The position numbers were made by a program, and so were the translations under genes. Positions 1 to 64,000 of a stretch of 64,000 nucleotides of DNA are shown here, in pieces. Numbering within the stretch: position 1 is the stretch's first letter; each line of letters starts with the position of its first letter. The notes under the pieces were generated by a model. That model saw only the letters and a program-made list of their open reading frames with translations. It did no database searches and was not told the DNA's origin. This DNA comes from an uncultured delta proteobacterium. Lineage in GTDB: Bacteria; Desulfobacterota; Deferrimicrobia; Deferrimicrobiales; Deferrimicrobiaceae. The stretch lies in NCBI GenBank assembly GCA_963811025.1, contig CAWEPX010000027.1, positions 219,745-283,744 of the forward strand, given 5' to 3'.

Positions 1-318
1 GAGCGCCCTGCGTCCAGAGCCTGCCGGTGGCGTCGAGGAACTGGCGCATCTGCCCGCACATGTTGCCGAACCGGGTGGGCGTGCCGAAGAGGATCGCGTC
101 GGCCTCCTTAAGCTCGTCCACCGTGCAGACCGGCACGTGGGCGAATGCCTTCTGGGCCTCCATTGCCCCCATCTTCCGGAGAACCTCCTGCGGAAGCGTC
201 TCCGGCACGCGACGCAGGACCACTTCCGCCCCCTTTACTTCCTTCGCCCCTTCCGCGACGGCCTCCGCCATCTTGTGGACATGCCCGTACATCGAGTAGA
301 ACACGACGTAGATTTTCA
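1..318 (-). CDS. wrbA: NAD(P)H:quinone oxidoreductase WrbA (flavodoxin-like), N-terminal 106 aa; 3' end lies beyond window start
   Basis: Reverse-strand translation [102 protein letters not shown] is a typical WrbA N-terminus (SMYGH motif). ATG at 316-318. Absent from the ORF track because it runs off the window edge. Confidence 0.7.
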
Positions 319-439
319 TGCCGCCCTCCCCGTTTCCGTCCGGTTTTTATCCTTTATAAGTAGATGCTTTTCCATAGGAATCGATTCCGGAACGGACCCC
401 TGGAGGCAGTACCCGGGGGCGATCCCGTGGAGCCGAATT

Positions 440-660
440 CCCGGTAATCGTACGCGCAAAGGGCTTCCGCAGCCTCGGAGGGGGACTCCGTTCGTGGCTC
501 GCCGTGCGGTAAACCTGCACGTCTGCGCTTAACCTCACTGCGCCCCCCTCCTGCGGCTGCTACGCCCGAACCCGGGGACCCAAGGCGCGGCCGGCGAGCG
601 GAACCGCAGCGAGCGGACGCGATGTCGCGAGCTAGCGTAGCGGAATTCCCCGCGTGCCTT
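440..660. repeat. GC-rich REP-like intergenic repeat, copy A (hairpin module plus gagcggaacc...tagcgtagcgga module)
   Basis: About 90% identical to 26030-26105 over ~75 bp, and shares the gagcggaacc(g)gcagcgagcgg...tagcgga module with 3915-3970. Contains an imperfect long inverted repeat gcagcctcggaggggg...cccccctcctgcggctgc. Lies between the nuoN 3' end and the wrbA start. Confidence 0.5.
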
Positions 661-713
661 ACCTTAGGGTGCCACCGCGACGGGGGCAGGAAGTCCATCG
701 ACACCCCGGACGG

Positions 714-2190
714 CTACATCAGCATGGAGAGGATGGAGCGCTCGGCGATCTCCAGCACGGAGCGGGGGACGAGCCCCAGGACGACGACGACGACCGCCGA
801 GGCGGACAGGGCCAGCGAGAAGAGGATTCGCGGCGGGCGCGGGACGGAAACCTCGCCGTCCGCAGGCATCATGTACATGTAGACGACCAGCCGCAGGTAA
901 TAGTAGACGGAGGCGGCGCTGTTCAGCACGCCGATGACGGCAAGCCAGATATAGCCGTTCTTCACCGCGGCGCTGAAGAGGTAGAACTTCCCGACGAACC
1001 CGGCCGTCGGCGGAATCCCCCCCAGCGACACGAGAAACAGGGTGAGCAGGGCGCCCAGCACCGGGTACTTGAAGCCGATCCCTTTAAGGTGCGCGATGTC
1101 GTACCCGTCGTCCTCCTTCCGGGCGATGAGGATCACCACGCCGAATGCGCCCATGTTCATGAACGCGTACACCAGGAGGTAGAACAGGGCGGCCTGTCCG
1201 CCGAGGACGTCGCCGGAGACGAGCCCGACCAGGACATACCCGGCGTGGGCGATCGAGGAGTAGGCGAGCAGCCGCTTGACGTTGTCCTGCACGAGCGCCG
1301 ACAGGTTCCCCACGGTCATCGTCAGCACGGCCAGTACCCAGAGGACCTTCCAAAGGGCGGGCTGCACGCCGGGAAGGGCCACCAGGAGCACCCGGATGAG
1401 CGCGGCGAAGGCGGCCGCCTTGACCGCGGCGGACATGAAGGCGGTGACAACCGTCGGGGCCCCTTCGTACGCGTCCGGGGTCCACATGTGGAAGGGGACC
1501 AGCGAAACCTTGAAGCCGAACCCCACCAGGAGCAGGCCCGTCCCGATGAGAAAGAGCGGGCTCGAAACGATCCGCGGATCATAGAGCATCGTCGCCAGGA
1601 CGGGGATCTTCGTCGTGCCGGTGGCCGCGTACATCAGGGCGATGCCGTAGAGGAGGAATCCCGAGGCGAAGGCGCCCAGGAGGAAGTACTTCAGGGCCCC
1701 CTCGACCGAGGACATCCGGTTGCGGTGGAACCCGACGAGGACGTAGATCGGTATCGACAGCGTCTCCAGGCCGAGGAAGACCGTCATCAGGTCGGTTCCC
1801 TTGGCCATGAACATCATCCCGGACGTGGAGAGCAGGATGAGCGCGTAGAACTCCCCCTTGCTTCGTCCCTTCCCACTCGGAGTAGCCGGACGCCATCAGG
1901 AAGGTGAGCGCGCAGGCGGAGAGGATCACGACGTCGAAGAAGGCGCCCGCCCCGTCGTGGACGATCATCCCCGAGAACCCCTCGATCTTTCCCTGTCCGA
2001 GAGCGTATACGGAGAAGAGGGCGAGCCCGATGCCGACCAGCCCCGAGCCGCAGAGAACCCGCTTGTTCTCCTCGGGAATCACCAGGTCGAGGAGAAGAAG
2101 GATGATCGCCGTGCCCACCACGAGGATCTCGGGGAGGATGCTGTAGAGGCTCGTCACCAGCGCCGGCATGTCCGGGGAGAACGGTCCCAT
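714..2190 (-). CDS. nuoN: NADH-quinone oxidoreductase subunit N, interrupted by a 1-nt frameshift in a C5/G5 run (~1853-1857)
   Basis: ORF 1579..2190 gives the NuoN N-terminus (...MASGYSEWEG) and ORF 714..1817 gives the rest (MMFMAKGTDLMTVFLGLETLSIPIYVL...). They join as ...SEWEGTKQGG/EFYALILLSTSGMMFMAKG by changing one base in caagggggag. Confidence 0.9.
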
Positions 2191-2197
2191 CGTTGCT

Positions 2198-3772
2198 TTA
2201 CTTCCTCACGTCGAAGTAGCGGACGAACAGCGTCTCCCCCGGGGGAGAGCCTTCGAGCGCCGCCTGGCGTTTCGTCTCGATCCGCGTCACGAGGGCTTCC
2301 ACGGAGGCGTCCATCTTCCGGAGGAACGTCTGGGGGTAAACGCCGATCCAGAACACGAACACGAGGAGGGGCAGCATGTACGCCACCTCCCGCGCGTTCA
2401 TGTCCGCGAGGTGGCGGTTCTTCTCGTTCGTGACCGTGCCGAACATCACCCGCTGGAACATCCAGAGCAGGTAGACCGCCGCGAAGATGACTCCGCTGGC
2501 CGCCACCACCGTGAGCGCCCGCATCGAATGAAACGCCCCCAACAGGATGAGGAACTCCCCGACGAAGCCGTTCAGGCCCGGGAGGCCGATCGAGGAGAGG
2601 GTAACGATCATGAAGAAGGCGGCGTACAGGGGAATCACCCGGGAGAGCCCGCCGTACTCCGAGATCAGGCGGGTGTGACGCCTCTCGTAGATGATGCCGA
2701 CCAGGAGGAAGAGGGCCCCCGTCGAGATGCCGTGGTTGACCATCTGGAGGATTCCCCCCTCGATCCCCTGGATGTTGAACGCGAACAGGCCGAGCATCAC
2801 GAAACCCAGGTGGGCCACGGAGGAGTAGGCCACGAGCTTCTTGATGTCCTTCTGGACCATCGCCACGAAGGCCCCGTAGAGGATCCCGATGACCGCAAGC
2901 GTCGCCATGAGCGGTGTCAGGTCCACGGCGGCCACGGGGAACAGGGGCATCGCGAACCGCAGGAAACCGTACGTCCCCATCTTCAGGAGGACCGCCGCCA
3001 GGATGACCGATCCCGCGGTGGGGGCGTCCACGTGGGCGTCGGGCAGCCACGTGTGGAACGGGAACATCGGGACCTTGAAGGCGAACGCCAGCGCGAACGC
3101 GGCGAACATCCAGAACTGGAGCTTCACGGGGATAGCGAGTTCGTACATGGCCAGGAGATCGGTGGAGTAGACGCCGGTCGCCCGGTAGTGGTGAAAATAG
3201 AGCGCGATGATGGCGACAAGCATCAGCACCGAGCCCGTGAAGGTGAACAGGAAGAACTTGATCGCCGAGTAGATGCGCCGCCCTCCCCCCCACACGCCGA
3301 TCAGGAAGTACATCGGGATGAGCACGAGCTCCCAGAAGATGTAGAACAGGAAGAGGTCGACCGCGAGGAACACGCCCACCATCCCGACCTCGAGGAGGAG
3401 CATGAAGATCATGAACTCCTTCACGTGCTTCTCGACGGACGCGTAGGTGGACAGGATGGTGACGGGCATCAGGAGCGTGGTCAGCATCAGGAGCCACAGG
3501 GAGATGCCGTCCACCCCCACGTGGTAGCTGATCCCGAACTGCGGAATCCAGGGGACCTTCTGGACGAACTGCATCGCGGCGGTCGACCCGTCGAACAGGA
3601 TCGCGACGGGCAGGGACAGGAGGAACTCCGCGAGCGTGATGCCGAAAGCCAGGTTCTTGAGGAGCCTCCCGTTCTCCCTCGGCAGGAACACGAGCGCGAG
3701 GGCCCCGGCAAGCGGGAAGAAGATCAGCACGGTCAGGATGTTCGCCATCAGCCCCTGCGGCAGAAAGTTCAT
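2198..3772 (-). CDS. nuoM: NADH-quinone oxidoreductase subunit M
   Basis: MNFLPQGLMANILTVLIFFPLAGALALVF... matches the NuoM/ND4 family. ATG at 3772 is preceded by GAGGAG. Confidence 0.95.
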   Translation of the reverse strand: MNFLPQGLMANILTVLIFFPLAGALALVFLPRENGRLLKNLAFGITLAEFLLSLPVAILFDGSTAAMQFVQKVPWIPQFGISYHVGVDGISLWLLMLTTLLMPVTILSTYASVEKHVKEFMIFMLLLEVGMVGVFLAVDLFLFYIFWELVLIPMYFLIGVWGGGRRIYSAIKFFLFTFTGSVLMLVAIIALYFHHYRATGVYSTDLLAMYELAIPVKLQFWMFAAFALAFAFKVPMFPFHTWLPDAHVDAPTAGSVILAAVLLKMGTYGFLRFAMPLFPVAAVDLTPLMATLAVIGILYGAFVAMVQKDIKKLVAYSSVAHLGFVMLGLFAFNIQGIEGGILQMVNHGISTGALFLLVGIIYERRHTRLISEYGGLSRVIPLYAAFFMIVTLSSIGLPGLNGFVGEFLILLGAFHSMRALTVVAASGVIFAAVYLLWMFQRVMFGTVTNEKNRHLADMNAREVAYMLPLLVFVFWIGVYPQTFLRKMDASVEALVTRIETKRQAALEGSPPGETLFVRYFDVRK

Positions 3773-3839
3773 CGGCACTCGCTCCTCGTGCGGCGTCTCG
3801 TAATTGGCTCGACGCACCGATCAGCCGTCGGAATAGCCC

Positions 3840-3990
3840 GGGACAGGCGGCCGTCCCGGGCACAGGGCGCAGCGGGGGGGTCCTCGGAGCGGCCTGTGGA
3901 GCGAGGCAGAGATTGCGTCGAGCGGAACCGGCAGCGAGCGGGCGCAAGGTCGCGAGCGTAGCGGAGAGGACGCCCCCCGCGAGCCCGTGC
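3840..3990. repeat. GC-rich REP-like repeat, copy B, inside the nuo operon (nuoM-nuoL spacer)
   Basis: Unusually long (~280 bp) GC-rich spacer between nuoL and nuoM. gagcggaaccggcagcgagcgggcgcaaggtcgcgagcgtagcggagagg resembles copy A positions 596-650; tcctcggag and cgtgcgatggacc motifs are shared with copy C. Confidence 0.45.
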
Positions 3991-4051
3991 GATGGACCCG
4001 TTTGTCCATGTGTTTACGAGACGAAACACGATGTATCTCCCTTGGCCGCGC

Positions 4052-6100
4052 TCACGGCCATATCAGGAACCCGGCGAGGATCACCGCGCCCAGGAGCAGG
4101 GAAAGGGCATAGTTCCCCACCACGCCGGACTGCAGGCGCCTCGTCCTTGCACCCGCCCCGTTCACGAGGGCCGCGATGCCGTTTACGATCCCGTCGATAA
4201 ACGCCACGTCGAACGCTTCCCACAGCCAGATCGAGCCGTTCACGATCCTGCGGACGATGGCGGCGTCGTAGATCTCGTCCACGTAATATTTGTTCAGCAC
4301 CAGATCGTAGAGTCCCGGAACCCGGTCGGCGATCTCCCCGGGCTCCTCCGTGCGGACCCGGTACAGGTACCAGGCCAGCAAGATCCCGCACAGCGCCACG
4401 CCCACGGATGCGGCCATGAGCAGGTACTCGAGCGCCGCGGATGCATGGGCCTCCCCGTGCGCCGCCCCTTCCGCCCCGTGCGCGAAGACGGGGGCAAGCC
4501 ACTCCTCGAAGTAATTGTGGCCGCCGAGGACGTGGGGAATGCCGACCCAGCCGCCCGCAACCGCGAGGGCGGCAAGGATCATCAGGGGGACGGTCATCGA
4601 GTACGGGGATTCGTGGACATGCTTCTCCACCTCCGGATCCATCCGCGAATCTCCGAAGAAGGTCAGGAAGACCAGGCGGAACATGTAGAATGCCGTGATC
4701 CCCGCCGCGACCGTCCCGACCAGCCACAGGCCCACGTGGCCGTGCCCGGAGGAGAAGGACTTCCAGAGGATCTCGTCCTTGGAGAAGAAGCCGGACAGCC
4801 CGGGGATCCCCGAGATCGCCAGCGTTGCGATGAACATCGTGACGAAGGTCACGGGCAGGTGTTTTTTCAGGGAGCCCATCTTCCGCATGTCCTGCTCCCC
4901 GGCAAGGGCGTGGATCACCGACCCGGAGCCAAGGAACAGGAGCGCCTTGAAAAAGGCGTGGGTCATCAGGTGGAAGATCCCGGCGGTGAAGGCCCCCACG
5001 CCGCAGGCCAGGAACATGTAGCCGAGCTGGGAGACGGTGGAGTAGGCCAGCACCCGTTTTATGTCGTTCTGCGTGATCCCGATAATGGCGGAGAAGATCG
5101 CCGTCGCCGCGCCGACCACCGCCACCACCATCATGGAAGCCGGGGCCAGCAGGAAGAGAGCGTTCGTCCGGGCGACCATGTAGACCCCCGCCGTGACCAT
5201 CGTCGCGGCGTGGATCAGGGCGGAAACGGGGGTGGGTCCCTCCATCGCGTCGGGCAGCCAGACATAGAGCGGAATCTGGGCCGACTTGCCGGTGGCCCCC
5301 ACGAAGAGAAGGAGGGTGATCGCGGTGGCGACCCCGGTCGTGAGCGTGCCGCTCCCCATAAGACCCGGGATCCGCGCGAATACCTCGGTGTACTCGACGG
5401 ACCCGAAGGTCCAGAAGATGAGAAACATGGCCAGGAGGAAACCGAAATCGCCCACCCGGTTCACGACGAAGGCCTTCTTCCCGGCGTCGGCGGCGCTCTT
5501 CTTCTCGTACCAGTACCCGATCAGCAGGTAGGAGCACAGCCCCACCCCTTCCCACCCGATGAACATCAGGAGGAAGTTGCTGCCGAGGACGAGCAGGAGC
5601 ATCGCGAAGGTGAAGAGGTTCAGGTAGACGAAGTACCGCGCGAAGGCCCTCTCGTGGGCCATGTACCCCACGGAGTAGACGTGGATGAGGAAGCCGACGC
5701 CGGTGACCACCAGGATCATCACGGAAGAGAGCGGATCGAGCTGGAAGGCCGCCGGCGCCAGGAACGTCCCCGCCTGAATCCAGGGGAAGAGGACCTGGAC
5801 GAAGAGCCGGTCGTGCGGGGCCCTCGCGGCCAGGGCGAGGACGGCCAGGAGCGACACGACAAAGGAGGCGCCCACCACCGCGGGACCGAGAACCGCGACC
5901 ATCTTCCGGTACGGCGGGGCGGCGTGCGATTCCCCGTGCCCACGCCCGTGGTCCCCGCCAGGGGGATCGGACGGCCGGCGGGCGTCCTCCGCCAGGAGAA
6001 GCGGCCGCTCGGCTACGAGCGCGATCGCGCTGTTCACGATCACGCCCAGGAGAGGCAGCGCGGGGACGAGCCAGAGATATTCGAGGATTCCCCCTACCAC
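4052..6100 (-). CDS. nuoL: NADH-quinone oxidoreductase subunit L (GTG start), with a ~40-aa low-complexity insertion in the first loop
   Basis: Conserved NuoL/ND5 core (WEGVGLCSYLLIGYWYEKKSAADAGKKAF...). Inserted stretch AERPLLLAEDARRPSDPPGGDHGRGHGESHAAPPYR between TM1 and TM2; alternative frames there give no NuoL-like sequence. Confidence 0.93.
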   Translation of the reverse strand: MVGGILEYLWLVPALPLLGVIVNSAIALVAERPLLLAEDARRPSDPPGGDHGRGHGESHAAPPYRKMVAVLGPAVVGASFVVSLLAVLALAARAPHDRLFVQVLFPWIQAGTFLAPAAFQLDPLSSVMILVVTGVGFLIHVYSVGYMAHERAFARYFVYLNLFTFAMLLLVLGSNFLLMFIGWEGVGLCSYLLIGYWYEKKSAADAGKKAFVVNRVGDFGFLLAMFLIFWTFGSVEYTEVFARIPGLMGSGTLTTGVATAITLLLFVGATGKSAQIPLYVWLPDAMEGPTPVSALIHAATMVTAGVYMVARTNALFLLAPASMMVVAVVGAATAIFSAIIGITQNDIKRVLAYSTVSQLGYMFLACGVGAFTAGIFHLMTHAFFKALLFLGSGSVIHALAGEQDMRKMGSLKKHLPVTFVTMFIATLAISGIPGLSGFFSKDEILWKSFSSGHGHVGLWLVGTVAAGITAFYMFRLVFLTFFGDSRMDPEVEKHVHESPYSMTVPLMILAALAVAGGWVGIPHVLGGHNYFEEWLAPVFAHGAEGAAHGEAHASAALEYLLMAASVGVALCGILLAWYLYRVRTEEPGEIADRVPGLYDLVLNKYYVDEIYDAAIVRRIVNGSIWLWEAFDVAFIDGIVNGIAALVNGAGARTRRLQSGVVGNYALSLLLGAVILAGFLIWP

Positions 6101-6396
6101 TTGAGCACGCTCAGTTCCGTGATGTCGATCGTTTCCTTCAGGCGGTAGATCGCAATGAGGATCGCCAGCCCCACCGCGGCTTCGGCCGCCGCGACGGTCA
6201 TGACCATGAAGGCGAACACCGATCCCGTCGGGTCGCCCAGGTAGGACCCGACCGCGATGAAGGCCACGTTGACGGCGTTGAGCATGATCTCCACGCTCAT
6301 GATGATGATGAGGACGTTCTTGCGCGCCACCACCCCCGCAACGCCGATTCCGAACAGGATCCCGGAGAGAAGCAGATATGCCGACGGTTCCATCAT
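6094..6396 (-). CDS. nuoK: NADH-quinone oxidoreductase subunit K
   Basis: 100-aa protein with NuoK/ND4L family match; overlaps the nuoL start. Confidence 0.95.
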   Translation of the reverse strand: MMEPSAYLLLSGILFGIGVAGVVARKNVLIIIMSVEIMLNAVNVAFIAVGSYLGDPTGSVFAFMVMTVAAAEAAVGLAILIAIYRLKETIDITELSVLKW

Positions 6397-6439
6397 GACA
6401 AGGTTCTCCGCCCGTGGCGCGCCCGTGCCCCGCGCACCG

Positions 6440-6928
6440 TCAGATCTTCCTCTTCGCCAGCACGATCGCCCCGATCACCGCGGCCAGCAGCAAAACCGAG
6501 GTGAGTTCGAACGCGAGGAGGTAATCGGTGAACAGCGCTCGCCCCACGGCCTCAACGGAGCCGGAGTCCGTGGCGGGAGTTCCCGCCATGACGAAGCGTC
6601 GGGCCACCAGCGCCGACTCGAGGATCAGCAACCCCGCGGCGGTCACACCCAGGAAGCGCAGTCCCGTCAGCCGCTCCATGGGCAGCCTGCTCTCCGGGAC
6701 GTTGATCAGCATGATCACGAAGATGAACAGGACGACCACCGCGCCCGCGTAGACGATGACCTGGATCACCGCGAGGAAGTGCGCCTGCCGGAGGGCGAAG
6801 AGCGCCGCGACGGCAAAGAGCGTGAGGATCAGGTAGAGCGCGGAGGTCATCGGGTGCCGCCGCGTGACCACCATGATCGCTCCGCCCACCGAGATCGCGC
6901 CGAATATGGCGAACAGGATCGGTTCCAT
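6440..6928 (-). CDS. nuoJ: NADH-quinone oxidoreductase subunit J
   Basis: 162-aa membrane protein matching NuoJ/ND6. Confidence 0.9.
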   Translation of the reverse strand: MEPILFAIFGAISVGGAIMVVTRRHPMTSALYLILTLFAVAALFALRQAHFLAVIQVIVYAGAVVVLFIFVIMLINVPESRLPMERLTGLRFLGVTAAGLLILESALVARRFVMAGTPATDSGSVEAVGRALFTDYLLAFELTSVLLLAAVIGAIVLAKRKI

Positions 6929-6935
6929 CTCTCTC

Positions 6936-7421
6936 CTACTTTTCCAGCAGCATGTCGATCGAGAAGATGAGCTTCTCCCTCGTGAAATCCGGTGGCGTGT
7001 ACCAGCCCGTGTCCATCCGGATCGCGTCGCAGGGACACGCCTCGACGCAATGTCCGCAGAAGATGCACCGGAGCATGTCGATGTCGAAGCGCACCGGGTA
7101 CTTCTCGACCTTCGGGTCGGGGGATTCCCCCGCCACGATGGTGATGCACACCGCGGGGCACGCCGTGGAGCAGCAGAAGCACGCCACGCACCGGGGCGTC
7201 CCGTCGGACCGCTTCATCAGCCGGTGCAGGCCCCGGAACCTTGGGGGCATCACACGCCGCACCTCGGGGTACTCCATCGTGGCGATGTTCTCCTGGTGCC
7301 GCATGTTGCGCAGGAGATGCCCGATCGTCACCCCGAGCCCCTTCACGATCTCCAGGAGGTAGAGGCTCTCCCCCCCGGACATTTTCCGGGGCCGGGCGAC
7401 CTTTTTCACCCCGATCGTCAT
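6936..7421 (-). CDS. nuoI: NADH-quinone oxidoreductase subunit I (2x[4Fe-4S] ferredoxin)
   Basis: Two CxxCxxCxxxCP motifs (CVACFCCSTACP, CIFCGHCVEACP). Start taken at MTIGVKK (ATG 7419-7421), downstream of the nuoH stop. Confidence 0.9.
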   Translation of the reverse strand: MTIGVKKVARPRKMSGGESLYLLEIVKGLGVTIGHLLRNMRHQENIATMEYPEVRRVMPPRFRGLHRLMKRSDGTPRCVACFCCSTACPAVCITIVAGESPDPKVEKYPVRFDIDMLRCIFCGHCVEACPCDAIRMDTGWYTPPDFTREKLIFSIDMLLEK

Positions 7422-7428
7422 CGTCGTT

Positions 7429-8529
7429 TCACCCGCCTCCGCCGACCAGGAGCAGAACAAGCCCCGTCACGAAGATGTTCGCCAGCGACAGGGGGAGCAG
7501 TACCTTCCAACCCAGCTGCATCACCTGGTCGTACCGGAACCGGGGGATCGTCCACCGGACCCAGATGAAGAGCCAGGCGAAGAAGAGCAGTTTCCCCACG
7601 AACGCCCCGATCCGCAGGAGGAGCACCAGGGCGCCGGGAAGCCCGAGGGAGATTCCCCCGGGAAGCAGGAAGCCGGAGTCCGCCAGGTAGGGGAACTGCC
7701 AGCCGCCGAAGAACAGCGTCGCGATCAGGGCCGAGCCTACCACCATGTGGACGTACTCGGCCATGAAGAAGATCGAGAACTTGAAGGAACCGTACTCCGT
7801 GTGGTACCCCGCGACGATCTCCGACTCTCCCTCCGGCAGGTCGAAGGGGGTCCGGTTCGCCTCCGCGTAGACCGCCACGAGAAAGAGGAGAAACCCGAGC
7901 GGCTGCAGGAACACGCCCCACTTCGGCACGATCCCCCACAGGAGCTCCCCCTGCGAGGCAACGATATCCGAGAGCCGGACCGACTGGAAGACCATGACCA
8001 GGCCGATGATGGAGAGCCCGAGGGAGACCTCGTAGGAGATCATCTGCGCCGAGGAGCGCAGTCCCCCCAGCAGGGGATACTTGCTGTTGGAGGCCCACCC
8101 CGCGAGGATCACGCCGTAGACCGCCATCCCCGAGATGGCGAAGATGTAGAGGATCCCCACGTTCAGGTCCGCGACCTGCAGTGCGACCGGGCGTCCCGCG
8201 ATCACGACCGGCGGCCCGAAGGGGATGACCGCGAAGGTCATCAGCGCCGGGGCCAGGGCGAACATCGGCGCAATCTGGTAGAAGAGCCGGTGGGCGTGGT
8301 CCGGGATGAAGTCCTCCTTGAACAGGAGCTTGAGCGCGTCGGCGAGCGGATGGAACAGCCCTCCGAGGGTCAGCCCCAGGATCTTCGCCCGGTTGGGCCC
8401 GCGGCGGTCCTGGATATAGGCCGCTCCCTTGCGCTCCGCCCACACGAGGATCGGGACGAGGGAGAGGGTGAAGACGAGCATCACCGCCACCCGGGCCACG
8501 GACACCACGAGGTCGAACCACCCGTTCAT
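7429..8529 (-). CDS. nuoH: NADH-quinone oxidoreductase subunit H
   Basis: NuoH/ND1 family (…RRGPNRAKILGL…, …AEANRTPFDLPEGESEIV…). Confidence 0.95.
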   Translation of the reverse strand: MNGWFDLVVSVARVAVMLVFTLSLVPILVWAERKGAAYIQDRRGPNRAKILGLTLGGLFHPLADALKLLFKEDFIPDHAHRLFYQIAPMFALAPALMTFAVIPFGPPVVIAGRPVALQVADLNVGILYIFAISGMAVYGVILAGWASNSKYPLLGGLRSSAQMISYEVSLGLSIIGLVMVFQSVRLSDIVASQGELLWGIVPKWGVFLQPLGFLLFLVAVYAEANRTPFDLPEGESEIVAGYHTEYGSFKFSIFFMAEYVHMVVGSALIATLFFGGWQFPYLADSGFLLPGGISLGLPGALVLLLRIGAFVGKLLFFAWLFIWVRWTIPRFRYDQVMQLGWKVLLPLSLANIFVTGLVLLLVGGGG

Positions 8530-10106
8530 CCCTTCCCCCCTGCGACGTGTCCCGACTCACCAAGGGATTCGTAGCTCATCCCGGCGAAAGGGGCCTCGGA
8601 CCGCGCGATCGCCCGGAACACCGACGACTCCCCGGCGTATTTCCAGCCCGCACCGAGACGATTCGCAAGGCCCGTGATGATCTCGATGGCGTTCCTCGCC
8701 TTTCCCCTCGGGGGGAACCCCATCCAGAACCGCTGGACACGGCCCGCGTGGTTGGTGAACGTCCCCCCCCGCTCGATAAACGACGCGGACGGCATGACGA
8801 CGTGCGCCGCGCGGGAGACGGCCCCCTCGTTCGTCCCGACCTGTACGACAAACGGGACGTTGGCCAGAAGCCGCTCCGTCTCCTCCTCGGAGAAGTCGGC
8901 GATGCCGTTGCCGAAGGCCAGCAGGGCCTTCACCTTCCCGCCCGCAATCTTGCGCACGATATCTTCGAACTTCCCCTCGGAGATTCCCAGAAGTTGCGCC
9001 CCGCGGGTGTTGGGATTCTTGTCGGCCTTGATCAGGAAGTCGTCCGATATCCCGTTGCCCGGGGTCCGGGAGGAGAAGCCCAGGTTCGACGTGCGCAGGA
9101 CCTCGTCCGCCAGCTTCCGGGTGAGGTACAGTTCCTCGTTGGAGAATTGCGGCGACGCGATGACGGCGACCGATTCGGGGCCGTCCTTTTCCATCGTCTC
9201 CCAGAGCCGGAAGGCGGCGGCGGAAAAAACCGTTTCCCACGACTCCGCCCGGGGGATTCCGTCCTCCCGGACGACGGGGGTGAGCAGCCTCGCGTCGTTC
9301 GCCTTCTTGTACTCGAGGCGGCCCGGGTCGCACATCCACGCCTGGTTGACCTCGTCGTTCTGCCTGGGCTGGAAACGGTAGAGGATGTCCCCCTTGAAGT
9401 GCGCCTCCACGTTGCAGCCGTTGGCGCAGCCGGGGCAGATCGATCTGGCGCCCCGCAGGAACCAGACGCGGCACTTGAACCGGAAATCCTTGCTGGTCAG
9501 CGCCCCCACGGGGCAGATGTCCGCCAGGTTCCCGGTGTAGTTGTTGTTCAGCGGCTTCCCGGGGAAGATCGAGATCTCCGAGTGGTTCGACCGCTGGAAG
9601 AATTCGAGCTCGGAGGTATGCGTGACCTCCTGGAGAAACCGTATGCAACGGGAACAGAGGATGCACCGCTCGGCGTCCAGGACGATCTGGCCGCCGATCT
9701 CCTGCACCTTCTTCTTGTGGACCTTGTCCTCGAGGGCATAACGGCTCTTGTGCAGGCCGTACTTCATGTAGTAGATCTGCAGCCCGCACTCGCCCGCCTG
9801 GTCGCAGATCGGGCAGTCGATCGGGTGGTGGATGAGCATCAGCTCCAGAACGCCCGTGACCGCCTGCTTTACCTTCTCGGTATTGCTCTTGACCACCATC
9901 CCTTCCGTCACATGGGTGTTGCACGCGATCTGCAGCTTGGGGAACTTCTCCACCTCCACCAGGCACATGCGGCAGTTCCCCGCGATCGAGAGTTTCGGGT
10001 GGTAGCAGTAGTGGGGGATCTCGATCCCCACCGTCTTCGCGGCCTGGAGGATGGTCGTCCCGTCGGGGACGTCCACGGAGATTCCGTTGAGTGTAAAGTT
10101 CGGCAT
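8526..10106 (-). CDS. nuoG: NADH-quinone oxidoreductase subunit G, short 526-aa form
   Basis: N-terminal 2Fe-2S and 4Fe-4S cysteine motifs plus a molybdopterin-oxidoreductase-like domain; lacks the long C-terminal extension of E. coli NuoG. Confidence 0.9.
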   Translation of the reverse strand: MPNFTLNGISVDVPDGTTILQAAKTVGIEIPHYCYHPKLSIAGNCRMCLVEVEKFPKLQIACNTHVTEGMVVKSNTEKVKQAVTGVLELMLIHHPIDCPICDQAGECGLQIYYMKYGLHKSRYALEDKVHKKKVQEIGGQIVLDAERCILCSRCIRFLQEVTHTSELEFFQRSNHSEISIFPGKPLNNNYTGNLADICPVGALTSKDFRFKCRVWFLRGARSICPGCANGCNVEAHFKGDILYRFQPRQNDEVNQAWMCDPGRLEYKKANDARLLTPVVREDGIPRAESWETVFSAAAFRLWETMEKDGPESVAVIASPQFSNEELYLTRKLADEVLRTSNLGFSSRTPGNGISDDFLIKADKNPNTRGAQLLGISEGKFEDIVRKIAGGKVKALLAFGNGIADFSEEETERLLANVPFVVQVGTNEGAVSRAAHVVMPSASFIERGGTFTNHAGRVQRFWMGFPPRGKARNAIEIITGLANRLGAGWKYAGESSVFRAIARSEAPFAGMSYESLGESGHVAGGKG

Positions 10107-10112
10107 GGCTCC

Positions 10113-11384
10113 CTAGAACCTGTTCCCGTACGGGCACTTCTGGTCCCGGATGTGCTGGTCGAACTCCTCGCGAAACTTCCAGATGAACGACTGGGCGGGC
10201 ATCACCGCGGCGTCGGCGAGCGCGCAGATCGTCCTGCCCAGCATGTTGTCGCAGACATCCAGGATGAGCGCTACGTCCCCCTTGCGCCCCTGGCCGTTCT
10301 CGATGCGGTGCAGGATCTTCGCCAGCCAGCCGCACCCCTCCCGGCACGGAGTGCACTGCCCGCAGGACTCGTGGGCGTAGAAATTCATGAGCACGGAGAG
10401 GGCGCGGACCATGCAGGTCCCCTCGGGGATGACGATGACCCCGCTGGTGCCGGTCATCGTCCCTGCCTTCTGCATCGATTCGATGTCGAACGTCACGTCG
10501 ATCTCGTTGGCCCGGAGCACCGGCGTGGAGGACCCTCCCGGGATCACCGCCTTGAGCGTCTTTCCGTCCTTCAGGCCACCCGCGTGCGTGTAAATGACCT
10601 CCCGCAACGACACGGCGGCGGGCAGTTCGTAGATCCCGGGGCGGTTGACGGGCCCGCTGACACCCACGAGGCGCGTCCCGCCGTTCTTCTCGGCCCCGCC
10701 GAGGGCGTGGAACCGGTCGCCGCCGTGGGTGACGATCCAGGGAACGTCGGCGATCGTCTCCACGTTGTTCACGAGCGTGGGCCGCCCGAAAGCCCCCACC
10801 GAGGCGGGGAAGGGAGGCTTCACCCGCGGCCAGCCGCGCTTCCCCTCGAGGGAGTTGATCGTGGACGTCTCCTCGCCGCAGATGTAGGCGCCCGCGCCGC
10901 GGTGGATGGTCACGTCCAGGTCGAACCCGGCGCCGAGGATGTCTTTCCCGAGGAACCCCTTCGCGTACGCCTCGTCGACCGCCTCCTGCAGGATCCCCTC
11001 CTCCCGGGCGAATTCCCCGCGGATGTAGATGTAGCAGACATGGATCTCCAGGGCGTAGCAGGTGATGACGATTCCCTCGATCAGGAGATGGGGCCCCCGG
11101 CTCATGATCAGCCGGTCCTTGAACGTCCCCGGCTCTCCCTCGTCCGCGTTGATCACGAGGATCCGCGGCCTCGAGAGGTCCTTGGGGAGGAATCCCCACT
11201 TGACCCCTGCCGGGAACCCCGCGCCACCCCGCCCGCGCAGGTTCGCCTTCTTCACCTCTTCGACGATCGCCTCCTTCGACATGGAGAAGGCCTTCCGAAG
11301 GGCCTCGTACCCCCCGAGCTCCGTGTAGGTGTCGAGGTGGCGGTACCGCTCGTTGCCGAAGTGTTTGGTCAGGACGAGTTCCAT
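10113..11384 (-). CDS. nuoF: NADH-quinone oxidoreductase subunit F
   Basis: NuoF 51-kDa family (GRGGAGFPAGVKW, ...ESCGQCTPCREG). Start at MELVLTKHFG (ATG 11384). Confidence 0.95.
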   Translation of the reverse strand: MELVLTKHFGNERYRHLDTYTELGGYEALRKAFSMSKEAIVEEVKKANLRGRGGAGFPAGVKWGFLPKDLSRPRILVINADEGEPGTFKDRLIMSRGPHLLIEGIVITCYALEIHVCYIYIRGEFAREEGILQEAVDEAYAKGFLGKDILGAGFDLDVTIHRGAGAYICGEETSTINSLEGKRGWPRVKPPFPASVGAFGRPTLVNNVETIADVPWIVTHGGDRFHALGGAEKNGGTRLVGVSGPVNRPGIYELPAAVSLREVIYTHAGGLKDGKTLKAVIPGGSSTPVLRANEIDVTFDIESMQKAGTMTGTSGVIVIPEGTCMVRALSVLMNFYAHESCGQCTPCREGCGWLAKILHRIENGQGRKGDVALILDVCDNMLGRTICALADAAVMPAQSFIWKFREEFDQHIRDQKCPYGNRF

Positions 11385-11401
11385 CGTCTCCCGCCGCTCC
11401 G

Positions 11402-11875
11402 TCACCGGAGCCCGTCGAGGATCGCGTCGATCGATTCCTCGGTCAGGTTCTCGTAGTAGTCGTCGTTCACCTGCATGACCGGCGCGGTCCCGCAGCTTCC
11501 CAGGCACTCCACCGTGGAGAGGGTGAATCTCCCGTCGGCGGTCGTTTCGCCCGGCTTTACCCCGATCTTCCTCGCGACATGCTCGATCAGGTGCTCCGCG
11601 CCCATCAGGGAGCAGGAGAGGTTCCGGCAGACCTGCAGGTGGTATTTCCCCACGGGTTTCTTGTTGTACATCGTATAGAAGGTGGCGACCCCGTAGATGC
11701 GCGCCGGCGTGAACCCGAGCAGGTCGGCGACATACAGAATCGCTTCGTCGGACAGGTGCCCGAATTCGCGCTGCGCGAGGTAGAGTGTCGGCAAGATCGC
11801 CGCCTCCCGGTTGGGATAGCGAGCGAGCAACCTGTCGTGCTTCGCCCGGGTCTCCTCGGAAAAGGCGAGACTCAC
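11402..11875 (-). CDS. nuoE: NADH-quinone oxidoreductase subunit E (GTG start overlapping the nuoD stop)
   Basis: VSLAFSEETRAKHDRLLARYPNREAAILP...CLGSCGTAPVMQVND matches the 24-kDa subunit; the 2Fe-2S cysteines are present. Confidence 0.88.
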   Translation of the reverse strand: MSLAFSEETRAKHDRLLARYPNREAAILPTLYLAQREFGHLSDEAILYVADLLGFTPARIYGVATFYTMYNKKPVGKYHLQVCRNLSCSLMGAEHLIEHVARKIGVKPGETTADGRFTLSTVECLGSCGTAPVMQVNDDYYENLTEESIDAILDGLR

Positions 11876-13092
11876 CGGTCCAGCTCCCCCGCGATGATGT
11901 TGATGCTGCCCAGCACCGCGATCAGGTCCGCGATCATTCCCCCCTCGCACAGGTGCGGCATCCCCTGGAACAGGGGGAAGCACGGCGGCCGCACCTTGAT
12001 CTTGAAAGGCCCTCCGCCCCCCTTGCTGACGATGTAGTACCCGAGCTCCCCGTTCGCGGCCTCGGTGGCCGAGTAGACCTCGCCGGCGGGAACCTGGACG
12101 CCGTCCATGACGTGCTTGAAGTGGTTCATGAGGGCCTCGATGGTTTCGTAGACATCCTTCTTCGCCGGCAGGATGAACCTCGGGTCGTCCACGTTCACGG
12201 GCCCTTCCGGAAGCTGGTCGAGGGCCTGCTCGATGATGCGGAGGGACTGGCGCATCTCCTCCATCCGGACCATGTACCGGTCGCAGGTGTCCCCTTCCTC
12301 CCCGATCGGCACGTCGAAGTCGAATCGGTCGTACACGAGGTACGTCTCGTCCTTCCTGAGGTCCAGGGGCACCCCCGCGGCGCGCAGGCAGGGGCCGGTG
12401 AACCCGCGGGCGATCGCCTCTTTCGGAGTGATGGCTCCCACTCCCATCGTCCGCTCGATGAAGATCCGGTTCTTCGTCAGGAGGGCGTTCACGTCCGCGA
12501 TCGCGGGCACGATCACGTTCCGGCAGATGTCGCGGCACTTCTCGACCCACCCGTCGGGGAGGTCCCACATGAGACCGCCGATCCGCGTGTACGCAGTCGT
12601 CAGCCGGATCCCCGTCAGCGGCTCGATGAGGTGCCTGTACACCTCCTCGCGGGGCTTCCAGAAGTACCAGAAGTTGGTCAGCGCCCCGATGTCGACCATG
12701 TTCGTCCCGATGCAGACCATGTGGTCGATGATCCGGGAGAGCTCGCAGATGAGGACGCGGATGTACTGGCACCGCTCGGTGACCTCGACTCCGCACAGTT
12801 TCTCGACCGCCATCGCGTACCCGACGTTGTTCATCAGGGAGGAGACGTAGTTCAGCCGGTCCGTGTAGGGGATCACCTGGGTCCAGGTGGCGTTCTCGGA
12901 CTCCTTCTCGAAGCACCGGTGCAGGTACCCGAACTCGGGGGTGAGTTTGAGGATCGTCTCCCCGTCCAGTTCCGCGATGAGCCGGAGGGTGGCGTGCGTG
13001 GCCGGGTGCGACGGGCCGATGTTGAGGATCATCGGCTCGGCCTGCATGTCGAGCGTCCCGGATTCCCTCTGGTATGCCTCGATCTCCGCCAT
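11872..13092 (-). CDS. nuoD: NADH-quinone oxidoreductase subunit D
   Basis: 406 aa, 49-kDa subunit family (NIGPSHPATHA...). Confidence 0.95.
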   Translation of the reverse strand: MAEIEAYQRESGTLDMQAEPMILNIGPSHPATHATLRLIAELDGETILKLTPEFGYLHRCFEKESENATWTQVIPYTDRLNYVSSLMNNVGYAMAVEKLCGVEVTERCQYIRVLICELSRIIDHMVCIGTNMVDIGALTNFWYFWKPREEVYRHLIEPLTGIRLTTAYTRIGGLMWDLPDGWVEKCRDICRNVIVPAIADVNALLTKNRIFIERTMGVGAITPKEAIARGFTGPCLRAAGVPLDLRKDETYLVYDRFDFDVPIGEEGDTCDRYMVRMEEMRQSLRIIEQALDQLPEGPVNVDDPRFILPAKKDVYETIEALMNHFKHVMDGVQVPAGEVYSATEAANGELGYYIVSKGGGGPFKIKVRPPCFPLFQGMPHLCEGGMIADLIAVLGSINIIAGELDR

Positions 13093-13099
13093 GCTCCCT

Positions 13100-13591
13100 C
13101 TACTCCTCCACCCCTACGGTCGGCTGGCGCCTCGCCTTCGGGTAGTCCTTCCGCAACGGATGTCCCTCGAATGCCTCGTACATGAGGATCCTCTTGAGGT
13201 TCGGGTGATCCCGGAAGAGGATGCCGTACATGTCGTACGCCTCCCGTTCAAACCAGTCCATCCCGACCCAGACCGGGATGACCGAATCGATCACCGGGTC
13301 CTCCTCCGGGACGCGGGCCTTGATGCGCACCCGGTGCTTCTTTTCGAGAGAATAGAGATGGTAGACCACTTCGAATCGGGGCTCCTCCCCCAGGTAGTCC
13401 ACTCCGGTCAGGTCCATCGCGAAGTCGAACAGGAGGTCCGGGTCGTCCCGGAGAAAGGTGCAGATCTCGACGATTCTCTCCCGCTTGACCTGGGCGGTGT
13501 CGTCCCCGAAATCGGAGTGGGTCGCCACGATATCGTCCCCGAACCGCTCGATCAGTTTCGCAAGCACGAGGCTGGGTTGTTTGTCGGTCAT
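13100..13591 (-). CDS. nuoC: NADH-quinone oxidoreductase subunit C
   Basis: 163 aa, 30-kDa subunit family; separate from nuoD (not fused). Confidence 0.95.
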   Translation of the reverse strand: MTDKQPSLVLAKLIERFGDDIVATHSDFGDDTAQVKRERIVEICTFLRDDPDLLFDFAMDLTGVDYLGEEPRFEVVYHLYSLEKKHRVRIKARVPEEDPVIDSVIPVWVGMDWFEREAYDMYGILFRDHPNLKRILMYEAFEGHPLRKDYPKARRQPTVGVEE

Positions 13592-13603
13592 TTTCCGCCC
13601 GCG

Positions 13604-14107
13604 TCAGATCTTGATTGGCCAGCGGTCCCGGGCCCGGGAGCCCCCGCTGTCGATCATCTTCTGGATGAGCACGATGGAGTCGATGATCTGTTCCGGGATC
13701 GGCGGACACCCCGGGATGTAGATGTCCACGGGCATGAACTTGTCGATCCCCTGGGCGACGCTGTAGTTGTTGTAGAAGCCCCCCGAGGAGGCGCACGCCC
13801 CCATCGCCACCACCCACTTCGGCTCGAGCATCTGCTCGTAGATGCGCACCAGGACCGGCGCCATCTTGTAGTTGACGGTCCCCGCCACGAGCAGCATGTC
13901 CGCCTGCCGGGGGGAGAACCGGATGACCTCGGCCCCGAACCGGGCAATGTCGTAATGGGTCCCGAACGCCCCCATCACCTCGATCCCGCAGCATGCGGTG
14001 GCGAACGTGAACGGCCAGATCGAATACTTCCGCCCCCAGGCGAGCAACGCTTCGAACCGGGTCGTCAGAAAACCCGGCGCGCCGTCTTTCGCGTGGTTCA
14101 CTGCCAT
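13604..14107 (-). CDS. nuoB: NADH-quinone oxidoreductase subunit B
   Basis: MAVNHAKDG...[13 protein letters not shown]...GCPP; start ATG at 14105-14107. Confidence 0.93.
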   Translation of the reverse strand: MAVNHAKDGAPGFLTTRFEALLAWGRKYSIWPFTFATACCGIEVMGAFGTHYDIARFGAEVIRFSPRQADMLLVAGTVNYKMAPVLVRIYEQMLEPKWVVAMGACASSGGFYNNYSVAQGIDKFMPVDIYIPGCPPIPEQIIDSIVLIQKMIDSGGSRARDRWPIKI

Positions 14108-14481
14108 TCGAGCGCTCCCTTTTTCCAGGCGTAGACCAGTCCCACGAGGAGGATCCCCACGAAGACGACCATCTCGATGAAACCGAACAGGCCCAGTTTC
14201 CGGAAGAGGACCGCCCACGGGTAGAGGAACGCCGTCTCCAGGTCGAAGAGAAGGAAGAGCAGGGCGATCAGGTAGAATTTCACCGAAACGCGCACGGCGG
14301 CCGACGTGAGGGGGTCCACGCCGCATTCGTAGACGCTGTACTTGACCCGCTCGTACTTCTTGGGTCCCAGGGCCTGCGAGAGGAAGACGAACCCCACCGA
14401 AATTCCGATGGCGATGATCAGGAGAAGGAGTACGGAGAAGTACGGGTCGGCAAACGGGATGGAGGAAACGAGGTTCGCCAC
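14098..14481 (-). CDS. nuoA: NADH-quinone oxidoreductase subunit A
   Basis: 127 aa, NuoA/ND3 family. Confidence 0.92.
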   Translation of the reverse strand: MANLVSSIPFADPYFSVLLLLIIAIGISVGFVFLSQALGPKKYERVKYSVYECGVDPLTSAAVRVSVKFYLIALLFLLFDLETAFLYPWAVLFRKLGLFGFIEMVVFVGILLVGLVYAWKKGALEWQ

Positions 14482-14494
14482 CGGCCCCTTCCTG

Positions 14495-15979
14495 TCAATT
14501 GATCAATATGCGCACAGACGACTCGGCGATGCGGATCACCGGCTCCCAGTATACCCCCAGCAAAAGCGTGGGGACAACCAGAATGGCCAGCATGATCCTC
14601 GGCACGAAGCCGATCGAGAGCTCTTCCGCTTGTGTCGGGTCCTCCAGGAACATGACTTTCAGGATCCGGGCGTAGTAGTACAGGGAAACCACGCTGTTGA
14701 TCGCCGCCACGAGGGCCAGCCAGTAGACTCCCTGGTTGATCACCTCGGCGAACAGGTAGACCTTGCCGATGAACCCCGAAAACGGCGGAATCCCCGTCAG
14801 TGCGAACAGGAAGACGGCCAGGGAGATCGCGGCGAAGGGCGCCCGGGTGCCAAGTCCGGAAAAGTGCGAGATGTCCTCGTCCCGGCTGACGTTTCCGACC
14901 AGAACCACCACGTAAAAGGCGCCCAGGTTCATGAAGAGATACACGACAAGGTAGAACAGGATCGCCTTCAACCCCGCCGCGGAGAGCAGGACAAACCCCA
15001 TCAGCATGTACCCTGCATGGGCGATCGAGGAGTAGGCGAGCAGTCGCTTCACGTTCTTCTGGCTGATGGCGACCAGGTTCCCCACCGTCATCGTCACCGC
15101 GGACAGGACCGCGAACATGAACGTCCAGTCCACGGAGGAGGTCAGGTGCCACATCCCCCCGGCGGCGTCGGGAGCGGCAAAGACGGTATAGAAGAAGCGC
15201 ACCAGGACCGCAAACCCCGCGGCCTTGGGGCCCACGGAAAGAAAGGCCGTCACGGGAGTGGGCGCCCCCTCGTACACGTCGGGGCTCCACATGTGAAACG
15301 GAACCGCGGCGATCTTGTACCCGAACCCCACGGTCACCAGTATCGCCGCCAGCATCAAGGGCAGGGGCACCGCCCCCGTGGCGAGCGCGTTCCCGATCAC
15401 GGAAATCTGCGTGGACCCCGTCATGCCGTACAGAAGCGAGAACCCGTAGATCATCACGCCCGAGGCGGTCGCCCCGTAGACGACATACTTCATCGACGCC
15501 TCGGTGGAGGACGCCTTGCCCTTAAGGTATCCGGCCAGCAGGTACGAGGGGATCGAGACCAGCTCGATCGACAGGTAGAGCATCACGATGTCGGTGGCCG
15601 AGGAAAGGAGGAACATCCCGAGCAGCACCGAGAGGAGGAAGACGTAGTACTCGGCCTGGGTCCTTTCCGAGAGCTCCGCGCAGTCGATCGACATGAAGAT
15701 CACGATGGCGGTCGCCAGGGCGGTCAGCACCTTGAAGAAGGCCGCGAAGCCGTCCAGGACGACCATCCCCTCGAAGAGCCCCATCCCTCCTCCCGCGGGG
15801 GGAGGGGTCATCAACGCAAAGAGGATCGCCGTGCCCGTCCCGACGAGCGACAGGAGGGCCGCGGCGGGCGAGCGACGGTTCTTCCCGGCGACGTGAACGA
15901 TGATGAGCAGCAGGATCGTCGCGGTGATCGCGAGCTCCGGCAGGAAGTAGCGGAGGCTGTCGAAGTTCCCCAGGAACAT
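14495..15979 (-). CDS. nuoN2: NuoN paralog of the second, 11-subunit complex I-like cluster
   Basis: 494 aa NuoN/ND2 family; ends 13 bp upstream of the nuoA start. Confidence 0.9.
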   Translation of the reverse strand: MFLGNFDSLRYFLPELAITATILLLIIVHVAGKNRRSPAAALLSLVGTGTAILFALMTPPPAGGGMGLFEGMVVLDGFAAFFKVLTALATAIVIFMSIDCAELSERTQAEYYVFLLSVLLGMFLLSSATDIVMLYLSIELVSIPSYLLAGYLKGKASSTEASMKYVVYGATASGVMIYGFSLLYGMTGSTQISVIGNALATGAVPLPLMLAAILVTVGFGYKIAAVPFHMWSPDVYEGAPTPVTAFLSVGPKAAGFAVLVRFFYTVFAAPDAAGGMWHLTSSVDWTFMFAVLSAVTMTVGNLVAISQKNVKRLLAYSSIAHAGYMLMGFVLLSAAGLKAILFYLVVYLFMNLGAFYVVVLVGNVSRDEDISHFSGLGTRAPFAAISLAVFLFALTGIPPFSGFIGKVYLFAEVINQGVYWLALVAAINSVVSLYYYARILKVMFLEDPTQAEELSIGFVPRIMLAILVVPTLLLGVYWEPVIRIAESSVRILIN

Positions 15980-17509
15980 CTAGATCACCATTTTCACGAT
16001 ATCGACAAGATGATTCAGGGACGAGCTCATCAGGTTGAGCACCGGCATCGGGTACACGCCGAGGATAAGCGTCATCAGCGCCAGCGGGGCAAGGCAGAAG
16101 ATCTCCCGTGCGTTGATCTCCTCGAGCTGGGCGTACTTGGGGTTGAGCGGCCCCAGGAAGACGCGCTGGAGAGCCCACAGGTGGAACGCTGCCACGATGA
16201 TGATCCCCGAGGCGGCGATTATCACGATCGTCCGGAAAGCGTCGAACGACCCGATGAAGACCATGGCCTCGGCGATGAACCCGGAGAACCCCGGCAGGCC
16301 AAGGGACGCGAAGAAGGCCACGGTGATGAAAAAGGTATAGACCGGGACGACCGCCCCCAGGCCCCCGAACCCGTCGATGTCCCGGTGGTGCGCCCGGTCG
16401 TAGACGACGCCGACCAGGAAGAACAACATGGACGTGATCATGCCGTGGGAGAACATCTGGAACGAGGCGCCGATCATCCCGGCGGGCGTGAGCGCCGCCA
16501 TCCCCAGGAGGACAAACCCCATATGGCTTACCGAGGAGTAGGCGACCATTTTCTTGAGGTCTGACTGGGCCATGGCGCACAGCGCCCCGTAGACGATGTT
16601 GATCGCCCCCAGGACGGCCATCGGGATGACGAACCACTTCGTCACGTCGGGAAAGATCGGAAAGGAGATCCGCATCAGCCCGTACGTTCCCATCTTCAGG
16701 AGGATCCCCGCCAGGATGACCGAGATGGCGGTCGGCGCCTCGACGTGGGCGTCGGGGAGCCACGTGTGGAACGGGAAGAGGGGGACCTTGATCGCGAAAC
16801 CGATGAAGAGGCCGAGGAACATGAGAACCCGGATGTCGAATCCCTGGAGCCACCCGTTGTGGGTCGTCTGCTGCATGAAGTGGAGCATGTTGAAGGTGTG
16901 CCCGCCCGTCTCCGGGTTGACCGTGTTGAAATAGAGCGCCAGCATCACCAGAAGCATCAGGACCGAGCCCAGGAGCGTGTAGAGGAAGAACTTGATCGCC
17001 GCATATTCCCTGCGCGGCCCGCCCCAGATCCCGATGAGGAAGTACATCGGCAGGAGCATCACTTCCCAGAAGACGTAGAACAGGAAGAAGTCAAGGGCGC
17101 AGAAAACGCCCATCATGCCGGTCTCGAGCAGGAGGAGAAGGGCCATGTATCCCTTGATCTGTTTCGCGATATTCCAGGAACCGATCACCGCCAGGAAGGA
17201 GATGATCGCCGTGAGGATGATCATCGGCATCGAGATCCCGTCGGCTCCCAGGAAATACTCGACATTGATCGAAGGGATCCAGGAATAGTGCTCGACGAAC
17301 TGGAACTGGCTCGCCACGTTCACGCCGGCCACCGTGCGGTCGAAGGTGAACCAGAGCTGGACCGCGAGGGGGATGGGAAGAAACGAGGCCACAGCGGCGA
17401 TTCTCTTGACGGATTCGTCCCTGCCCCCGGGCATCAGGAGGATCACCGCCGCGCCGGCCAGGGGAAGGAACGTCATCAGGCTCAGGATGTGGTTGTTGAT
17501 AAAGTCCAA
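15980..17509 (-). CDS. nuoM2: NuoM paralog (cluster 2)
   Basis: 509 aa NuoM/ND4 family. Confidence 0.92.
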   Translation of the reverse strand: MDFINNHILSLMTFLPLAGAAVILLMPGGRDESVKRIAAVASFLPIPLAVQLWFTFDRTVAGVNVASQFQFVEHYSWIPSINVEYFLGADGISMPMIILTAIISFLAVIGSWNIAKQIKGYMALLLLLETGMMGVFCALDFFLFYVFWEVMLLPMYFLIGIWGGPRREYAAIKFFLYTLLGSVLMLLVMLALYFNTVNPETGGHTFNMLHFMQQTTHNGWLQGFDIRVLMFLGLFIGFAIKVPLFPFHTWLPDAHVEAPTAISVILAGILLKMGTYGLMRISFPIFPDVTKWFVIPMAVLGAINIVYGALCAMAQSDLKKMVAYSSVSHMGFVLLGMAALTPAGMIGASFQMFSHGMITSMLFFLVGVVYDRAHHRDIDGFGGLGAVVPVYTFFITVAFFASLGLPGFSGFIAEAMVFIGSFDAFRTIVIIAASGIIIVAAFHLWALQRVFLGPLNPKYAQLEEINAREIFCLAPLALMTLILGVYPMPVLNLMSSSLNHLVDIVKMVI

Positions 17510-17525
17510 GGAAGACCTCCTCCGG

Positions 17526-19730
17526 TCAGAAAACTTTTATCAGGAAAATGATCAGCGCCCCGCCGGCCAGCACGAACACGTAGTGGTAGAGCTTCCCGGT
17601 CTGGAAACGGCGGAAGATGGATCCACTGCCGATCGTGACATCGGCCACGCCGTTCACCGCGCCGTCGACCACACCGTTGTCGAACTTTCCCGTGAGATAC
17701 GAGATCCAGACGCCCATCTGCGCGCAGAGGTTGACGAGTCCGTCCACGACGTGCAGGTCGAACCACCCCAGCGCGCGGGAAAAGGCCTTCGTCCCGTTGA
17801 CGGCCGTCGCCTCGTACAGCTCGTCGAAGTACCACTTGTTCAGGAGGAACGTGTGGACGGGCCGGAACGCGGAGGCCACCTTGTCGGGGTTGATCCACCC
17901 GAACAGGTAGACGACGAACGCAAGCCCGATCCCCAGGGCACCGAAGAGAATCGAAAGACGCATCGCCCAGGTGTGGGCCACGTGCGCCAGGTGCTCGTCG
18001 TGACCGCCCCCTTCCGTTCCCTGCGCGGCGTGCCCCCCGGAAGCCTCGTGCTCTCCCGCCGTCGCCGCACCCTCGTGGGTTGTCGGGGAGGCGTGGCCTT
18101 CCTTTGCGGCGTGCGCCGCATCCGGGGGCCGGACCGGTTCCGCGGCATGGGCGGAGGAGCTCCACGCATAGGGCGTCTCAAGGGCCCCGGCGTGCGAAGT
18201 CGACGCCGCTTCCCCCATGTGCCCCCCCGAGGAAGGCGCGGAAACCGCGGCGACGACCGGGATCACGGGAGCCGGCTTCTTGACCAGGTCGCCGAACCAC
18301 CCGCTGTACCAGAAGGAGAACGACAGCCCCGCCAGGACCACGAGGGGAACCCACATGTTGGGAGGCGACTCGTGGGCATGATCGAACTTGTGCTGGTCCT
18401 TCGGCTTTCCCAGGAACGTGAGGATCACGAGCCGGAACATGTAGAAGGCCGTCATCCCCGCGGTCAGGAGCGCTCCAGCGAACAGGATCATGTGCTGCGT
18501 ATTCTTCATCCCGAACTCGAGAGCGGCGCCCAGGATCATGTCCTTGCTGTAGAAGCCGGAAAAGAACGGGACCCCCGATATCGCGAGCGTGGCGATGAGG
18601 AAGGTGATGAAGGTGATCGGCATCTTCTTTCGCAGCCCGCCCATGTCGGTGATCTCCTGGCTGTGCACCGCGTGGATCACCGACCCGGAGCCGAGGAACA
18701 GGCACGCCTTGAAGGCGGCGTGGGTGGTCAGGTGCGCCAGGCCCGCAGTGAAGCCCCCTACCCCCAGGCCCAGGATCATGTATCCGAGCTGGGAGCAGGT
18801 GGAGTAGGCCAGGACCTTCTTGATGTCGGTCGCCGTGATCGCGATCGTGCCCGCGATGAACAGGGTGATGAGCCCGATGTAGGCGATGACGAGGAAGGCG
18901 TCCGGCGTGAAGATCGGGTATACGCGCCCGACGAGGTAAACGCCCGCGGCCACCATCGTCGCCGCATGGATCAACGCCGAGACCGGCGTGGGGCCTTCCA
19001 TCGCGTCAGGGAGCCAGACGTGGAGCGGGAACTGCGCCGATTTGCCGATCGCGCCGCAGAAGATCCCGATCCCCGCCAGGGTCAGAAGCGTCCCCGATAT
19101 CTTGCCGTCGGCGATCGCCCGGAACACCTCGTCGTACCCCAGCACCCCGGTCGTGGCGAACAGGAGCAGGAACCCGAGCAGGAACCCGAAATCGCCGATC
19201 CGGTTCACGATGAACGCCTTCTTCCCGGCGTCGGCGGCCGACTTCTTCTCGAACCAGAACCCGATGAGCGCGTAGGAGGAAAATCCGACCAGCTCCCAGA
19301 AGATATAGATGAAGAAGAAGCTCTCGGCCAGGACAAGCCCGAGCATGGAGAACGAGAAGATCGAGAGGTAGGCGAAGAACCGGCTGTACTTCGGGTCCCC
19401 GTGCATGTAGCCCACCGAGAACAGGTGAACGAGGAACGAGACGAGGGTCACGACGACGAGCATCACGGCCGTCAGGTTGTCGACGAGGATCCCCGCGTTG
19501 ATGACGAACCGGCCGTTCAGGGACAGCCACGGGACCACGACGTGATACTTGAAGTTCGGATCGTAGATCCGGAAGACCTCGAAGAAGATCACGAGCGACA
19601 TCACGAGCCCTGCGCCGATCGTGGCGAGGGAGACCCAGTCTCCCTTGCGGGGAAGCCGCTTCCCGACCGCGATGTTGATGAAGAAGGAGAGCAGCGGCAG
19701 GAACGGGATGATGTAGGCGTATCGGATCAA
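17526..19730 (-). CDS. nuoL2: NuoL paralog (cluster 2) with a ~100-aa His/Ala/Gly/Glu-rich insertion near the C-terminus
   Basis: NuoL core (WELVGFSSYALIGFWFEKKSAADAGKKAF...) plus the insertion SAPSSGGHMGEAASTSHAG...HDEHLAHVAH before the last TM helix. Confidence 0.92.
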   Translation of the reverse strand: MIRYAYIIPFLPLLSFFINIAVGKRLPRKGDWVSLATIGAGLVMSLVIFFEVFRIYDPNFKYHVVVPWLSLNGRFVINAGILVDNLTAVMLVVVTLVSFLVHLFSVGYMHGDPKYSRFFAYLSIFSFSMLGLVLAESFFFIYIFWELVGFSSYALIGFWFEKKSAADAGKKAFIVNRIGDFGFLLGFLLLFATTGVLGYDEVFRAIADGKISGTLLTLAGIGIFCGAIGKSAQFPLHVWLPDAMEGPTPVSALIHAATMVAAGVYLVGRVYPIFTPDAFLVIAYIGLITLFIAGTIAITATDIKKVLAYSTCSQLGYMILGLGVGGFTAGLAHLTTHAAFKACLFLGSGSVIHAVHSQEITDMGGLRKKMPITFITFLIATLAISGVPFFSGFYSKDMILGAALEFGMKNTQHMILFAGALLTAGMTAFYMFRLVILTFLGKPKDQHKFDHAHESPPNMWVPLVVLAGLSFSFWYSGWFGDLVKKPAPVIPVVAAVSAPSSGGHMGEAASTSHAGALETPYAWSSSAHAAEPVRPPDAAHAAKEGHASPTTHEGAATAGEHEASGGHAAQGTEGGGHDEHLAHVAHTWAMRLSILFGALGIGLAFVVYLFGWINPDKVASAFRPVHTFLLNKWYFDELYEATAVNGTKAFSRALGWFDLHVVDGLVNLCAQMGVWISYLTGKFDNGVVDGAVNGVADVTIGSGSIFRRFQTGKLYHYVFVLAGGALIIFLIKVF

Positions 19731-19759
19731 CGGTTCACCCTTTCATTTCGCATGCGGCG

Positions 19760-20062
19760 TCAACCACGGAGGTGGTCGGCCGCGTCCACTTCCACGGTGC
19801 CCGTGGTGGCGAACAGCCGCAGGAAGATGGCCAGCGCGACGGCCGCCTCGGCGGCCGCGAGCACGATGACGAAAACGGCGAAGATCTGCCCCCCGATCAG
19901 CCGTGACACGTAGTGCGAAAACGCCACGAAATTGATGTTGGCGGCGTTCAGGACCAGTTCCACCCCCATGAGGACGGCCACCGCGTTGCGCCGCGTCAGG
20001 ATCGTGTACAGGCCGCAGCAGAAAATAGCGGCGCCGATGACCAGCAGTTTGTCCAGGGTCAT
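19760..20062 (-). CDS. nuoK2: NuoK paralog (cluster 2)
   Basis: 100 aa NuoK family. Confidence 0.92.
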   Translation of the reverse strand: MTLDKLLVIGAAIFCCGLYTILTRRNAVAVLMGVELVLNAANINFVAFSHYVSRLIGGQIFAVFVIVLAAAEAAVALAIFLRLFATTGTVEVDAADHLRG

Positions 20063-20596
20063 CTACTTCGGCTCCTCCATGTCGGGTCTCGGGATATCGG
20101 GTCGATCGGGGCGCGAAAGGAGCGCCGCGCCGATGAGGGCGGCGAGAAGCAGCACGGAGGCGACCTCGAACGGGAGCAGGTACCGGGTCATCAGAAGTTC
20201 GCCGATCTCGGCCGTGGTCGGCTGGTACGTGATCTGCGCCTTCGGTACAAAGACCGGGGAAACCGCCGTGTACGCCAGCACGCCGAACAGGGCAAGGCAG
20301 GTCACCGCCGCGGGGATCCGGAAATGAACGGGGTTGGACAGCTTGACGGAGGAGATCCGGCTCGAGAGGAACACCGCGAACATGATCAGCACGAGAATCC
20401 CCCCGACGTACACCAGCACCTGCGTGGCCGCCAGGAAGTCCGCAGAGAGGAGCACGTACAGCCCCGCCACGCCGCCAAATGTGAACAGCAGCGCCACCGC
20501 TGCGTAGATGATGTTCGGGAGGGTCGCCACGAGAATCGCGGAGCCGACCGTGAGGGCAGCCAGCACGTAGAAGATCAGATCCACCGGTCCCTTCAT
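20063..20596 (-). CDS. nuoJ2: NuoJ paralog (cluster 2)
   Basis: 177 aa NuoJ family. Confidence 0.88.
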   Translation of the reverse strand: MKGPVDLIFYVLAALTVGSAILVATLPNIIYAAVALLFTFGGVAGLYVLLSADFLAATQVLVYVGGILVLIMFAVFLSSRISSVKLSNPVHFRIPAAVTCLALFGVLAYTAVSPVFVPKAQITYQPTTAEIGELLMTRYLLPFEVASVLLLAALIGAALLSRPDRPDIPRPDMEEPK

Positions 20597-21291
20597 GGTG
20601 TCTCCCCCTCGCCCTTTTTCGGGGGCTCTCCCGGCTTTCCGGGCTCCCCCTTCGCTCCTTCCGCGGGCTTTTTCTCCGCGGCGTCTTTCTCTGCAGGGTT
20701 CGCCGCCGCAGCCGGCTGCGATGCGGGCTGGCCTGCTGCCGCCTCTTTCCTTCCGTTATCGGAAGCCGGGCCGGAGGCCTTGGGTTCCTCGGCGGCCTTT
20801 GCGGCCTTCTCCGCCTCCGCTTGCGCCGCGGCTTCCGCCACCTGCTTCGCCACGCGGGCCTTGATCTCGTTCGCATCCTCGTGGACGAAGTGGAGGATCA
20901 GCTCCCCGCGGTTCACGGAGGCCTTCTCGTAGCCGCTGGTATGCTTGAGGGACTTCGGGGGGCACACCTCGACGCAGAGCCCGCAGTACATGCAGCGTCC
21001 GACGTCGATATCGTAGGAGGCCAGCACCATCTTCTTGTCGGCCCCCCGGACGGCCTCGAGGGAGATGCAGTCGACCGGGCATACCCGCACGCACATCGTG
21101 CAGCTCGTGCACCTCTTGATGTCGTTGTACAGGAATCCGCGGAACCGCTCCGAGGGCTCCCAGCGCTCCTCGGGGTACTGGAGGGTGATCGTCTCCCTCG
21201 GATCCACCCCGTAGCGCGCGGTGATTCGCATTCCCTTCGCGGTGGTCGCCACGGCTTCCCAGATGTCGTAAAAATATGCCTTCAGTCCCAT
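20593..21291 (-). CDS. nuoI2: NuoI paralog (cluster 2) with an ~80-aa Ala/Glu/Lys/Pro-rich C-terminal tail
   Basis: Two 4Fe-4S motifs (CTSCTMCVRVCP, CMYCGLCVEVCP); low-complexity tail AEAAAQAEAEKAAKAAEEPKAS.... Confidence 0.9.
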   Translation of the reverse strand: MGLKAYFYDIWEAVATTAKGMRITARYGVDPRETITLQYPEERWEPSERFRGFLYNDIKRCTSCTMCVRVCPVDCISLEAVRGADKKMVLASYDIDVGRCMYCGLCVEVCPPKSLKHTSGYEKASVNRGELILHFVHEDANEIKARVAKQVAEAAAQAEAEKAAKAAEEPKASGPASDNGRKEAAAGQPASQPAAAANPAEKDAAEKKPAEGAKGEPGKPGEPPKKGEGETP

Positions 21292-21295
21292 CCCG

Positions 21296-22414
21296 TCATC
21301 CGATAAGCGATACGATCATCTGGGGGATCCCCTTCCCGTGGAACAGCAGAAGCCAAAGGGAGACGCCCAGGAGGTTGAAAAACGTCAGCGGAACCAAGTA
21401 CTTCCACGCCATGCGCATCAGCTGGTCCACGCGCAGCCGGGGCAGTGTCCACCGGACCCACATCATGAGCAGGACAAGACCCAGCGTCTTGGTGAGGAAC
21501 ACGCCCAGCGAGAACAGGTTGCCCCAGACGGCGGGAAGCGCCTCCCCGTTCAGAAACGGCACGTGCCAACCCCCCAGGAAGCAGGAGGTCGCCAGCGCGG
21601 ACACGACGAACATGTCCCCGTACTCGGCGAGAAAGAAGAAAGCGAACCGGATCCCGGAGTACTCCACATGGTAGCCGGAGACGAGCTCCGACTCGGCCTC
21701 CGGGATATCGAAGGGGGTCCGGTTGGTCTCGGCGAGCGCGGCGACGAAATACAGGAAGAAGGAAAAGAAGGTGAACGGGTTGTGGAAGAGGTTCCACCCG
21801 AAGATCCCCAACAGCCCTCCCTGGGACCGCACGATGTCCTGCAGGGAGAGGGAGCCGGCGATGAGGACCGCGGGAAGGAGCGCCATCCCCACCGGGATCT
21901 CGTACGAGACGATCTGCGCGCAACAACGCATACCCCCGAGCAGGGCCCACTTGTTGTTGGACGACCACCCTGCGAGCAATACCCCCACCACCACGAGGGA
22001 GGTGACGGCCATCACGTAGTAGATCCCGATGTTCAGGTCGGAAGCGATCAGCCCCATCCCGAAGGGGACGACCACGAAGGCGGCAAAGGAACCGACGAAC
22101 ACGAGGTACGGCGCCAGGGCGAAGAGGAACCGGTCGGCATGGGTCGGGATGATGTCCTCCTTCAGGAGGAGCTTGATCCCGTCGGCCAGGAACTGGAGCA
22201 GTCCCACGGGACCGACCCGGTTCGGCCCGACGCGCGCCTGGATGTCGCCTGCCACCTTCCGCTCCACGTAGGTCGCCAGCCCCGCGTACGTAAGGGCGAA
22301 GGTGAGGACAACCGCGGCGGCCACGACCATGACCAGGAGGGTGATCGACCACAGCGGAACGCCCGAGAGCACCGGAACGGCGTTTACCAGCGATATTGCA
22401 AGGGATTCCATCAT
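21296..22414 (-). CDS. nuoH2: NuoH paralog (cluster 2)
   Basis: Start MMESLAISL...; NuoH core with ...AETNRTPFDIPEAESELV. Lies immediately downstream of nuoD2, with no E/F/G genes between. Confidence 0.92.
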   Translation of the reverse strand: MMESLAISLVNAVPVLSGVPLWSITLLVMVVAAAVVLTFALTYAGLATYVERKVAGDIQARVGPNRVGPVGLLQFLADGIKLLLKEDIIPTHADRFLFALAPYLVFVGSFAAFVVVPFGMGLIASDLNIGIYYVMAVTSLVVVGVLLAGWSSNNKWALLGGMRCCAQIVSYEIPVGMALLPAVLIAGSLSLQDIVRSQGGLLGIFGWNLFHNPFTFFSFFLYFVAALAETNRTPFDIPEAESELVSGYHVEYSGIRFAFFFLAEYGDMFVVSALATSCFLGGWHVPFLNGEALPAVWGNLFSLGVFLTKTLGLVLLMMWVRWTLPRLRVDQLMRMAWKYLVPLTFFNLLGVSLWLLLFHGKGIPQMIVSLIG

Positions 22415-22416
22415 GA

Positions 22417-23547
22417 TTACCGGTCGATTTCCGGAAGGATGATATCGAAGCTGCCGATGACCGCCACGACGTCGGCGATCATCAGCCCCTTGGTGATCTT
22501 CTCGAAGATGTTCATCGTCACGAAGGAGGGGGCGCGGATCTTGAGGCGATACGGGTTCACGGTTCCGTCGCTGATCAGGTAGATCCCGGTCTCCCCGCGG
22601 GGGTTCTCCGCGCGGAAGTACACCTCCCCGACAGGGGGCTTGAACATCCGGGGAACCTTGGCCATCACGGGCCCCTCGGGGATCTGGGCGATCGCCTGGC
22701 GCAGGATCTTCACGCTTTCCCGCATCTCGTTGATCCGCACCATGTACCGGTCGAAGCAGTCCCCCACCGTCCCCCGCTCCCCCGTCCCGACGCAGACGTC
22801 GAAGTCGATCTTCGGGTAGACCGAGTACGGCTCGTTCTTCCGAAGGTCGAACGGAACGCCGGAGCCCCTGAGGTTCGGCCCCGTGAGCCCGTAGGCGACG
22901 GCATCCTCCGGCGTCGCGACCGCCACGTCGGCCAGGCGGTGGACGAAGATCTTGTTGTAGGAGATCAGCTTGTTGTACTCGGGAATCTTCGGCTCGAAGT
23001 AGTCGAGGAACTCTTTCGTCTTCTCGAGGAACCGGTCCGGCAGGTCGGCCGAAACGCCGCCGATGCGGACGTAATTGTACGTCAGGCGGTTGCCGCAGAT
23101 GTCCTCGAACAGGTCGTTGATCCGCTCCCGCTCGCGGATGGCGTAGAGAAACGGCGTGAAGGCCCCCATGTCGGCGGTGAACGACCCGAAGGCGATCAGG
23201 TGCGAGGAGATCCGGTTCAGCTCGCACACGATCACGCGGATGTATTCCGCCCGCTCGGGAACCTCGATGCCGGCCAGCTTCTCCACCGTCCAGGCCCAAG
23301 CCGCGTTGCAGTTCATCGAGGCGAGGTAGTCGAGCCGGTCGGTGAAGGGCATGAACTGCGGGTACGTGACCCGTTCGCCGATCTTTTCCAGCGCCCGGTG
23401 CAGGTACCCCACGTCCGGCTTGGCGTTGACCACGACCTCGCCGTCTGTCCGCAGGATCACCCGGAGCACCCCGTGGGTGCTCGGGTGCTGCGGACCCATG
23501 TTGATGAGCATCTCCTCCGTGGGGAGCGCTGCGGCGTTTGACTTCAT
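22417..23547 (-). CDS. nuoD2: NuoD paralog (cluster 2)
   Basis: 376 aa 49-kDa subunit family (NMGPQHPSTHG...). Confidence 0.93.
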   Translation of the reverse strand: MKSNAAALPTEEMLINMGPQHPSTHGVLRVILRTDGEVVVNAKPDVGYLHRALEKIGERVTYPQFMPFTDRLDYLASMNCNAAWAWTVEKLAGIEVPERAEYIRVIVCELNRISSHLIAFGSFTADMGAFTPFLYAIRERERINDLFEDICGNRLTYNYVRIGGVSADLPDRFLEKTKEFLDYFEPKIPEYNKLISYNKIFVHRLADVAVATPEDAVAYGLTGPNLRGSGVPFDLRKNEPYSVYPKIDFDVCVGTGERGTVGDCFDRYMVRINEMRESVKILRQAIAQIPEGPVMAKVPRMFKPPVGEVYFRAENPRGETGIYLISDGTVNPYRLKIRAPSFVTMNIFEKITKGLMIADVVAVIGSFDIILPEIDR

Positions 23548-24014
23548 ACCTTGATCCCGTGGTAAAACTCGGGGTATTTGTAATCCTTCCGAAGCGGGTG
23601 TCCCTCCCAGTCCTCCGGGAGAAGGATGCGGCGCAGGTCCCAGGACCCCTCAAAGACGATTCCGAACAGGTCGAACGCTTCCCTCTCCTGGAAATTCGCC
23701 GCGGGCCACACTTCGTCGACGCTCGGCAGCGATGGAGCCTCCTTGGGGAGGTATGCCTTGACCCCGATCCGATGTCCGATCGCAAGAGAGTGGAGGTGGT
23801 AGGCAACGGCGAACCGGTCCGGGTAGTCGACGCCGGACAGGCACATCAGCGAGTCGAACTTCATCGCGGGGTCGTCGCGCAGGAACCGTCCGATTTCCCT
23901 GACCTTCTCCGGGGACACAACGAGGAACGCGGGACGGAATCCCTCCTCCTGGAGCTCTACCGCCGCCTCTCCGAACCTTGCCTGAATCTTCTCGAAGATC
24001 TCTTTCGGTTCCAA
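23544..24014 (-). CDS. nuoC2: NuoC paralog (cluster 2)
   Basis: 156 aa 30-kDa subunit family. Confidence 0.92.
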   Translation of the reverse strand: MEPKEIFEKIQARFGEAAVELQEEGFRPAFLVVSPEKVREIGRFLRDDPAMKFDSLMCLSGVDYPDRFAVAYHLHSLAIGHRIGVKAYLPKEAPSLPSVDEVWPAANFQEREAFDLFGIVFEGSWDLRRILLPEDWEGHPLRKDYKYPEFYHGIKV

Positions 24015-24023
24015 CGGTTTCCT

Positions 24024-24551
24024 TTACGCCTTCGCCGCGAAATTTTTCCTCTGATCGATGATCTTCTGCAGCTTGATGATGCCGTCGATCAGCGCCTCGG
24101 GACGGGGGGGACATCCGGGAACGTAAACGTCCACCGGGATGAGCAGGTCCACTCCCTTGACCACGCAGTACGAATCCTTGTAGAAGGGGCCACCCGTGTT
24201 GGCGCAGGACCCCATGGAAATCACGTACTTGGGATCGGGCATCTGCTCGTACAGGCGGATCAACCGTTCCGCCATCTTGTGCGTGATGGTCCCCGCGACG
24301 ATCATCAGGTCCGACTGCCGGGGGGTCGCCCGGAAGACGGCGCCGAACCGGTCGAGGTCGTACCGTGAGGCGCCGGCCTGCATCAGCTCGATACCGCAAC
24401 AGGCCGTCGCAAACAGAAGGTACCAGAGCGAGGATCTCCGGCACCAGTTTATGAACTTGTCGGCATTGCCCACCATGACATGCGCTTCGGGGCCTAAGGT
24501 CCCCGGGGCCAAAACGGGGGCCGGACTGATCCGTGTAGAATCGTGGCTCAT
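24024..24551 (-). CDS. nuoB2: NuoB paralog (cluster 2)
   Basis: MSHDST...[10 protein letters not shown]...GCPP; the ATG overlaps the nuoA2 TGA (ATGA). Confidence 0.9.
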
Positions 24552-24943
24552 TTCCCTTCCTTCGGGGACGGGGATTCCTGGACGGTTCGCACCCAATCGA
24601 GGTCTCCCTCCTTCCACAGGTAGGCCAGGCCCGTGAGAAGGATGACGATGAAGATGAACGCCTCCACGAACGCAAGGAGGCCCAGGCGCCGGAAGACCAC
24701 GGCCCACGGGTAGAGCAGTGCCACCTCCACGTCGAAGATGATGAAGATCAGGGCCACAACGTAGAAGCGGATGTTGAACTGCACCCAGGAGGAGCCGACC
24801 GGGATCTCGCCGCACTCATAGGTGGAAAGCTTGACCGGAGAGGGGTTGCGCGGACTCAGCAGCCGGGAGATCCCCAGCATGAGGGCCACGGTCACCGCGC
24901 CGAGCACGATAAACACAAGAACTGTTGCAAAATTATCGAGCAT
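24548..24943 (-). CDS. nuoA2: NuoA paralog (cluster 2)
   Basis: 131 aa NuoA family. Confidence 0.9.
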
Positions 24944-24982
24944 CCGAGGAACACCGCCTAAATGTTCAAGTCAAAGCAGAAC

Positions 24983-25005
24983 CCCTCTACCTGTGATAGA
25001 GGGGC
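24983..25005. promoter_or_regulatory. Perfect 8-bp inverted repeat (cccctcta-N7-tagagggg) in the nuoA2 upstream / divergent U32 region
   Basis: cccctctacctgtgatagagggg lies 40-60 nt upstream of the nuoA2 start: a candidate operator or 5'-UTR hairpin. A possible TTGACC-N16-TAGAGT promoter lies further upstream on the minus strand. Confidence 0.35.
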
Positions 25006-25146
25006 GAGAAGATCGCCTCATATCGGGAATGCTATGTATACAGATCGACACTCTACATTACTCATCCGCCCGGTCAAGTCAACCGAAAAAATTCGCCCGG
25101 TCCGGTGGTCGGACCAGAAGGGCGTCAGGCCGATCGATATCCGATA

Positions 25147-25992
25147 ATGAGTATAATAGCGAGAATGGGACCCGGGAACCGAAGCCCCGAACTTTTTGCC
25201 CCCGCGGGCAGTCTCGCGGCGGTGAACGCAGTCCTGTCCGCCGGTGCCGACGCCGTATACGTCGGCTGCCGGGGATGGAGTCGCGACGGGGAGCGTTCTG
25301 CACTCCACCAGGAAGAAGTGCGGGAAGCCGCCTCGCAGTGCCGGAAGAACGGGGTGGCCCTGCACGCAGCCCTCAACACCATACCCGGCGCCGCGGAAAT
25401 TCCCTCTTTTCTGGCCACGGTCACGCGTCTTGCGGAAGACGGCGTATCCGCCGTGATCCTGTCCGATCCCGGGGTGATCGCCCTCGTGCGCCGGGCACTG
25501 CCTGACATGCGGATCACGGCTTCCGTCGGGGTCTCCACGCTCAACCCCCCCGAGGCGCGGTTCTACCGGGACGTCGGTGCGAACGCGGTCGTTCTGCCGA
25601 CCGCCCTGACCCCGGAAGAAGTCCCCGCGATCAAGGCGGAAAGTAGCCTCCGGGTGGAGGTTTTCGTGCGCTGCCGGCCGGAAATCCTCCTCCAGGGAAA
25701 ATGCGCACTGCCCGGTTACGCCCGGGAAGGAAAGAGATCTCCCGAGCGCCCGTACCTGGCGGAAACGGGGACGCCCGCGTCCGCGAAACGTACCGGCAGA
25801 TGCCATCTCGTCTGCCGTGCGATCCCCCTTTCCCGGGAGCCCCACTCCATCGAGGACGAGCTCGCCCCGTGGATCGCCTGCGGGGTGGACGCATTCAAAG
25901 TGCAGGGGAGGGAGATTCCGCCCCAAAAGCTGTTCGACCTGGTGTCCCGGATCCGCCAGAAGCTCGACGCGGCCCTCGCAGCGGCGGGATAG
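25147..25992 (+). CDS. Peptidase U32 family Fe-S protein (UbiU/UbiV/RlhA-like, short form)
   Basis: ELFAPAGSLAAVNAVLSAGADAVYVG N-terminal signature of U32 proteins. Cys-rich region CRPE...C...CHLVC fits the family 4Fe-4S site. Exact start uncertain (25147 or 25165). Confidence 0.75.
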   Translation: MSIIARMGPGNRSPELFAPAGSLAAVNAVLSAGADAVYVGCRGWSRDGERSALHQEEVREAASQCRKNGVALHAALNTIPGAAEIPSFLATVTRLAEDGVSAVILSDPGVIALVRRALPDMRITASVGVSTLNPPEARFYRDVGANAVVLPTALTPEEVPAIKAESSLRVEVFVRCRPEILLQGKCALPGYAREGKRSPERPYLAETGTPASAKRTGRCHLVCRAIPLSREPHSIEDELAPWIACGVDAFKVQGREIPPQKLFDLVSRIRQKLDAALAAAG

Positions 25993-25999
25993 CGGCTTA

Positions 26000-26120
26000 C
26001 GCAGCCTCGGAGGTGCGCCCCGAATCGGCTTCGCGTCCTCGGAGGGGGCTCCGTTCGTGGCTCGCCGTGCGATGAACCCGCACGCCTGCGCTTGACCTCA
26101 CTCCGCCCTCCTCCTTCGGC
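26000..26120. repeat. GC-rich REP-like repeat, copy C (between convergent 3' ends)
   Basis: cctcggagggggctccgttcgtggctcgccgtgcgatgaacccgcacgcctgcgcttgacctcactccgccc aligns with 470-545. Contains the GTGCG-N7-CGCAC hairpin that corresponds to gtgcgg...ctgcac in copy A. Confidence 0.5.
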
Positions 26121-26251
26121 CTGCTCCGCCCTATGGCGCCCCTCGCGAGCCAGGGTCCTTTCGCCGGAGGCATCGCCCTCCGAGGATGCGGAGCCGACCG
26201 CGGTGATCGCGGCCGCGCCGGGATCTGAGGGAATAGATCCCTGGAGGCCGG

Positions 26252-26671
26252 CTAGCCGGCCAGCGCCTTTTTCAGGTCCTTCGGGATGGGGATCGGCTTC
26301 CAGGAGGCGTCGATGGAACGGCAGGAGATCTTCCCCTCCGCGGCGAGTTCGTCCTTCCCCGCCACCGTCCGGAAGAGGGAAAACCCGAACGTCGCCCCCT
26401 TTTCCTCGACCCGGATGAGCCGGGTCCGCAGGATGAGCAGATCGTCGAACCGGACCGGCAACCGGTACCGGCACTGGGTGCCGATTACGGGAAACCCGGT
26501 ACCGCGCGAGACGTTTCGATAGACTTTGTCGGGTGGCAGTCCCCGCGCCCTGAGGAACTCGTCCATCCCCCGCTTGAAGTAGTCGAGAATGGCGGCAAAG
26601 TACGCCACGCCGTACGGGTCCGTCTCGCCGAATCGGACCCGGATTTCGATGGTGTGGGAAGCGGTGGCCAT
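26252..26671 (-). CDS. Acyl-CoA thioesterase, 4HBT/YbgC-like
   Basis: MATASHTIEIRVRFGETDPYGVAYFAAILDYF... hotdog-fold thioesterase pattern. ATG at 26671 preceded by AGGAGGG. Confidence 0.75.
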   Translation of the reverse strand: MATASHTIEIRVRFGETDPYGVAYFAAILDYFKRGMDEFLRARGLPPDKVYRNVSRGTGFPVIGTQCRYRLPVRFDDLLILRTRLIRVEEKGATFGFSLFRTVAGKDELAAEGKISCRSIDASWKPIPIPKDLKKALAG

Positions 26672-26731
26672 GGCTCCCTCCTGTCCAACCGGGCCATAGG
26701 AGATCCCGGGGAAACACGGTACAGTATACAC

Positions 26732-27937
26732 ATGCGACGGGACGAGGAGCAGACCCGGCATCCCGCCGGAAGCACAGGGACGAGCGAGCCGGGGGCACCG
26801 GGGAAGGGGAAGCCTTCGGAGGGCGCGATCCCGCCGTTAGCGAATCCGGGACACTACATCCGCCGGCGCTCCGACCGGGCAATCCTCAGCTGCCTGGTCA
26901 TCCTGGCGTTTCTGGCTCTGCTCACGCTCTTCGAGGTCGCCTCCTCCGTATTCATCACCATCCTCTCGTCGATCCTGATCGCCCTTGCGCTAGACCCTCT
27001 CGTCCGGTTGCTCTGCAACCGGGCAAGGCTCCCCCGCCCGGTCGCCAGCATCGTCGTCGTCTTCTTCGCCATCGCATTCCTGTACGGGGTCCTGTACATC
27101 GCCTTCTACAACGCGAAACAGCTCATCGCCGACCTGCCGCTCATTCTCGAGCAGATCCGGAACGCGCCGCTGGTTCAGAGCACGGCGGACCAGGTGCACC
27201 GGATCACGGAAATGCTGAGCGAGGCCGGACAGAGCATCTCGCGCACGGCACCTTCCGCCGGAAACCAGGGCGGCACGGTCGTCCTTCAGGGGGGAAACTC
27301 CTGGGGCGACACCGTCTTCCGGAGCATAGGCTCGCTCACGACGCTCGTGTTCTCCCTGAGCTTCATACCGTTCCTGGTGTACTTCATCCTGGAAGGAAAG
27401 GAGCCTCTCACCCGGCGAACCCGGAATCTCTTCCCCGAGGAGTTCCACGATATCGCGAGCGCCGTCATGCACGACGTCGAGCGCATGATGCAGCGGTACA
27501 TCATCGGGAACGCCCTGGTGGCGGGAGTCCTGAGCGTCCTGACGTCCCTCGCGTTCCTCGCCATCGGCCTGCCGTACTGGCTCGTCCTCGGTGTCCTGAG
27601 CGGGATCACGAACACCATCCCGTACCTCGGCGTGGTCCTTGCCCTCCTGCCGGCGCTCATCGTGGGGATCGTCACGTACAACTCCGGTGAGCCGCTCCTG
27701 TTCATCGTGGCAAGCGTCTCCGTGCTCCACGTCATGGCGGCGAACTACATGATGCCCAGATTGGTGGGAAAGGGGGTCCAGCTCAATGCGGTCGTCTCCA
27801 CGATCGCGATCATGTTCTTCGGCTGGATGTGGGGGGCGATGGGACTCATTCTGGGAATACCCATCGTGGCCGTGTTGAAATGCATCCTGGACAACGTGCC
27901 GTCGACGCAGCACCTCGGGCAGTGGCTCGGGGAGTAG
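26732..27937 (+). CDS. AI-2E family transporter (PerM/YhhT-like, UPF0118)
   Basis: Eight predicted TM helices, family-typical ...GNALVAGVLSVL...ITNTIPYLG.... Start uncertain (26654 or 26732). Confidence 0.75.
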   Translation: MRRDEEQTRHPAGSTGTSEPGAPGKGKPSEGAIPPLANPGHYIRRRSDRAILSCLVILAFLALLTLFEVASSVFITILSSILIALALDPLVRLLCNRARLPRPVASIVVVFFAIAFLYGVLYIAFYNAKQLIADLPLILEQIRNAPLVQSTADQVHRITEMLSEAGQSISRTAPSAGNQGGTVVLQGGNSWGDTVFRSIGSLTTLVFSLSFIPFLVYFILEGKEPLTRRTRNLFPEEFHDIASAVMHDVERMMQRYIIGNALVAGVLSVLTSLAFLAIGLPYWLVLGVLSGITNTIPYLGVVLALLPALIVGIVTYNSGEPLLFIVASVSVLHVMAANYMMPRLVGKGVQLNAVVSTIAIMFFGWMWGAMGLILGIPIVAVLKCILDNVPSTQHLGQWLGE

Positions 27938-28027
27938 AAGAAAAAAAGCCCGGCGGCTTTCGCGACCGCCGGGCCCTTTCGCTTTCTTCCGCGGAAAGTG
28001 CGCGATCTTCCCGCGCCCTCTTTTCCC

Positions 28028-29662
28028 TCAGGACTTTTCGACCTCCCGCTGGCGCAGCATCCGCCGCAACAGTTTTCCCACGGCGGTGCGGGGCATCGCA
28101 TCGATGAACTCGATATCCCGCGGGAGCTTGTAGACGGCGATCTTCCCCTTGCAATGCTCGATCAGTTCCTTCTTCAAGCCCTCCGAAGGGGCGGTCCCGG
28201 ATTGAAGCACCACGAACGCCTTCGTCTTCTGACCCATGACCGGGTCGGGTACGCCGACGACGCCCGCGTCGGCCACGGCCGGGTGCGTGACCAGCGCCTC
28301 CTCGATCTCTTCGGGTCCGATGCGGTAGCCGGACGACTTGATGAGATCGTCCTCGCGAGAGAGGAACTGGACATTCCCCAGCTCGTCCATCGTCACGACG
28401 TCGCCCGCGAGACACCAGCCGTCCTTGACCGCCGACTTCTGCTTGTCGTTGTCCCGCCAGTAGATCGTACCCGTCGGTCCCTGCACGATCATCTTGCCGA
28501 CCTCGCCCGGCTTGACCGGCTCGAAGTTCTCGTTGACGACCTTCACGGTGTATCCCGGGCACGCGGAGCCGATCCACCCGGGCTTGACCTTTTTGGTCAC
28601 CGCCGCGGAAATAAAGACGAACATCATCTCCGTGGTGCCAAGCCCCTCGTAGGTCTCGAGCCCGAACTTCTCCTTCCAGTCGGTGTACGTCTTGGCGGTC
28701 AGCGCCTCGCCGCCTCCGGTGCAGAACCGAAGGGACGAAAAATCGTAATCCTTCGGGTCGATGTCGACCAGCATCTTCCGGTACGCGGTGGGAAGCGCCG
28801 ACATGATCGTGATCTTGTGGTTCTGGATGTTCTTTGCCATCGACACCGGATCGAACCGGGGAATCAGCGAAACGGCCGCGCCGTACCGGAACGGGATGAC
28901 CGCCACCGTGGAGTATCCGGCCGCCATGGCGATCGGCGCCGGGCCCCCGATCACGTCCTTGTCGGAGACCTCCCAGCAATACTTCCCGAACCCGTCGGCG
29001 ACGATCAGGGACTCCTCCATGAAGTGGGCCGTCCCCTTGGGCAGGCCGGTCGTTCCGGAGGTGAACAGGAGCACGGAGACGTCCATCCGGTCGCGCTTGA
29101 CCGCCTCGCACTGGTCCGGGTTCTTCATGAGATCCGCGTACGGCGTGTACCCTTTCGCCCGGACCTCGTTCTCGTCGCCGCCCACCACGACGATCGTCTT
29201 GACCGTCTTGAGTTCGGCCCTCGCCGCCTCGACCTCGCCGAGCATCGCCGCGGCGACGATCATGACCTTCGCCTCGGAGAGGTTCGCCACGTGGGCGATC
29301 TCGGTGCGCGCGAACAGGACGGAGGTGGGGAGAGAAACGCCGCCGATCTTGATGATGGCGAAATTGCAGACGATCGCCGGCGGAATATTGGGCATCCGGA
29401 GAAACACCCGATCGCCTTCCTCGACTCCGAGCTTCTTCAGTCCGTTGGCGACCCGGTTGACGCTTGCCTGGAGCTGCTTGTAGGTGATCCGCTGGTCGTC
29501 GAAAAACACGGCGACCTTGTCGCCGTATTTCGCGGCGGTCTGGTCGAGCAGGACTTCCGTGGAATTGAACTTCTGCGGGATGTTCTGGAACTCGTCGAGC
29601 GCGTAGATCCGCTTCGGCCGCAACTCCGGCGGCGGCAGGTAGCTTTCGGGTATCTTCCCCAT
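28028..29662 (-). CDS. AMP-forming acyl-CoA synthetase, benzoate-CoA ligase-like
   Basis: 544 aa; LLFTSGTTGLPKG AMP-binding motif, GYRIGPEEIE...PRTAVGKLLRR C-terminal motifs. Strong SD GGGAGGGGAG. Confidence 0.85.
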   Translation of the reverse strand: MGKIPESYLPPPELRPKRIYALDEFQNIPQKFNSTEVLLDQTAAKYGDKVAVFFDDQRITYKQLQASVNRVANGLKKLGVEEGDRVFLRMPNIPPAIVCNFAIIKIGGVSLPTSVLFARTEIAHVANLSEAKVMIVAAAMLGEVEAARAELKTVKTIVVVGGDENEVRAKGYTPYADLMKNPDQCEAVKRDRMDVSVLLFTSGTTGLPKGTAHFMEESLIVADGFGKYCWEVSDKDVIGGPAPIAMAAGYSTVAVIPFRYGAAVSLIPRFDPVSMAKNIQNHKITIMSALPTAYRKMLVDIDPKDYDFSSLRFCTGGGEALTAKTYTDWKEKFGLETYEGLGTTEMMFVFISAAVTKKVKPGWIGSACPGYTVKVVNENFEPVKPGEVGKMIVQGPTGTIYWRDNDKQKSAVKDGWCLAGDVVTMDELGNVQFLSREDDLIKSSGYRIGPEEIEEALVTHPAVADAGVVGVPDPVMGQKTKAFVVLQSGTAPSEGLKKELIEHCKGKIAVYKLPRDIEFIDAMPRTAVGKLLRRMLRQREVEKS

Positions 29663-29739
29663 CCGTCTCTCCCCTCCCTCATATGGCGGGACGGACCGCG
29701 ATCCCTGCGGCGCCGCCCGGCGCTCATGATTATTGATGC

Positions 29740-30114
29740 TTATACTTTTTCCAGGAGCCGCTGCAGCGCCTCCTCGCAGCCCAAGGTCCTCTCCAGTTCC
29801 TTGTCGGACCGGGGGAAGGCTTCCACGGGGTAGCGGTCCGTATCCTTCTCGAACACCAGGAGGGCGGGCACGTTCTTCCCGAAGTCTTCCTGGAGGGCCC
29901 CCTTCGCGCCGAACACCGCGCGCACCTGCGCCTTGGGACCCGTCAGCGCCGAGTTGTACGTCATGAAGGCAACCTGCTCGCCCTTGAGGTCGATGGCCTT
30001 GGCGTTTACCCCCTTGGCCGCCAGCTGGTTTACAAGCTCGACCGCCTTCGCGTTGTCGGTGGTGAACGTGGAGCCGGGAGGAACCGTGCTGTCGTAATAG
30101 AATTCCACTTTCAT
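29740..30114 (-). CDS. Hypothetical protein (124 aa)
   Basis: MKVEFYYDSTVPPGSTF...; SD AAGGAGGG 8 nt upstream of ATG 30114. No family recognised. Confidence 0.55.
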   Translation of the reverse strand: MKVEFYYDSTVPPGSTFTTDNAKAVELVNQLAAKGVNAKAIDLKGEQVAFMTYNSALTGPKAQVRAVFGAKGALQEDFGKNVPALLVFEKDTDRYPVEAFPRSDKELERTLGCEEALQRLLEKV

Positions 30115-30159
30115 GATCGTAGACCCTCCTTTGAAGAAATGATGAACGGAAGAATTCCC

Positions 30160-30219
30160 CTCATAAAAAGGCAAAATCCACGGCCGCACCCGATTTCCCC
30201 CAAAGGCGGCCGTGGATTT
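30160..30219 (-). terminator. Rho-independent terminator after the small Cys-rich ORF
   Basis: 13-bp perfect stem aatccacggccgc...gcggccgtggatt followed by a U-tract on the minus-strand RNA. Confidence 0.6.
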
Positions 30220-30270
30220 GCCGCGTCGCTAATCTATCAGACCGGCGACGGTCGGTTCAAGAGAACTTTT

Positions 30271-30444
30271 TTACTTTTTCTCGAAGAAGCCGCACTCTCC
30301 CTCGATCCCGTCCTGCTTCGGAATGTTGACGGCGTATGGCCACTCGAGCTTCAGGCACGCCCCCATGTAGACCTTGCTGATTTCCGGGTCGAGGGCCTTG
30401 CTGAAGTTCTTGCAATTCTGGCAATCGGGAACGATTTTCGCCAC
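30271..30444 (-). CDS. Small Cys-rich protein (57 aa, GTG start), not in the ORF track
   Basis: VAKIVPDCQNCKNFSKALDPEISKVYMGACLKLEWPYAVNIPKQDGIEGECGFFEKK; SD AGGAGGG 5 nt upstream of the GTG; CxxC plus two additional Cys. Confidence 0.5.
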   Translation of the reverse strand: MAKIVPDCQNCKNFSKALDPEISKVYMGACLKLEWPYAVNIPKQDGIEGECGFFEKK

Positions 30445-30480
30445 GATAATCCCTCCTATCTGAAAAAAATGGTCAAGCGA

Positions 30481-30876
30481 TCAGATGCCCGTGTAGAACA
30501 TCTTCGGGATGCTGCCGACCAGCTCCTCGGCCGTAAGCGGCGCACCGGATACGGCCTTCCCGCGGACGCTCTTCTTGATCGGGATCGGTTTCCCCTGGAA
30601 GTCTTCCCGGGCCTGCGGCGCGTCGGCCACCTTCCCCTTGGTAGTGATCGGCTTCCAGTCCTTGCTCTGCGCGAATCCGGGCAGCTTGTCGTGTGGCGCC
30701 TTCCCTTCCTTCGGGGGGCCCTGCCGGTGGCCGTTTTCGAGCGCGTACTCCCAGATCGCGTCGCACCCGGCGCATTTTATCTTCCCCTTGAAATTCCAGA
30801 AGGTGAAGGGGTCGAGATAATTGATCGTATCGCACTTGGGGCATTGGAGAATCAACGACGCTTCCTTAAATGGCAT
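30481..30876 (-). CDS. Zinc-ribbon hypothetical protein
   Basis: CPKCDT...CAGCDA Zn-ribbon; SD AAGGGGGAAAG upstream of the ATG. Confidence 0.6.
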   Translation of the reverse strand: MPFKEASLILQCPKCDTINYLDPFTFWNFKGKIKCAGCDAIWEYALENGHRQGPPKEGKAPHDKLPGFAQSKDWKPITTKGKVADAPQAREDFQGKPIPIKKSVRGKAVSGAPLTAEELVGSIPKMFYTGI

Positions 30877-30897
30877 CGACTTTCCCCCTTTCGTAGT

Positions 30898-32233
30898 TTA
30901 GATGATCTCTTTCTCTTCCAGCTCCTTGATGTGGGATCCGCTGAACCCGCACAGCTTGGCCAGGATGTGCTCGTTGTCCGCGCCGACCGGCTTGAAGGTC
31001 CACCGGACGCGGGGCGGCGTCTCGGACATCAGGCAGGGAAGCACCTGCGTCAGCACGTCGCCGAAGGTCGGGTCGTCGATCCAAGCCAGCGACCCGCGGA
31101 GGTGGAAGTGCTCCTGGTTCGAGACCTCCTTGGAGTTCCACACCGGCTGGGAGACGAGCCCGGCCTTCTTGAACTCTTCCCAGACCTGCTCTTTCGTCTT
31201 GTCTGCCGCCCACTTTTCGAGCTCGGGGTAGATGGCCACCTGCGCGTCCGCCCCTACCCGGTCCGCGTGGGTCGGGTATTTCTTCGCAAGGTCCGGCTTC
31301 CCGACGAGCTTGCAAAGATTCGCGAAGTCCTCGTCCTTGTAGGCCGAAACGAAGCAGAAGCCGACCTCCTGCTCCTGCGGGTTCTTCGAGTTCGGGTAGG
31401 ACGACTTCCCGCACTTTAAGATCCCGTGCACGCAAAGGAGCGGATCATAATTCCCGAACCGCTGTGCGACGATCCCCGTCCGCCCGTAGAGGGAGATGAG
31501 ATCGGTCAGGTGCCTCTGGGCGCCGTGCACCTGGGAATATTCCAGGAAGTTCCCCTTGCCCGAGACGTTGTCGCGCCAGTAGAGGCAGGCGATGATGTTG
31601 AAGGCCGAGATGGCGCCGCCCCAGTAGTCCATGATCCAGATGGTCTGCTTGGAGGGCATCCCGCCCATTTCCTTGTGCCATCCGGTGATCGAGAAGCAGC
31701 CGCCCTGGGCCTGGCCGAGGATGTCGTAGGAAGCGCGGTTCCGCCCCGGGCCCCAGCCGCCAAATCCCCCCATCCACTGGTAGATGACGCGGGGGTTGAC
31801 CTCGTGCATGCTGCCGGTACCCGATCCCCCAACGGTCGAAGGTGCCCGCCCGGTAGTTCTCGGCGAAGACGTCGGTCTTGGCCGCCAGCCGCTTCATGAT
31901 CTGGATCGCTTCCGGCTTGTGGAAGTCGAGCGACAGGAAATACTCGTTCGGGTTCGCGCCGAAGAAGCCCAGCCCCGTCCCCTTGTCCGGCATCCACCGG
32001 GAGAGGGGATAGAGGAACGGCTCGTTGAACGGCGTGGTGTGCCGCATCGGCTCGCCCCGCTTGGGCAGCTCGACCTTGATCGTCTCGGCGCCCAGCTCGG
32101 CGAGGTAGCTTGCGCAGGAGGGGCCGAGAATGTACTGGGTCGTGGAGACCGCCCGGATCCCTTTCAGGGTCTCGGGCTTCTCGAACCGCTTCGTCGTATC
32201 GAAAACGGTCCGACAGAAATCCTCGAACGTCAT
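30898..32233 (-). CDS. Family III CoA-transferase (CaiB/BaiF/Frc type), interrupted by a frameshift near 31806-31815
   Basis: N-terminal ORF 31445..32233 (...LGPSCASYLAELGAETIKVE..., ...AENYRAGTFDRWGIGYRQ) and C-terminal ORF 30898..31809 (HEVNPRVIYQWMGGFGGWGP...) together make a 445-aa CaiB-family protein. Confidence 0.85.
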
Positions 32234-32266
32234 ATCTTTCAGGTTTTTCGCTGACCGCAGCAGTCA

Positions 32267-33733
32267 TTAGATCACCCCTCCCTTCCGAAGAGCTGCCAGT
32301 TTCTCGCGATCCAGGCCGGCGAGGCGGCGATAGACGTCCTCGTTGTCCTGGCCGACCGTGCGGCCGATCCACTTGATCCGGCCCGGCGTGTTGCTGCCGA
32401 TGAAGCTGGAGGCCCCGAGGAGGACCTTCCCGTAATTGACGTCATCGCAGATCTCGATGTGGCCGCGGTATTTGTAATGCGGGAACTCGCACACCTCGTC
32501 GAGGAAGGAGACGCCTCCGGAAGCCACTTCCTCTTCCTGGAGCGCCTTCTCGCACTCGGCCCGGGTCTTGTCCTTGGTCCAGTCGCACATCGTGGTGTAG
32601 GTCTCGACCTGCATGTAGTGCGGCAGCCGGTCGGTCACCACGCGCAGCTTCGGGTCCTCGCAGATGTGCTGCTCGAGCTCGGGCCTGTCTTTCCCGACGG
32701 TCCGCCAGATCCGGAACCAGAGGCGGTCGTGCCCGCCGCCGACCATGATCTGCCCGTCGGCGCACGGGTTCACGGCATAGATGTTGATCGCCAGGTCCCA
32801 GTTCCCGTAGCGGGGTCGGACCGAGCCGTCCATCCCGTACCAGCCCCAGTTGTAGTCGATGATCCGCATGACGCCCTCGGCCGCCGTGCCTTCCACGAAC
32901 TGGCCTTTCCCGAGGAACTTCTCCCGGGCGTAGAGGGCCGCCATCGCGCCCATCGCCGCGAAGGTGCCGCCGACCTGGTCGGCGAGCCACCAGCCGGAGC
33001 GGGTCGGCGTCCCGCCGAACGACACCGGCGCACCGGTCCCGTGCATGAAGCCCATCGAGCACTGCCCGACCGGATCCATCGATACCCGGCTGGTCCTTGA
33101 GCGGGCCCCACTGGCCGCGCTCGCCCACCCAGAGGTAGATGAGCCGCGGGTTGATCTCGGAGAGCTGCCGGTAGCCGATCCCCAGCTTGTCGTAGTGCCC
33201 CGGGGGCGCGTTCTCGATCAGGATGTCGACCTGCGGGATGATCTGCTTCAGGAGCGCCTGGCCCTCTTTCGTCTCCACGTTGAGGGTGACGGAGAGCTTG
33301 TTTCTCGCCTCGGCGAGGAACCGGGGCTGCACTTCTCGCCGTTGGCTGCGGCGAACTTGTATTCCTCGCGTCCGAAAGGCGCCCACTGGCGAAGCGGGTC
33401 GCCGCCCGTCGGCTCGACCATGATGACCTCGGCTCCCAGTTCCGAGAAGTGGGAGGAGCACCAGTGGCCGATGATCTGGTTCGCCGTCATGTCCAGGACG
33501 CGGATTCCGTCCAGGGATTCCGGTTTGTCCGGGTTGAACTGCTGCCGGACCTGGGCCTCGACCCAGAGGGAATATTCCTTCCGTTTTTCGTCTACGCCCG
33601 CATATACCTCATCGACCGTCGGCGGCGGGAACGGCGGGCCACGGAAGGACCTTGATTGTCGGCCGTTTCTTTTCTGTACGCCACTTTTCAGCCATTCTCC
33701 CCCTCCTTGACAATTTTCCTTGCAACAGCACAC
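32267..33733 (-). CDS. Second family III CoA-transferase paralog, interrupted by at least 2 frameshifts (~33080-33090, ~33330-33345); start uncertain
   Basis: Pieces: ...LDGIRVLDMTANQIIGHWCSSHFSELGAEVIMVEP...; ...FLAEARNKLSVTLNVETKEGQALL...INPRLIYLWVGERGQWGP...; MDPVGQCSMGFMHGTGAP...LADQVGGTFAAMGAMAAL.... These match CaiB-family order; consecutive pieces join by single-base indels. Confidence 0.8.
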
Positions 33734-33843
33734 TTCAACACCAACTATTCACTGTAGGCTTCGCGCCCAGCATCTCCCGTATCTCCCGCTGGTCCCCCCT
33801 TTCCGCTTTCCCCCGGGAGATAGAGAAAAACGATGCCTCCACC

Positions 33844-33862
33844 CCCGTTTTTTAAAAACGGG
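33844..33862. promoter_or_regulatory. Near-perfect palindrome CCCGTTTTT(T)AAAAACGGG in an AT-rich 5' leader
   Basis: 9-bp arms with a 1-nt centre, inside an AT-rich island (33840-33960) in a ~65% GC genome: a candidate operator or hairpin. Confidence 0.35.
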
Positions 33863-33926
33863 AAAACTCCATACAGATCAGGATTTTTTACCGGGCCTGA
33901 CGAACTGCTTTAGAAATATGTTTTAT

Positions 33927-33956
33927 TTTATATCGCCAAAGAGATGAGCGTGTCAA
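33927..33956 (-). promoter_or_regulatory. Sigma-70-type promoter TTGACA-N18-TATAAA reading toward the CoA-transferase operon
   Basis: Minus-strand sequence TTGACAcgctcatctctttggcgaTATAAAAT; the -35 hexamer is consensus. Confidence 0.5.
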
Positions 33957-33968
33957 GCGAATTTTTAT

Positions 33969-34175
33969 TTATAAAACCTTTTTTTGGCGCTTGAGGATCA
34001 TGTGGCTTCCCACCGTGCCGTAGGCGATGCCGTCCCGGTTCGGCGCGATGAGCGGAATGGCCGAAACAAGCTCCCACCCGTCATTGCCCGCCTCGTGCAG
34101 CCAATCCATGTCCGTCGTCAATCCTTCGGGGGTCTCCTTGAACATAACGATTTTTTCCATGTATTCCAACGTCAT
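33969..34175 (-). CDS. Small hypothetical protein (68 aa), translationally coupled (ATGA) to the upstream gene
   Basis: MTLEYMEKIVMFKETPEGLTTDMDWLHEAGNDGWELVSAIPLIAPNRDGIAYGTVGSHMILKRQKKVL; its ATG overlaps the stop of the 457-aa gene. Confidence 0.5.
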   Translation of the reverse strand: MTLEYMEKIVMFKETPEGLTTDMDWLHEAGNDGWELVSAIPLIAPNRDGIAYGTVGSHMILKRQKKVL

Positions 34176-35546
34176 AGGTCAGTTTCCTCCTCCTCCAGGG
34201 TGGTGGAGCGGTATCCCGGCCGTTTCCGCGATCCTCGCGCGGATGGCGTCGAAAATCTCCTGTCTTTTCCCCTCTGTGTTTGTGCCATCATCCGCAGGGC
34301 AAGGATCGTGATCTGGTCGTAGAGCCTCTTCACTCCTTCCCCTTCCCGCTCTCCCCCAAGAGTTTTCAATATCGAACCATGGTTGGAGATAAACTTTTCT
34401 TTCGTCAGAAGGGCGATCTGCCGCCCGGCGTCACCCAGTTCGGCGGGGGTTGCGGCATGAAGGAAACGTGCGAGATGGCGGGCCATCATCGCCTGGTCCA
34501 TCCGGGCATTGTCCTCCCGCAGGATGCGAAGTTTCTCCTCTTCGGGCATCAGTTTCCATACGACGAAGGAGACCGGACCCGTCATGGCCATCCGCCCCGT
34601 GGCGTACCGGTCGAAAAAGTAGGTGATCAGCCGGTCATTGACGGATCCGGCGATGGCCAGGATCAGCTCCCGCAAAGCGTTGCCCGGGATTTCATAAAAG
34701 GCGGGGAACCGGACCATGAACGGGGATACGATCTCCCGGGTCTCCTCGGTAGTCAGGATGTCCAGGTGGACGAGGGCGGACAGGCGCAAGTCCTTTAGCG
34801 ACATCGTCTTCAGGGTCATGCCAAGCTCCCGGAGCTTCCACCCCGGCGGGGCCTCCCGGGGATACCTCTCCATCCCGGGCCCCAGCAACGACTCCGGGTC
34901 GGCGGGGAGCCCCGCGGCCTTCGCGGCGGCGATCCGGATCCGCGGCAGGACCTTTTCGCACTCCTCGATCGATTTCGCGGCGACCGCGCTTTCCACGAGG
35001 CGTGCGATCTCGCGGGCAACAGTGTGCAGATCGGGCAAGGACTCTCCCGCAAGCCGATCCAACAGATCAAAATACAAAGCGAATTCAAGGACCCCCTCGT
35101 TGAAGCCGGGATCCGAGAGCATGTACGGCCGGAAGAGCATCCCCATGCGCGCGATCTCCCGGCGCAGCTGCAGCGGGGGGATCTCTTCCAAATGTTCCGC
35201 CATCTTGGGCCACTTTTCCCGGACCGCGATCTCCTGATATTCTTCCTGCGTGAGGTGGGGGGGGAAAAATCGCTCTCCGTCCTTCTTTTTCTCCTCGAGC
35301 TCCGCCACGGCGTATTCGGTGTACACCGGTACGAAATTCCTTCGCGAAGGCCCGAAGCTCGTTCTCCGTCCAGTACTCGGTGTATCCCGCGAGGAGTTTT
35401 CCCCGCGCCTCCTCGTCGAGACAATCCCCGAAGATCCGCATCGTGAACCGGAGGTGCCCCTCCTCCAGTTTTTCGAGGTTCGCCATGATGTTGGCGCTGC
35501 GATCTTCGAGCCGGCGACGGACCAGTTCGACGTAGGATTCGATCAT
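34172..35546 (-). CDS. Hypothetical protein (~457 aa), interrupted by a frameshift in an A3/T3 run at ~35336-35338
   Basis: ORF 35085..35597 (MIESYVELVRRRLEDRSANIMANLEKLEEGHLRF...ELRAFAKEF) continues as VPVYTEYAVAELEEKKKDGERFF... (ORF 34172..35326) after removing one base from TTT. No family recognised. Confidence 0.6.
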
Positions 35547-35792
35547 CCCGCCATCCCTTCGCAGGGGTTCCACGAAACGAGGGCAACGAGGATCCATCGG
35601 GCGGCGGAGGAACGAACGGAAACTTTACGGTAGTTCAGGGACAATGACGTCTCCTCGGGGATCCGGTGGATTCCCCATTCCCGGGAATGGGGGAGAAGAT
35701 CCTTCATATTATATAAAGCATCACGCGGCCCAAGGGTGCCGCAACGACCGCATCCTGTTACCACAGATCGGAAGAAACGCAATGGATTCCGG

Positions 35793-36162
35793 CTATTTCC
35801 CCTCCCCCGACACCTTCTTGCGGAGCATGCCCACCATCCGGTCGGCGAGGAACGCCTCCATCCCGCTTGCGTAATATTCGTCCTCGAGCCATTCCGCGAT
35901 ATGGGCGCGCAGTTCCCGCACGATGTTCAAGTCCGGGTCCATCACGAACACGACGATGCACCGGTCGTCCCCGTCGTAGAACCGGAAGGCGAAAAGACCT
36001 CTCGGGAAGAGTATGGAGGTCGATTCCCACCACGTCCGCCGCCCACAGGTCGAGCGCCCGCTTCAGCCCGGTCGCGGTATAGATCCTGTCGCCGACGGCG
36101 ACGGACTCCTCCCCGGACCAGAGCGGCCCGAATTCTTTTTCTATCTGCTCTTTTTCGCTCAA
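35793..36162 (-). CDS. Hypothetical protein (~123 aa), interrupted by a frameshift at ~35999-36004
   Basis: MSEKEQIEKEFGPLWSGEESVAVGDRIYTATGLKRALDLWAADVVGIDLHTLPE joins to RGLFAFRFYDGDDRCIVVFVMDPDLNIVRELRAHIAEWLEDEYYASGMEAFLADRMVGMLRKKVSGEGK with a one-base change in gagagg. Confidence 0.55.
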
Positions 36163-36321
36163 TTCCCTCCCCTTCCGCCCCCGCGAACGAATGTGCCCTG
36201 CTCCCGGTCGGCGTTCACCAGAGGTCTATATGTACACTTCGGCTTCCGGGCATGTCAAGCCAAACCAGAATATCGTTTTACGGCGGAACGAAAATCGTTT
36301 GGAATTCGAATGGATGCTTCC

Positions 36322-36351
36322 CTTGACACCTCGCAGGGGCAGCGGATACAA
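36322..36351 (+). promoter_or_regulatory. Sigma-70-type promoter TTGACA-N18-TACAAT upstream of hemL
   Basis: cTTGACAcctcgcaggggcagcggaTACAATtcg ~50 nt upstream of the hemL ATG; SD GGGAGGAAT. Confidence 0.5.
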
Positions 36352-36401
36352 TTCGCCCACCTTATTTTCTACCTGTTCGGCGGCCAGGGAGGAATGCCCG
36401 G

Positions 36402-37698
36402 ATGAAAACGGAGAATTCGCGGAAACTGTTCCGGCAGGCGCAAAAATTGATCCCGGGCGGGGTCAACTCGCCCGTCCGGGCGTTCCGGTCGGTCGGGGGC
36501 ACGCCGCTGTTCGTCGCGAAGGCGAAAGGTGCCACCGTGACGGACGCGGACGGGAACACGTTCCTCGATTACGTCTCCTCCTGGGGCCCGATGATCCTGG
36601 GCCATGCCCACCCGAAGATCGTTTCCGCGATCCGCAGCGCCGCGGGGCGGGGGACGAGCTACGGGGCGCCCACGGCCGGAGAGGTCGCGCTTGCCCGTCT
36701 CATCCACAGGTCCTTCCCCTCGATCGAGAAGGTCCGGCTGGTCTCTTCGGGGACCGAGGCGGCGATGAGCGCCGTCCGCCTGGCGCGGGGCTTCACGGGT
36801 CGGGACAAGATCGTGAAGTTCGAGGGGTGCTATCACGGCCACGCCGACCCGATGCTGGTCAAGGCAGGTTCGGGGGCGCTCACCTTCGGGCAGCCGGACT
36901 CCCCGGGCGTCCCGGCGGACACCGCAAAGCACACCCTGACCGCAACCTTCAACGACGCCTCTTCCGTGCGGCGGCTATTCGACCGGAACCGGGGACAGAT
37001 CGCCGCCGTGATCGTCGAACCGATTCCCGGCAACATGGGGGTTGTTCTCCCGGCCCCCGGGTTTCTGGACGAACTGCGGGAGATCACCCGGGCTGCGGGA
37101 GCCCTTCTCGTCTTCGACGAGGTGATCACCGGTTTCCGGGTGGCTTTCGGAGGGGCCCAGGAACTGTTCGGGATCCAGCCCGACCTGACCGTGCTCGGGA
37201 AGATCATCGGGGGGGGGCTGCCCGTGGGGGCCTTCGGCGGCAGACGCGACGTGATGGCCGCCCTCTCCCCCGAAGGGCCCGTCTACCAGGCGGGAACCCT
37301 TTCGGGGAACCCGCTCGCGGTGGCCGCAGGGATCGCCGCCCTGACCGAGCTTTCGAAGAAAGGGGACCTACCGGAAACTCGCGGGGAAGGCCGACTACCT
37401 CGGCGAGGGGCTCCAGGGAGCCTTCCGGAAATCCGGCATCCCCACCTGGACCAACCGGGTCGGTTCGATGTGGACCACCTTTTTCCAGGAAGGCCCCGTC
37501 GTCGACTACGCGACGGCGAAAAAGAGCGACACGGCCGTCTACGGCCGGTATTTTCACGGGATGCTGGCCCGGGGCGTCTACCTCGCCCCTTCGCAGTTCG
37601 AGGCGGGATTCGTCTCCCTTGCCCACACGCGACGGGACCTCGACCGGACGATCGGGGCGGCGCGGGAGACCCTCCGGGGAGAGGGAGCACGAAGGTAG
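36402..37698 (+). CDS. hemL: Glutamate-1-semialdehyde 2,1-aminomutase, interrupted by a +1 insertion at ~37365-37368
   Basis: [28 protein letters not shown]...[43 protein letters not shown]. The C-terminus [54 protein letters not shown] is in ORF 37468..37698; removing one C in gacc restores ...[20 protein letters not shown].... Confidence 0.9.
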
Positions 37699-37789
37699 AT
37701 TCGCCGTCGGGAAAAGGATATCCTCCGGAAAGCGGTTTTCCGGTTGACGGCCCTCGAGGTATTGTGATAGGTAACAGGGGTTTATCGAC

Positions 37790-38056
37790 GTGACCGACAG
37801 ACAGGATCGCAGGACGCTCTTCCGGGAACTGGGAAAGTACAGCGCGCTGGGCCTCGAGTTGGCCATTTCGGTCATTCTCGGCCTGGCCATCGGGTATTAC
37901 CTGGACAAGTGGCTCGGGACCGGACCCTGGATGACGGTTATCTGGCTCGGGCTCGGGTTCGCAGCAGGGGTGAGAAGCCTCTACCGCGCCGCCCTCCGGT
38001 CGGGGAAAGACCTGGAGAAGGACGAAGAGGACAAGAGGAAACCCGGTGGAAGGTAA
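37790..38056 (+). CDS. atpZ: AtpZ/AtpR-like small membrane protein (putative F0F1-ATPase-associated subunit)
   Basis: 88 aa with two TM helices, ...[28 protein letters not shown]...; sits directly upstream of atpI/atpB. Confidence 0.65.
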
Positions 38057-38483
38057 CGGACCCGGCGGGACGGGAGGGGCAACGGTGCCGGGAATCGGCC
38101 CCCCTCGCGAGGGGGACGGGACAGACCTCCTCACCTCCCGGTCCCTGGAGACGAAGATCCTGGTTTCCGCCGGGGTGATCCTTGCCGGGATAATCCTCTT
38201 CGGACGGTACCGGATGCTCCCGGGAGCCGCGTGCGGCGCAGCGATCGCCTACGGGAACTTCTACCTGATACGGAAGATCCTGGGGAAAGCATTCTCGTCC
38301 GAAGGGGGCCTGAAGAAGGGGTTCGTCGTCCAGTACATCCTGAAGTTCCTCGCTCTCGTGGCCATAGTGTACCTCGTGGTCCGGTCGGGACGCTTCGACA
38401 TCCTGGGGTTCCTGCTCGGCCTGTCGGCGCTGGTTTTGGGCGTCCTGCTCGAGGGGGTCTCCCGGGCGGTAGAAACCAAGTAA
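38046..38483 (+). CDS. atpI: ATP synthase protein I
   Basis: 145 aa, four hydrophobic segments, AtpI-like; directly precedes atpB. Confidence 0.7.
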   Translation: MEGNGPGGTGGATVPGIGPPREGDGTDLLTSRSLETKILVSAGVILAGIILFGRYRMLPGAACGAAIAYGNFYLIRKILGKAFSSEGGLKKGFVVQYILKFLALVAIVYLVVRSGRFDILGFLLGLSALVLGVLLEGVSRAVETK

Positions 38484-38503
38484 TTCTTCGGAGGGAACAC
38501 ACG

Positions 38504-39259
38504 ATGCGCAGATGGTGGGTTGGGCTTCTCGGGGTATCGCTTCTGCCGTCCACGGCGCTGGCGGCAGGGGGCCACGAGGCGTTTTCCTGGTTCGAACTGC
38601 TTCACCTGCCCGTCCCGCAATACGTCCTTTCCGCGATCATGATCGCGGTCCTGCTCGTGGCCATCTCCGCCGCATCCTTCCGGGGGAAGGAGACAGCCGA
38701 CCTGGTCGTCCCCGAGCCGAGGCTCACGATGCGCAACGTGTTCGAGCTCATCATGTCGTTCCTCATGAACCTCGCGGAGGACATCATCGGGCACAAGGCG
38801 AAGCGATACATCCCGCTGCTCGCCACCTCCTTCATCTTCATCCTCTTCATGAACCTGCTGGGGCTCATCCCGGGCTTCGTCCCGCCGACCGACAAGATGA
38901 ACATCACCGTCGGCCTGGCGGTCGTCATCTTCCTGTCCACGCACTATTACGGCGTCAAGGAACACGGGATCGCCTACTTCAAGCATTTCCTCGGTCCGGT
39001 ATGGTGGCTGGCGTGGCTGATCGCCCCGATCGAGATCATTTCCCACCTCGCCCGGCCGATGTCCCTGTCTCTTCGTCTCTTCGGGAATATCACCGGCGAC
39101 CATCTTGTCGTAGCGATCTTCCTGGGACTGGTTCCCTTCGTCGTCCCGTCGATCTTCTACGGCCTGGGGGTGTTCGTCTCATTCATGCAGGCATTCATCT
39201 TCACCGTGCTCTCCATGATCTACATCGGGGGTGCGGTCGCGCACGAAGAGGAGCACTGA
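38504..39259 (+). CDS. atpB: F0F1 ATP synthase subunit a
   Basis: MRRWWVGLLGVSLL... N-terminal extension, conserved ...PMSLSLRLFGNITGDHLV... (arginine of subunit a). ATG 38504 preceded by GGAGGG. Confidence 0.92.
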   Translation: MRRWWVGLLGVSLLPSTALAAGGHEAFSWFELLHLPVPQYVLSAIMIAVLLVAISAASFRGKETADLVVPEPRLTMRNVFELIMSFLMNLAEDIIGHKAKRYIPLLATSFIFILFMNLLGLIPGFVPPTDKMNITVGLAVVIFLSTHYYGVKEHGIAYFKHFLGPVWWLAWLIAPIEIISHLARPMSLSLRLFGNITGDHLVVAIFLGLVPFVVPSIFYGLGVFVSFMQAFIFTVLSMIYIGGAVAHEEEH

Positions 39260-39344
39260 CGGGACAACGGCATACGGCATCACCCCCGCCGGAGGGGCGG
39301 TACCACCCGGCGGGATCCCATACCAACGTAAAGGGGGGTACCCG

Positions 39345-39677
39345 ATGTACCGCAAAGTTTCCTTCACTTTTCTGCTCACACTGCTCTTTGTAGCAGTGGC
39401 CGCCGTGGCCTTCGCGGCTGAAGAAGGGGCTGCCGCAGGGATGAGCGACAGCGTCAAGGGCTTCATCGCGCTGGCCGCCGGATTCGGCATAGGAATCGCA
39501 TCCTTCGGAGGGGCGCTCGGCCAAGGCAAGGCGATTGCGTCCGGGCTGGAGGGAATCGCCCGCAACCCTTCCGCCCAGGCCAAGATCTTCATCCCGATGA
39601 TCGTCGGTCTCGCGCTGATCGAGTCGCTGGTCATCTACTCCCTGGTCATCGCATTCATCCTCGTCGGGAAGCTGTAG
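39345..39677 (+). CDS. atpE: F0F1 ATP synthase subunit c, with an N-terminal extension
   Basis: ...GFIALAAGFGIGIASFGGALGQGKAIASGLEGIARNPSAQAKIFIPMIVGLALIESLVIYSLVIAFILVGKL, c-ring helix hairpin with the conserved E. ATG 39345. Confidence 0.9.
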   Translation: MYRKVSFTFLLTLLFVAVAAVAFAAEEGAAAGMSDSVKGFIALAAGFGIGIASFGGALGQGKAIASGLEGIARNPSAQAKIFIPMIVGLALIESLVIYSLVIAFILVGKL

Positions 39678-39712
39678 ACCCGGCAACGCGACCAGGGAAA
39701 AACGCTTTACGA

Positions 39713-39746
39713 AAAGGGCTTCCCCGGAAGCCCTTTTCGTTTTTCC
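39713..39746. terminator. Bidirectional rho-independent terminator between atpE and the convergent bfr-like gene
   Basis: aaaagggcttccccggaagcccttttcgttttt: a GC stem flanked by A- and T-tracts. Confidence 0.7.
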
Positions 39747-39762
39747 GTTCCCGATCCGGCGC

Positions 39763-40263
39763 TTACCCTCGATCCCGGAGCATCATGTTCAGATCCTCCT
39801 GCAGCGCCTGGAGGTCCTCCTCGTGCTCCACCTCGTCCTGGAGGATCTGCGTCGCGAGGTTGTAGGTCACCGGGTCCTTTCCGTTGACCTCTTCGAGAAG
39901 AGCGTGATAGACGGAGATGGCGCACTGCTCCCCGGCGATGTTCTGCTCGAGAATCTTCCGGACGAACGGATCCGCCGGATCCTCGTAGGAGCAGTTGGAC
40001 CATTCAAACCATTTCTTCGGCGTGGTGATCGGCGTGCCCCCGAGCTGTATGATTCGGCCGGATACCATGTCCGCATGCCGGAGTTCGTCCGCGGCGTGCT
40101 GCATCAGCTCGGCGATCACCGCATCCTTCATCGGCCCCGCCACGATCTTGGCCCCGATCCAGTACTGGTAGTAGGCGAGCCACTCGTCCGCGAACGCCTT
40201 GTTCAAGAGCTCGATCACCCGTTCCGCGTGCTTCCCGACGATCTCACGTCCTCTGGTGCCCAT
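39763..40263 (-). CDS. bfr: Bacterioferritin-like ferritin-family protein
   Basis: ...VIELLNKAFADEWLAYYQYWIGAKI...ELRHADMVSGRI... matches Bfr helix A/B pattern; start MGTRGREIVGKH (ATG 40263). Confidence 0.7.
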   Translation of the reverse strand: MGTRGREIVGKHAERVIELLNKAFADEWLAYYQYWIGAKIVAGPMKDAVIAELMQHAADELRHADMVSGRIIQLGGTPITTPKKWFEWSNCSYEDPADPFVRKILEQNIAGEQCAISVYHALLEEVNGKDPVTYNLATQILQDEVEHEEDLQALQEDLNMMLRDRG

Positions 40264-40630
40264 GCTCTCCTCCTTTACCGAAGGGGTTATCCCCGTGGTC
40301 ACAGGCATTCTCGCCCGGCCGGAGAATGCCTGCAAGGTAATCGGACACCAGCCTCTCAGGCGTCTTGACCACAGCCCCTACCACGACCTGGATACCCTGT
40401 TCGGCGAACAGCGCCTGGGCACGCTCCCCCATGCCCCCGGCGAGAACGACGCTCGCGCCGCATCTCGCCAGCCAGGAAGGCAACAGGCCGGGCTGATGCG
40501 GAGGGGCCCAAACGTTTTCACGCCCGAGAATTTTTTGTTCGTCGGGATCCACATCGAGCAGGGCGAAACATTCGCAGTGGCCGAAATGCAGGGATAATCT
40601 CCCGTTCGTCAAGGGAATCGCGATTCTCAT
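40244..40630 (-). CDS. NifX/NifB-like (COG1433) dinitrogenase FeMo-cofactor-binding-domain protein, copy 1
   Basis: MRIAIPLTNGRLSLHFGHCECFALLDVD...ASVVLAGGMGERAQALFAEQGIQVVVG; SD AAGGAGGAAC. Confidence 0.75.
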   Translation of the reverse strand: MRIAIPLTNGRLSLHFGHCECFALLDVDPDEQKILGRENVWAPPHQPGLLPSWLARCGASVVLAGGMGERAQALFAEQGIQVVVGAVVKTPERLVSDYLAGILRPGENACDHGDNPFGKGGEHGHQRT

Positions 40631-40675
40631 GGCTGTTCCTCCTTGTCGTGCCCGGCTTCCCGGTCTCGCCCCGAC

Positions 40676-41545
40676 TTAAGCCAAGGCGTTCCAGATCCGT
40701 TGAATATCCTCGACGCAGGGGGCCCCGGTTTCCACGACCGCCCGTTCCTGCATCTGTGCCAGGTTCACGGATGGGTCATACCGGACGCGGCCGGCGATCC
40801 GCGCCCCGGCCATGCGACCTGTTTCCTCGATCCGACAGGCCATTTCCGGGTTGAGGTCCCACTTGTTAACGCAGACCGCCGCCGGAATGCCGAAGTGCCC
40901 CGTCAGGGAGAGAACGCGCTCCAGATCGTGTTCCCCGGACACCGTGGGCTCCGTGACGACCAGCACGAGCGTTGCCCCCGTCACCGATGCGATCACCGGA
41001 CATCCGATCCCCGGCGGGCCATCCACGATGATGAAGGGACGATTCCTCATCTCGGCGATGCGGCGGGCCTCCCGGCGGACCGTGGAGACCAGCTTGCCGG
41101 AGTTTCCTGCCGCTACGCCCAGGCGGGCATGGACCATGGGGCCGCAACGGGTCTCCGAGATCATCCACTCGCCGCAGAGACGCTCTGGAAAATCGATTGC
41201 TTGTTCCGGGCAGAACCGTACGCACACGCCGCACCCTTCGCAGGAGACCGGGTCGATCGAAAACCTCTCCGCGCCGGGGGATCTCCCGTTCGTTCTCACC
41301 GCGTCGAACCGGCAATGCGTAAGACACGTCCCGCAACCCATGCAGTCGTCTCGTCGGATGACGGCCTCATGTCCGCTGCGGAAATCATGGCGCTCCTGGA
41401 TCCGGGGCGAGAGGACGAGGTGCAGATCCGCCGCGTCCACGTCGCAATCGGCGATGACCGGCCGGTTGGCCAGCACGGCAAATGACGCCGCCAGGCTGGT
41501 CTTGCCCGTTCCGCCCTTGCCGCTGATGACGACGAGCTCCTTCAT
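40676..41545 (-). CDS. MinD-superfamily P-loop ATPase with inserted 2x[4Fe-4S] ferredoxin domain (COG1149), copy 1
   Basis: MKELVVISGKGGTGKTSLAASFAVLA Walker A; CMGCGTCLTHC and CEGCGVCVRFCP ferredoxin motifs. Confidence 0.85.
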   Translation of the reverse strand: MKELVVISGKGGTGKTSLAASFAVLANRPVIADCDVDAADLHLVLSPRIQERHDFRSGHEAVIRRDDCMGCGTCLTHCRFDAVRTNGRSPGAERFSIDPVSCEGCGVCVRFCPEQAIDFPERLCGEWMISETRCGPMVHARLGVAAGNSGKLVSTVRREARRIAEMRNRPFIIVDGPPGIGCPVIASVTGATLVLVVTEPTVSGEHDLERVLSLTGHFGIPAAVCVNKWDLNPEMACRIEETGRMAGARIAGRVRYDPSVNLAQMQERAVVETGAPCVEDIQRIWNALA

Positions 41546-41555
41546 GCTCGCCCTC

Positions 41556-42302
41556 TCACTTCACAGATCCCATTCGCAAGGCGGCAATCGTGCCCACACC
41601 CAGCCCGATCAATACGATTTCCTGCACAAGGCCGCGCAGACCTCCCTCGCTTCGCCGTCCCGGCACCAGGTCGGCAAGTGCAATGTATAGGAAGCTCGCC
41701 GCGGAAAGAGACAGGAGATAGGGGACTGCCCACCGAGCGAACGGAAGCGTGAAGTATGCGAGGATCGCACCCAACAGGGCGGCAAGACTCGACAGTGCAT
41801 TCCACAACAGAGCGCGGGCTCGTGTGTAACCGCTCTCCAGCAGGATTGCGAAATCTCCGACTTCCTGGGGCACCTCATGGGCGATGACGGCCAGGGATGT
41901 GGCGATTCCCAAAGGAACCGATCCGGCGAACGCGGCGGTGATGGCGACGCCGTCCACGAAGTTATGGAGGGAGTCGCCGATCAAAATCATTTCCCCCGCG
42001 CGGGTGTGGACGTCACAGGGCCGTTCGTGGCAGTGACGCCAAAGGGCAAACTTCTCGAGCAGGAAGAAGAGAACGATGCCGACCAGAACCGTCCCCAATA
42101 CCGATTCGCTCGGCAACCGTCGCAACGCATGCGGGATCATTCCGAAAAACGCCGCCCCGAGGAGGGTGCCGATCGCGTAAGGGATCAATCGGGACGTAAC
42201 GAGAGCCAGCCGCTTCCCTTGAAAGAGCAGGAGCAATGCGGCAAGTCCGACGGAACACACCGATCCGAGAAGGCAAAACGTTATGATCAGAGCCAGATTC
42301 AT
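41556..42302 (-). CDS. ZIP family metal (zinc/iron) transporter, ZupT-like
   Basis: 248 aa, eight TM; ...LHNFVDGVAITAAFAGS...HEVPQEVGDFAILLESG... ZIP signatures. ATG 42302. Confidence 0.8.
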   Translation of the reverse strand: MNLALIITFCLLGSVCSVGLAALLLLFQGKRLALVTSRLIPYAIGTLLGAAFFGMIPHALRRLPSESVLGTVLVGIVLFFLLEKFALWRHCHERPCDVHTRAGEMILIGDSLHNFVDGVAITAAFAGSVPLGIATSLAVIAHEVPQEVGDFAILLESGYTRARALLWNALSSLAALLGAILAYFTLPFARWAVPYLLSLSAASFLYIALADLVPGRRSEGGLRGLVQEIVLIGLGVGTIAALRMGSVK

Positions 42303-43269
42303 GCCGTTTCCCCGAACTGTTTCTTGCGTCCTGCGATGATGTAGAATCTGCGCTCCCCCAGGACAACCGTGGTCACCGTTCCGGCCGCAATCAGCGCATC
42401 CAAGTGCTTGAGCGCTTCGGGCACAGGAATCCCCAGCCCGGTTGCGAGATCCAATACGGTGCAGGGACGTCTCCCAAGCAAATCCAGGATGTCTTCGACC
42501 CATGCATCGCGGAAGGCGGGGATGGGCGCTCCGTGGATGTTGGCCCCTCCAACAAGCTCCACCCGCCGCGGGAAGAGATGTTTCAGGTCGAGCATCCGGT
42601 CCGCGGCAAGCGGATACGCGAACTCCTCGGCGGGGGGACGGGAAACGGTGTTCAGCTGTACGCGCGCCGGTCCTATATGCTTTGCGAGGGCCGCAATCTT
42701 TTCTCGCCTCGGAGGTTATGCCGGTCACGCCTGCGAGCAGGAAAACCTCCAGCCACACCTCCCCTGGGAAGTGCCGGGTGAATGCGGCGATGCCGGAGAC
42801 CACCCGTTCCAGGGAGATATCCTCATGCGGGCGGTTAACGTATTGAAACGTAAACTCGTCCCCGGCGTCCAGCGAAGGAAGCACGAGGTCGGCCGGCATC
42901 AAGGCATCCTGGACGTCGTCCATCCAGAGGAGTCGAGCCATTGGTCAAAACGGCCAATGGGATGTTCGTCAGGCCCTTGATGTTCTCGATCAGGTCGCCG
43001 ATGCCGGCATTCAGCGTGGGTTCCCCCGACCCTGCGAGAGTGATGGTATCGGGGGGATCCCCGGCGGCCAATTTCCGTTCCAGCTCTTCCATGACCGCAT
43101 CGACGGCGATGTACTCCCTCCGATCGACGGTTTTGTTCTTGGTCCGACCCAGCTGGCAGTACACGCAATCATAGGTGCAGGTCTTGAACGGAACGAGATC
43201 GATCCCGAGCGAACGTCCCAGGCGCCTCGACGGAACAGGCCCATAGATGTGTCGAACGCCGGTCGGCAT
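42299..43269 (-). CDS. Radical SAM protein (COG0731-like), interrupted by at least 2 frameshifts
   Basis: MPTGVRHIYGPVPSRRLGRSLGIDLVPFKTCTYDCVYCQLG (CxxxCxxC). Continuation pieces ...LLWMDDVQDALMPADLVLPSLDAGDEFTFQYVNRPHEDISLERVV...GEVWLEVFLLAGVTGITSEA... and MLDLKHLFPRRVELVGGANIHGAPIP... lie in other frames. Confidence 0.7.
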
Positions 43270-43273
43270 GGCT

Positions 43274-44121
43274 TCAAACCCCCATTGCGTTCTTCCGATG
43301 AATGGTCTTTTCGAGCAGGCTCTCGAAGAGCCCGCGGTATTCCGGCAGCGCCTCCACGATCAGCCTTCCCCTGGAATAGGCTTCCGCGATCCGCCGATCA
43401 TCCGGGATTTCGAGAAGAACGGGTACGTTTTCTTCCTTGCAGAACGCATGGACCCGCTCGTCCCCGATGCCGACCCGGTTGACCACCACCCCGATGGGAA
43501 TTCCGATCGCCCGGACCAGTCCTACGGCAAGTCTCAGGTCGTGGAGACCGAAAGGTGTCGGTTCCGTGACGAGCAGGACGAGGTCCGATCCCCGAAGGGT
43601 GGCAACCACCGGGCAGGAGGTGCCCGGAGGCGCGTCCAGGATCGCGGGCATGCCGTTTCGCAGACGGGCCTTCACCGCGTGGATGAGCGGCGGGGCCGTC
43701 GCGACCCCGACGTCGAGACGGCCTTGGATCAGTGTGATGTTTCCCGCATGCATCGTCTCGATGACCCCGATGCGCTTTTCGACCTCACGAATAGCCTTCT
43801 GGGGGCACACCTTCGCGCACCCCCCGCAGCCGTGACACATTTCGGGGAAGAGGAGGGGGGGGTCCCGAACGAGACGATGGCGTGGTACTCGCAAAACCGG
43901 CTGCATTCGCCGCAGCCGTCGCAAAGGGACTCGTCCACAATCGGAACCGGGATGGAGACGGTCTCCTCCCCGCGCAGGTCGCCCTCGAGGAAGAGGTGGG
44001 CATTCGGTTCCTCCACGTCGCAGTCCAGAAGCGCCACCTCCGAACCGAGGGCACGGGCCAGGTTGACAGACACGGTCGTCTTGCCAGTGCCGCCCTTTCC
44101 CGAAGCGACTGCGAGAATCAT
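43274..44121 (-). CDS. MinD-superfamily/ferredoxin ATPase (COG1149), copy 2, with a frameshift in a G8 run (43853-43860)
   Basis: MILAVASGKGGTGKTTVSVNLARALG...CDGCGECSRFCEYHAI (ORF 43729..44121) continues as ...LFPEMCHGCGGCAKVCPQKAI...LLVTEPTPFGLHDLRL... in the 43274..45052 frame. Confidence 0.85.
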
Positions 44122-44331
44122 GCATCGCCTCCATCCGGGGAGTCCCCTCGTGGCCCGCCGCCGGCGCTATCCTATATGCCCACGCTTCCCTCTTCGCCTG
44201 GCCGTTCCCTCGTCCACCTCGTCCTGCCACCCGTTGCGGGTGGTATCGATGCGGTCGAATTTCGCCGTGTACGGCTTGATATCCAGAAGGGGGGTGGCGT
44301 CCAGGACGGTTTCGCTCATGCCTGATACCCC

Positions 44332-44685
44332 CTAGACATCCGCAGAGAGGGCCGCAACCAGCCGGCCGGAACGAAATCTTTCGATGGCTTCGGCCACGGT
44401 GGTCGCATCGGTGGTGAAGATCCTGATTCCCGCCGCGGAGAGCACGCGAAACGCCTTCGGGCCGCAATGCCCAGTGATCACGACACCTGCAGTCCGAGAC
44501 GGGCAACCGTCTCCGCCGCCTGGATGCCCGCTCCCTGGGCGAGCATTCATGCTCTGTGTATTGTCGATCGACTCGTATTGGCCGAGAGACGGTGTCGACA
44601 GGATGGACTTCGCTGCCCGCACCGAGATCGGCGAGTCGTGAAGGGGATTCCAGCGTCCTTCCGCCGGTCGGCGAGGAAGGAGCAC
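44332..44685 (-). CDS. NifX-like (COG1433) protein, copy 2, divergent (HFG motif degenerate), GTG start
   Basis: ...DSPISVRAAKSILSTPSLGQYESIDN...GSGHPGGGDGCPSRTAGVVITGHCGPKAFRVLSAAGIRIFTTDATTVAEAIERF aligns with the NifX-like family core. Confidence 0.55.
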   Translation of the reverse strand: MLLPRRPAEGRWNPLHDSPISVRAAKSILSTPSLGQYESIDNTQSMNARPGSGHPGGGDGCPSRTAGVVITGHCGPKAFRVLSAAGIRIFTTDATTVAEAIERFRSGRLVAALSADV

Positions 44686-44699
44686 CTCGAAGAGATCGG

Positions 44700-45052
44700 T
44701 TCCTCGGGCGCTTCCTTTCCTCGCCCTCTAACTCATCGAGCAGCTTCCTGATTATGTCGAGTTGACTCTTTAACGCCCCGGCCTCCTCTTCCAGCAACCG
44801 CTTCTCCGTATCGGGCGAAGGCTCCTCCCCGAATGCCGGGCCGCCCCTTCCGAACCTCATCCAACCGGGCAGTCCGGTTGCATAGAACATATGCCGCCAG
44901 CCGCGGCCGCCGCCGCCGAAGCCGGCTCCCCGGCCGTAGCCCCCCCGAAAAAAGCGCCCGAACAACGGGCTCCGGGGCCCCGCACAGAACCCGGCGCCTC
45001 TTCCTGTTAACGGTCCCATTCCCATCGGACCTGTTCGATCTCCGCGTGGCAT
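44700..45052 (-). CDS. DUF5320-like Gly/Arg-rich protein; C-terminus unresolved (no in-frame stop, probable indel)
   Basis: MPRGDRTGPMGMGPLTGRGAGFCAG... N-terminus and C-terminal coiled-coil-like ...EKRLLEEEAGALKSQLDIIRKLLDELEGEE. Strong SD AAGGAAAGGAGGG. The frame runs on with no stop. Confidence 0.5.
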
Positions 45053-45085
45053 ATTCGTTACCCTCCTTTCCTTGAATGACCTGGG

Positions 45086-45319
45086 TCACTCCCGGGTCAT
45101 CGTGGCCCCGCACTTCGGGCATTTGCGCGCAAGGCAGGGTACGCCGCGTTCGTGGGGTTCCTTCTGCCCACATTGCGGGCAGATGCAGTAGCCGCTGGGG
45201 CCGGCGGCTAAGGGCCCGCCCATGCGGCCGGCTCCTTGACCTCCCTGGCCCTGCCCACGTCCTCCGCCCTGCCCACGTCCTCCGCCCTGTCCCATTCCGC
45301 CTCGTCTTTTTCCGAACAT
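45086..45319 (-). CDS. Gly/Arg-rich zinc-ribbon protein (77 aa)
   Basis: [24 protein letters not shown]...[32 protein letters not shown]; SD AAGGAGGAAAATCCC ATG. Contains an 18-bp tandem duplication (45249-45284). Confidence 0.65.
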
Positions 45320-45376
45320 GGGATTTTCCTCCTTGTCTTTGTCGTTTTTTCCCCGAAATCGACGGCGGCCGCCTCC

Positions 45377-45711
45377 TTAAACATCCCGGCATGGCCATGC
45401 TTCGATTCGGCAACTTCCGCGCAAGATACGCTTCGATGACCTCCTCCGCGTCACCGGCGATAAAGGGAATCGTCCGTATGCCGTAAGTGGCAAACAGGCC
45501 GGCCAGCGGTCGGGAGATCGCCCCGCATATGAGTTTTCGGACCTCCCATTCGACAAGCTTTCCGGCCTTTTGAACCGGATCGATCCCCTCGAGCGGTTCC
45601 TCCCTTTGCCCTGTGACAACCCCATGGTGAAACATCGAGCATAAGAATCTTCCGGGAAACATCGAACACCGGAGAGATCCTCCCGTTCCAGACGGTAAGG
45701 GCAACCTTCAT
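45377..45711 (-). CDS. NifX-like (COG1433) protein, copy 3, interrupted by frameshift(s); 3' end uncertain
   Basis: MKVALTVWNGRISPVFDVSRKILMLDV (ORF 45451..45711), then ...GIDPVQKAGKLVEWEVRKLICGAISRPLAGLFATYGIRTIPFIAGDAEEVIEAYLARKL in the 44733..45704 frame. SD GGAGG 9 nt upstream of ATG 45711. Confidence 0.65.
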
Positions 45712-45743
45712 CGTGGTGTGCCTCCAGTCACCACCATAGAGTG

Positions 45744-45760
45744 AAGCATCAGACGTGCCA
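45744..45760 (-). promoter_or_regulatory. Sigma-54 (-24/-12) promoter candidate for the NifX/MinD-Fd/DUF5320/rSAM cluster
   Basis: Minus-strand TGGCACGtctgATGCTT fits TGGCACG-N4-TTGCW with one mismatch. Located ~33 nt upstream of the nifX-like-3 ATG and directly downstream of a sigma-54 activator gene. Confidence 0.55.
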
Positions 45761-45887
45761 TGTCGGGAAACGAGGGACCTCCGGGAGGGAACAATCAGAA
45801 AATCAATATGTTAGAATTCAAAAACGAATTCGCCACCATCAGGCATAGTAGCGTTATCGCAACCCTGCCCCCGTTGAACAGGTGCGG

Positions 45888-47296
45888 GATTGCGACTTTA
45901 TCCGCTCCGGCGGGATCGTCCGTCTTCCTCGGGCAGGGGGATCCCCAAGGCTTTCATCTTCCGGAAGAGGGTGGTTTTGTGGATTCCCAGTTCCCGGGCG
46001 GCGGCAAGACGATTGTACCCGGTTGCGCCGGAGCGCCTCACGGATGGTTTGCGATTCCATGGCCCGAACGGCGTCGTTCATTTCCCTCCGTTTCATCATC
46101 GGGGGAACCCGTGCAGTATAGTCCTCCGGCAGGTGCCGGGGCTCGATCCGGCCTTCGGCGCACAGAACAAAGGCATGCTCGATGATGTTTTCCAGTTCCC
46201 GGATATTGCCGGGATAGTCGTGCGCCATGAGAAACGACAGAACCTCGGGGCTTACGCCCGAGATCGATTTGCCCTGTATCCGGTTCCACCGGGTCACAAA
46301 ATGATCGACCAGCAGGGGGATGTCCTCCTTTCGTTTCCTGAGGGGGGGCATTTCGATCCGCACGACGTTGATCCGGTAATACAGGTCCTGCCGGAAAGCA
46401 CCCTTCTTCACCTGAGCCGCCAGATCCTTGTTCGTGGCAACGATCACCCGGACGTCGACGCGGACCGTCTGGGTGCTGCCGAGCGGTTCGAAGGTCCTCT
46501 CCTGGAGAACGCGAAGCAGCCGTACCTGCAAGGCCGGGCTGATCTCGCCGATTTCGTCCAGGAACAAGGTTCCCTTGTCGGCCAGGGAGAAGCGGCCGGG
46601 CTTGTCCCTCTCCGCGCCGGTGAACGCGCCGGCCCGGTACCCGAAGAGTTCCGATTCCAGGAGGGTGTCCGGAAGAGCACCGCAATTTACCGCGATGAAC
46701 GGTTTTTCGTGCCGGGGGCTTAAGGAGTGGAGCGCGCGAGCGAGCAGTTCCTTCCCCGTCCCCGTCTCTCCCTCGATCAGAACGGTGCTGTCGCTTCCCG
46801 CCACCTGGGGCAGAACGTCGAATATCCTGCGCATGGACGGGCTCCGGGAGATCAGGTCGCCTGCCTGGAACCGCCCCGTAAGCTCCTTGCGCAACTCCTC
46901 GACGAGACTCAAGTCGCGAAAGGTTTCCGCTCCTCCGATGATGTCCCCCTGCTCATCCTGCAAAATCGCCGTGGACACGCTGATCGGTATGCGCCGGCCT
47001 TCCGCGTCGATGATGAAGGCCGACTTGTTGATGACGGGAGTCCCGGTCTCCAGGGTCTGGCGGAGTGCGCAATCCACCTCGCACATGCTGGCGCGAAACA
47101 CTTCCGGGCAGGGCTTTCCGATGGCTTCTTCGCGAGAGATCCCCGTGATCTCTTCCGCGGCCCGGTTGAACGATGTGATCCGCCAGTCGCGATCGACCGT
47201 GAACACCCCGTCGGAGATGCTTTCCAGGATGATCTCCGTGGAGCGCAGGGGGTCGTTTCCCGCCTGTTTCCCCTTCCTGCCGCCTGTTCCCGCCAT
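45888..47296 (-). CDS. Sigma-54-dependent transcriptional activator (PAS - AAA+ sigma54-interaction - Fis HTH), frameshift at ~46015 before the HTH
   Basis: PAS (ILESISDGVFTVDRDWRITSFNRAAEEITG), AAA+ (VLIEGETGTGKELLARALH...GAFTGA...ESELFGY), and C-terminal ...NRLAAARELGIHKTTLFRKMKALGIPLPEEDGRSRRSG* in the adjacent frame. Confidence 0.88.
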
Positions 47297-47394
47297 CCGG
47301 AAACCCACCTTCACGGCTCCTGCAGCCGCCTCGATAGCTTCCTATCCGGTTTTAGTATCGTCGCAGGAGACCCCTCTTGTTCCTCCCGGCTTAT

Positions 47395-47844
47395 TCAACC
47401 CTTGCTCGGGATTTCCCCCGAACCTTCGCAAGGGCCATGGGGGCCACCTTTCCCGCGCCCTTCCCAAGCGTGTCCGTGAGGCCCGTTTCCGTGATGCGCG
47501 CAGGCCGTCGCCGGAGTCACTTCCCGTAACCGTCCGGTCTTGAAAGCGGCTACCGTCTCCTCGACCGTCGGATGCTCCGAAAAGAAGACGCGGATGCTCG
47601 CCGCCTTCAGCTTGCCGAGGGCTCCCATCCCGATACCGCCGACCACCATGGCATCCACGCTCTGCCCCGCGAGTTGTGCGAGCGGCTGGCACATTCCGTG
47701 GGCATGGTGGAGATTGCGGTTCGCGATGGCCTGGCAGCTCCCGTTTTCCGTGTCGACGATCATGAAGAGCGGCGCCGAACCGAAGTGCGGGCTCACGGGA
47801 CTCTGAAGGCCGTTGTCCCGAATGATGGGGATGCAGATGTTCAT
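47395..47844 (-). CDS. NifX-like (COG1433) protein, copy 4
   Basis: MNICIPIIRDNGLQSPVSPHFGSAPLFMIVDTENGSCQAIANRN...VDAMVVGGIGMGALGKLKAASIRVF; SD AGGAGG; the ATG overlaps the upstream gene stop (ATGA). Confidence 0.8.
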   Translation of the reverse strand: MNICIPIIRDNGLQSPVSPHFGSAPLFMIVDTENGSCQAIANRNLHHAHGMCQPLAQLAGQSVDAMVVGGIGMGALGKLKAASIRVFFSEHPTVEETVAAFKTGRLREVTPATACAHHGNGPHGHAWEGRGKGGPHGPCEGSGEIPSKG

Positions 47845-48323
47845 GACGTTTCCTCCTGATTGGGGGTTGATTTCACGCACAACTCAATGGTTCCTGCCGC
47901 CCATCCGTCGCTGCCGCATGCCGCGGCAAGGAGGGTTGCTTCCGCATTCATCGCCGCCGATTTCTCCACCACGCCGGCGACCTTTCCCGTACGGCGGCAC
48001 CGGGGACACTCGCAACGGGGGGAACGCGGCCGTTCCACGCGGATGGTTCCGCCTTCGATCTTGAGGGCCTTGCCGTGGGCCAGTGCCTCGGCTACCTTGC
48101 GGTGGGCGGTCCCCAGGATACGGCCGAAGGTCGGTCGTGAAACGTGCATCCGCTCCGCGCCCTGCTCCTGGTACAGCCCTTCCAGGTCGGCCAGCCGGAT
48201 CGCTTCGAACTCGTCAAGCGTGAGGACGACCTCGACCAGCTCGCATGCCGGGATCCCCGCCGGATGAAAGACGGACGCTATCGGTCTCCCGGCAATTCGG
48301 CGGCAACATTGTGGTCTGGGCAT
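47841..48323 (-). CDS. DUF134/UPF0251 (COG1342) putative DNA-binding protein
   Basis: MPRPQCCRRIAGRPIASVFHPAGIPACELVEVVLTLDEFEAIRLADLEGLYQEQGAERMHVSRPTFGRIL, the canonical DUF134 N-terminus; Cys-rich C-terminal tail. Confidence 0.8.
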   Translation of the reverse strand: MPRPQCCRRIAGRPIASVFHPAGIPACELVEVVLTLDEFEAIRLADLEGLYQEQGAERMHVSRPTFGRILGTAHRKVAEALAHGKALKIEGGTIRVERPRSPRCECPRCRRTGKVAGVVEKSAAMNAEATLLAAACGSDGWAAGTIELCVKSTPNQEETS

Positions 48324-48341
48324 AATGACACCTCAACATAA

Positions 48342-48369
48342 ATTATAAGCATATGCTCATAACTGTCAA
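48342..48369 (-). promoter_or_regulatory. Consensus sigma-70 promoter TTGACA-N16-TATAAT for the DUF134-nifX4 operon, with a palindrome in the spacer
   Basis: Minus strand TTGACAgttatgagcatatgctTATAATttatgttgaggtgtcattATG: both hexamers are perfect. The spacer carries the AGCATATGCT palindrome (possible operator). Confidence 0.6.
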
Positions 48370-48667
48370 GGGAAAACGGAATACCTGGCTGCGTGTTTCA
48401 TTCCTTTGGGATATCGAACCACCGGGTCAAAACGCACTGGGAAAGGGATGAGACCGTCACGCGCTTCCGATCGGAAGCGTCCCAACGGCTATTCCCGGCT
48501 ACGCGAATGGCGGACTGATCGCATCGCTGATCGATTGCATCCCATTGCTTCCGGATCGGGAATGCGAGTCTTTCGACCTCCAGGACAAGGGGCAAATCGC
48601 AGTCCCGGGCGAATCGGATATATATCGGCGCACCTGCGGCATTCGGCTCGCCGCAGGGACAGGCCTC

Positions 48668-50173
48668 CTATTTTTCCTTCTTCATCTTCCGTTTCCATGC
48701 CAGGTCGAGCCATTCGTTCATGTCGCGGATGTTCCGGGAGAGGTACCAGCGTCCGTTCGCGAAAACCCCGTAATCGGCTCCGGCCATCGCGGAGGCAAAG
48801 CGGGTGGAATTCGCGAAGAATAGCCACTGTTCCACCCACATCTTCTCGATCGGTTCGTTGAAGATGCTGTCGTTCTGCGCAAGTCCCTTCGCCACCCCCC
48901 TCTCCCAGGCGACAAGGAGGATGTTCGTGGCGGCCAGGGTCATCTCGTTCGTGGTCCGGATCGTTTCCTCGAAGCGGGCGAAATGCCCTTCCACCCAGTT
49001 TCCGCCGTGGCAGCCGGAACAGATCTTCTGTATCTTTGCCGTCCGGTCTTTCCCTTCCTGGGCACTGATCAGATACGACGACGCTGGCTCGCCGGTGAGC
49101 TCGGTGGGAAGAGGAAGACCTGCCTTGTTCCGGATCACCGTGGTGTCCGGGGACAGCGGGTGGGGGTGGGCATAGACGGGTCCGAAGATCCGCCAGGCCT
49201 GACGGTCGTTCATCTGGTGGGAACGTTCGGCGATGATCTCCGGTTGGTCGCCCTCCCCGCCGACCAGGAGACTCACGTGGCAGGCGGCACAGGTGGGAGC
49301 GGTAAAATCCGTACCGATCTTCCAGGGGACGCTCGTAAAGTCCCACGTGTCTCCGAGAGAGGAATAGATATTCCCGTGCTTGCTTACCAGGTAGACGGGG
49401 TAGGCGGGTACGTCCGGCCCCTTGTGGCACTCGGAGCAGGTGGCGGGATTCCTGGCCACCTTGATTGAGAACTGGTGCCGGGTGTGGCAGGACGTGCAGG
49501 ATCCCTTCGAGTCATCGGGATTGATGCGCCCCACCCCCTGGTTCGGCCACCCCGATAAAACGGGAAACGCCATTTCCCCCATCGCGGTCTCACGTTGCCG
49601 CATCCCCGACACCCCGATCACGGTTCCATGGCAATAGAAGCAGGCGTCGGCGTTTGTCTGATCCGAGGGAGAGGTGAGCCCGATCGTTCCGTCGCTGAAG
49701 GCATACGTGCCGTTCACCTGATCCACGAGCCCGTGGTAAACCGCGTTGTTGTTCAGGTTCGCGTATGCATGGGACATGATGTTCCGGGAATATTGCATTG
49801 TCTCCTCGGGATGACAGGTGGAGCAGTCCGGGGGGCTGACAACGATATGTACGCGATGCCCGTTGTGGTCGAAGGTGCCCTTGTGGGTATCCGGCTTCAG
49901 CGTGTGACATTCGGCACATCCAACGACCGTTTTCAGCAACGTTTCGGGTACGCTCTTCGCCGATACTCTCCTCTGGAGAGCCGGTTTTTTCAACCCTTCC
50001 TCGGGGGTCACCCGGGAATGGAGGGAACGCTTCCAGTCGGCGACGATCCCCGGGGTGACATCCGCATGGCAGGACAGGCATTCTTCGGTCTTATCACTCA
50101 CCGGGGGAGACGCGATCGCTGCAGAGGCCCCAATGAACAGAAAGGTCAGAACACGGAGAGATGCCTTTTGCAT
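48668..50173 (-). CDS. Octaheme c-type cytochrome, HAO/ONR/OTR superfamily
   Basis: Signal peptide MQKASLRVLTFLFIGASAAIA. Eight CxxCH (CLSCH, CAECH, CSTCH, CFYCH, CTSCH, CSECH, CAACH, CSGCH); 501 aa. Confidence 0.75.
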   Translation of the reverse strand: MQKASLRVLTFLFIGASAAIASPPVSDKTEECLSCHADVTPGIVADWKRSLHSRVTPEEGLKKPALQRRVSAKSVPETLLKTVVGCAECHTLKPDTHKGTFDHNGHRVHIVVSPPDCSTCHPEETMQYSRNIMSHAYANLNNNAVYHGLVDQVNGTYAFSDGTIGLTSPSDQTNADACFYCHGTVIGVSGMRQRETAMGEMAFPVLSGWPNQGVGRINPDDSKGSCTSCHTRHQFSIKVARNPATCSECHKGPDVPAYPVYLVSKHGNIYSSLGDTWDFTSVPWKIGTDFTAPTCAACHVSLLVGGEGDQPEIIAERSHQMNDRQAWRIFGPVYAHPHPLSPDTTVIRNKAGLPLPTELTGEPASSYLISAQEGKDRTAKIQKICSGCHGGNWVEGHFARFEETIRTTNEMTLAATNILLVAWERGVAKGLAQNDSIFNEPIEKMWVEQWLFFANSTRFASAMAGADYGVFANGRWYLSRNIRDMNEWLDLAWKRKMKKEK

Positions 50174-50321
50174 CGGGAGACCCCTCCTTTAGGGAAGAAT
50201 TTCACTGCGTGGAAATTTTCCGTTTTGTTATTCGAGCGGCGGTTCCCATTCCCGGTTGCTCCGCTGGCACCCCGGCATGATCAAGCTTTGTGGAATCATG
50301 CCTCCGTTGAGAAATGCGCAT

Positions 50322-50366
50322 TGATCCAAACGGAAACGGAGCCCGGGAAGCGGTTCCCCGGGCTCC
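50322..50366 (-). terminator. GC-rich hairpin terminator after the 9-heme cytochrome gene
   Basis: ggagcccgggaa-gcgg-ttccccgggctcc stem followed by a T-rich stretch on the minus-strand RNA. Confidence 0.5.
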
Positions 50367-50399
50367 GTACATTCCACCGTCTCCTGCAGGACCCCGACG

Positions 50400-51740
50400 C
50401 TACGGCGTTGCGGATTGCGGCGGCGGGGCGGTCTGTACCACGTTGTCGTTTGCGGCCTGCTCATCCCCCTCGTACGCGGGCTGCAGCCATCCCAGCGCGT
50501 CCACGACCGGATCGGTAAGCCAGTAATCGGCATACGCGGCCGCGTGGCAGTTGTTGCAGTCCGACACATTGAACGAGGCATAGACGGCTGTGCCGATTAC
50601 GTTCCTCTGGATATTGTGCGGCGTCGCATATTTCCACGTCGGCCGTGCCGTCATGTCGGGAATGAGTCCGTTGAGGGCCAGAGCCCCGCTGTACTGGAAC
50701 ACGTCGTTGTCCACGGGGACGTGGCGGAGCACGGCGTACTTCTTGTGCGCCGTATCCCCTGTCCCCAGCCACCTCGGATTTTTTCCGACCCGGATGGTCA
50801 TGAGGGCGTCCGGCGCAGACCCTTCCGGCCGGACGGCGAGCGTCGGGTCTCCCTCGTTGATGCGGTAGAAGGGGAGATCGGTGCCTCCCGCGTCGATGTC
50901 CGTATGGCAACCGAAGCAGTTCTTGTAGGGCTGCGCGTGGCATACCTGGCAATCCATGGTGGCCAGGTGGCCCGCGCTGTGCAGAGTGTTCGTCCCTGCC
51001 ACAACGTGGCAGTTCGCGCACTGGGGCGTTCCGGCGACGTCGTACCGGTCGCCGCTGCCCGCCGGATCCGGCACACCGGTTCCGTGCATCTCTGCCTCGC
51101 TGTGGCAGAAGACACAGCCTTTCGGGAGGCCGGTCGTATTGTCAATCGCCTGCGTCCGGGCGAAATGGACGTCGGGCAGAACGTTCGCCAGGCCCAGGTC
51201 GTTCCTCCCGATGAGCGCGTTGTTGAGGCCGAAGAACTCGTCCTTCACCCGGCTCCCGTGACATGCCGTGCAGTTTCGCTCCATGTCCGGGGTGTAGCGG
51301 AAGTTGTGCCCGTTCAGGAATCCGCCTCCCGCGACCTGCGGTACCGAAACGTGGCAGAAACCACAGGCGGGCTGCGCGCTGCCATTGGCGATGTGGCACT
51401 TGGTGCACTGCTCGTCGAACCGGGCCCTGGACTCGGTGTTGTCGGTGAAATCGAACCCCCGGTCGCCCAGGATCTTCACATAGCCCCCCAGCGTGGTATG
51501 CAGGCTCGATGCGCTGGCGGTCGCGATGGTCTGGGTGGCACCGATCGCGCTGCATGTGTCCGCCCCGGGGATCGATTCCCACGTATTGTCGTGCGCCGCG
51601 GCCCTCGTGGAGGCGGTGTCGTCGCCGCCGTGGCAGGCCGTGCAGCTCTGCGACCCGTGGGGGTTCGTGTTGTCGAGGAAGTTATCCGGATACTGCTCGA
51701 TCAGGCCGTTGTAAACCCAAATCTTTTTTTGCGCCGGCAC
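50400..51740 (-). CDS. Nine-heme c-type cytochrome with no signal peptide of its own (GTG start, or fused to the upstream ORF through an in-frame TGA)
   Basis: Nine CxxCH (CTACH, CTKCH, CGFCH, CTACH, CVFCH, CANCH, CQVCH, CFGCH, CNNCH). N-terminus VPAQKKIWVYNG is not hydrophobic. In frame with ORF 51759..53033, separated only by a TGA plus 6 codons. Confidence 0.75.
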   Translation of the reverse strand: MPAQKKIWVYNGLIEQYPDNFLDNTNPHGSQSCTACHGGDDTASTRAAAHDNTWESIPGADTCSAIGATQTIATASASSLHTTLGGYVKILGDRGFDFTDNTESRARFDEQCTKCHIANGSAQPACGFCHVSVPQVAGGGFLNGHNFRYTPDMERNCTACHGSRVKDEFFGLNNALIGRNDLGLANVLPDVHFARTQAIDNTTGLPKGCVFCHSEAEMHGTGVPDPAGSGDRYDVAGTPQCANCHVVAGTNTLHSAGHLATMDCQVCHAQPYKNCFGCHTDIDAGGTDLPFYRINEGDPTLAVRPEGSAPDALMTIRVGKNPRWLGTGDTAHKKYAVLRHVPVDNDVFQYSGALALNGLIPDMTARPTWKYATPHNIQRNVIGTAVYASFNVSDCNNCHAAAYADYWLTDPVVDALGWLQPAYEGDEQAANDNVVQTAPPPQSATP

Positions 51741-51758
51741 GGACGCAACTTCTCCGCC

Positions 51759-53033
51759 TCAGCCCTCGCCCGACGAGGGCGGGGTGACGACGCCCGCCGC
51801 CGGAAATTTCTCCAGTTCGGTCCAGAGGGCGGTCAGGCTCGTGTGGCATCCCTGGCATCCCGTGGACGGCGGTGTATAGACGGCCAGATTGTCGATGCCT
51901 CCCCCCCAGTTGTGCAGCGGGAAGTCCCATCCCCTGTTCAGATCGAAGTTCACCAGTTGGCCGGAGGACGGTGCGGTGGTGCTCCAGCCGTTCATTCCGT
52001 ACAGGAGGTTCTTCGCATCGTATCCCAGGATCCCGAGCGCCATGGTGGACAGGGATCCCGTGTGCCCCGTGTAGCAGTAGGCGACGATCGGCTTCCCGGG
52101 GGCAACCGCGAACTTCGTGTAGTTCACAAGATCCGCGACCGACTTGTAGGGGATGTTGATGGCTCCGGGGATGTGCCCGGCATCGTAGACGTCGGCCGCC
52201 CGGACGCTGATGATCTGGGGATCATTGGCGGCGTCGCCGTCTTCCAGGTTGTCCGCCAGGGTCTTCGGGTAGACCTGAAGGTCGAACTGGGTGGGGACGG
52301 AGTTCAGGTAATCCCCGGCACGCACCAGAATCTTCTTCACCAGCGTATCCGTAACCGGTGTGAAGGAGGCATAGCGCGGATACGCACCCTGATCCGTCCC
52401 GGCATTCGTCCCGGCCTCCGTGGCTTTCTGCACGGTGACCACCCCGGCCCCGTCGTCGAAGCGCGTGTTCGAGGGAACCAGCGTCCTGTCGAAGGACCAG
52501 GAGGTCATTCCCGCGAAGAGAGCCGTGGACCGGGGAAAGTTGCCGGGATTCGCCGGGTCCGTGATGCGGGCGAGGTTGATGACCAGGCTGGCCATGTTGC
52601 CGTCGTTCCCCCAGTAGGAAGCCACGACGACCTCCTTGTCCGCAGGAATCCCGGAGGTCCCGTCGAGCAGGGCCTGGGGAAGCGTCTGGAGGGGGATGTT
52701 GATCGCGCCGGGGATGTGTCCCGCGGCAAAGTCGGCAGGCTCCCGGGTGTCGACCACGAAAAGGTCCTCGGGAGCTTTCGTGTTGTCGAGACCGCTCAGC
52801 TGTTTCATGACCACGTCGGGGTTCGTCGTGTTGTAGCCGAGAGCCAGCACCGCGTTGACCCTCTCGGCGATCTCCTGGAGATCGGCACTGGGCGTCGTGC
52901 TCGTGCCGACGACGGACCCCGAAACCGGCGGGGCAGAGGAGGTGCCGCCGCCACCGCCGTTGCACCCCGCGAGGAGCAAGGGAATGCACAGGGCAACCAC
53001 CGTCAGCCCATGAATTATTCGACGTTTGTCCAA
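51759..53033 (-). CDS. Lipoprotein with tandem rhodanese domains and a C-terminal CQGCH heme motif (TTG start)
   Basis: Lipobox LLLAGC. Rhodanese domains (...VVDTREPADFAAGHIPGAINIP...; ...AADVYDAGHIPGAINIPY...AYCYTGHTGS with the active-site Cys). C-terminal ...STGCQGCHTSLTALW. SD GGAGG upstream of TTG 53033. Confidence 0.75.
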   Translation of the reverse strand: MDKRRIIHGLTVVALCIPLLLAGCNGGGGGTSSAPPVSGSVVGTSTTPSADLQEIAERVNAVLALGYNTTNPDVVMKQLSGLDNTKAPEDLFVVDTREPADFAAGHIPGAINIPLQTLPQALLDGTSGIPADKEVVVASYWGNDGNMASLVINLARITDPANPGNFPRSTALFAGMTSWSFDRTLVPSNTRFDDGAGVVTVQKATEAGTNAGTDQGAYPRYASFTPVTDTLVKKILVRAGDYLNSVPTQFDLQVYPKTLADNLEDGDAANDPQIISVRAADVYDAGHIPGAINIPYKSVADLVNYTKFAVAPGKPIVAYCYTGHTGSLSTMALGILGYDAKNLLYGMNGWSTTAPSSGQLVNFDLNRGWDFPLHNWGGGIDNLAVYTPPSTGCQGCHTSLTALWTELEKFPAAGVVTPPSSGEG

Positions 53034-53340
53034 GACTGCCTCCTTCCTTCACCCTCTTGCTGGCGGTTCACTGCGGTTTCCTTCCATGATGTTTTTTCCC
53101 CGCCGTATTGGGTCACCTCCTTTTTCCATTCGTAGGGGGTCGCTACGCTTCCCTTATCCCGTTTCCCAGGCGACGTATCCGTGCGAACGGCAATATTGTA
53201 TACAGTATACTTATAGGAAATCAATATATCGATGGGCATCAATCGTAGTGCCTACGGTGGGAACTCCTGCATGCCAACCCCGTTTGCACACCTTTTCGCC
53301 GGGAATATGCATTCGGCCTTTTCCATGGCAATCGGAAACC

Positions 53341-53574
53341 TTACCAATCCTCCTTGAACGGGAGAATAACGTCGTAGTGCCTCTCGTAGTCCGCAGGGGA
53401 ATGAAGCCTTGCCTTTTTTTCCTGCAGCAGATCGTTGATCGCGTGATGGATAAATGATCGAAGATCCTCCCGGGAAATGGATGCCCTGGCGAGGTGGACA
53501 TTGCCACACGGAGTGTCCGGCCGCATCCCTTGTGGCGGAGAAATCATCCACGAATTAATATTCTCGCATTGCAA
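53341..53574 (-). CDS. Possible small protein (C-terminal ~45 aa look protein-like); low confidence
   Basis: ...ASISREDLRSFIHHAINDLLQEKKARLHSPADYERHYDVILPFKEDW; lower GC than surroundings, no clear SD, alternative start codons. Confidence 0.25.
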   Translation of the reverse strand: MQCENINSWMISPPQGMRPDTPCGNVHLARASISREDLRSFIHHAINDLLQEKKARLHSPADYERHYDVILPFKEDW

Positions 53575-53643
53575 AGAAGGGGTTCTGCCGGAACGAAGAA
53601 AGCAAGTATAATTGTATTCAATTCCAAATCAAGAGGACTCTTC

Positions 53644-54202
53644 ATGAAGATCGACCCGCTCGTATTCTCCGCGAAGTTCCCTGACCGCTGCCGGCTCGAC
53701 CTGTGCCGGAGCAGGTGCTGCCGTTTCGGCGTCTGGGTGGACATCGAGGAGCAGGAGACGATTATCGCGAACCAGGAAACTCTTCACTCCCTACCTTCGC
53801 CCGGAGGCGAAGGACCCCGGGACGTGGTTCGGCAAGACGGAGGAGGACCCGGATTGCCCGAGCGGGTTGGCCGTGGAGACGCAGGACATCGCGGGAGCGT
53901 GCTCCTTTTATCACCCGGCGCACGGTTGCGTACTGCAGAAAGGCGCCGTCGAGGCAGGCCTCCACGAGTGGATCATCAAGCCGCGGTTCTGCATCATGTT
54001 CCCCCTTGTCGTCTCCGGCGGGGAACTGACGGTCGATGACGACATGAAGAACCTGTGGTGCATGAAGGGAAAGAACCGGACCCGCCCCATCCTCGAGGCC
54101 GTGCGGAAAGAGGTGGAGTTCCTGTTCGACGAGGAACAGCGCCGAAGGCTGTGCGCAGAAGAGGAGTCGCTCCCGGCCGTAAAGGCCCGGGGAAGGCGCT
54201 AG
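53644..54202 (+). CDS. YkgJ/UPF0153-family Fe-S/zinc-chelating CxxCxxCC protein, interrupted by a frameshift at ~53795-53802
   Basis: MKIDPLVFSAKFPDRCRLDLCRSRCCRFGVWV... then, after removing one G in cccggagg, ...PEAKDPGTWFGKTEEDPDCPSGLAVETQDIAGACSFYHPAHGCVLQ...PRFCIMFPLV.... Confidence 0.7.
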
Positions 54203-54269
54203 GGAGCGGGACCACCCCTCGACATACAACACGAAACCGGATTGTCCCCGATGACTTGCGTCGTCGCTT

Positions 54270-57114
54270 TCATGCGAGGGCGCGCCGCCCTTCCCTTCTT
54301 CCCAGAACCTTCCGCAGAAACCGCCCCGTGTGGGAGCGCGGGTTTTCCGCAACCTCCTCGGGCGTACCGCACGCGACCACATGGCCGCCCCGGTCTCCCC
54401 CCTCCGGACCCAGGTCGATGATGTAGTCGGCCGTCTTGATCACGTCCAGGTTGTGCTCGATGATGATCACCGTGTTCCCCGACTCCGCGAACATCTGGAG
54501 CACCGAGAGCAGCTTCCGGATATCGTCGAAATGCAGGCCCGTGGTGGGCTCGTCGAGGAGGTAGACGGTTTTCCCCGTCGCCCGCTTCGAGAGTTCCCGG
54601 GCGAGCTTCACCCGCTGCGCCTCGCCTCCGGAAAGGGTCGTGGCGGGCTGTCCGAGGCGGATGTAGCCCAGCCCCACCCGGGAGAGGGTGGAGAGCTTCT
54701 GCCGGATCGCCGGGATGTTCTCGAGGAAGGGCAGGGCCTGGTCGACCGTCATGTCGAGCACGTCGGCAATCGTCTTCCCCTTGTAGGCGATCTCGAGGGT
54801 CTCGCGGTTGTACCGCTTTCCCCGGCAGACCTCGCACGTAACGTAGACGTCCGGCATGAAGTGCATCTCGATCTTGATGATGCCGTCCCCCTCGCACGCC
54901 TCGCAGCGGCCTCCCTTGACGTTGAACGAGTACCGCCCGGGCCGGTAGCCGCGCGCCCTGCTCTCCGGGAGCATCGCGAAAAGGTCGCGGATCGGGGTGA
55001 AGGCGCCGGAGTACGTGGCCGGGTTGGACCGGGGAGTCCGGCCGATCGGCGACTGGTCGATGTTGATCACCTTGTCGACGAGCGAAAGCCCCCCGAGGGC
55101 GTCGTAGGCACCGGGCCGGTCTCGGGAGCCGTAGATCTTCTGCGCGAGCGCCCGGTAGAGGGTGTCCAGGACCAGTGTCGATTTTCCCGACCCGGAGACG
55201 CCGGTGACGCAGGTGATGACCCCGAGCGGGAAGGAGACGTCGAGGTTCTTCAGGTTGTTCGCCGCGCACCCCGCAAGCGTGAGAAAGTTCCCGTTCGGCC
55301 GCCGCCGGGTCGCAGGAACCGGAATCTCCTTCCTCCCCGACAGGTAGAGCGCGGTGAGGGAGACGTCGCTTTCCAGGATCCTCCCGGGCGGCCCCGCCGT
55401 GACGACGTGACCGCCGTGCTCGCCCGCACCGGGGCCCATGTCGATCACGTAGTCCGCCTGACGGATCGTCTCTTCGTCGTGCTCGACCACCAGGACCGTG
55501 TTGCCCATGGTCGCGCAACTGCTTCAACGTGTCGAGCAGCCTGCGGTTGTCCCGCTGGTGCAGCCCGATGGACGGCTCGTCGAGGATGTACAGGACTCCC
55601 ATCAGCTGCGAGCCGATCTGCGTCGCCAGGCGGATCCGTTGCCCTTCCCCGCCCGAGAGCGTGGAAGAGGCCCGGTCGAGGGAGAGGTAGTCGAGTCCCA
55701 CGTTCGCGAGGAAGGAAAGTCGTGACCGAATCTCTTTCCGTATCCGCGCAGCGATCTGCTCCTCCCGTTCCGTGAGGGACAGGCCCTGGAAGAAGGCGAG
55801 GGATTCCCCGATGGAGAGCCGGGTGATCCCGTCGATTCCCAACCCCCCCACCGTGACGCACAACGCCTCCTTCTTGAGGCGGGCTCCCCCGCACGCCCGG
55901 CACGGGCGGTTGTTCATGTACCGGCCGAGCTCCTCCCGCACGCTTTCCGAATCGGTTTCCCGGAATCGCCGCTCCAGGTTTCCGATCACCCCCTCGAACG
56001 GCTTGGAGAAGGAGTAGCGACGCTCCCCTTCCTCCAGCGAGAAACGGACCGTCTCCCCTCCCGACCCGGAAAGAAGGGCCTCCCGGGTCCGGGCCGGGAG
56101 TTTCCCGAACGGCTCGTTCAGGGAGAACCCGTAGTGGACCGACAGCGCATCGAGCATCTGGAAGTAGAAGACCGTCGACCTCCTGCTCCAGGGGGCAATC
56201 GCTCCCTCCCGGATGCTTTTCTCCCTGTCGGGGACGATCAGGTCGGGATCGAAGTAGATCGTCGTCCCCAACCCGTCGCACTCCGGGCACGCCCCGTAGG
56301 GGCTGTTGAAGGAGAAAAGCCGAGGCGTGATTTCCGGGTAGCTCACGTTGCAGTCGGGGCAGGCGAACTTCTCGCTGTAGAGGGTGCCGTTTCCCTCCCC
56401 GTCGACGATGCGCACCAGCCCGTCGGAGAGGGAGAGGGAGAGCGCCACGGAATCGGACAATCTTCCCCGCGCCCCCTCCGAGACCCGCACCCGGTCGACC
56501 ACCACATCGATGTGGTGCTTCCTCTTCCTGTCGAGGACGATCTCTTCGTCCAGGCTTCTGGCCTCGCCGTCCACGAGGACCCGGGAGAACCCTTCCCGGG
56601 CGAGCTTGACAAGCTCTCTCCGGTATTCGCCCTTACGGCCCCTGACGATCGGGGCCAGAACCTGCACCTTCTCCCCGGCGCCCAATCCCATCACGGCATC
56701 GACGATCTGGGATACGGTCTGCTGGCGGATTTCCCGACCGCAGGAAGGGCAATGGACGACCCCGACCGATGCGTAAAGAAGCCGCAGGTAGTCGTAGATC
56801 TCGGTGACGGTCCCCACCGTCGACCGCGGGTTCTTGCTGACCGACTTCTGCTCGATGGAGATGGCGGGGGAGAGCCCCTCGATCGCGTCGACGTCGGGTT
56901 TTTCCATCTGCTCGAGGAACTGTCGTGCGTAGGCGGACAGGGACTCGACATACCGTCGCTGTCCCTCCGCGTAGATCGTGTCGAAGGCGAGCGACGACTT
57001 CCCCGACCCCGAGACCCCGGTGATCACGACCAGACGATCCCGGGGGATCTCCACGTCGATATTCTTCAGGTTGTGCTCCCGCGCCCCGCGCACGAGGATC
57101 CGGTCGAGCGCCAC
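54270..57114 (-). CDS. uvrA: Excinuclease ABC subunit A, interrupted by an extra base in a C3/G3 run (~55504-55506); GTG start
   Basis: N-terminal half ...[62 protein letters not shown]...; C-terminal half [15 protein letters not shown]...[12 protein letters not shown]...[12 protein letters not shown].... They join as ...[16 protein letters not shown]. Confidence 0.92.
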
Positions 57115-57119
57115 GGCGT

Positions 57120-58112
57120 CTACCTTCTCGCGGCAGCCATGCCCGCGGCCATGCGGAGGGCGGCCAGAAGGCTTTTGGGGTTGGCCGTCCCCTTGCCCGC
57201 GATGTCGTAGGCGGTGCCGTGATCGACCGAGGTGCGGATGATGGGGAGGCCCATCGTCACGTTGACGCCGTCCTCGAAGTGGACAAGCTTCAGGGGAATG
57301 AGACCGTGATCGTGCGTCATCGCAACCACCACGTCGAACTCCCCCCGGTACGCGCGGTAGAAGACGGTATCGGGGGGATAGGGGCCCGTCGCGTCGATTC
57401 CTTCCCTGCGGCAGGCGGAAACCGCCGGTGCTACCATCGTTTTCTCCTCGTCGCCGAACATCCCTCCCTCGCCCGCATGCGGGTTCAGCCCCGCCACGGC
57501 GATACGGGGAGCGTCCGTACCCATGTGCGCCCGGAAGAATGCATGCGTAATCCGGATGGTACGTACGATGAGCGCGGGAGAAAGAAGTTCCAGGGCTTTC
57601 CGCAGGCCGATATGGATGGTGACCAGCGCGACACGGAGGCGGGACCCCGCAAGCATCATCGCGACCTCCGCGCCGCCGCACAGGTCGGCGAGGAACTCGG
57701 TGTGGCCCGGGAAAGGTTCGCCGGCCGTTTTCAGCCCCTCCTTCGTGATCGGGCAGGTGACCACCGCGTCGGTTCGCCCTGCAATCGCGTCCCGGGCCGC
57801 CGCCCGGATGTAGTCCGCCATCGCATGGGCCCCCGCCCCCGAGAGCCTTCCGAACGGCACATCGTCCAGGGAAAGGGAAGAGATCGGCGCAACGACGATC
57901 CTGCCCGGTCCAGGCTCCCCGGCTTTTGCCACTTCGGTCGGCCTTCCCAGGACGGCCGAAGCCCGCCGCAGGATATTTTCGTCCCCGTACACCACAGGGC
58001 GACAAACGGAGAAGATCTCCGGGGACAGATGCGCAAGGACGATGATCTCCGGGCCGATCCCTGCCGGGTCCCCCATCGTGACGGCGATTTTCGGCCGTGT
58101 TTCCTTCTTCAA
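57120..58112 (-). CDS. pdxA: 4-hydroxythreonine-4-phosphate dehydrogenase
   Basis: 330 aa; ...[16 protein letters not shown]...GHTEFLA...[10 protein letters not shown].... Confidence 0.88.
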
Positions 58113-58233
58113 CCGCCTGTCCCTATTTGCCCCGGATCCGGAGGATCCGTTCGATCCGCGGGTGATGCCGGTTCTCGAGCTCCCGGACGATCCGGTGCGG
58201 CCATTCGTAGAGGTTCATGTTCCCATGCTCTTT

Positions 58234-59211
58234 CTAGAGACGTATATCGATCGTGGCCTCTTTCTTGAGTTCGGCCAGGATGTCGGCGAATGCCTTCTCG
58301 CTGCGCCGGTCCAGCATTTCCTCTCTCAGCGAGTCCTTCACGGCGGAAATATCCGGTAGCGTCCCCCCGCGGCGCTCGAGTACTTTGACCAGGTGAGCTC
58401 CCGCCTCGGTGAAGAAGGGGGGTGACGTATCTCCCGTTCTCAGCCGGGCGATCTGCTTCCTGATTTCCGGGAGCAGGTCCTCCGTCTTCACGAAATCGGC
58501 CGAGAACACGGTTACCCCGGGCGCAACGGATGAGAGCAGGTCGGATGCTTCCGTGAAGGTCATTCCGGATCGGATATACTCCGACGCCTCCTGCGCGGCG
58601 ATCCGCGTTCGGACGCCGTTGTCGGTCCCCACCCCCTCGTCCATGAAGGGAATGGTAAGCATCTCGAGACGCACTTCGGCTCCGACCAGAAACCGTTCCG
58701 CATTTTCCTGAAAATACGACCTCATTTCCTCCTCCGTGACAGTGACGTCCTTCAGTTTCTTCGCCCGGACGATCGCACCTCGTTCCATCTGCCACCGGAT
58801 CCGCCTCCGGTATCCCGCCAGGCTTACCCCTTCCTGTTCGAGCGCCGCCTGGAAATCGGACTCCGACATGTCGTTGCTCTTTCGTACAGACTCTATGGCG
58901 CGATCGACCTCCGCATCGGAGACGGACTGGCCGATCTTCTTGAGCTCCTGGTGGACCAGGACCGTCTCGATCAGCCCTTCAAGTCCCATCAGGACCCGTT
59001 CCCGATCCTTCTCTTCCCGAAGGTAGATGTCAGCGTCTCCCTCCGGTATGCCCAGGGATTCCGCGACTGACTCCCGGTACTCGGAGAAGGTGATCGGCTC
59101 GTCGTTGACCACCGCAACGACGCCGTCGACGATCCGTGCGCCTGCCGTCGAGACAAACGCAGCGAGAAAAAGCAGGAGAACCAGGACCGGCGTAACCCTT
59201 CCTGAGATCAT
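58234..59211 (-). CDS. SurA-like periplasmic chaperone / peptidyl-prolyl isomerase
   Basis: Signal peptide, SurA N-terminal chaperone-domain pattern (IVDGVVAVVNDEPITFSEY...); adjacent to pdxA as in the E. coli surA-pdxA arrangement. Confidence 0.7.
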   Translation of the reverse strand: MISGRVTPVLVLLLFLAAFVSTAGARIVDGVVAVVNDEPITFSEYRESVAESLGIPEGDADIYLREEKDRERVLMGLEGLIETVLVHQELKKIGQSVSDAEVDRAIESVRKSNDMSESDFQAALEQEGVSLAGYRRRIRWQMERGAIVRAKKLKDVTVTEEEMRSYFQENAERFLVGAEVRLEMLTIPFMDEGVGTDNGVRTRIAAQEASEYIRSGMTFTEASDLLSSVAPGVTVFSADFVKTEDLLPEIRKQIARLRTGDTSPPFFTEAGAHLVKVLERRGGTLPDISAVKDSLREEMLDRRSEKAFADILAELKKEATIDIRL

Positions 59212-60182
59212 TTCCGCCCCTCCATGAGCCCGGTCACGATATCCTCCTGGATCAGGATATGCGCTTTGCCGATCTGCGTATCGAGCCATGCGCGGAACGC
59301 CTCCTCCCTGCGCTGTCCGAGCAGATCCCTGCGAATCTCCGGCGCCTTTTCGGCGTAGGAATACGGACCGTCGGGCGACTTCCGGACCACGAGGAAGACG
59401 CTGAACATCTTGTCCCGCCGGATGACCCGGCTCGCCCCGCCTGCCGGCAGCCCGAACAACTCCGGGGCGATCTCCTCCGGAAGTTCTTCGCGGGTGAGAA
59501 ACCCCAGGTCGATATCGAGGGGCATGCCCTCCGCGGTGGAGAACCGCTTCCCCAACTCGTCAGGGGAGATCCCCTGCGCCAGCTTCTCCCGCGCTCCGGC
59601 GGCCGTCTCCGGGGAGTCGAAGAGGAACTGGCGGACCCGGATCCGCTCCGGCCGCCTTGCTTTTCCGTACGTATCCCGGTACGCCATCTTCACCTCCTGC
59701 TCGGACACCTCGGCGAGCGGTCGGGCGATCGTCTCCGAGGCCTTCCGATAGAGGATGGAGCGGCGCATCTCTTCCCGCCACTCCTCCGCATCGATTCCCC
59801 TCTCGAGGAGCACCTTTTCCAGCCCTCCCGGGGGGAAGTCGGCGCGGTACCGCCGTACCTCTTCCTCGACCTCCGCCCGGCTCACCGCCACTCCGAGCCG
59901 TTCCCCTTCCTCGAGCACCACAGCCCGCTCGACCAGCTGCCGGAGGGCGCGGGACACTTCCGTCCGGGTCCCGCTGCGCGCCGCCGCGGGAGGGGAAACC
60001 CCGCGCACCCTCGCAATCTCGGTTTTCAGAGCCTTGAGCGTGATCGGTGCTTTATTGACCGTCGCGACGACGACATTCGAATCAGAAGGAGGTTCTGGGC
60101 CTCTCTCGCAGGAATGGAGGCTGACCGCCAAGGTCCAGACAGCAACCAGCCGACAGATCGTGCGAATCCGGGGGTGTGTCAT
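59208..60182 (-). CDS. SurA N-terminal-domain-containing periplasmic protein (second SurA/PpiD-like paralog)
   Basis: Signal peptide; ...VVATVNKAPITLKALKTEIAR... SurA_N-like; 324 aa. Confidence 0.6.
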   Translation of the reverse strand: MTHPRIRTICRLVAVWTLAVSLHSCERGPEPPSDSNVVVATVNKAPITLKALKTEIARVRGVSPPAAARSGTRTEVSRALRQLVERAVVLEEGERLGVAVSRAEVEEEVRRYRADFPPGGLEKVLLERGIDAEEWREEMRRSILYRKASETIARPLAEVSEQEVKMAYRDTYGKARRPERIRVRQFLFDSPETAAGAREKLAQGISPDELGKRFSTAEGMPLDIDLGFLTREELPEEIAPELFGLPAGGASRVIRRDKMFSVFLVVRKSPDGPYSYAEKAPEIRRDLLGQRREEAFRAWLDTQIGKAHILIQEDIVTGLMEGRK

Positions 60183-60196
60183 GCCGCCGGAGGGAA

Positions 60197-61111
60197 TCAG
60201 CGGTCCCCTTGGGGTACCATCCCCCCGTCCGCCGGGACCTCCTTTCCCCCCGGTGGCAAGTCGGGGAACTGCCCCCCAGCCGAGGGGGTACCCTCCAGGC
60301 GTATCTTTGCCTGTTTTTTAAGCTTGTCCACAAGGCTTTCGAAGGCCTCCCGTTGTGCCACCTCTCGCAGTTCGGCAGTGATTTTCCCCTTCACTTCCTC
60401 GAACGGCGGCAGGCCGGCAGGCCGTTTCTCCTGTACCTCGAGTATGTGATATCCATATATCGTCTTCACGGGGCCCACGATCGAATTCTCCGACGCCCCG
60501 AACGCGGCCTTTTCGAAATCCTTGTCGAATGCGCCCCGCTCGATCAGGCCGAGGTCCGCCGTCTTCCCGCCGGCCGCTTCGGCCTCCCGCATCAACTGCT
60601 CGAACGGCTCTCCTTTTTTGGCCCTGCGAGCCATCTCTATTGCCTGTTCCTCGTTCTTGAACAGGATGTGGCGCACCCGGACCCGCTCTCCCTCCTCGTA
60701 GCTTGCCTTGTGCTCCTCGTAATAGTTCCGGAGCTCCTCGTCGGACAAACCGGGGGCACTCTCCGCCGTCTCCCGCAAAAGGGTTTCCAGGAGGATGGAC
60801 TTCCGGGCCTGCTCGAGACGGGCGCGCACTTCGTCCCGCCTGTCGAGGCCGCGGCGCAGCGCCTCCCGCATGAGGAGGTCGCGTGTTATCAGGCTGTCCA
60901 GAAACTGCATCCGGCCCGCCTGGGTCTCCACGATCGGGCGAATGTACGGCGGGAGATTCTCGGCCTCCTTACGGAACATCGATTCGGTGATCCGGTCGCC
61001 TTCCACTACCGCCAGAACGGCGTCCTGCTCCTTCTTTCCCGTGCTCCCGCAGGCGTAAAGGATCGGGACCGACACGGCCACGAAAACGAATACCTTTGCG
61101 AACTTGCGCAT
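60197..61111 (-). CDS. Parvulin-type peptidyl-prolyl cis-trans isomerase lipoprotein (PrsA/PpiC-like)
   Basis: Lipobox LYACG; PpiC domain ...RVRHILFKNEEQAIEMARRAKKGEPFEQLMRE...SIVGPVKTIYGYHILEV. Confidence 0.78.
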   Translation of the reverse strand: MRKFAKVFVFVAVSVPILYACGSTGKKEQDAVLAVVEGDRITESMFRKEAENLPPYIRPIVETQAGRMQFLDSLITRDLLMREALRRGLDRRDEVRARLEQARKSILLETLLRETAESAPGLSDEELRNYYEEHKASYEEGERVRVRHILFKNEEQAIEMARRAKKGEPFEQLMREAEAAGGKTADLGLIERGAFDKDFEKAAFGASENSIVGPVKTIYGYHILEVQEKRPAGLPPFEEVKGKITAELREVAQREAFESLVDKLKKQAKIRLEGTPSAGGQFPDLPPGGKEVPADGGMVPQGDR

Positions 61112-61160
61112 CCGCCGACTCTCCTTCCGGGAATATCGACCAGCCGTTGTGTGAGAAAGA

Positions 61161-63960
61161 CTATATGCTACCGCCCGGGGATAACCGGTTCAACAGGTTT
61201 TTGGCCGCCGCAAGCACCTCCGGGGGAGAGTCGCCGGACAGGCGCACGGAGAGCATCTCGCCGCGCGCGAAGGAGAACGTGTTTCTTTCCTTCGCCACCA
61301 GCCGGACGAGCAAGGAGCGGTCCACCCCGGATCGACCGGAAAGCGCCAGAAAGAGCGCCCCGTTGCCCCGCTTCATCTCCTTCACCCCCATCTCCCGCAT
61401 GATCGCCCGCAGCCGCGTCAGGTCGCAAAGCGCCTCCGCGGGGAGAGGAAGCCGCCCGAAACGGTCCAGCAGCTCCAGCTCAAGCTCGTCGGCTTCCAGG
61501 ACTGTTCGCGAGGCGGCCAACTTCCGGTAGAAGTCCAGCCTTGTCCCCGCTTCCGGGATAAAGTCGTCCGGGAGGAACGCAGGGATCCGGAGGTCGAGTT
61601 CGGGCTCCTCCTCCTCGCAGGCATCCCGGCCGGAGATTTCCGCTACCGCCTCGGACAGAAGCTGCGTGTACAGCTCGTATCCGACCTGGTGGATGTGGCC
61701 GGACTGGTCTTTCCCGAGCAGGTTCCCTCCGCCACGGATCTCCAGGTCATGCGAGGCGATCCGGAACCCCGAACCGAGCTCCGTGAGCTCGGCGATCACC
61801 CCAACCGCATCAACGCTTCCTTCGTCATCATCGCGTCCTCGGGCAGGAGGAAGTAGGCGTAAGCGCGGTGCCGATCGCGACCCACCCGTCCCCGGAGCTG
61901 GTAGAGCTGGGCGAGCCCGAACCGGTGCGCCTGGCTGACGAGGATCGTGTTCGCGTTGGCGATGTCCAGCCCCGCCTCGATGATGGCGGTGCACAGCAAC
62001 AGGTCGGCGCGCCGGCCGGCGAAATCGTCCATGGCGAACGCAAGCTTCTCCTCGTCCATCTGCCCGTGGGCCACGAGGATCCGGACGTGGGGGAGGATCT
62101 CCCGCAGGAAGCGCTCCATGGCCGGCAGGGTCTCCACGCGGTTGTGCACGAAAAAGACCTGCCCCCCCCGGCGGATCTCCCTGTCCACCGCCTCGCGGAT
62201 GACCTCTTCCGAGAAGGGAAGGACGAATGTCCGGATCGAAAGCCGGTCCTCCGGAGGGGTCGCGATTACGCTGATGTCGCGGATGCCGGACATCGCCATG
62301 TGGAGAGTCCGGGGTATGGGGGTCGCTGTGAGGGTCAGAACGTCCACCGAGGCACGCATGCCTTTCAGCTTCTCCTTGTGGGAAACGCCGAACCGCTGCT
62401 CCTCGTCGATGACGACCAAGCCCAGGTTCCGGAAGGAGATGTCCTTCTGCAGCAGCCGGTGGGTGCCGATCACGATGTCCACTTTTCCCGCGGCCAGGTC
62501 TTTCGCCACGTCGGCCTGCTCCTTCCGGGACCGGAACCGCGAAATGCTCTCCATGCGGACCGGATACCCGGAGAGCCGCGCCCGGAAGGTCCGGTAATGC
62601 TGCTCCGCGAGCACGGTCGTGGGGACGAGGACCGCCGCCTGCCGCCCGTCGAGAACCACCTTGAACGCCGCCCGGACCGCCACCTCCGTCTTCCCGTACC
62701 CCACGTCACCGCAAACGAGTCGGTCCATCGGCTTCTCCGCCGCCAGGTCCGCAAGGACCTCCTCGATCACTCTCTGCTGGTCCGGAGTCTCCTCGTGGGG
62801 AAAGCCCGCCTCGAACTCCCGGTAGACCGCATCCGGCAGCGTGTTCGGAGGTCGAGTAGCGATCTGCCTTCTCGCGTACAGTTCCACAAGTTCCTGCGCC
62901 ATCGACAGCAGGGAGTCCCGGACTTTTCTTTTCGCCCGCTGCCACGCGGTGCCGCCGAGGCGGGCGAGACGCGGATGGGCCTCCTCGGATGCGATGTACC
63001 GCTGCACCCGGGACATCTTTTCGACCGGAACAAAGAGCCGGTCTCCCCCGGCATACTCCAGCACGAGGAAGTCCCCTTCCACGCCCGCCGCAACGCGGCG
63101 GAGCAGTCCGCGGTATACACCGACGCCGTGGTCGACGTGGACCGCGAGGTCGTTCACCCGCAGCTCCCGCAGCGAGAACTCCTCGAGCGGCGCGACGGTT
63201 TCCTTCCGGCGTTTCCGGGCGCGCGTCTTTTCCCCGAACACTTCTGCCTCGGTGACCACCGCCACGCCCAGCTCCGGCAACCGAAACCCCCTCGTCACAT
63301 CGGCAAGGCAGAGTGCCACCCCTGCGCCTCCCGTCACGAATTCCCCGAACGAACCGGCCCGGGCGAACGGAAGGGGGTACCGGGACAGAAGCTCCTCCAT
63401 CCGGTCAACCTGCGAGGGGGAGAGCGACGTGATCGCGAACCGGGCTCCCTTCTTCCACCACTCCTTCGCCTCGGTCACCAGCGGAAGGAGAAGTCCCTCG
63501 GAGGGGGAGGATGCGGTGCGACGACGGATGTCCTCGTTCCCCTCTGCATCCATCTCTCCCCGGAGAGAAACTTCCCGCCCGAAGGGTGCGACCTCGAGGG
63601 AGTCGAAAGACAGGAGGGAAATCCCTGCCAGGATGCGGACCAGCTCCTCCGGGGGCACGAAAAGCTCGCCGGGACCAGGGAAATTTCCCTCCTCCCCCGC
63701 GAGAAAGAAGTTCTCCTCCGCCTCGTGGAAGGTGTTTCGCGCGGCCGCGAGGCACCCCGGGGAGTCTTCGGCTACGACGATGCTTCCATTCGCAAGATGA
63801 TCGAAGACGGAGGAGGCGCGGCCGTACAGACGAGGGACCATGGCATCGACCCCGTGGTACCGGATCCCCTGCCTGAGGAGGTCGGAGTTGGGCCCGGGGG
63901 CCCCGTCGGTTGCTGCGAGCAGGAAGTCGCGTCGGGTGATGACCTGGGAGCACGGAATGA
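61161..63960 (-). CDS. mfd: Transcription-repair coupling factor, interrupted by a deletion in a G4/C4 run (~61801-61804); 5' end beyond window
   Basis: ...VCGDVGYGKTEVAVRAAF...DEEQRFGVSHKEKLK... helicase motifs. C-terminus ...IAELTELGSGFRIASHDLEIRGGGNLLGKDQSGHIHQVGYELY... is in ORF 61161..61994 and joins as ...EALMRLG/VIAELTEL. The ORF continues open to position 63960. Confidence 0.9.
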
Positions 63961-64000
63961 CGGTCAGCTCCCCACCCTCGGCCGCCGTGCGCTGGGTCGC

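Follow-up and report, generated by a model that had tools for sequence, protein, structure and literature searches.

Two complex I gene sets in tandem form a probable 25-gene respiratory super-operon in Deferrimicrobiaceae

The window analysed here is a 64-kb stretch of a contig from a sediment-derived member of the Deferrimicrobiaceae (MBNT15), an uncultured group. It carries 25 nuo genes, all on the minus strand, from 24943 to 714 (24.2 kb; Table 1). The first-pass annotation had read this region as 25 co-oriented genes, and NCBIfam profile scans agreed with it: every open reading frame matched the expected complex I subunit (E-values between 1e-26 and 1e-231). An 11-gene set (nuoABCDHIJKLMN, here given the suffix 2) lies at the high coordinates and is transcriptionally first, followed by a 14-gene set (nuoA-N) from 14481 to 714. 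As had been proposed, the first set lacks nuoEFG. Its nuoH2 starts 2 nt past the nuoD2 stop, leaving no space for these genes there. In the second set, NuoE/F/G are encoded at 11875-8526, and NuoG has the same short length in the related locus L003 and in L085, a near-identical ENA contig (99.2%) of 1.39 Mb.

The second set had been described as complete from A to N with a short NuoG. This holds for gene content but not for strict intactness, as nuoN is split by a single inserted nucleotide. NuoN profile positions 98-471 were matched in the frame 714-1895, and the GC3 frame switches at the frameshift. The indel was placed by comparison with L085, in which nuoN is intact (491 aa), and it is probably an assembly error. 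The repaired NuoN shares 42% identity with NuoN2. Another feature of this set is a strongly folding insert between nuoL and nuoM, which forms the widest gap of the 25-gene array. It is lineage-specific, being missing in L087 (spacer of about 34 nt); partial copies occur at 592-658 of the window as well as in L005 and L010. Neither a promoter nor a terminator consensus was matched in the insert. Neither the frameshift nor the insert had been mentioned in the earlier annotation.

Table 1 Genes and non-coding features of the tandem nuo locus (coordinates within the window)
Feature	Coordinates	Strand	Length	Remarks
Promoter/operator-like block	25035..25091	-		5' of nuoA2; near-invariant in 7 aligned family members
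5'-leader hairpin	24981..25005	-	11-bp stem	followed by U-rich stretch; about 40 nt 5' of nuoA2 start
nuoA2	24548..24943	-	131 aa	NF005839 NuoA, E=3.8e-36
nuoB2	24024..24551	-	175 aa	NF005012 NuoB, 242 bits (cutoff 116)
nuoC2	23544..24014	-	156 aa	TIGR01961, 129 bits (cutoff 122)
nuoD2	22417..23547	-	376 aa	short form; NF008974, 520 bits; TIGR01962, 481 bits
nuoH2	21296..22414	-	372 aa	NF004741, 349 bits (cutoff 305)
nuoI2	20593..21291	-	232 aa	two CxxCxxCxxxCP motifs
nuoJ2	20063..20596	-	177 aa	NF005163, E=2.2e-38
nuoK2	19760..20062	-	100 aa	both membrane glutamates present
nuoL2	17526..19730	-	734 aa	NF005141, 655 bits (cutoff 556)
nuoM2	15980..17509	-	509 aa	TIGR01972, 607 bits; TM7 Lys motif
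nuoN2	14495..15979	-	494 aa	TIGR01770, 408 bits; TM7 Lys motif
Junction spacer	14482..14494	-	13 nt	Shine-Dalgarno sequence
nuoA	14098..14481	-	127 aa	start GTG; NCBIfam scan
nuoB	13604..14107	-	167 aa	NCBIfam scan
nuoC	13100..13591	-	163 aa	NCBIfam scan
nuoD	11872..13092	-	406 aa	TIGR01962, 495 bits (cutoff 459)
nuoE	11402..11875	-	157 aa	TIGR01958, 190 bits (cutoff 142)
nuoF	10113..11384	-	423 aa	NADH/FMN subunit; TIGR01959, 585 bits (cutoff 559); start codon from L085 gene call
nuoG	8526..10106	-	526 aa	short form; TIGR01973, 427 bits, below cutoff (470)
nuoH	7429..8529	-	366 aa	NCBIfam scan
nuoI	6936..7421	-	161 aa	length per L085 gene call
nuoJ	6440..6928	-	162 aa	NCBIfam scan
nuoK	6094..6396	-	100 aa	NCBIfam scan
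nuoL	4052..6100	-	682 aa	TIGR01974, 770 bits
nuoL-nuoM insert	3790..4045	-	about 245 nt	dispersed intergenic repeat
nuoM	2198..3772	-	524 aa	TIGR01972, 622 bits; start codon from L085 gene call
nuoN	714..2190	-	491 aa once repaired	interrupted; 1-nt insertion (G at 1861)

Among the residues tested in the 11-gene set by motif check, those of the Fe-S clusters, the quinone site and the proton pump are all retained. NuoB2 keeps the ligands of cluster N2 (CCGIE, GSCA and PGCPP), NuoD2 has the quinone-site motifs GPQHPSTHG and DRLDY and is devoid of the NiFe cysteines, and NuoL2 retains the TM5 Glu and the TM7 Lys. Two subunits are extended: NuoI2 by a C-terminal tail of about 85-90 aa that is disordered, rich in Ala/Glu/Lys/Pro and near zero in net charge, and NuoL2 by about 95 aa, rich in His/Ala/Gly/Glu, inserted ahead of the lateral helix.

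The tandem is present in every Deferrimicrobiaceae/CSP1-8 locus with enough flanking sequence (L001-L009 and L016), in no case with a terminator in the spacer, and in more distant relatives the 11-gene cluster stands alone. Upstream and downstream subunits share 32-53% identity, and by this divergence the two sets are old paralogs. The upstream NuoD is 55-62% identical to its counterparts in stand-alone 11-gene clusters of other phyla, compared to 38-46% for the downstream set. The 11-gene set groups with these stand-alone clusters, which occur in many phyla and have no nuoEFG within 10 kb.

At the junction, the nuoN2 stop codon TGA (14497-14495) is followed by CAGGAAGGGGCCG and the nuoA GTG, which confirms the 13-bp gap noted in the first-pass annotation and places a ribosome-binding site in it. 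A promoter/terminator pair at 14481-14495, together with discontinuous RNA-seq coverage, had been named as an observation that would speak for two ordinary operons; terminator and promoter scans combined with the family alignment detected neither a terminator nor a conserved promoter in the spacer. Across relatives, this spacer measures about 7-30 nt, too short for a terminator plus a promoter, and a Shine-Dalgarno sequence is found wherever the nuoA start is resolved. The sole conserved promoter-like block lies 5' of the first nuoA. It consists of a T-run, GGTTGACTTG (with a -35-like TTGACT), about 16 nt, TAWYGT, and then GTGTCGAT(C)TGTATACA, which includes an 8-bp palindrome. Each of its motifs is unique in the window, and the junction has no second copy of the block. 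A consensus promoter scan, which models limited promoter types while these organisms may use others, placed TTGACC-16-TAGAGT at 25077-25050, within the block. From these sequence features we infer a promoter/operator role for it. The leader hairpin downstream of it is a candidate stability element or attenuator; the same hairpin occurs in L005 and L010, and one of other sequence in the same place in L007-L009. All 25 genes are likely co-transcribed, as the annotation had supposed, and RNA polymerase would start at the conserved block, which lies some 100-150 nt upstream of nuoA2, and read through the whole array. Overall, we consider it fairly probable that the window holds a 25-gene respiratory super-operon of Deferrimicrobiaceae (MBNT15 / 'Deltaproteobacteria CSP1-8') encoding two separate, co-transcribed complex I-type proton pumps, of which the upstream one is NDH-1-like.

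The frameshifted nuoN and the repeat between nuoL and nuoM might be taken as signs that the tandem arose by chimeric joining during assembly or that one set is a decaying pseudogene copy. This is very improbable and has largely been refuted already. An identical junction was found on a JGI metagenome contig, in a Logan SRA assembly and on L085, so the tandem is no misassembly; it is also seen in NCBI assemblies and in about 10 species-level genomes. The 24 other reading frames are intact (GC3 0.80-0.94) with conserved catalytic residues, nuoN is uninterrupted in L085, and at least one other gene of the window has a similar frame switch, which suggests indels from assembly instead of decay. It also seems unlikely that the sets are two adjacent operons, with a promoter in the 3' end of nuoN2 driving the 14-gene set under different regulation. 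There is precedent for such regulation, since different complex I isozymes elsewhere in bacteria are differentially expressed (Spero et al. 2015, PMC4453560); the two of Rhodobacter sphaeroides, for instance, are differently regulated. A weak sigma-70-like match (TTGTCC-18-TATACT, 9/12) does lie inside nuoN2 at 14577-14548. However, such matches occur at chance frequency (3 found vs 1.7 expected), the -35 of this one is not conserved in relatives, its "-10" coincides with conserved Tyr-Trp (YW) codons, and no terminator precedes it. Furthermore, the short Shine-Dalgarno spacers have been kept across more than 25% protein divergence, the upstream block has no counterpart at the junction, and an internal promoter would still leave read-through from upstream.

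As for the electron donor, the upstream D, H, I and L subunits have their best solved-structure matches in ferredoxin-dependent photosynthetic NDH-1: NuoD2 matches NdhH (6HUM), NuoH2 chloroplast/cyanobacterial NdhA, and NuoL2 NdhF1 (6HUM). The downstream NuoD and NuoH match respiratory complex I best, NuoD being closest to Thermus Nqo4. The best candidate donor of the upstream enzyme would be something other than NADH, probably ferredoxin. Two observations count against ferredoxin: the NuoI2 tail is charge-neutral and not basic, and the cluster has no space for the cyanobacterial ferredoxin-docking subunits NdhS/V/O. An F420-like, Fpo-type donor, offered as an option in the first-pass annotation, is disfavoured, as every Fpo model falls far short of its cutoff and the cluster contains no FpoF-like gene. 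A separately encoded input module was not found in the window, and a ferredoxin or other input-module gene is neither present in the cluster nor conserved beside related clusters. Alternatively, the downstream NuoEFG could dock on both Q/P-modules, making both enzymes NADH:quinone oxidoreductases distinguished by their membrane and quinone modules, e.g., by quinone type or pumping stoichiometry. Spero et al. suggested likewise for Syntrophobacter fumaroxidans, in which nuoEFG is single while the remaining genes are present in two copies (PMC4453560). The 25-gene unit also has a single nuoEFG, and co-transcription would deliver its products with both cores. We nevertheless regard this sharing as quite improbable, for the upstream set belongs to a clade of clusters that stand alone without nuoEFG nearby, its subunits are nearer to the N-module-free NDH-1 than to respiratory complex I, and NuoB/C/D/I diverge between the sets to a degree at which a common docking surface is not obvious. 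Under the preferred reading of two separate pumps, NuoA2-N2 would work on its own as an NDH-1-like quinone reductase and proton pump, and NuoA-N would be an ordinary NADH:quinone oxidoreductase. If the two do form one linked unit, NADH and reduced ferredoxin from the same oxidative metabolism would be re-oxidised together to the quinone pool.

Several known systems resemble parts of this locus. The cyanobacterial and chloroplast NDH-1, a ferredoxin:plastoquinone oxidoreductase (6HUM, 6NBY, 7EU3), has the same 11-subunit core without an N-module. In contrast, the oxygenic-phototroph subunits (NdhL-V, NdhS) are absent here and the cluster leaves no room for them, the NCBIfam Ndh models stay below their cutoffs (NdhH 419 bits vs 583), and the host is a non-phototrophic relative of the Desulfobacterota. 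Closer in gene order and content, which are identical, are the complex I-like enzymes with 11 subunits from anaerobes such as Desulfitobacterium hafniense and Dehalococcoides (Moparthi & Hagerhall 2011, PMC3144371; PMC11238625); they also lack the N-module and retain the Q-module and pump residues, and ferredoxin is the preferred candidate for their donor. For the Desulfitobacterium enzyme, the donors favoured by Willemin et al. (2024, PMC11238625) are ferredoxin, PFOR or an FeFe-hydrogenase. In those anaerobes, the cluster occurs by itself and in many cases is the sole complex I, whereas in the window it is joined head-to-tail with a 14-gene operon, and long low-complexity insertions are present in NuoI2 and NuoL2. 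Two phylogenetically divergent complex I sets in one genome are also described in PMC4453560, among them the case of S. fumaroxidans with its one nuoEFG. Head-to-tail or adjacent sets are not mentioned in the searched text ("tandem" and "adjacent" have 0 occurrences); in the window, the sets adjoin each other and probably share one transcript.

The closest precedent comes from the same family. Begmatov et al. (2022, PMC9386147) reported nuoABCDEFGHIJKLMN and nuoABCDHIJKLMN clusters in Candidatus Deferrimicrobium borealis SHF-111, with a ferredoxin interpretation; POR, OOR and IOR are present in that organism, and Rnf is not mentioned. The layout is real, lineage-typical and already described in 2022. 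The first-pass annotation had called the tandem unusual, which is true across bacteria but not within the Deferrimicrobiaceae, where it is the norm. The window derives from a different, sediment-derived member, and extends the one sentence of the 2022 paper by the 11-gene-first order, the short spacers, the family-wide conservation, the conserved block 5' of nuoA2 and the NDH-1-like affinity of the upstream set.

The 25 nuo genes of the window are all real, and every one lies on the minus strand. Because the GC content of the window is 60-66%, coding frames were chosen by third-position GC content and then checked with NCBIfam HMMs. These scans confirmed each subunit, and together with the coordinates they bear out the layout proposed in the first-pass annotation, i.e., 25 co-oriented genes with an EFG-less first set, a 13-nt junction and a full second set. 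The upstream set (U set, with subunits written NuoA2, NuoD2, etc.) has the order nuoA-B-C-D-H-I-J-K-L-M-N. Only 2 nt, and no gene, lie between the nuoD2 stop (22417) and the nuoH2 start (22414). All intergenic gaps of the U set measure at most 29 nt, so there is no space for nuoE, nuoF, nuoG or accessory genes. The downstream set (D set) is a cluster with the full complement of 14 core genes, nuoA-N, in a single orientation, and the same order is found in the related locus L003 and in L085, a 1.39-Mb ENA contig which is 99.2% identical. At the junction, a 13-nt spacer, CAGGAAGGGGCCG, separates the TGA of nuoN2 (14497-14495) from the GTG of the second nuoA at 14481 and includes a Shine-Dalgarno core. 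NuoF and NuoE of the D set score above their cutoffs (TIGR01959, 585 bits vs. 559; TIGR01958, 190 bits vs. 142). NuoG stays under its cutoff (TIGR01973, 427 bits vs. 470) because of its short form, its N-terminal Fe-S domains being present. The same length of 526 aa in L003 and L085 indicates a genuine short-NuoG lineage. Rfam and tRNA scans of the whole window gave no matches.

Features of the window and best solved structures of selected subunits (scores in bits)
Feature	Position	Strand	Observation	Compared with
U set, nuoABCDHIJKLMN	24943-14495	minus	11 genes	
Junction spacer	14482-14494		13 nt	
D set, nuoA-N	14481-714	minus	14 genes	
Promoter/operator-like block	25035-25091	minus	nearly invariant in seven family members	
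Leader hairpin, then U-rich stretch	24981-25005	minus	presence conserved in family, sequence not	
Promoter-like match near junction	14577-14548		9/12	
nuoL-nuoM gap, D set	3773-4051		234-279 nt	
nuoL-nuoM insert	3790-4045		~245 nt, GC-rich, strongly folding	absent from related contig L087
Partial copy of insert	592-658			L010 964-1102; L005 15898-15971 (intergenic)
nuoG, D set	8526-10106	minus	526 aa	
nuoN, D set	714-2190	minus	profile-matching frame 714-1895	L085, intact, 491 aa
NuoI2 tail	20593-20860		~85-90 aa, disordered, Ala/Glu/Lys/Pro; length varies in family; also in some other phyla	
NuoL2 insert	~17930-18220		~95 aa, His/Ala/Gly/Glu-rich, before lateral helix	
WrbA-type NAD(P)H:quinone oxidoreductase	~1-332	minus	cut by window start	L085 16064-16675
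Peptidase-U32-family gene	25105-25992	plus	divergent	position conserved in L001, L003
CoA-transferase family III genes	~30898-32263; 32267-33700	minus	adjoining; N-termini look truncated	
PAS/sigma-54 activator, two multihaem c-type cytochromes, rhodanese-domain protein	45854-47314; 48668-51740; 51759-53033		adjacent	
U-set NuoD			NdhH 6HUM, 373	Thermus Nqo4, 355
U-set NuoH			chloroplast NdhA 7EU3, 272	Thermus, 235
U-set NuoI			NdhI 6HUM, 85	Thermus, 41
U-set NuoL			NdhF1 6HUM, 488	Thermus, 366
D-set NuoD			Thermus Nqo4, 373	mitochondrial 49-kDa subunit, 364
D-set NuoH			M. smegmatis, 256	E. coli 246, Thermus 245

The D set had been called complete. All 14 genes are indeed present, but the last one, nuoN, is frame-broken in the window. 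The NuoN profile matches from position 98 on, and the first ~100 codons lie in another frame. Alignment with L085 located one extra G at 1861 (GAAGCAAG vs. GAACAAG), outside any homopolymer run. It stems either from an error in the assembly or from a pseudogenisation specific to the strain. The former is likelier, as a CoA-transferase gene switches frame in a similar manner near 31,890, and this switch in third-position GC suggests further indels in the window assembly.

The tandem is real, typical of its lineage and previously described in this family. The exact NuoN2 protein, along with the same nuoN2-nuoA junction, occurs in a JGI metagenome contig, a Logan SRA assembly and the ENA contig L085. 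Homologs are annotated as belonging to Candidatus Deferrimicrobiaceae or to "Deltaproteobacteria bacterium" MAGs. For the survey, one genome per GTDB species was scanned with a NuoN2 alignment, and the 25 proteins of the window served as tblastn queries to annotate gene order at the loci. Every lineage locus with enough flank (L001-L009 and L016; NuoN2 identity 68-100%) has the 11-gene set directly ahead of the 14-gene one, and two relatives inspected via precomputed gene calls show the same layout. A misassembly or chimera was rejected, since four data sources, with about 10 genomes, show the junction. In the next-closest relatives (Thermodesulfobacteriota, Myxococcales, Eisenbacteria, Fibrobacteraceae, Neomarinimicrobiota and Acidobacteriota; 45-51% identity), the 11-gene cluster stands alone. 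This cluster type is therefore widespread. Co-directional fusion was restricted to the Deferrimicrobiaceae/CSP1-8 group among the 80 loci examined. The arrangement is unusual across bacteria, as first thought, but it is the rule inside that lineage and has been published before. L053 (Terriglobia) and L081 (Planctomycetales) each have a pair of convergent nuo clusters separated by 2-3 kb. Neighbouring complex I sets therefore exist in other phyla too, though not as a head-to-tail fusion. Two other loci, L011 (Cytophagia MAG) and L068 (Anaerolineaceae MAG), gave tblastn matches for nuoA, H, J, K, L, M and N and none for B, C, D and I. These clusters may be membrane-arm-only, or their Q-module genes may be located elsewhere.

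A single long transcript from one upstream promoter is the favoured reading, because of the short spacers devoid of terminators, the non-conserved promoter match at the junction and the unique conserved block upstream. Across the family, the nuoN2-nuoA spacer measures ~7-30 nt and never contains a hairpin with a T-run. In all cases with a resolved nuoA start, it carries a Shine-Dalgarno sequence. In the window, one single promoter-like match lies close to the junction, and its frequency equals chance. It was rejected as an internal promoter, since its -35 lacks conservation and its -10 coincides with conserved Tyr-Trp codons. Upstream, 161 nt separate nuoA2 from the divergent U32-family gene. 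The conserved block in this region consists of a T-run, GGTTGACTTG, ~16 nt, TAWYGT, and then GTGTCGAT(C)TGTATACA, in which TGTATACA is a palindrome. Both of its motifs occur only once within the 64-kb window, and Rfam had no match for the block or for the leader hairpin. The co-transcription implied by the first-pass annotation is thus favoured by the family-wide short spacer without a terminator and by the lone conserved block upstream of nuoA2. The array has its widest gap not at the junction but between nuoL and nuoM of the D set. The insert that fills it is specific to the lineage and looks like a small dispersed repeat of the REP/MITE kind. An internal regulatory site was dismissed there, as the repeat is dispersed and absent from L087, and the gap contains no promoter or terminator consensus.

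The two sets differ in kinship. Their paralogous subunits are only 32-53% identical, which argues against a recent duplication; this origin was also rejected because the U set is closer to stand-alone clusters of other phyla. HMM, PDB and tblastn scores are the basis for placing the sets. In tblastn bits, 10 of the 11 U subunits outscore their D paralogs when compared with the clusters that stand alone in L012-L023 and L051, with a near-tie for NuoC in L023. NuoL is the exception, giving mixed results. For NuoD, the identities to these clusters are 55-62% (U) vs. 38-46% (D). According to the solved-structure scores, the four tested U subunits are most like ferredoxin-dependent photosynthetic NDH-1, and respiratory complex I is the nearest match of the two tested D subunits. 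The tested catalytic features are retained in the U set. NuoB2 keeps the N2 cysteine ligands (CC...C...C), NuoI2 both 4Fe-4S motifs (2 x CxxCxxCxxxCP), and NuoD2 the quinone-site His (GPQHPSTHG) and Tyr (DRLDY). The two glutamates of NuoK2 and the TM7 lysine motif of NuoL2, NuoM2 and NuoN2 are likewise kept. NuoD2 has no CxxC NiFe-ligand motifs, and subunits of the group-4 [NiFe] hydrogenases Mbh/FHL score 208, 201 and 118 bits, compared to 373 bits for its best match. Because these features are retained, the U set looks like a working quinone reductase that pumps protons, and is neither a hydrogenase nor a decaying copy. Disordered or low-complexity additions are seen in NuoI2 and NuoL2 (see table).

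Regarding the electron donor of the U set, no ferredoxin, flavodoxin, FpoF-like or NuoEF-like genes were found in or beside it. In Methanothrix FpoI, a basic tail has reportedly been proposed as a ferredoxin-docking arm. This idea was not retained for NuoI2, whose tail is charge-neutral and of variable length and therefore does not speak for an acidic ferredoxin docking there. A "flavodoxin-like" gene downstream was discarded as donor, since it encodes WrbA, a quinone oxidoreductase and not a carrier. It lies ~380 nt downstream of the D-set nuoN on the same strand and places a third, non-pumping quinone reductase near both sets. The U32-family gene on the other flank was tried as UbiU/UbiV and is weakly UbiU/TrhP-like (113 bits vs. 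a cutoff of 440); a link to quinone biosynthesis is possible. The remaining genes of the window are unrelated (AI-2E transporter, acyl-CoA ligase, CoA-transferases, ATP synthase subunit a, ferritin, multihaem cytochromes, sigma-54 activator and others). The group formed by the cytochromes, the activator and the rhodanese-domain protein may be an extracellular or metal-respiration module, which would fit the iron-reducing lifestyle proposed for the phylum. Conserved neighbours of the stand-alone 11-gene clusters were considered as input modules, and none is common across phyla. This agrees with Moparthi and Hagerhall, who, as summarised in PMC11238625, found no common donor protein. For the type genome of Deferrimicrobiaceae, pyruvate-, 2-oxoglutarate- and indolepyruvate:ferredoxin oxidoreductases are listed and Rnf is unmentioned (PMC9386147), which makes reduced ferredoxin a plausible substrate of the U set. 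The same oxidative pathways that yield NADH would then supply the reduced ferredoxin.

The main functional rival is that a single NuoEFG serves both the U and the D core. Such sharing has been suggested for Syntrophobacter fumaroxidans (PMC4453560), and in the window NuoEFG is encoded 2.6-6 kb downstream of the U set on the same strand. It is rated lower, however, because the U-set clade does without adjacent EFG genes in many phyla. More far-reaching, and improbable, is the proposal that the 25 genes form an obligatory unit, in which either NuoEFG is swapped between the cores or ferredoxin and NADH pumps are co-expressed at a fixed ratio and replace Rnf. Under the second option, the two pumps would jointly act as a quinone-mediated, proton-motive ferredoxin:NAD+ oxidoreductase. 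If either option were true, the lineage would be a natural system for finding out which donor serves a complex I without N-module, and how it docks. On the sequence evidence, the array very probably encodes two distinct complex I-type enzymes in one operon. The genetic joining of the 11-subunit enzyme to an NADH-dependent complex I suggests non-redundant, simultaneous roles, likely the re-oxidation of NADH and ferredoxin generated by a shared oxidative metabolism. For the widespread 11-subunit enzyme without N-module, the identity of the electron donor has been a question since at least 2011. The compact 24-kb unit could be cloned or tracked in metatranscriptomes, but the organisms are uncultured.

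Among known systems, the "2M"-type complex I with a second NuoM, reportedly described by Chadwick et al. in 2018, was set aside, as each set has a single nuoM. The four tested U subunits score best against photosynthetic NDH-1 among solved structures, but the U set lacks the Ndh-specific subunits (NdhL-V, including the ferredoxin-docking NdhS), all gaps being at most 29 nt. The Ndh models all remain well under their cutoffs (NdhH PRK07415, 419 bits vs. 583; NdhI TIGR00403, 92 vs. 302; subunit 5 PRK07376, 560 vs. 963), and so do those of Fpo (FpoD, 386 vs. 600; FpoH, 286 vs. 475; FpoL, 465 vs. 1050; FpoI, 65 vs. 180); the U cluster contains no FpoF-like gene. Of the earlier label "Fpo/NDH-1-like", the NDH-1 half is kept on account of the best solved structures, and the U set is NDH-1-like yet a member of neither Ndh nor Fpo. 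Further literature searches retrieved no description of the tandem other than that of Begmatov et al. 2022. The value of this analysis hence lies in confirmation and detail rather than discovery. What it adds is the order of the sets, the short spacer kept throughout the family, the one conserved block upstream, the resemblance of the 11-gene set to NDH-1, the nuoN frameshift and the repeat inserted between nuoL and nuoM. In Ca. Deferrimicrobium borealis, Begmatov et al. 2022 (PMC9386147) reported two complex I sets of 31-60% identity, not stemming from a recent duplication, and considered that the EFG-less complex may be fed by reduced ferredoxin or a similar donor. The finding and its interpretation in the first-pass annotation are therefore the same as those published for this member of the same family.

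Follow-up and report, generated by a model that had tools for sequence, protein, structure and literature searches.

The orange-protein (ORP) complex locus has been in the literature since 2011, and its regulator OrpR has been characterized (PMC3897727; PMC8359166; PMC4641369). The orange protein itself binds [S2MoS2CuS2MoS2]3- non-covalently. Redox sensing by OrpR, its dependence on IHF, the Orp3-Orp4-Orp8 complex and Fe-S transfer are taken here from that literature; the assignments presented below are based on homology, synteny and conserved regulatory layout.

The window (the whole 64 kb stretch of DNA analysed, from a Candidatus Deferrimicrobiaceae genome) probably contains an orp locus, consisting of an OrpR/sigma-54 operon with a proposed role in cluster trafficking and a separate DUF134-NifXd unit. 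Clusters of this kind are already described in anaerobes, so that an initial annotation of the region, which held that the co-occurrence of these families had no assigned function, had overlooked published work; the example here is new and widely conserved. Pfam found every family which that annotation listed, all of them encoded on the minus strand from 39763 to 48369. Orp3/Orp4 of the Desulfovibrio locus have their counterparts in the two MinD ATPases with ferredoxin domains. The layout, a single co-directional operon as against two divergent ones, counts against the identity. We presume that NifXc is Orp5 and DUF134 is Orp7, from position and one published remark. The features are as follows.

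48342..48369 (-): sigma-70 promoter of the DUF134-NifXd unit, TTGACA-16-TATAAT, score 12/12
48360-48345 (-): operator-like 16-bp palindrome, ATGAGCATATGCTTAT, overlapping the -10 box
47841..48323 (-): DUF134/UPF0251 predicted DNA-binding protein, 160 aa (PF02001, E=6e-21)
47395..47844 (-): NifXd, Nitro_FeMo-Co domain with a His/Gly-rich tail, partner of DUF134 (PF02579, E=1.4e-20)
45898..47314 (-): OrpR orthologue, PAS-AAA+(GAFTGA)-HTH sigma-54 activator (Pfam PAS, Sigma54_activat and AAA_lid)
45847..45897 (-): two UAS activator sites, 33 nt apart, AGTCGCAATCCCGCACCT (45897-45880) and GGTTGCGATAACGCTACT (45864-45847)
45801..45813 (+): exact match to the IHF consensus, AATCAATATGTTA (WATCAANNNNTTR), in the UAS-promoter interval
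45745..45760 (-): sigma-54 -24/-12 promoter, TGGCACGtctgATGCT = TGGCACGTCTGATGCT, 33 nt before the ATG at 45711
45086..45711 (-): NifXc-GlyZn, divergent NifX-like domain, Gly/Arg-rich linker and 6-Cys Zn-ribbon, in the Orp5 position
44700..45052 (-): DUF5320, N-terminally Gly/Arg/aromatic-rich with a C-terminal coiled coil (PF17253, E=2e-23; end ~44700)
44332..44690 (-): NifXb, orange protein orthologue (ORP/Orp8), start not resolvable in the window
44167..44319 (-): TrmO/TsaA-like remnant, 50 aa, residues ~118-161 left
43274..44121 (-): MinD2, Orp4-type CbiA/ParA ATPase with inserted 2x[4Fe-4S] ferredoxin (Pfam CbiA/ParA/Fer4)
42299..43269 (-): radical SAM enzyme, ArsR-type winged HTH at its C-terminus (Pfam, NCBIfam)
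41556..42302 (-): ZIP-family divalent-metal transporter, distantly ZupT-like (PF02535, E=5e-32)
40676..41545 (-): MinD1, Orp3-type MinD-type ATPase with inserted 2x[4Fe-4S] ferredoxin (Pfam)
40244..40630 (-): NifXa, stand-alone equivalent of the C-terminal (Di-Nase) domain of MrpORP/Orp9
39763..40263 (-): DPS-like (DPSL) mini-ferritin, last gene of the operon (PF00210)
39709..39740 (no strand): hairpin with a 14-bp stem, separating the ferritin-like gene from the convergent atpE and likely to terminate transcription in both directions

OrpR has the C-x8-C-x3-C [4Fe-4S] triad, its motif CPEVFRASMCEVDC corresponding to C52/E54/C61/C65 of D. vulgaris OrpR (PMC8359166), and C-x-[DE]-x6-C-x3-C is found in the window protein and in 33/33 homologues adjoining such clusters. 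In D. vulgaris this PAS Cys triad carries a [4Fe-4S] cluster that responds to redox state, and hence the operon should be transcribed at low redox potential only. The activator would bind two 18-bp sites just past its own stop codon and, on IHF-bent DNA, would open the sigma-54 promoter 104 nt downstream. Both sites fit the family consensus AGT[AC]GC-N6-GC[TG]ACT, matches to which are ~58-fold enriched (36 in 9.1 kb against ~168 in 2.5 Mb), and across 30 orthologous upstream regions the spacing of 33 nt and the distance of 104 nt to the sigma-54 promoter are the modal values; near the cluster the D. vulgaris UAS GGGCGYRTTTTGCGCCC was not found, only a related palindrome. IHF is needed at the equivalent position in D. 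vulgaris (PMC3897727); an exact consensus match occurs in just 3/30 upstream regions. The sigma-54 element proposed 33 nt before the first gene is present at 45760-45745(-), and 26 of 29 orthologous loci have it at the same place (~-50 from the ATG). By chance 0.73 matches to the pattern are expected in 64 kb, and a single match is not above that level; the significance of the site comes from position and conservation, not from the match alone. Its fixed, conserved distance from the activator sites bears out control by a PAS-sensor sigma-54 activator. The rpoN gene is not in the window.

We infer that the sigma-54 promoter would drive one continuous operon of ~6 kb, from 45711 to 39763; its genes are joined by ATGA overlaps or small gaps, with a terminator solely past the last gene. 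The order is NifXc-GlyZn, DUF5320, NifXb as Orp8, the Orp4/Orp3-type ATPases and NifXa, the radical SAM-wHTH enzyme, ZIP importer and DPS-like ferritin being lineage-specific passengers. An explanation by coincidence, with unrelated metal-themed genes grouped by accident beside a chance sigma-54-like match, draws on the chance expectation given above and on a 6.35-kb insertion, missing in the closest relative, that put the DUF134-NifXd pair beside orpR. However, the order activator, NifX-like, DUF5320, NifX-like, ATPase, ATPase, NifX-like recurs in many phyla, across the 80 loci that were fetched; every gene is intact, and in the same order, both in a relative of ~91% identity (L085) and in a second locus (L086); and the promoter and both UAS lie at fixed, conserved distances. 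Synteny and UAS spacing refute a coincidental grouping for the core, making this reading as a whole highly implausible; it remains tenable only as an account of why DUF134-NifXd, the ZIP gene and the ferritin lie adjacent. The grouping put forward in the initial annotation thus held up as a true unit in the comparison of gene order, in which L085 was identical.

Relative to L085 the window has ~25 one-base indels, and therefore most ORFs are broken as read. These are probably assembly errors; they comprise nine in the ORP orthologue, four in NifXc, two in the radical SAM gene and one each in OrpR (an insertion at 46022 that disrupts the HTH frame), MinD2 (a deletion at 43860) and hemL. Those in NifXc lie at 45633, 45612, 45606 and 45381, the last an insertion that cuts off the Gly-rich Zn-ribbon ORF (45319-45086) from the NifX-like ORF. 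The two form one ORF in 13/16 loci, and a 201-aa gene in L085, so that the Gly-rich Zn-ribbon ORF, previously listed as a protein of its own, represents the C-terminal domain of a NifX-like gene. The nine 1-nt indels of NifXb fall within 44639-44483, and in this strain the ORP orthologue may be a pseudogene. Its homologues have D. gigas ORP as best solved relative (PDB 2WFB, E=6e-18), and L085 NifXb is 41% identical to that protein. The TrmO-like remnant was missing from the initial list; 12-15 other loci have the full-length gene in the same place.

DUF5320 lies upstream of the ATPases in 29/50 loci. MinD2 precedes MinD1 in 72/80, and each ATPase has two CxxCxxCxxxC motifs; MinD1 has >588 relatives in the genome collection. 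NifXa, downstream of MinD1 in 47/64 loci, matches positions 265-363 of 365 in the NCBIfam MrpORP model NF041136 (E=2e-34), and other loci have an Mrp gene, which matches positions 2-253 of that model (E=6e-112), between MinD1 and NifXa; the Mrp/NBP35 half of MrpORP was not found within the 64 kb. The radical SAM gene (indels at 42934 and 42699, stop overlapping the ZIP start as ATGA) sits between the two ATPases in 16/72 loci, and no close solved structure was found for its product. ZIP scores 47 bits against NCBIfam ZupT, under the cut-off, and is rare at this position (L033, L051, L077, L085 and L086). The ferritin, previously called a bacterioferritin, is DPS-like and not Bfr: its best PDB match is B. 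fragilis DPSL (2VZB, E=1e-39), and archaeal DPS models were also matched.

Pfam places Nitro_FeMo-Co (NifX-like) domains at 47844-47395, ~44690-44332 and 40630-40244, with a fourth, divergent copy at 45711-45380 (23.3 bits, and 27.5 in the L011 homologue, against a PF02579 cut-off of 26.3 bits). Four such domains with a radical SAM enzyme, and the Pfam name 'dinitrogenase iron-molybdenum cofactor', could be read as a set for maturation of FeMo-co, as some papers interpret Desulfovibrio homologues (PMC10533852). This is very improbable, as the NifX-like proteins are nearest to MTH1175, TM1290 and ORP rather than to NifX or NafY, the radical SAM protein does not reach the NifB or MoaA cut-offs, and nif genes are absent among the window ORFs examined with Pfam. 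Flanking ORFs that were checked encode complex I, ATP synthase, hemL, cytochromes and uvrA.

A metallocluster-handling role is reasonable because most of the products belong to metal- or Fe-S-binding families, and it fits what has been published about the biochemistry of the orange protein, MrpORP and Orp3/4/8 (PMC6345978); to this extent the initial interpretation is supported, its particulars on novelty, extent, ferritin and Zn-ribbon aside. In such a role, ATPase dimers and NifX-like carriers would pass non-covalent anionic metal-sulfide clusters between proteins under strictly reducing conditions, the clusters being Fe-S or, as on the orange protein, Mo/W-S. Storage or detoxification of inorganic metal sulfide (thioferrate-like Fe-S polymer, thiomolybdate or thiotungstate) instead of delivery is quite unlikely. 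By analogy with Pyrococcus IssA, in which an IPR003731 (NifX-like) domain is joined to a cationic Gly/aromatic tail binding anionic thioferrate (PMC5524996, which also notes an uncharacterized mesophilic 'IssX' clade with Gly-rich tails), NifX-like domains and cationic Gly/Arg-rich tails would hold the sulfide. Candidate tails are the Gly/Arg linker of NifXc, the Gly/Arg/Trp-rich region of DUF5320 and the His/Gly tail of NifXd, and the non-covalent cluster of the orange protein and the probably co-transcribed ZIP importer and ferritin would fit too. The likeness is judged from tail architecture, however, and the tails here, unlike that of IssA, end in a Zn-ribbon or coiled coil; passive storing needs neither ferredoxin-insert ATPases nor a radical SAM enzyme, and ZIP and DPSL are rare passengers of few loci.

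The original D. vulgaris hypothesis, that ORP proteins act in cell division with MinD-like ATPases helping to position the septum, is rather unlikely, although inactivation of orpR is reported to cause morphological defects, MrpORP is reported to be polar and the OrpR regulon is annotated 'cell division' (PMC8359166; PMC6345978; PMC4641369). Its authors themselves term the role unclear and possibly indirect. MinD1 and MinD2 match MinD models weakly, with 46-69 bits against cut-offs of ~200, and the neighbours in the 80 loci are metal, Fe-S, thiol and redox genes, with min, fts and div genes absent among the 15 commonest accessory families. These neighbours encode Mrp/NBP35, radical SAM, ZIP, DPSL, peroxiredoxin, CGGC and Zn-ribbon proteins.

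DUF134-NifXd is a separate sigma-70 unit and not part of the sigma-54 operon, and the pair is missing from the orp site of the closest relative; the 8.6 kb do not form one sigma-54-linked cluster, as had been claimed. In other Deferrimicrobiaceae contigs (L081-L084) the pair occurs by itself. The closest homologue of DUF134 is from Ca. Deferrimicrobiaceae (95% identity), and NifXd has TM1290, TM1816 and MTH1175 as PDB relatives. The perfect sigma-70 promoter with a palindromic spacer that had been noted is there, with the palindrome AGCATATGCT inside the spacer of TTGACA-16-TATAAT as its single occurrence in the window. We infer that DUF134 would most likely repress this near-consensus promoter through the palindrome ATGAGCATATGCTCAT, and DUF134 is likely to regulate ORP modules as well as its own gene. 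That DUF134 promoters share a conserved 16-bp operator is apparently a new point: the palindrome is conserved 14-31 nt before DUF134 genes in many phyla. In 1.25 Mb it has 17 matches, almost every one a short way before a DUF134 gene, whereas shuffled sequence gave 1-3. Loci near the closest D. gigas ORP relatives have the order DUF134-x-ORP-ATPase-ATPase-NifX. In L089 an operator match lies 25 nt before an ORP gene.

All genes of the cluster at 39763-48369 are co-directional on the minus strand, with no two divergent operons flanking the activator gene orpR; the window has a G+C content of ~63%. The initial annotation described this stretch as one sigma-54-linked cluster, a candidate metallocofactor-handling system, and the genes and promoter elements that it listed are present where it placed them (Pfam; sequence match), with amendments. 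The genes are as follows.

48323-47841, minus strand: DUF134 protein (Pfam)
47844-47395, minus strand: NifXd, NifX-like protein (Pfam)
47314-45898, minus strand: OrpR, PAS-AAA+-HTH sigma-54 activator (Pfam)
from 45711, minus strand: NifXc, divergent NifX-like protein (Pfam)
45319-45086, minus strand: Gly-rich Zn-ribbon ORF
from 45052, minus strand: DUF5320 protein (Pfam)
ending at 44332, minus strand: NifXb, NifX-like protein (Pfam)
44319-44167, minus strand: TrmO/TsaA-like fragment of 50 aa
44121-43274, minus strand: MinD2, MinD-ferredoxin ATPase (Pfam)
43269-42299, minus strand: radical SAM protein with C-terminal ArsR-type winged helix
42302-41556, minus strand: ZIP transporter (Pfam)
41545-40676, minus strand: MinD1, second MinD-ferredoxin ATPase (Pfam)
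40630-40244, minus strand: NifXa, NifX-like protein (Pfam)
40263-39763, minus strand: ferritin-like, probably DPS-like (DPSL) protein (Pfam)

The cluster is a functional grouping, the known orange protein (ORP)/OrpR system, with differences of membership and not of kind; being already described, it cannot be said to have no assigned function, as had been proposed. In Desulfovibrio vulgaris Hildenborough the ORP locus consists of two operons with sigma-54 promoters, orp5-orp4-orp3 and orp7-orp8-orp9 (PMC3897727, PMC8359166, PMC4641369), which are activated by OrpR (DVU2106) acting together with IHF (PMC3897727). Orp3 and Orp4 are ATPases with two [4Fe-4S] motifs each, Orp8 is the orange protein, bearing a Mo-Cu-S cluster, and in Orp9 (MrpORP) an Mrp/NBP35 domain is joined to a 'Di-Nase' domain of the NifX-like kind (PMC6345978); Orp5 resembles a small [2Fe-2S] protein (PMC6345978, PMC4641369). 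The D. vulgaris proteins Orp3, Orp4 and Orp8 purify together and take Fe-S clusters from MrpORP, and the Di-Nase domain binds [3Fe-4S] (PMC6345978). The window shares with this locus (DVU2103-DVU2109) a PAS-AAA+-HTH activator whose C-x8-C-x3-C triad is accompanied by an acidic residue at +2, a sigma-54 promoter with an IHF site and palindromic activator sites in front of it, a pair of MinD-type ATPases with two [4Fe-4S] motifs each, an ORP orthologue, a Di-Nase domain, confinement to anaerobes and, judged by position, probably a small NifX-related Cys protein heading the ATPase operon. Four differences separate the two: layout, activator-site sequence, loss of the Mrp domain and added genes. 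The window has a single co-directional operon whereas D. vulgaris orp is two divergent ones; it lacks the Orp9 Mrp/NBP35 domain, and the Di-Nase domain is a gene of its own; the extra components are DUF5320, the Gly/Arg-Zn-ribbon extension of NifXc, the radical SAM-winged helix protein, ZIP and DPSL. The DUF134-NifX genes of the window are under sigma-70 whereas D. vulgaris orp is under sigma-54.

In the window activator Pfam identifies PAS_4, Sigma54_activat and AAA_lid_14, and the Fis-type HTH is regained after correcting an insertion at 46022. OrpR of D. vulgaris senses redox through a PAS [4Fe-4S] cluster on C52, C61 and C65, with an acidic residue at 54 (PMC8359166). The window PAS motif, CPEVFRASMCEVDC, has the same C-x8-C-x3-C spacing with E at +2 and is a predicted cluster site; the triad with its acidic residue is present in 33/33 activator homologues adjoining such clusters. 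The activator motif reads GAFTGA in the window and GAFTDA in D. vulgaris OrpR. In the 2021 paper OrpR was thought to be confined to Deltaproteobacteria. Among the comparison loci (L-numbered contigs and MAGs), triad-bearing OrpR homologues lie beside ORP clusters in L002, L012, L039, L045, L046, L054, L064, L066, L069 and others, the MAGs being labelled Krumholzibacteriota, Acidobacteriota, Fibrobacterota, Planctomycetota, Lentisphaerota, Verrucomicrobiota and Armatimonadota.

PF02579 occurs four times in the window, its nearest solved relatives being MTH1175, TM1290 and ORP. The NifXb type has as best solved relative the D. gigas (Megalodesulfovibrio gigas) orange protein (PDB 2WFB, E=6e-18), and the intact NifXb of L085, one of the two closest relatives of the window, matches 2WFB at 41% identity (E=4e-23), clearly the best of the four paralogues. 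Both are single-domain proteins of ~115-120 aa followed by two ATPases; Mo-Cu binding is known for D. gigas ORP. The window copy is broken by nine 1-nt indels. NifXa corresponds to the Di-Nase part of MrpORP (Orp9/DVU2109, Dde_3202), matching positions 265-363 of 365 of NCBIfam NF041136 (MrpORP; E=2e-34). In other loci the gene often found between MinD1 and NifXa matches positions 2-253 of the same model (E=6e-112), and a separate Mrp gene precedes NifXa in 19 of the 47 loci that have NifXa downstream of MinD1; MrpORP is thus two genes in those loci, matching its first two thirds and its C-terminal third. No Mrp/NBP35 P-loop gene was found in the 64-kb window, which has only the Di-Nase part (NifXa), and the Fe-S-transferring half of MrpORP, whose activity was shown in vitro, is therefore either missing or encoded elsewhere. 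NifXc with its Gly/Arg linker and Zn ribbon (NifXc-GlyZn) is placed at the Orp5 position, by position only; Dde_3197 is reported to be 41% identical to a Di-Nase protein (PMC10533852). Models specific to OrpR, ORP, DUF5320 or the radical SAM enzyme do not exist in NCBIfam.

A DUF134 search assigns the source organism to Candidatus Deferrimicrobiaceae (best match 95% identity), and an exact-sequence look-up with window MinD1 gave no match. The metagenome contigs L085 and L086, retrieved by a MinD1 search, are ~91% DNA-identical to the window (L085 91-96%), match the window in gene order all the way from activator to ferritin-like gene, have all genes intact, and like the window have a convergent atpE-atpB-atpI-hemL facing the ferritin-like gene. 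Many ORFs of the window are interrupted, and base-by-base comparison with L085 reveals ~25 one-base indels in it. Nine 1-nt indels fall within 160 nt of NifXb (44483-44639), the rate elsewhere being about one per 700-1000 nt; four are in NifXc (45633, 45612, 45606, 45381), two in the radical SAM gene (42934, 42699), and single ones in the activator (46022, a 1-nt insertion), MinD2 (43860) and hemL (37361). The reading as a decayed, non-functional cluster was set aside, as hemL is frameshifted too and no gene is broken in L085 at 91% identity. Assembly error is the simplest reading and the probable one, since a housekeeping gene is affected and amino-acid identity is high in the restored frames; the ORP gene alone, which has the hot spot, may have decayed in this strain.

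The Gly-rich Zn-ribbon protein, initially listed as separate, belongs to NifXc: the two are a single 201-aa gene in L085 and one ORF in 13/16 loci with both parts, and the split in the window is a 1-nt insertion at 45381. The Gly/Arg-rich low-complexity linker of NifXc-GlyZn grows and shrinks between close relatives and has an in-frame 18-nt insertion at 45289 relative to L085, CAGGGCGGAGGACGTGGG. The TrmO/TsaA-like remnant (44167-44319, minus strand) is the last ~45 residues of a 164-aa protein; in 12-15 other loci the gene is full-length and separates the ORP gene from MinD2.

The regulatory region was compared across 30 loci, over 300 nt before NifXc in each. A sigma-54 -24/-12 element, TGGCACGTCTGATGCT, lies at 45760-45745 (minus strand), 33 nt before the ATG at 45711, as the initial annotation had proposed, and a sigma-54 site (<=2 mismatches) is found in 26/29 loci, mostly ~50 nt before the start codon. 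As 0.73 such matches are expected per window by chance, it is the conserved geometry, not the match by itself, that makes the site credible. No second sigma-54 promoter (<=1 mismatch) was found within the cluster. Two activator sites (UAS) precede the sigma-54 site, with the 18-bp palindrome AGT[AC]GC-N6-GC[TG]ACT as consensus (36 occurrences in 9.1 kb of upstream sequence versus ~168 in 2.5 Mb of background). Modal spacing is 33 nt between copies and 104 nt from the proximal copy to the promoter, and the window sites (45897-45880 and 45864-45847) have exactly these spacings. The D. vulgaris OrpR site, GGGCGYRTTTTGCGCCC, is similar in form but different in sequence, and does not occur near the cluster even when up to 3 mismatches are allowed. 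Another candidate activator site, GAATTCGTTTTTGAATTC (45829-45812), was dropped, the conserved sites being further upstream in the 30 regions. An exact IHF consensus, WATCAANNNNTTR, at 45801-45813 is a predicted site between the UAS and the promoter, of modest weight because only 3/30 related regions contain the exact consensus. This predicted arrangement of UAS pair, AT-rich/IHF region and sigma-54 promoter keeps its spacing in MAGs whose labels cover at least eight phyla.

ATGA overlaps join the radical SAM and ZIP genes in the window, and in L085 also MinD2 with the radical SAM gene and MinD1 with NifXa. The sole good terminator is a hairpin at 39709-39740, past the last gene. Overlapping or closely spaced genes with a terminator only at the end argue for a single operon of ~6 kb. 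The hairpin has a 14-bp stem flanked by A/T runs and, situated between the convergent DPS-like gene and atpE, is likely a bidirectional terminator. An Rfam scan of the whole window detected no riboswitch (e.g. Moco riboswitch) and no RNA family.

A species-level genome collection contains more than 588 relatives of MinD1, and synteny was scored in the best 80 loci by tblastn with corrected window proteins. The conserved order is activator - NifXc(-Zn ribbon) - DUF5320 - NifXb - [TrmO-like] - MinD2 - [radical SAM] - MinD1 - [Mrp/NBP35] - NifXa. MinD2 is immediately upstream of MinD1 in 72/80 of these best loci; NifXb is upstream in 47/50 loci with room, NifXc in 34/50 and the activator in 27/50, and NifXa is downstream of MinD1 in 47/64. 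The radical SAM gene separates the two ATPases in 16/72 loci, ZIP and ferritin genes are rare passengers, and a divergent layout is present in L056, L073 and L080. MAGs carrying the system are labelled Desulfobacterota, Acidobacteriota, Planctomycetota, Verrucomicrobiota, Lentisphaerota, Fibrobacterota, Bacillota and others. The initial annotation had allowed that absence of synteny in related genomes would make the grouping coincidental; with the order strongly conserved over the 80 loci, it is not. The usual ORP operon is bigger than the Desulfovibrio one and consistently has the NifX-Gly/Arg-Zn-ribbon fusion and DUF5320. Recurrent neighbours of ORP clusters (L003-L079) are a metallo-beta-lactamase (MBL)-fold protein after NifXa (26 loci), a DUF89/ARMT1-like protein (16), an FmdB-type Zn-ribbon with Cys-rich tail (16), a PaaI-type thioesterase (15), a SAM methyltransferase (15), CGGC (14), a 1-Cys peroxiredoxin (10) and a CoA-disulfide reductase-rhodanese (6). 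Two MinD1 homologues on short contigs, P0121 (433 aa) and P0129 (418 aa), have 87-93% identity and an additional PF02579 domain; these apparent MinD1-NifXa fusions could be real or frameshift artefacts.

The initial description of one sigma-54-linked cluster holds for the conserved ORP genes and does not extend to the DUF134-NifXd pair, which is a separate unit. The pair occurs alone, in unrelated surroundings, in other Deferrimicrobiaceae contigs, and L085 is without it beside orpR. The perfect sigma-70 promoter noted before DUF134 was recovered (TTGACA-16-TATAAT at 48369-48342, a 12/12 match), and the accompanying palindrome overlaps its -10 box. Relative to L085 the pair is carried on a 6.35-kb insertion (53628-47278), which stands in place of the native 210-nt orpR upstream region and also contains the following.

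53048-51762: rhodanese-domain protein
51740-50400: multihaem cytochrome
50173-48668: second multihaem cytochrome

Since the insertion displaced its native upstream region, orpR may be read from the DUF134 promoter. Judged from gene neighbourhoods, the link between ORP and DUF134 is recurrent across loci. Where OrpR is lacking (L049, L052, L053, L055, L087), DUF134 is the first gene of the ORP operon; it adjoins orpR in several further loci and is divergent from it in L001. A possible counterpart of Orp7 by position, it also precedes ORP in D. gigas-like loci, the contigs around the nearest D. gigas ORP relatives having the order DUF134 - x - ORP - ATPase - ATPase - NifX - Zn ribbon. A 16-bp palindrome, ATGAGCATATGCTCAT, is conserved in DUF134 promoters, where it overlaps the -10 box; it has 17 copies in 1.25 Mb of loci versus 1-3 after shuffling, and nearly all of them precede DUF134 by 14-31 nt. 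Two copies have no DUF134 next to them: a perfect palindrome at L089 7960-7975, 25 nt before the ATG of the ORP gene, and one at L015 5616-5631, upstream of the DUF5320-like gene heading the ORP cluster. To our knowledge DUF134/UPF0251 is a family without a known role. As the palindrome is conserved in its own promoter and before some ORP operons, DUF134 is a candidate ORP regulator, and we infer that it may be an autoregulated DNA-binding regulator of ORP modules; a literature search found no report of such a role. Conserved cysteines as a cluster-sensing site were considered for DUF134 and not adopted: alignment shows an N-terminal Cys that is frequent, not universal, and C-terminal Cys motifs that differ by lineage.

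The Gly/Arg-rich stretches of NifXc and DUF5320 recall the tail of Pyrococcus furiosus IssA, a lead by analogy. IssA stores thioferrate, an anionic inorganic metal sulfide that it binds non-covalently, as the orange protein does its Mo-Cu-S cluster, and the likeness, by composition only, is to its NifX-like (IPR003731) domain with a cationic Gly-rich disordered tail (PMC5524996). Unlike IssA, the NifXc tail ends in a Zn-ribbon, a Gly-rich region is on the separate coiled-coil DUF5320 protein, and the setting is an ATPase operon. The PF02579 fold is shared with NifB, NifX and NafY, and a radical SAM protein, carriers and SIMIBI-class Fe-S ATPases are combined as in FeMo-co assembly; unlike that system, the proteins belong to other clades, the radical SAM protein and NifB are of unrelated families, and there is no nif context (no nif gene among the window ORFs examined with Pfam). 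The radical SAM protein has no named family in NCBIfam and no close PDB relative. The ferritin-like gene, initially called a bacterioferritin, is probably DPS-like: it matches B. fragilis DPSL 2VZB (E=1e-39 over 148 residues) but stays below the NCBIfam DPS cut-off (74 against 158 bits). Sulfolobus DPSL 2CLB is a further characterised comparator. For the window gene, a place in a sigma-54 operon expected to be on when reduced is unusual for an oxidative-stress protein.

By homology with D. vulgaris, at low redox potential holo-OrpR would occupy its sites and, assisted by IHF, activate sigma-54 RNA polymerase, and oxidation of the PAS cluster would turn the operon off. The NifX-like proteins and ATPase dimers may then pass on non-covalently bound, anionic metal-sulfide clusters. 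A role in cell division has been proposed (PMC8359166, PMC6345978, PMC4641369), and the authors of this proposal call the ORP role 'still unclear'. Accessory genes across loci include those for Mrp/NBP35, radical SAM, Zn-ribbon with Cys-rich tail, CGGC, peroxiredoxin, CoA-disulfide reductase, metallo-beta-lactamase-fold, DUF89, TrmO-like, ZIP and DPSL proteins; a metal/thiol theme fits these better than the cell-division idea, and the larger ORP operon, with its NifX-Gly/Arg-Zn-ribbon fusion and DUF5320, likewise favours metal-sulfide handling. The extended module, which is widely distributed, has two Fe-S MinD ATPases, DUF5320, NifX-like carriers whose Gly/Arg tails are cationic, MrpORP in split or fused form and, in many cases, a radical SAM protein. 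It is conceivable, if rather unlikely, that this module is an assembly or hand-over line for an inorganic metal-sulfide cofactor or polymer, following the logic of the nitrogenase cofactor, with DUF134/UPF0251 proteins as its sequence-specific regulators at ATGAGCATATGCTCAT and OrpR control extending far beyond Deltaproteobacteria.

The ORP complex is among the few anaerobe-specific sets that are conserved and tightly regulated yet without an agreed function. The window adds no new kind of system, and the comparison yields three testable points: an OrpR layout conserved across phyla, beyond the Deltaproteobacteria limit of the 2021 paper; a predicted DUF134 operator in its own promoter and before some ORP operons; and a typical ORP operon that exceeds the Desulfovibrio one by including DUF5320 and the NifX-Gly/Arg-Zn-ribbon fusion. 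Elsewhere in the window, 717-24970 (minus strand) holds two tandem complex-I (nuo) gene sets with several antiporter-like subunits, the 49-kDa subunits being encoded at 13113-11875 and 23649-22420 (minus strand).

Follow-up and report, generated by a model that had tools for sequence, protein, structure and literature searches.

On the minus strand of the 64-kb window (the whole stretch of DNA analysed here, 64,000 nucleotides in length), positions 53033-50400 very probably constitute one gene, which on the sequence evidence would encode a single product of ~877 residues with an in-frame UGA codon decoded as selenocysteine (Sec). The explanation that best covers all of the observations, and that we consider likely as a whole, is that this product is one exported selenocysteine-containing lipoprotein, composed of rhodanese domains and an 11-heme cytochrome, that acts on sulfane sulfur or polysulfide. 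The gene appears to belong to a large and apparently uncatalogued selenoprotein family whose members are routinely annotated as two genes.

Features of the predicted selenoprotein gene, in window coordinates
Feature	Position	Strand	Details
Upstream ORF, predicted N-terminal part of the selenoprotein	53033-51762	(-)	424 aa
Start codon of the upstream ORF	53033	(-)	TTG, GGAGG ribosome-binding site ahead
Lipobox (lipoprotein signal) of the upstream ORF	52976-52962	(-)	LLAGC
Active-site loop of the active rhodanese domain, which follows an inactive one	52076-52056	(-)	CYTGHTG
Heme-1 motif of the upstream ORF	51857-51843	(-)	CQGCH
UGA, predicted to be read as Sec	51761-51759	(-)	residue 425, motif SSGEG-U-GGEV; conservation and Cys forms
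SECIS-like hairpin	51729..51748	(-)	UUGCGUC-CGUGCC-GGCGCAA; covariation and bSECIS criteria
C-terminal multiheme part	50400..51758	(-)	452 codons and TAG; nine intact CXXCH and one disrupted CX4CH
Local -1/+1 indel pair	51531..51542	(-)	GCHP -> GATQ, Cys-His of heme-2 CX4CH lost

The rhodanese ORF and the multiheme ORF are split solely by the TGA, across which the frame is continuous: six sense codons (GGEVAS) follow it, after which comes an in-frame GTG at 51740, and no stop intervenes before a TAG at 50402-50400. PF00581 of Pfam matches the upstream ORF in two stretches (90.6 bits against a cutoff of 22.2, E = 9.8e-26), and it is the first rhodanese domain that has no Cys at the active-site position. 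The multiheme part has neither a signal peptide nor a hydrophobic N-terminus of its own, the export signal of the upstream ORF serves the cytochrome only if the UGA is read through, and GTG 51740 is an internal Val codon. A preliminary description of the sequence had set out this same layout, from the lipoprotein with its inactive and active rhodanese domains and CXXCH motif to the same-frame TGA, GGEVAS and the GTG at 51740, and had remarked on the missing signal peptide; both observations are confirmed, the latter in the window ORF and in all 120 of the closest database homologues (below). The A7 run that the same description placed at 51721-51727, and regarded as a possible error site, actually lies at 51730-51724, codes for a conserved Q-K-K, and has the same sequence in the closest relative (L017), which disposes of that suspicion.

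Among the best 79 GTDB loci, which are independent of one another, a TGA occupies the homologous codon before the cytochrome in 76, and is flanked by the motif S-x-G-[EVPA]-G-TGA-G-G (also written S.G.G-TGA-GG.V), a recurrence far in excess of what chance would give. Going by the labels of the deposited records, the TGA form is found in more than 10 phyla, including Deferrimicrobiota, Desulfobacterota, Planctomycetota, Actinomycetota, Chloroflexota, KSB1, Calditrichota, Eisenbacteria, Spirochaetota, and Bacillota. The six to eight codons that separate the TGA from the annotated starts are conserved as protein and always share the frame, and the heme-1 motif lies 27-34 residues ahead of the Sec codon in all loci with complete sequence. 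None of the downstream ORFs of the 120 closest database homologues has a signal peptide; their annotated pseudo-starts sit just after the TGA, use codons that differ among homologues, and fall at different codons of the reading frame. A hydrophobic N-terminus is present in 60 of the 73 complete upstream ORFs. The family extends to 459 clusters at 50% identity (E < 1e-10). Because TGA serves as an ordinary stop elsewhere in the window, the genetic code has not been reassigned. A scan of the 64-kb window for a second TGA flanked by coding sequence gave no convincing candidate. Extra GG-TGA-GG-GG sites in six related loci (L031, L041, L052, L077, L080, and L065) proved to be random and non-coding, and a split Thioredoxin_3 gene in L001, weighed as another possible selenoprotein, has an intact CxxC and its stop elsewhere.

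Just downstream of the TGA, where the preliminary description had thought a SECIS-like hairpin might be sought, such a hairpin is indeed present. The bSECIS model calls for a loop of 3-9 nt, a stem of 4-16 bp, 16-37 nt from the UGA to the loop, a G followed by G or U at the loop start, and a minimum free energy of <= -7.5 kcal/mol (PMC13188914). The window hairpin agrees with every one of these constraints, with a 7-bp stem, a 6-nt loop that has G-U at positions 2-3, 17 nt from the UGA to the loop, and an energy of -8.8 kcal/mol in isolation, one G-U pair included; the minimum-energy fold of the same 22 nt, at -9.0 kcal/mol, closes the loop differently. Throughout the family a hairpin of 7-8 bp follows the TGA at the position that the bSECIS model requires, and the energy limit is passed by 18 of 18 sequences in one clade and by 50 of 55 in the second. 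Pairing reaches 96.8% of cells in the rhodanese-fused clade, where 5 of 7 pairs show compensatory changes, and 90.2% in the short-N-terminus clade, where 7 of 8 pairs do; none of 500 shuffles reached either clade's values, and slid controls gave 29-57% pairing. One G:C<->C:G swap (28 versus 23 sequences) recodes Ala..Pro as Pro..Ala, indicating that selection acts on the RNA. The hairpin signal is one of covariation, not of energy: the 81 nt around the UGA, including 9 nt upstream of it, show no stability beyond that of shuffled sequence (z = 0.57), and their minimum-energy fold omits the hairpin. Searches of the whole window at the gathering threshold, and of positions 51500-52000 at E <= 10, returned no Rfam SECIS or other relevant family.

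Homologues with a sense codon in place of the UGA complement this picture. In L057 and L063 the sequence GEGCGG lies within one uninterrupted ORF that has a lipoprotein signal, so that the full-length sense-codon homologues envisaged in the preliminary description do exist, as single ORFs. A TGT (Cys) codon is aligned with the UGA in P0255/L081, further Cys forms are P0320, P0338, P0365, P0373, and P0383, and Cys (TGT/TGC) is the commonest sense replacement at the position; in three Cys forms the hairpin is mostly kept (6-8 of 8 pairs), giving no sign that it decays once Sec has been exchanged for Cys. Trp (TGG) is found at the homologous position in the distant relatives P0332 (GEGWAG), P0312, and P0375. 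One database entry of 946 aa (P0001, 95% coverage) looked at first like a sense-codon fusion; three-frame translation of its locus, L001, revealed that the frame called between heme 1 and heme 3 is spurious, and that the true frame carries GEG-TGA-GG, making the entry an ORF-calling artefact. Furthermore, selA (450 bits) and selB (374 bits) immediately precede the cytochrome gene in L011, and both are within 6 kb of the gene in L008 and L038. No Sec machinery or tRNA-Sec was found within the 64-kb window, no tRNA or tmRNA in the window or in five related loci, and no tRNA-Sec in the selA-selB loci. Together, the conserved flanks, the covarying hairpin, and the continuous Cys-codon ORFs bear out the option of a recoded codon that the preliminary description had listed, and point to Sec specifically.

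The window protein has 10 intact CXXCH motifs, one upstream and nine downstream of the UGA, and one that is disrupted, and the family has 11 hemes (1 + 10); the window shows 10 because its CX4CH motif at 51554-51531 is interrupted. The heme-2 stretch reads TGCAGCGCGATCGGGTGCCACCCGGCC in the closest relative and CSA.GCHP in all 12 other cluster members covering the region. By this comparison the indel pair is probably an assembly error, and otherwise a strain-specific lesion; heme-2 damage, if real, means that the window copy could be impaired. The idea of a single ~870-aa rhodanese-decaheme lipoprotein, advanced in the preliminary description, is supported as regards one protein and wrong as regards the heme number, which is eleven in relatives. 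The core alignment of the family contains 11 invariant CXXCH motifs, 10 invariant non-motif His, and a Sec conserved at 99-100%, with no other conserved Cys, Met, or Lys. This arithmetic of 11 heme motifs and 10 non-motif His suggests that the single heme without a sixth ligand from His is probably the one at which Sec is located, or which it ligates.

A rhodanese is fused to the cytochrome, at its N- or C-terminus, or is adjacent to it in at least 64 of 77 loci, as an N-terminal fusion in 16 and as a separate gene at <=3 kb in 48; C-terminal fusions are found in L054 and P0366. A sigma-54 activator gene is near the cytochrome in nine loci, and a search for sigma-54 promoters upstream of 53033 gave 11 matches in the window versus 15.5 expected, and hence no promoter worth proposing. 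No conserved neighbourhood was found in the rhodanese-fused clade, and in the related loci neither the HAO-like octaheme neighbour, nor the DUF134 gene, nor the NifX-like gene is conserved with the family. The octaheme neighbour of HAO/OTR type, which had been thought part of the architecture, thus appears incidental.

The anatomy of the site suggests decoding by SelB, which, with Sec-tRNA(Sec) bound, would recognise the hairpin at 51748-51729 and place Sec at the UGA. The product would leave via the Sec translocon using its single N-terminal lipoprotein signal, and would be anchored at the cytoplasmic membrane's outer face or in the periplasm, with the order, from N- to C-terminus, of inactive rhodanese, active rhodanese, heme 1, a Gly-rich Sec loop (SSGEG-U-GG), and ten hemes. 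In the proposed cycle, the rhodanese Cys would take sulfane sulfur from polysulfide or thiosulfate to form a persulfide, the selenolate on its flexible loop would attack the persulfide to give a Se-S intermediate, and electrons moving along the 11-heme chain would reduce this intermediate with release of sulfide. In other lineages, the chain would be fed by NrfC-like and NrfD-like proteins encoded beside the gene. That the chemistry is a reduction of sulfane sulfur or polysulfide is suggested only by domain association, and we offer it tentatively, at slightly less than even likelihood. A Foldseek search with a structure model built without hemes returned no PDB entry of similar fold. A bolder version, which we think rather unlikely, is that a c-type heme has Sec as its sixth ligand or as its sole catalytic side chain (a natural His/Sec or a Sec-gated open heme, unlike MccSep with its Cys-ligated heme and separate Sec), in which case the protein would found a second widespread multiheme selenoenzyme family and, with its rhodanese, be an unrecognised terminal reductase. 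If true, this would be a terminal reductase for sulfane sulfur, polysulfide, or selenium that is hard-wired to a rhodanese sulfur carrier, and phyla so far uncredited with sulfur respiration (Chloroflexota, Planctomycetota, Actinomycetota, Deferrimicrobiota, KSB1, and others) would gain such an enzyme.

One alternative of some weight, although we judge it the less probable course, accepts the insertion of Sec and differs in substrate or direction, with the protein oxidising thiosulfate or sulfide in the manner of TsdA and SoxAX, or handling selenium through selenite reduction or trafficking. The surroundings of a few loci are in its favour: in L019, genes for YedF (TIGR03527, 112 bits, cutoff 110), for membrane proteins similar to YedE, and for a cytochrome b like the thiosulfate-reductase subunit border the gene; L046 shares the YedE-like proteins and the cytochrome b; and the matches to YedE in L074 are weaker. 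However, YedE/YedF surroundings occur in just 2-3 of the 79 loci, and the family has no conserved heme-ligating Cys of the TsdA/SoxAX type. As for selenium, rhodanese domains are able to carry it as well as sulfur, and there is weak NCBIfam similarity to ExtH and ExtM of the selenite/tellurite reduction operon, but at scores far under the cutoffs (15 bits versus 200 and 26 versus 800). The selenoenzyme MccSep, discussed below, also reduces selenite (PMC13510729).

Alternatives to Sec itself fare worse. It is very improbable that the UGA is read through without Sec, by a near-cognate tRNA that inserts Trp, Cys, or Arg under stimulation by the hairpin to give a fused product. The TGG codons of the three distant relatives speak for this, but the hairpin fits the SelB-type bSECIS in position, loop size, and loop-start G-U, the predominance of Cys among the sense replacements is as in other selenoprotein families, selA and selB adjoin the gene in three loci, and retention of a UGA over more than 10 phyla would be pointless for an ordinary residue. 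More improbable still is a genuine stop between two genes, a rhodanese-monoheme lipoprotein and a cytochrome started at GTG 51740. Gene callers do annotate 120 of 120 homologues as separate ORFs of ~440 aa, the GTG is preceded by a GGAG at a distance of 11 nt, and a truncated selenoprotein product is probably made under selenium scarcity; nevertheless, the downstream ORF would have no export signal although heme attachment is periplasmic, the start codons vary among homologues while the codons after the TGA are conserved as protein, the Cys forms are single ORFs, and the GGAG is merely part of conserved Gly-Gly-Glu codons. Lastly, a sequencing or assembly error or a recent nonsense mutation (a mis-called sense codon or a pseudogene), both of which had been entertained in the preliminary description, has a negligible chance of being correct, because the same TGA and its flanks recur in 76 independent assemblies of differing technologies and phyla, and because the errors seen in the window (a uvrA split near 55500, a split DUF3109-like gene, two truncated CoA-transferase ORFs, and the -1/+1 indel pair inside the cytochrome gene) are indels, not substitutions.

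Decoding of the UGA as Sec has consequences for annotation, as all 120 closest database entries are truncated, signal-less "cytochrome c3 family" fragments, a mis-annotation that affects counts of signal-less cytochromes as well as selenoproteome censuses. In Ca. Deferrimicrobium borealis, signal peptides were reported on only 22 of 32 multiheme cytochromes (PMC9386147). The family would also give a candidate sulfur or selenium respiratory enzyme to lineages with "no known reductases for sulfur compounds" (PMC9386147). Re-annotation could start from an easy search for the G-x-G-TGA-G-G motif together with the hairpin, the compensatory swaps between Ala..Pro and Pro..Ala illustrate how SECIS constraints shape protein sequence, and the count of 11 hemes against 10 His makes a natural Sec-ligated or Sec-gated heme directly testable.

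Among known systems, the Sud-Psr pair of Wolinella succinogenes offers a parallel in organisation, in that Sud, a periplasmic rhodanese-like polysulfide-sulfur transferase, feeds the polysulfide reductase Psr. Psr differs in being a molybdopterin enzyme (PsrABC) and not one of the heme/Sec kind, and Sud is separate, soluble, and unfused to the reductase. The conserved fusion or adjacency of the rhodanese nonetheless suggests, by analogy, a similar division of labour between a rhodanese carrier and a respiratory sulfane-sulfur reductase. A second parallel is with TsdA and SoxAX, diheme thiosulfate-oxidising enzymes whose His/Cys-ligated catalytic hemes are cited in the MccSep report (PMC13510729). 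The likeness lies in S-S chemistry at a c-type heme whose sixth coordination position is taken by a chalcogen side chain, and, from the 11 hemes and 10 distal His, an analogous His/Sec site or open heme site is plausible; no homology beyond heme motifs was detected (SoxA 1h31, E = 1.2). When the PDB was searched by sequence, neither the single protein nor the family profile found similarity beyond the level of heme motifs; the weak matches of the profile to HAO and NrfA chains (E = 0.004-0.06) are of this kind.

Catalogued selenoproteins include the OTR-family octaheme TIGR04315, the GSU2204-family CXXCH NF041027, and rhodanese-like forms 1-5, with TsoB (NF045694) among them (PMC13188914). They likewise join Sec with heme or rhodanese, and were found through a UGA and a bSECIS. 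None of the TIGR04315, NF041027, or rhodanese selenoprotein models reached threshold on the read-through protein or a natural Cys form (TsoB scored 14.7 bits against a cutoff of 805), and the family corresponds to no NCBIfam or Pfam family model. In the rhodanese selenoproteins Sec replaces the active-site Cys (UxxS, UxxG, CxU), whereas in the present family the active-site Cys of the rhodanese is retained and the Sec belongs to the cytochrome module. The family was not found in the 2026 selenoproteome review, and the view that the architecture was previously undescribed agrees with the literature and databases searched, MccSep being conceptually similar and unrelated.

MccSep (GSU2937-2936 / ExtKL) of Geobacter sulfurreducens, a Sec-dependent multiheme polysulfide reductase (Sci Adv 2026, PDB 9wt8/9wt9), is the first multiheme selenoenzyme and was identified in 2026 as the long-sought sulfur reductase of Geobacter (PMC13510729). 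As in the family described here, an exported multiheme c-type cytochrome is annotated as two ORFs, with an in-frame UGA, a SECIS-like hairpin downstream, and Sec/Cys variants; furthermore, the ext gene cluster of MccSep includes a rhodanese lipoprotein, ExtH, a link in sulfur chemistry (PMC13510729). The two are not detectably homologous, as the family profile misses 9wt8/9wt9 at E <= 10, both being within the PDB library searched, and NF040886 (the MccSep / ExtKL family) gave no match. Unlike the 11-heme family, MccSep has five hemes, no fused rhodanese, and a conserved heme-ligating Cys239, where the new family has no conserved extra Cys. Its Sec is near the C-terminus, in the D-G-U-P loop of an Ig-like domain, whereas that of the new family is part of a G-x-G-U-G-G motif between hemes 1 and 2. 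MccSep is found mainly in Desulfobacterota and Nitrospirota, and the new family occurs commonly in Chloroflexota, Planctomycetota, Actinomycetota, KSB1, and other phyla as well. MccSep is the best functional analogy, with a Sec that attacks a chalcogen substrate beside a heme with an unusual sixth ligand. The presence of an unrelated, larger, rhodanese-coupled 11-heme Sec cytochrome across more than 10 phyla would make Sec-heme chalcogen chemistry look like a recurrent and ecologically broad solution.

The two open reading frames (ORFs) on either side of the in-frame TGA very probably yield one selenocysteine (Sec)-containing protein. The fusion put forward in the preliminary description is right, and its cause is selenocysteine recoding. 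The layout given there (ORFs, TGA, shared frame and motifs) was accurate save for the heme count and the position of an A7 run. Two stretches of the upstream ORF match the Pfam rhodanese family (PF00581, 90.6 bits), and the downstream part, whose N-terminus is not hydrophobic, holds nine intact CXXCH heme motifs and a tenth that is present but disrupted in the window. Many other ORFs of the window end at TGA in the ordinary way, so the code in use is the standard one.

Features of the gene, its surroundings and selected family loci (window coordinates unless a locus is named)
Feature	Position	Strand	Remarks
Upstream ORF, 424 aa	TTG 53033 to TGA 51761-51759	-	GGAGG before TTG
Lipoprotein signal, …CIPLLLAGC	52976-52962	-	N-terminus of upstream ORF
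Active-site Cys loop CYTGHTG	52076-52056	-	second rhodanese only
Heme motif CQGCH	51857-51843	-	end of upstream ORF
Downstream frame	GGEVAS, GTG 51740, open to TAG 50402-50400	-	same frame as upstream ORF
SECIS-type hairpin	51748-51729	-	7 bp stem, 6-nt loop, G-U at loop positions 2-3, spacing 17 nt, -8.8 kcal/mol
A7 run	51730-51724		
Heme-2 lesion	51542-51531	-	reads CSAIGATQ
HAO-like octaheme ORF	50173-48668	-	own signal peptide; directly downstream
uvrA frameshift	near 55500-55510	-	ORFs 54270-55508, 54199-58005
DUF3109-like gene	53494-54202	+	two overlapping frames
CoA-transferase family III ORFs	30901-31809, 32270-33079	-	
P0001 locus	L001 10001-12841		JGI Ga0436546_0000063; ORF-calling artefact; added PKD domain
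selA-selB loci	L011 133-3041; L008 10161-13053; L038 35-2144		next to or <=6 kb from gene
Neighbour examples	L033 7094-7945; L052 1138-2433; L044 1628-4156		
YedE/YedF loci	L019 84-2685, 7669-8076; L046 9584-12170; L074 899-1975		

A search with the cytochrome part found 844 relatives, the best 120 of which start at varied ATG, GTG or TTG codons a few residues past the TGA point, with a signal peptide on none of the 120. Of 554 relatives from GTDB species representatives, the best 79 were compared at the DNA level: going upstream from the cytochrome, the first stop in frame is TGA in 76 of these loci, within S-x-G-[EVPA]-G-TGA-G-G-x-V. The deposited-record labels of these 76 loci include Ca. 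Deferrimicrobium/Deferrimicrobiaceae (among them L017, the closest of the 79, at 92-95% identity), Desulfuromonadales, Anaeromyxobacter, Planctomycetota, Actinomycetota/Thermoleophilia, many Chloroflexota, KSB1, Calditrichota, Eisenbacteria, spirochaetes and Bacillota. A heme motif always lies 27-34 residues before the TGA in the upstream in-frame ORF, and the 73 complete upstream ORFs show a long hydrophobic run in 60 cases and a lipobox-like motif in 53. Conservation in 76 of 79 loci disposes of a sequencing substitution or a recent mutation, both of which had been offered beside recoding; together with the shared frame, the export signal found only upstream and the Cys forms that are single ORFs, it bears out the fusion.

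Of the three loci lacking the TGA, L057 (Calditrichota) and L063 read …AGEGCGG… within a single unbroken ORF that has a lipoprotein signal at its start, and these are full-length homologues with a sense codon, of the kind that the preliminary description proposed to look for. In the third, L020, the match begins at query residue 123 and the stretch upstream is not coding-like. The one apparent full-length fusion retrieved with the concatenated protein, P0001 (946 aa), the only database "fusion" protein among the matches found, was rejected as a sense-codon form; three-frame translation of its contig showed the called frame to be meaningless from heme 1 to heme 3, with two frameshifts flanking the Sec region, and the homologous frame to carry …PESVGEG-TGA-GGSVEPVPAPKKVW….

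P0255 (…DSGEGCGGSVPQLEVWEK…), a further homologue found with a profile of the junction region, has TGT at this codon in its contig, and an exhaustive profile search returned 1242 cluster representatives at E <= 0.001, 459 of them at E <= 1e-10. Additional Cys forms with N-terminal extensions (P0320, P0338, P0365, P0373 and P0383) were found, as were Cys-Cys forms (P0331, P0336), and more distant members have Trp (P0332, P0312, P0375) or His (P0341) at the Sec position. The Trp, His and Cys-Cys residues suggest that Sec has been lost or replaced more than once. The Trp codon is one base from TGA.

The scan for a hairpin past the TGA, proposed at the outset, revealed a covarying SECIS-type structure. 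With the U of UGA as position 1, nucleotides 14-20 can pair with 27-33 around a CGUGCC loop in the rhodanese-fused clade (the window and L001-L019), and 13-20 pair with 24-31 around a GUU loop in the other, short-N-terminus clade. Standard pairs fill 96.8% of cells in the former, with compensatory changes in 5 of 7 pairs, and 90.2% in the latter, with such changes in 7 of 8; 0 of 500 shuffles reached the level of either clade, and controls with slid partners gave a pairing of just 29-57%. At columns 16/28 lies the most frequent swap, from G:C to C:G (28 versus 23 sequences); it changes the coded residues from Ala…Pro to Pro…Ala, so it is the RNA and not the protein that is under selection here. 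The bacterial SECIS model specifies a loop of 3-9 nt that starts with G then G/U, a stem of 4-16 bp, a UGA-loop spacing of 16-37 nt and an MFE <= -7.5 kcal/mol (PMC13188914). This energy limit is passed by all 18 homologues of one clade and by 50 of 55 of the other. Folding alone does not reveal the hairpin (z = 0.57 for an 81-nt fold around the UGA), and Rfam has no matching family.

Insertion of Sec at the UGA would depend on SelB. In L011, selA (TIGR00474, 450 bits) and selB (TIGR00475, 374 bits) lie directly upstream of the gene, and in L008 and L038 the pair lies within 6 kb of it, the three loci belonging to unrelated lineages (Desulfuromonadales, an actinomycete MAG and a Bacillota MAG). 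No sel gene or tRNA-Sec lies within the 64-kb window, so the Sec competence of this organism has to be presumed.

The window copy has 10 heme motifs versus 11. At heme 2, one base is lost after GG and one G gained ten bases later, where the other 12 proteins of the 90%-identity cluster spanning this stretch all have CSA-x-GCHP, a CX4CH heme motif, and where the DNA of L017 is intact. This lesion probably arose as an error of consensus or assembly, given the other indel errors in the window. The uvrA gene is split by a frameshift, with the UvrA sequence after …LKQLRD continuing in another frame, and further frameshifts likely account for the broken DUF3109-like gene and for two CoA-transferase ORFs that match only the C-terminal two-thirds of their Pfam profile. 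These are indel-type assembly errors and have no bearing on the conserved TGA. The A7 run, once suspected as an error site, is not one, as it codes for a conserved Q-K-K and the closest relative has the same run.

Read as Sec, the UGA would give a lipoprotein of ~877 residues, predicted to be located outside the cytoplasm, in the order signal peptide, inactive rhodanese, active rhodanese, heme 1, ~30 residues, SSGEG-U-GG, ~30 residues and ten hemes. As in a multiheme c-type cytochrome, the read-through product combines several CXXCH motifs with an export signal at its N-terminus. An alignment of 72 Sec-form cores contains 11 invariant heme motifs, a Sec that is 99-100% conserved and only 10 invariant non-motif His; beyond these, no Cys, Met or Lys is conserved. 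Hence one heme is left without a conserved His as sixth ligand, and among conserved residues Sec alone would be a candidate for filling or guarding this position. Rhodanese is fused N-terminally in 16 loci, including the window, and C-terminally in L054 and P0366, and a rhodanese gene lies within 3 kb in 48 further loci. IMG names cytochrome-only fragments (P0123, P0125, P0140 and others) "thiosulfate/3-mercaptopyruvate sulfurtransferase", probably by annotation transfer from the C-terminally fused P0366 and L054.

The HAO/OTR-like octaheme neighbour, initially counted as part of the architecture, is absent beside the gene in all related loci examined; it matches Multi-haem_cyto (PF13447), and its best NCBIfam match is hydrazine dehydrogenase, at 64 bits versus a cutoff of 900. 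DUF134-like and NifX-like ORFs and a PAS/sigma-54 activator follow it. Members of the rhodanese-fused clade mostly have the gene on its own. Recurrent neighbours in other clades, labelled by reading cluster N-terminal sequences rather than by a family-model scan, are NrfC-like Fe-S proteins (15 loci), membrane proteins of NrfD-like type (8) and a large multiheme cytochrome (17). In the Chloroflexota/KSB1-type clade these three, the NrfC-like one being a Tat-signal 4Fe-4S protein, recur with the gene, as does a LysR regulator (19 loci) labelled in the same way. As a set, the neighbours suggest that a module oxidising quinol supplies the enzyme with electrons.

The continuous frame over a conserved UGA, the hairpin, the Cys homologues, the export signal confined to the N-terminus, the rhodanese linkage and the count of 11 hemes to 10 distal His are established, and a sulfane-sulfur or polysulfide reductase is a tentative reading of function. 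The selenolate on the Gly-rich loop would accept sulfane sulfur from the persulfide of the rhodanese, and the resulting Se-S adduct could be reduced by the heme chain with release of sulfide. Alternatively, the enzyme might oxidise thiosulfate or sulfide, or its chemistry might be specific to selenium. In L019, from an Anaeromyxobacter MAG, the family gene lies amid genes for YedF, which is a selenium-metabolism sulfurtransferase-like protein, for YedE/TsuA-like membrane proteins and for a PhsC-like cytochrome b. L046, from an Ardenticatenaceae MAG, has YedE-like proteins and a PhsC-like cytochrome b with no YedF match, and L074 has weaker YedE-like matches only. The neighbours in L019 and L046 hint at a link to thiosulfate or selenium. 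For the reductase reading there is a precedent in MccSep (ExtKL), the multiheme cytochrome c selenoprotein of Geobacter sulfurreducens, in which Sec sits beside a heme with an unusual ligand and which reduces polysulfide, and selenite less well.

No family model in NCBIfam release 20.0 (June 2026) or Pfam covers the family, which matches only generic cytochrome c3/c7 motif families. The selenoprotein table of a 2026 review lists as cytochromes only ExtKL, the GSU2204 family and OTR-type octahemes, and its rhodanese selenoproteins have Sec in the rhodanese active site (PMC13188914). Full-text searches combining selenocysteine or selenoprotein with multiheme, rhodanese or undecaheme found no description of the family, and neither Sec nor rhodanese comes up in the paper on the Ca. 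Deferrimicrobium genome (PMC9386147). The NF040886 model of MccSep/ExtKL does not match the family, nor does the family profile match the MccSep structures 9wt8 and 9wt9, both in the searched library. The family belongs to the bacterial selenoproteins, specifically the multiheme selenoenzymes, and appears to be a large, uncatalogued group of rhodanese-coupled undecaheme selenoproteins. Judged by sequence it is distinct from MccSep/ExtKL, from which it differs in heme number, Sec position and Cys ligand.
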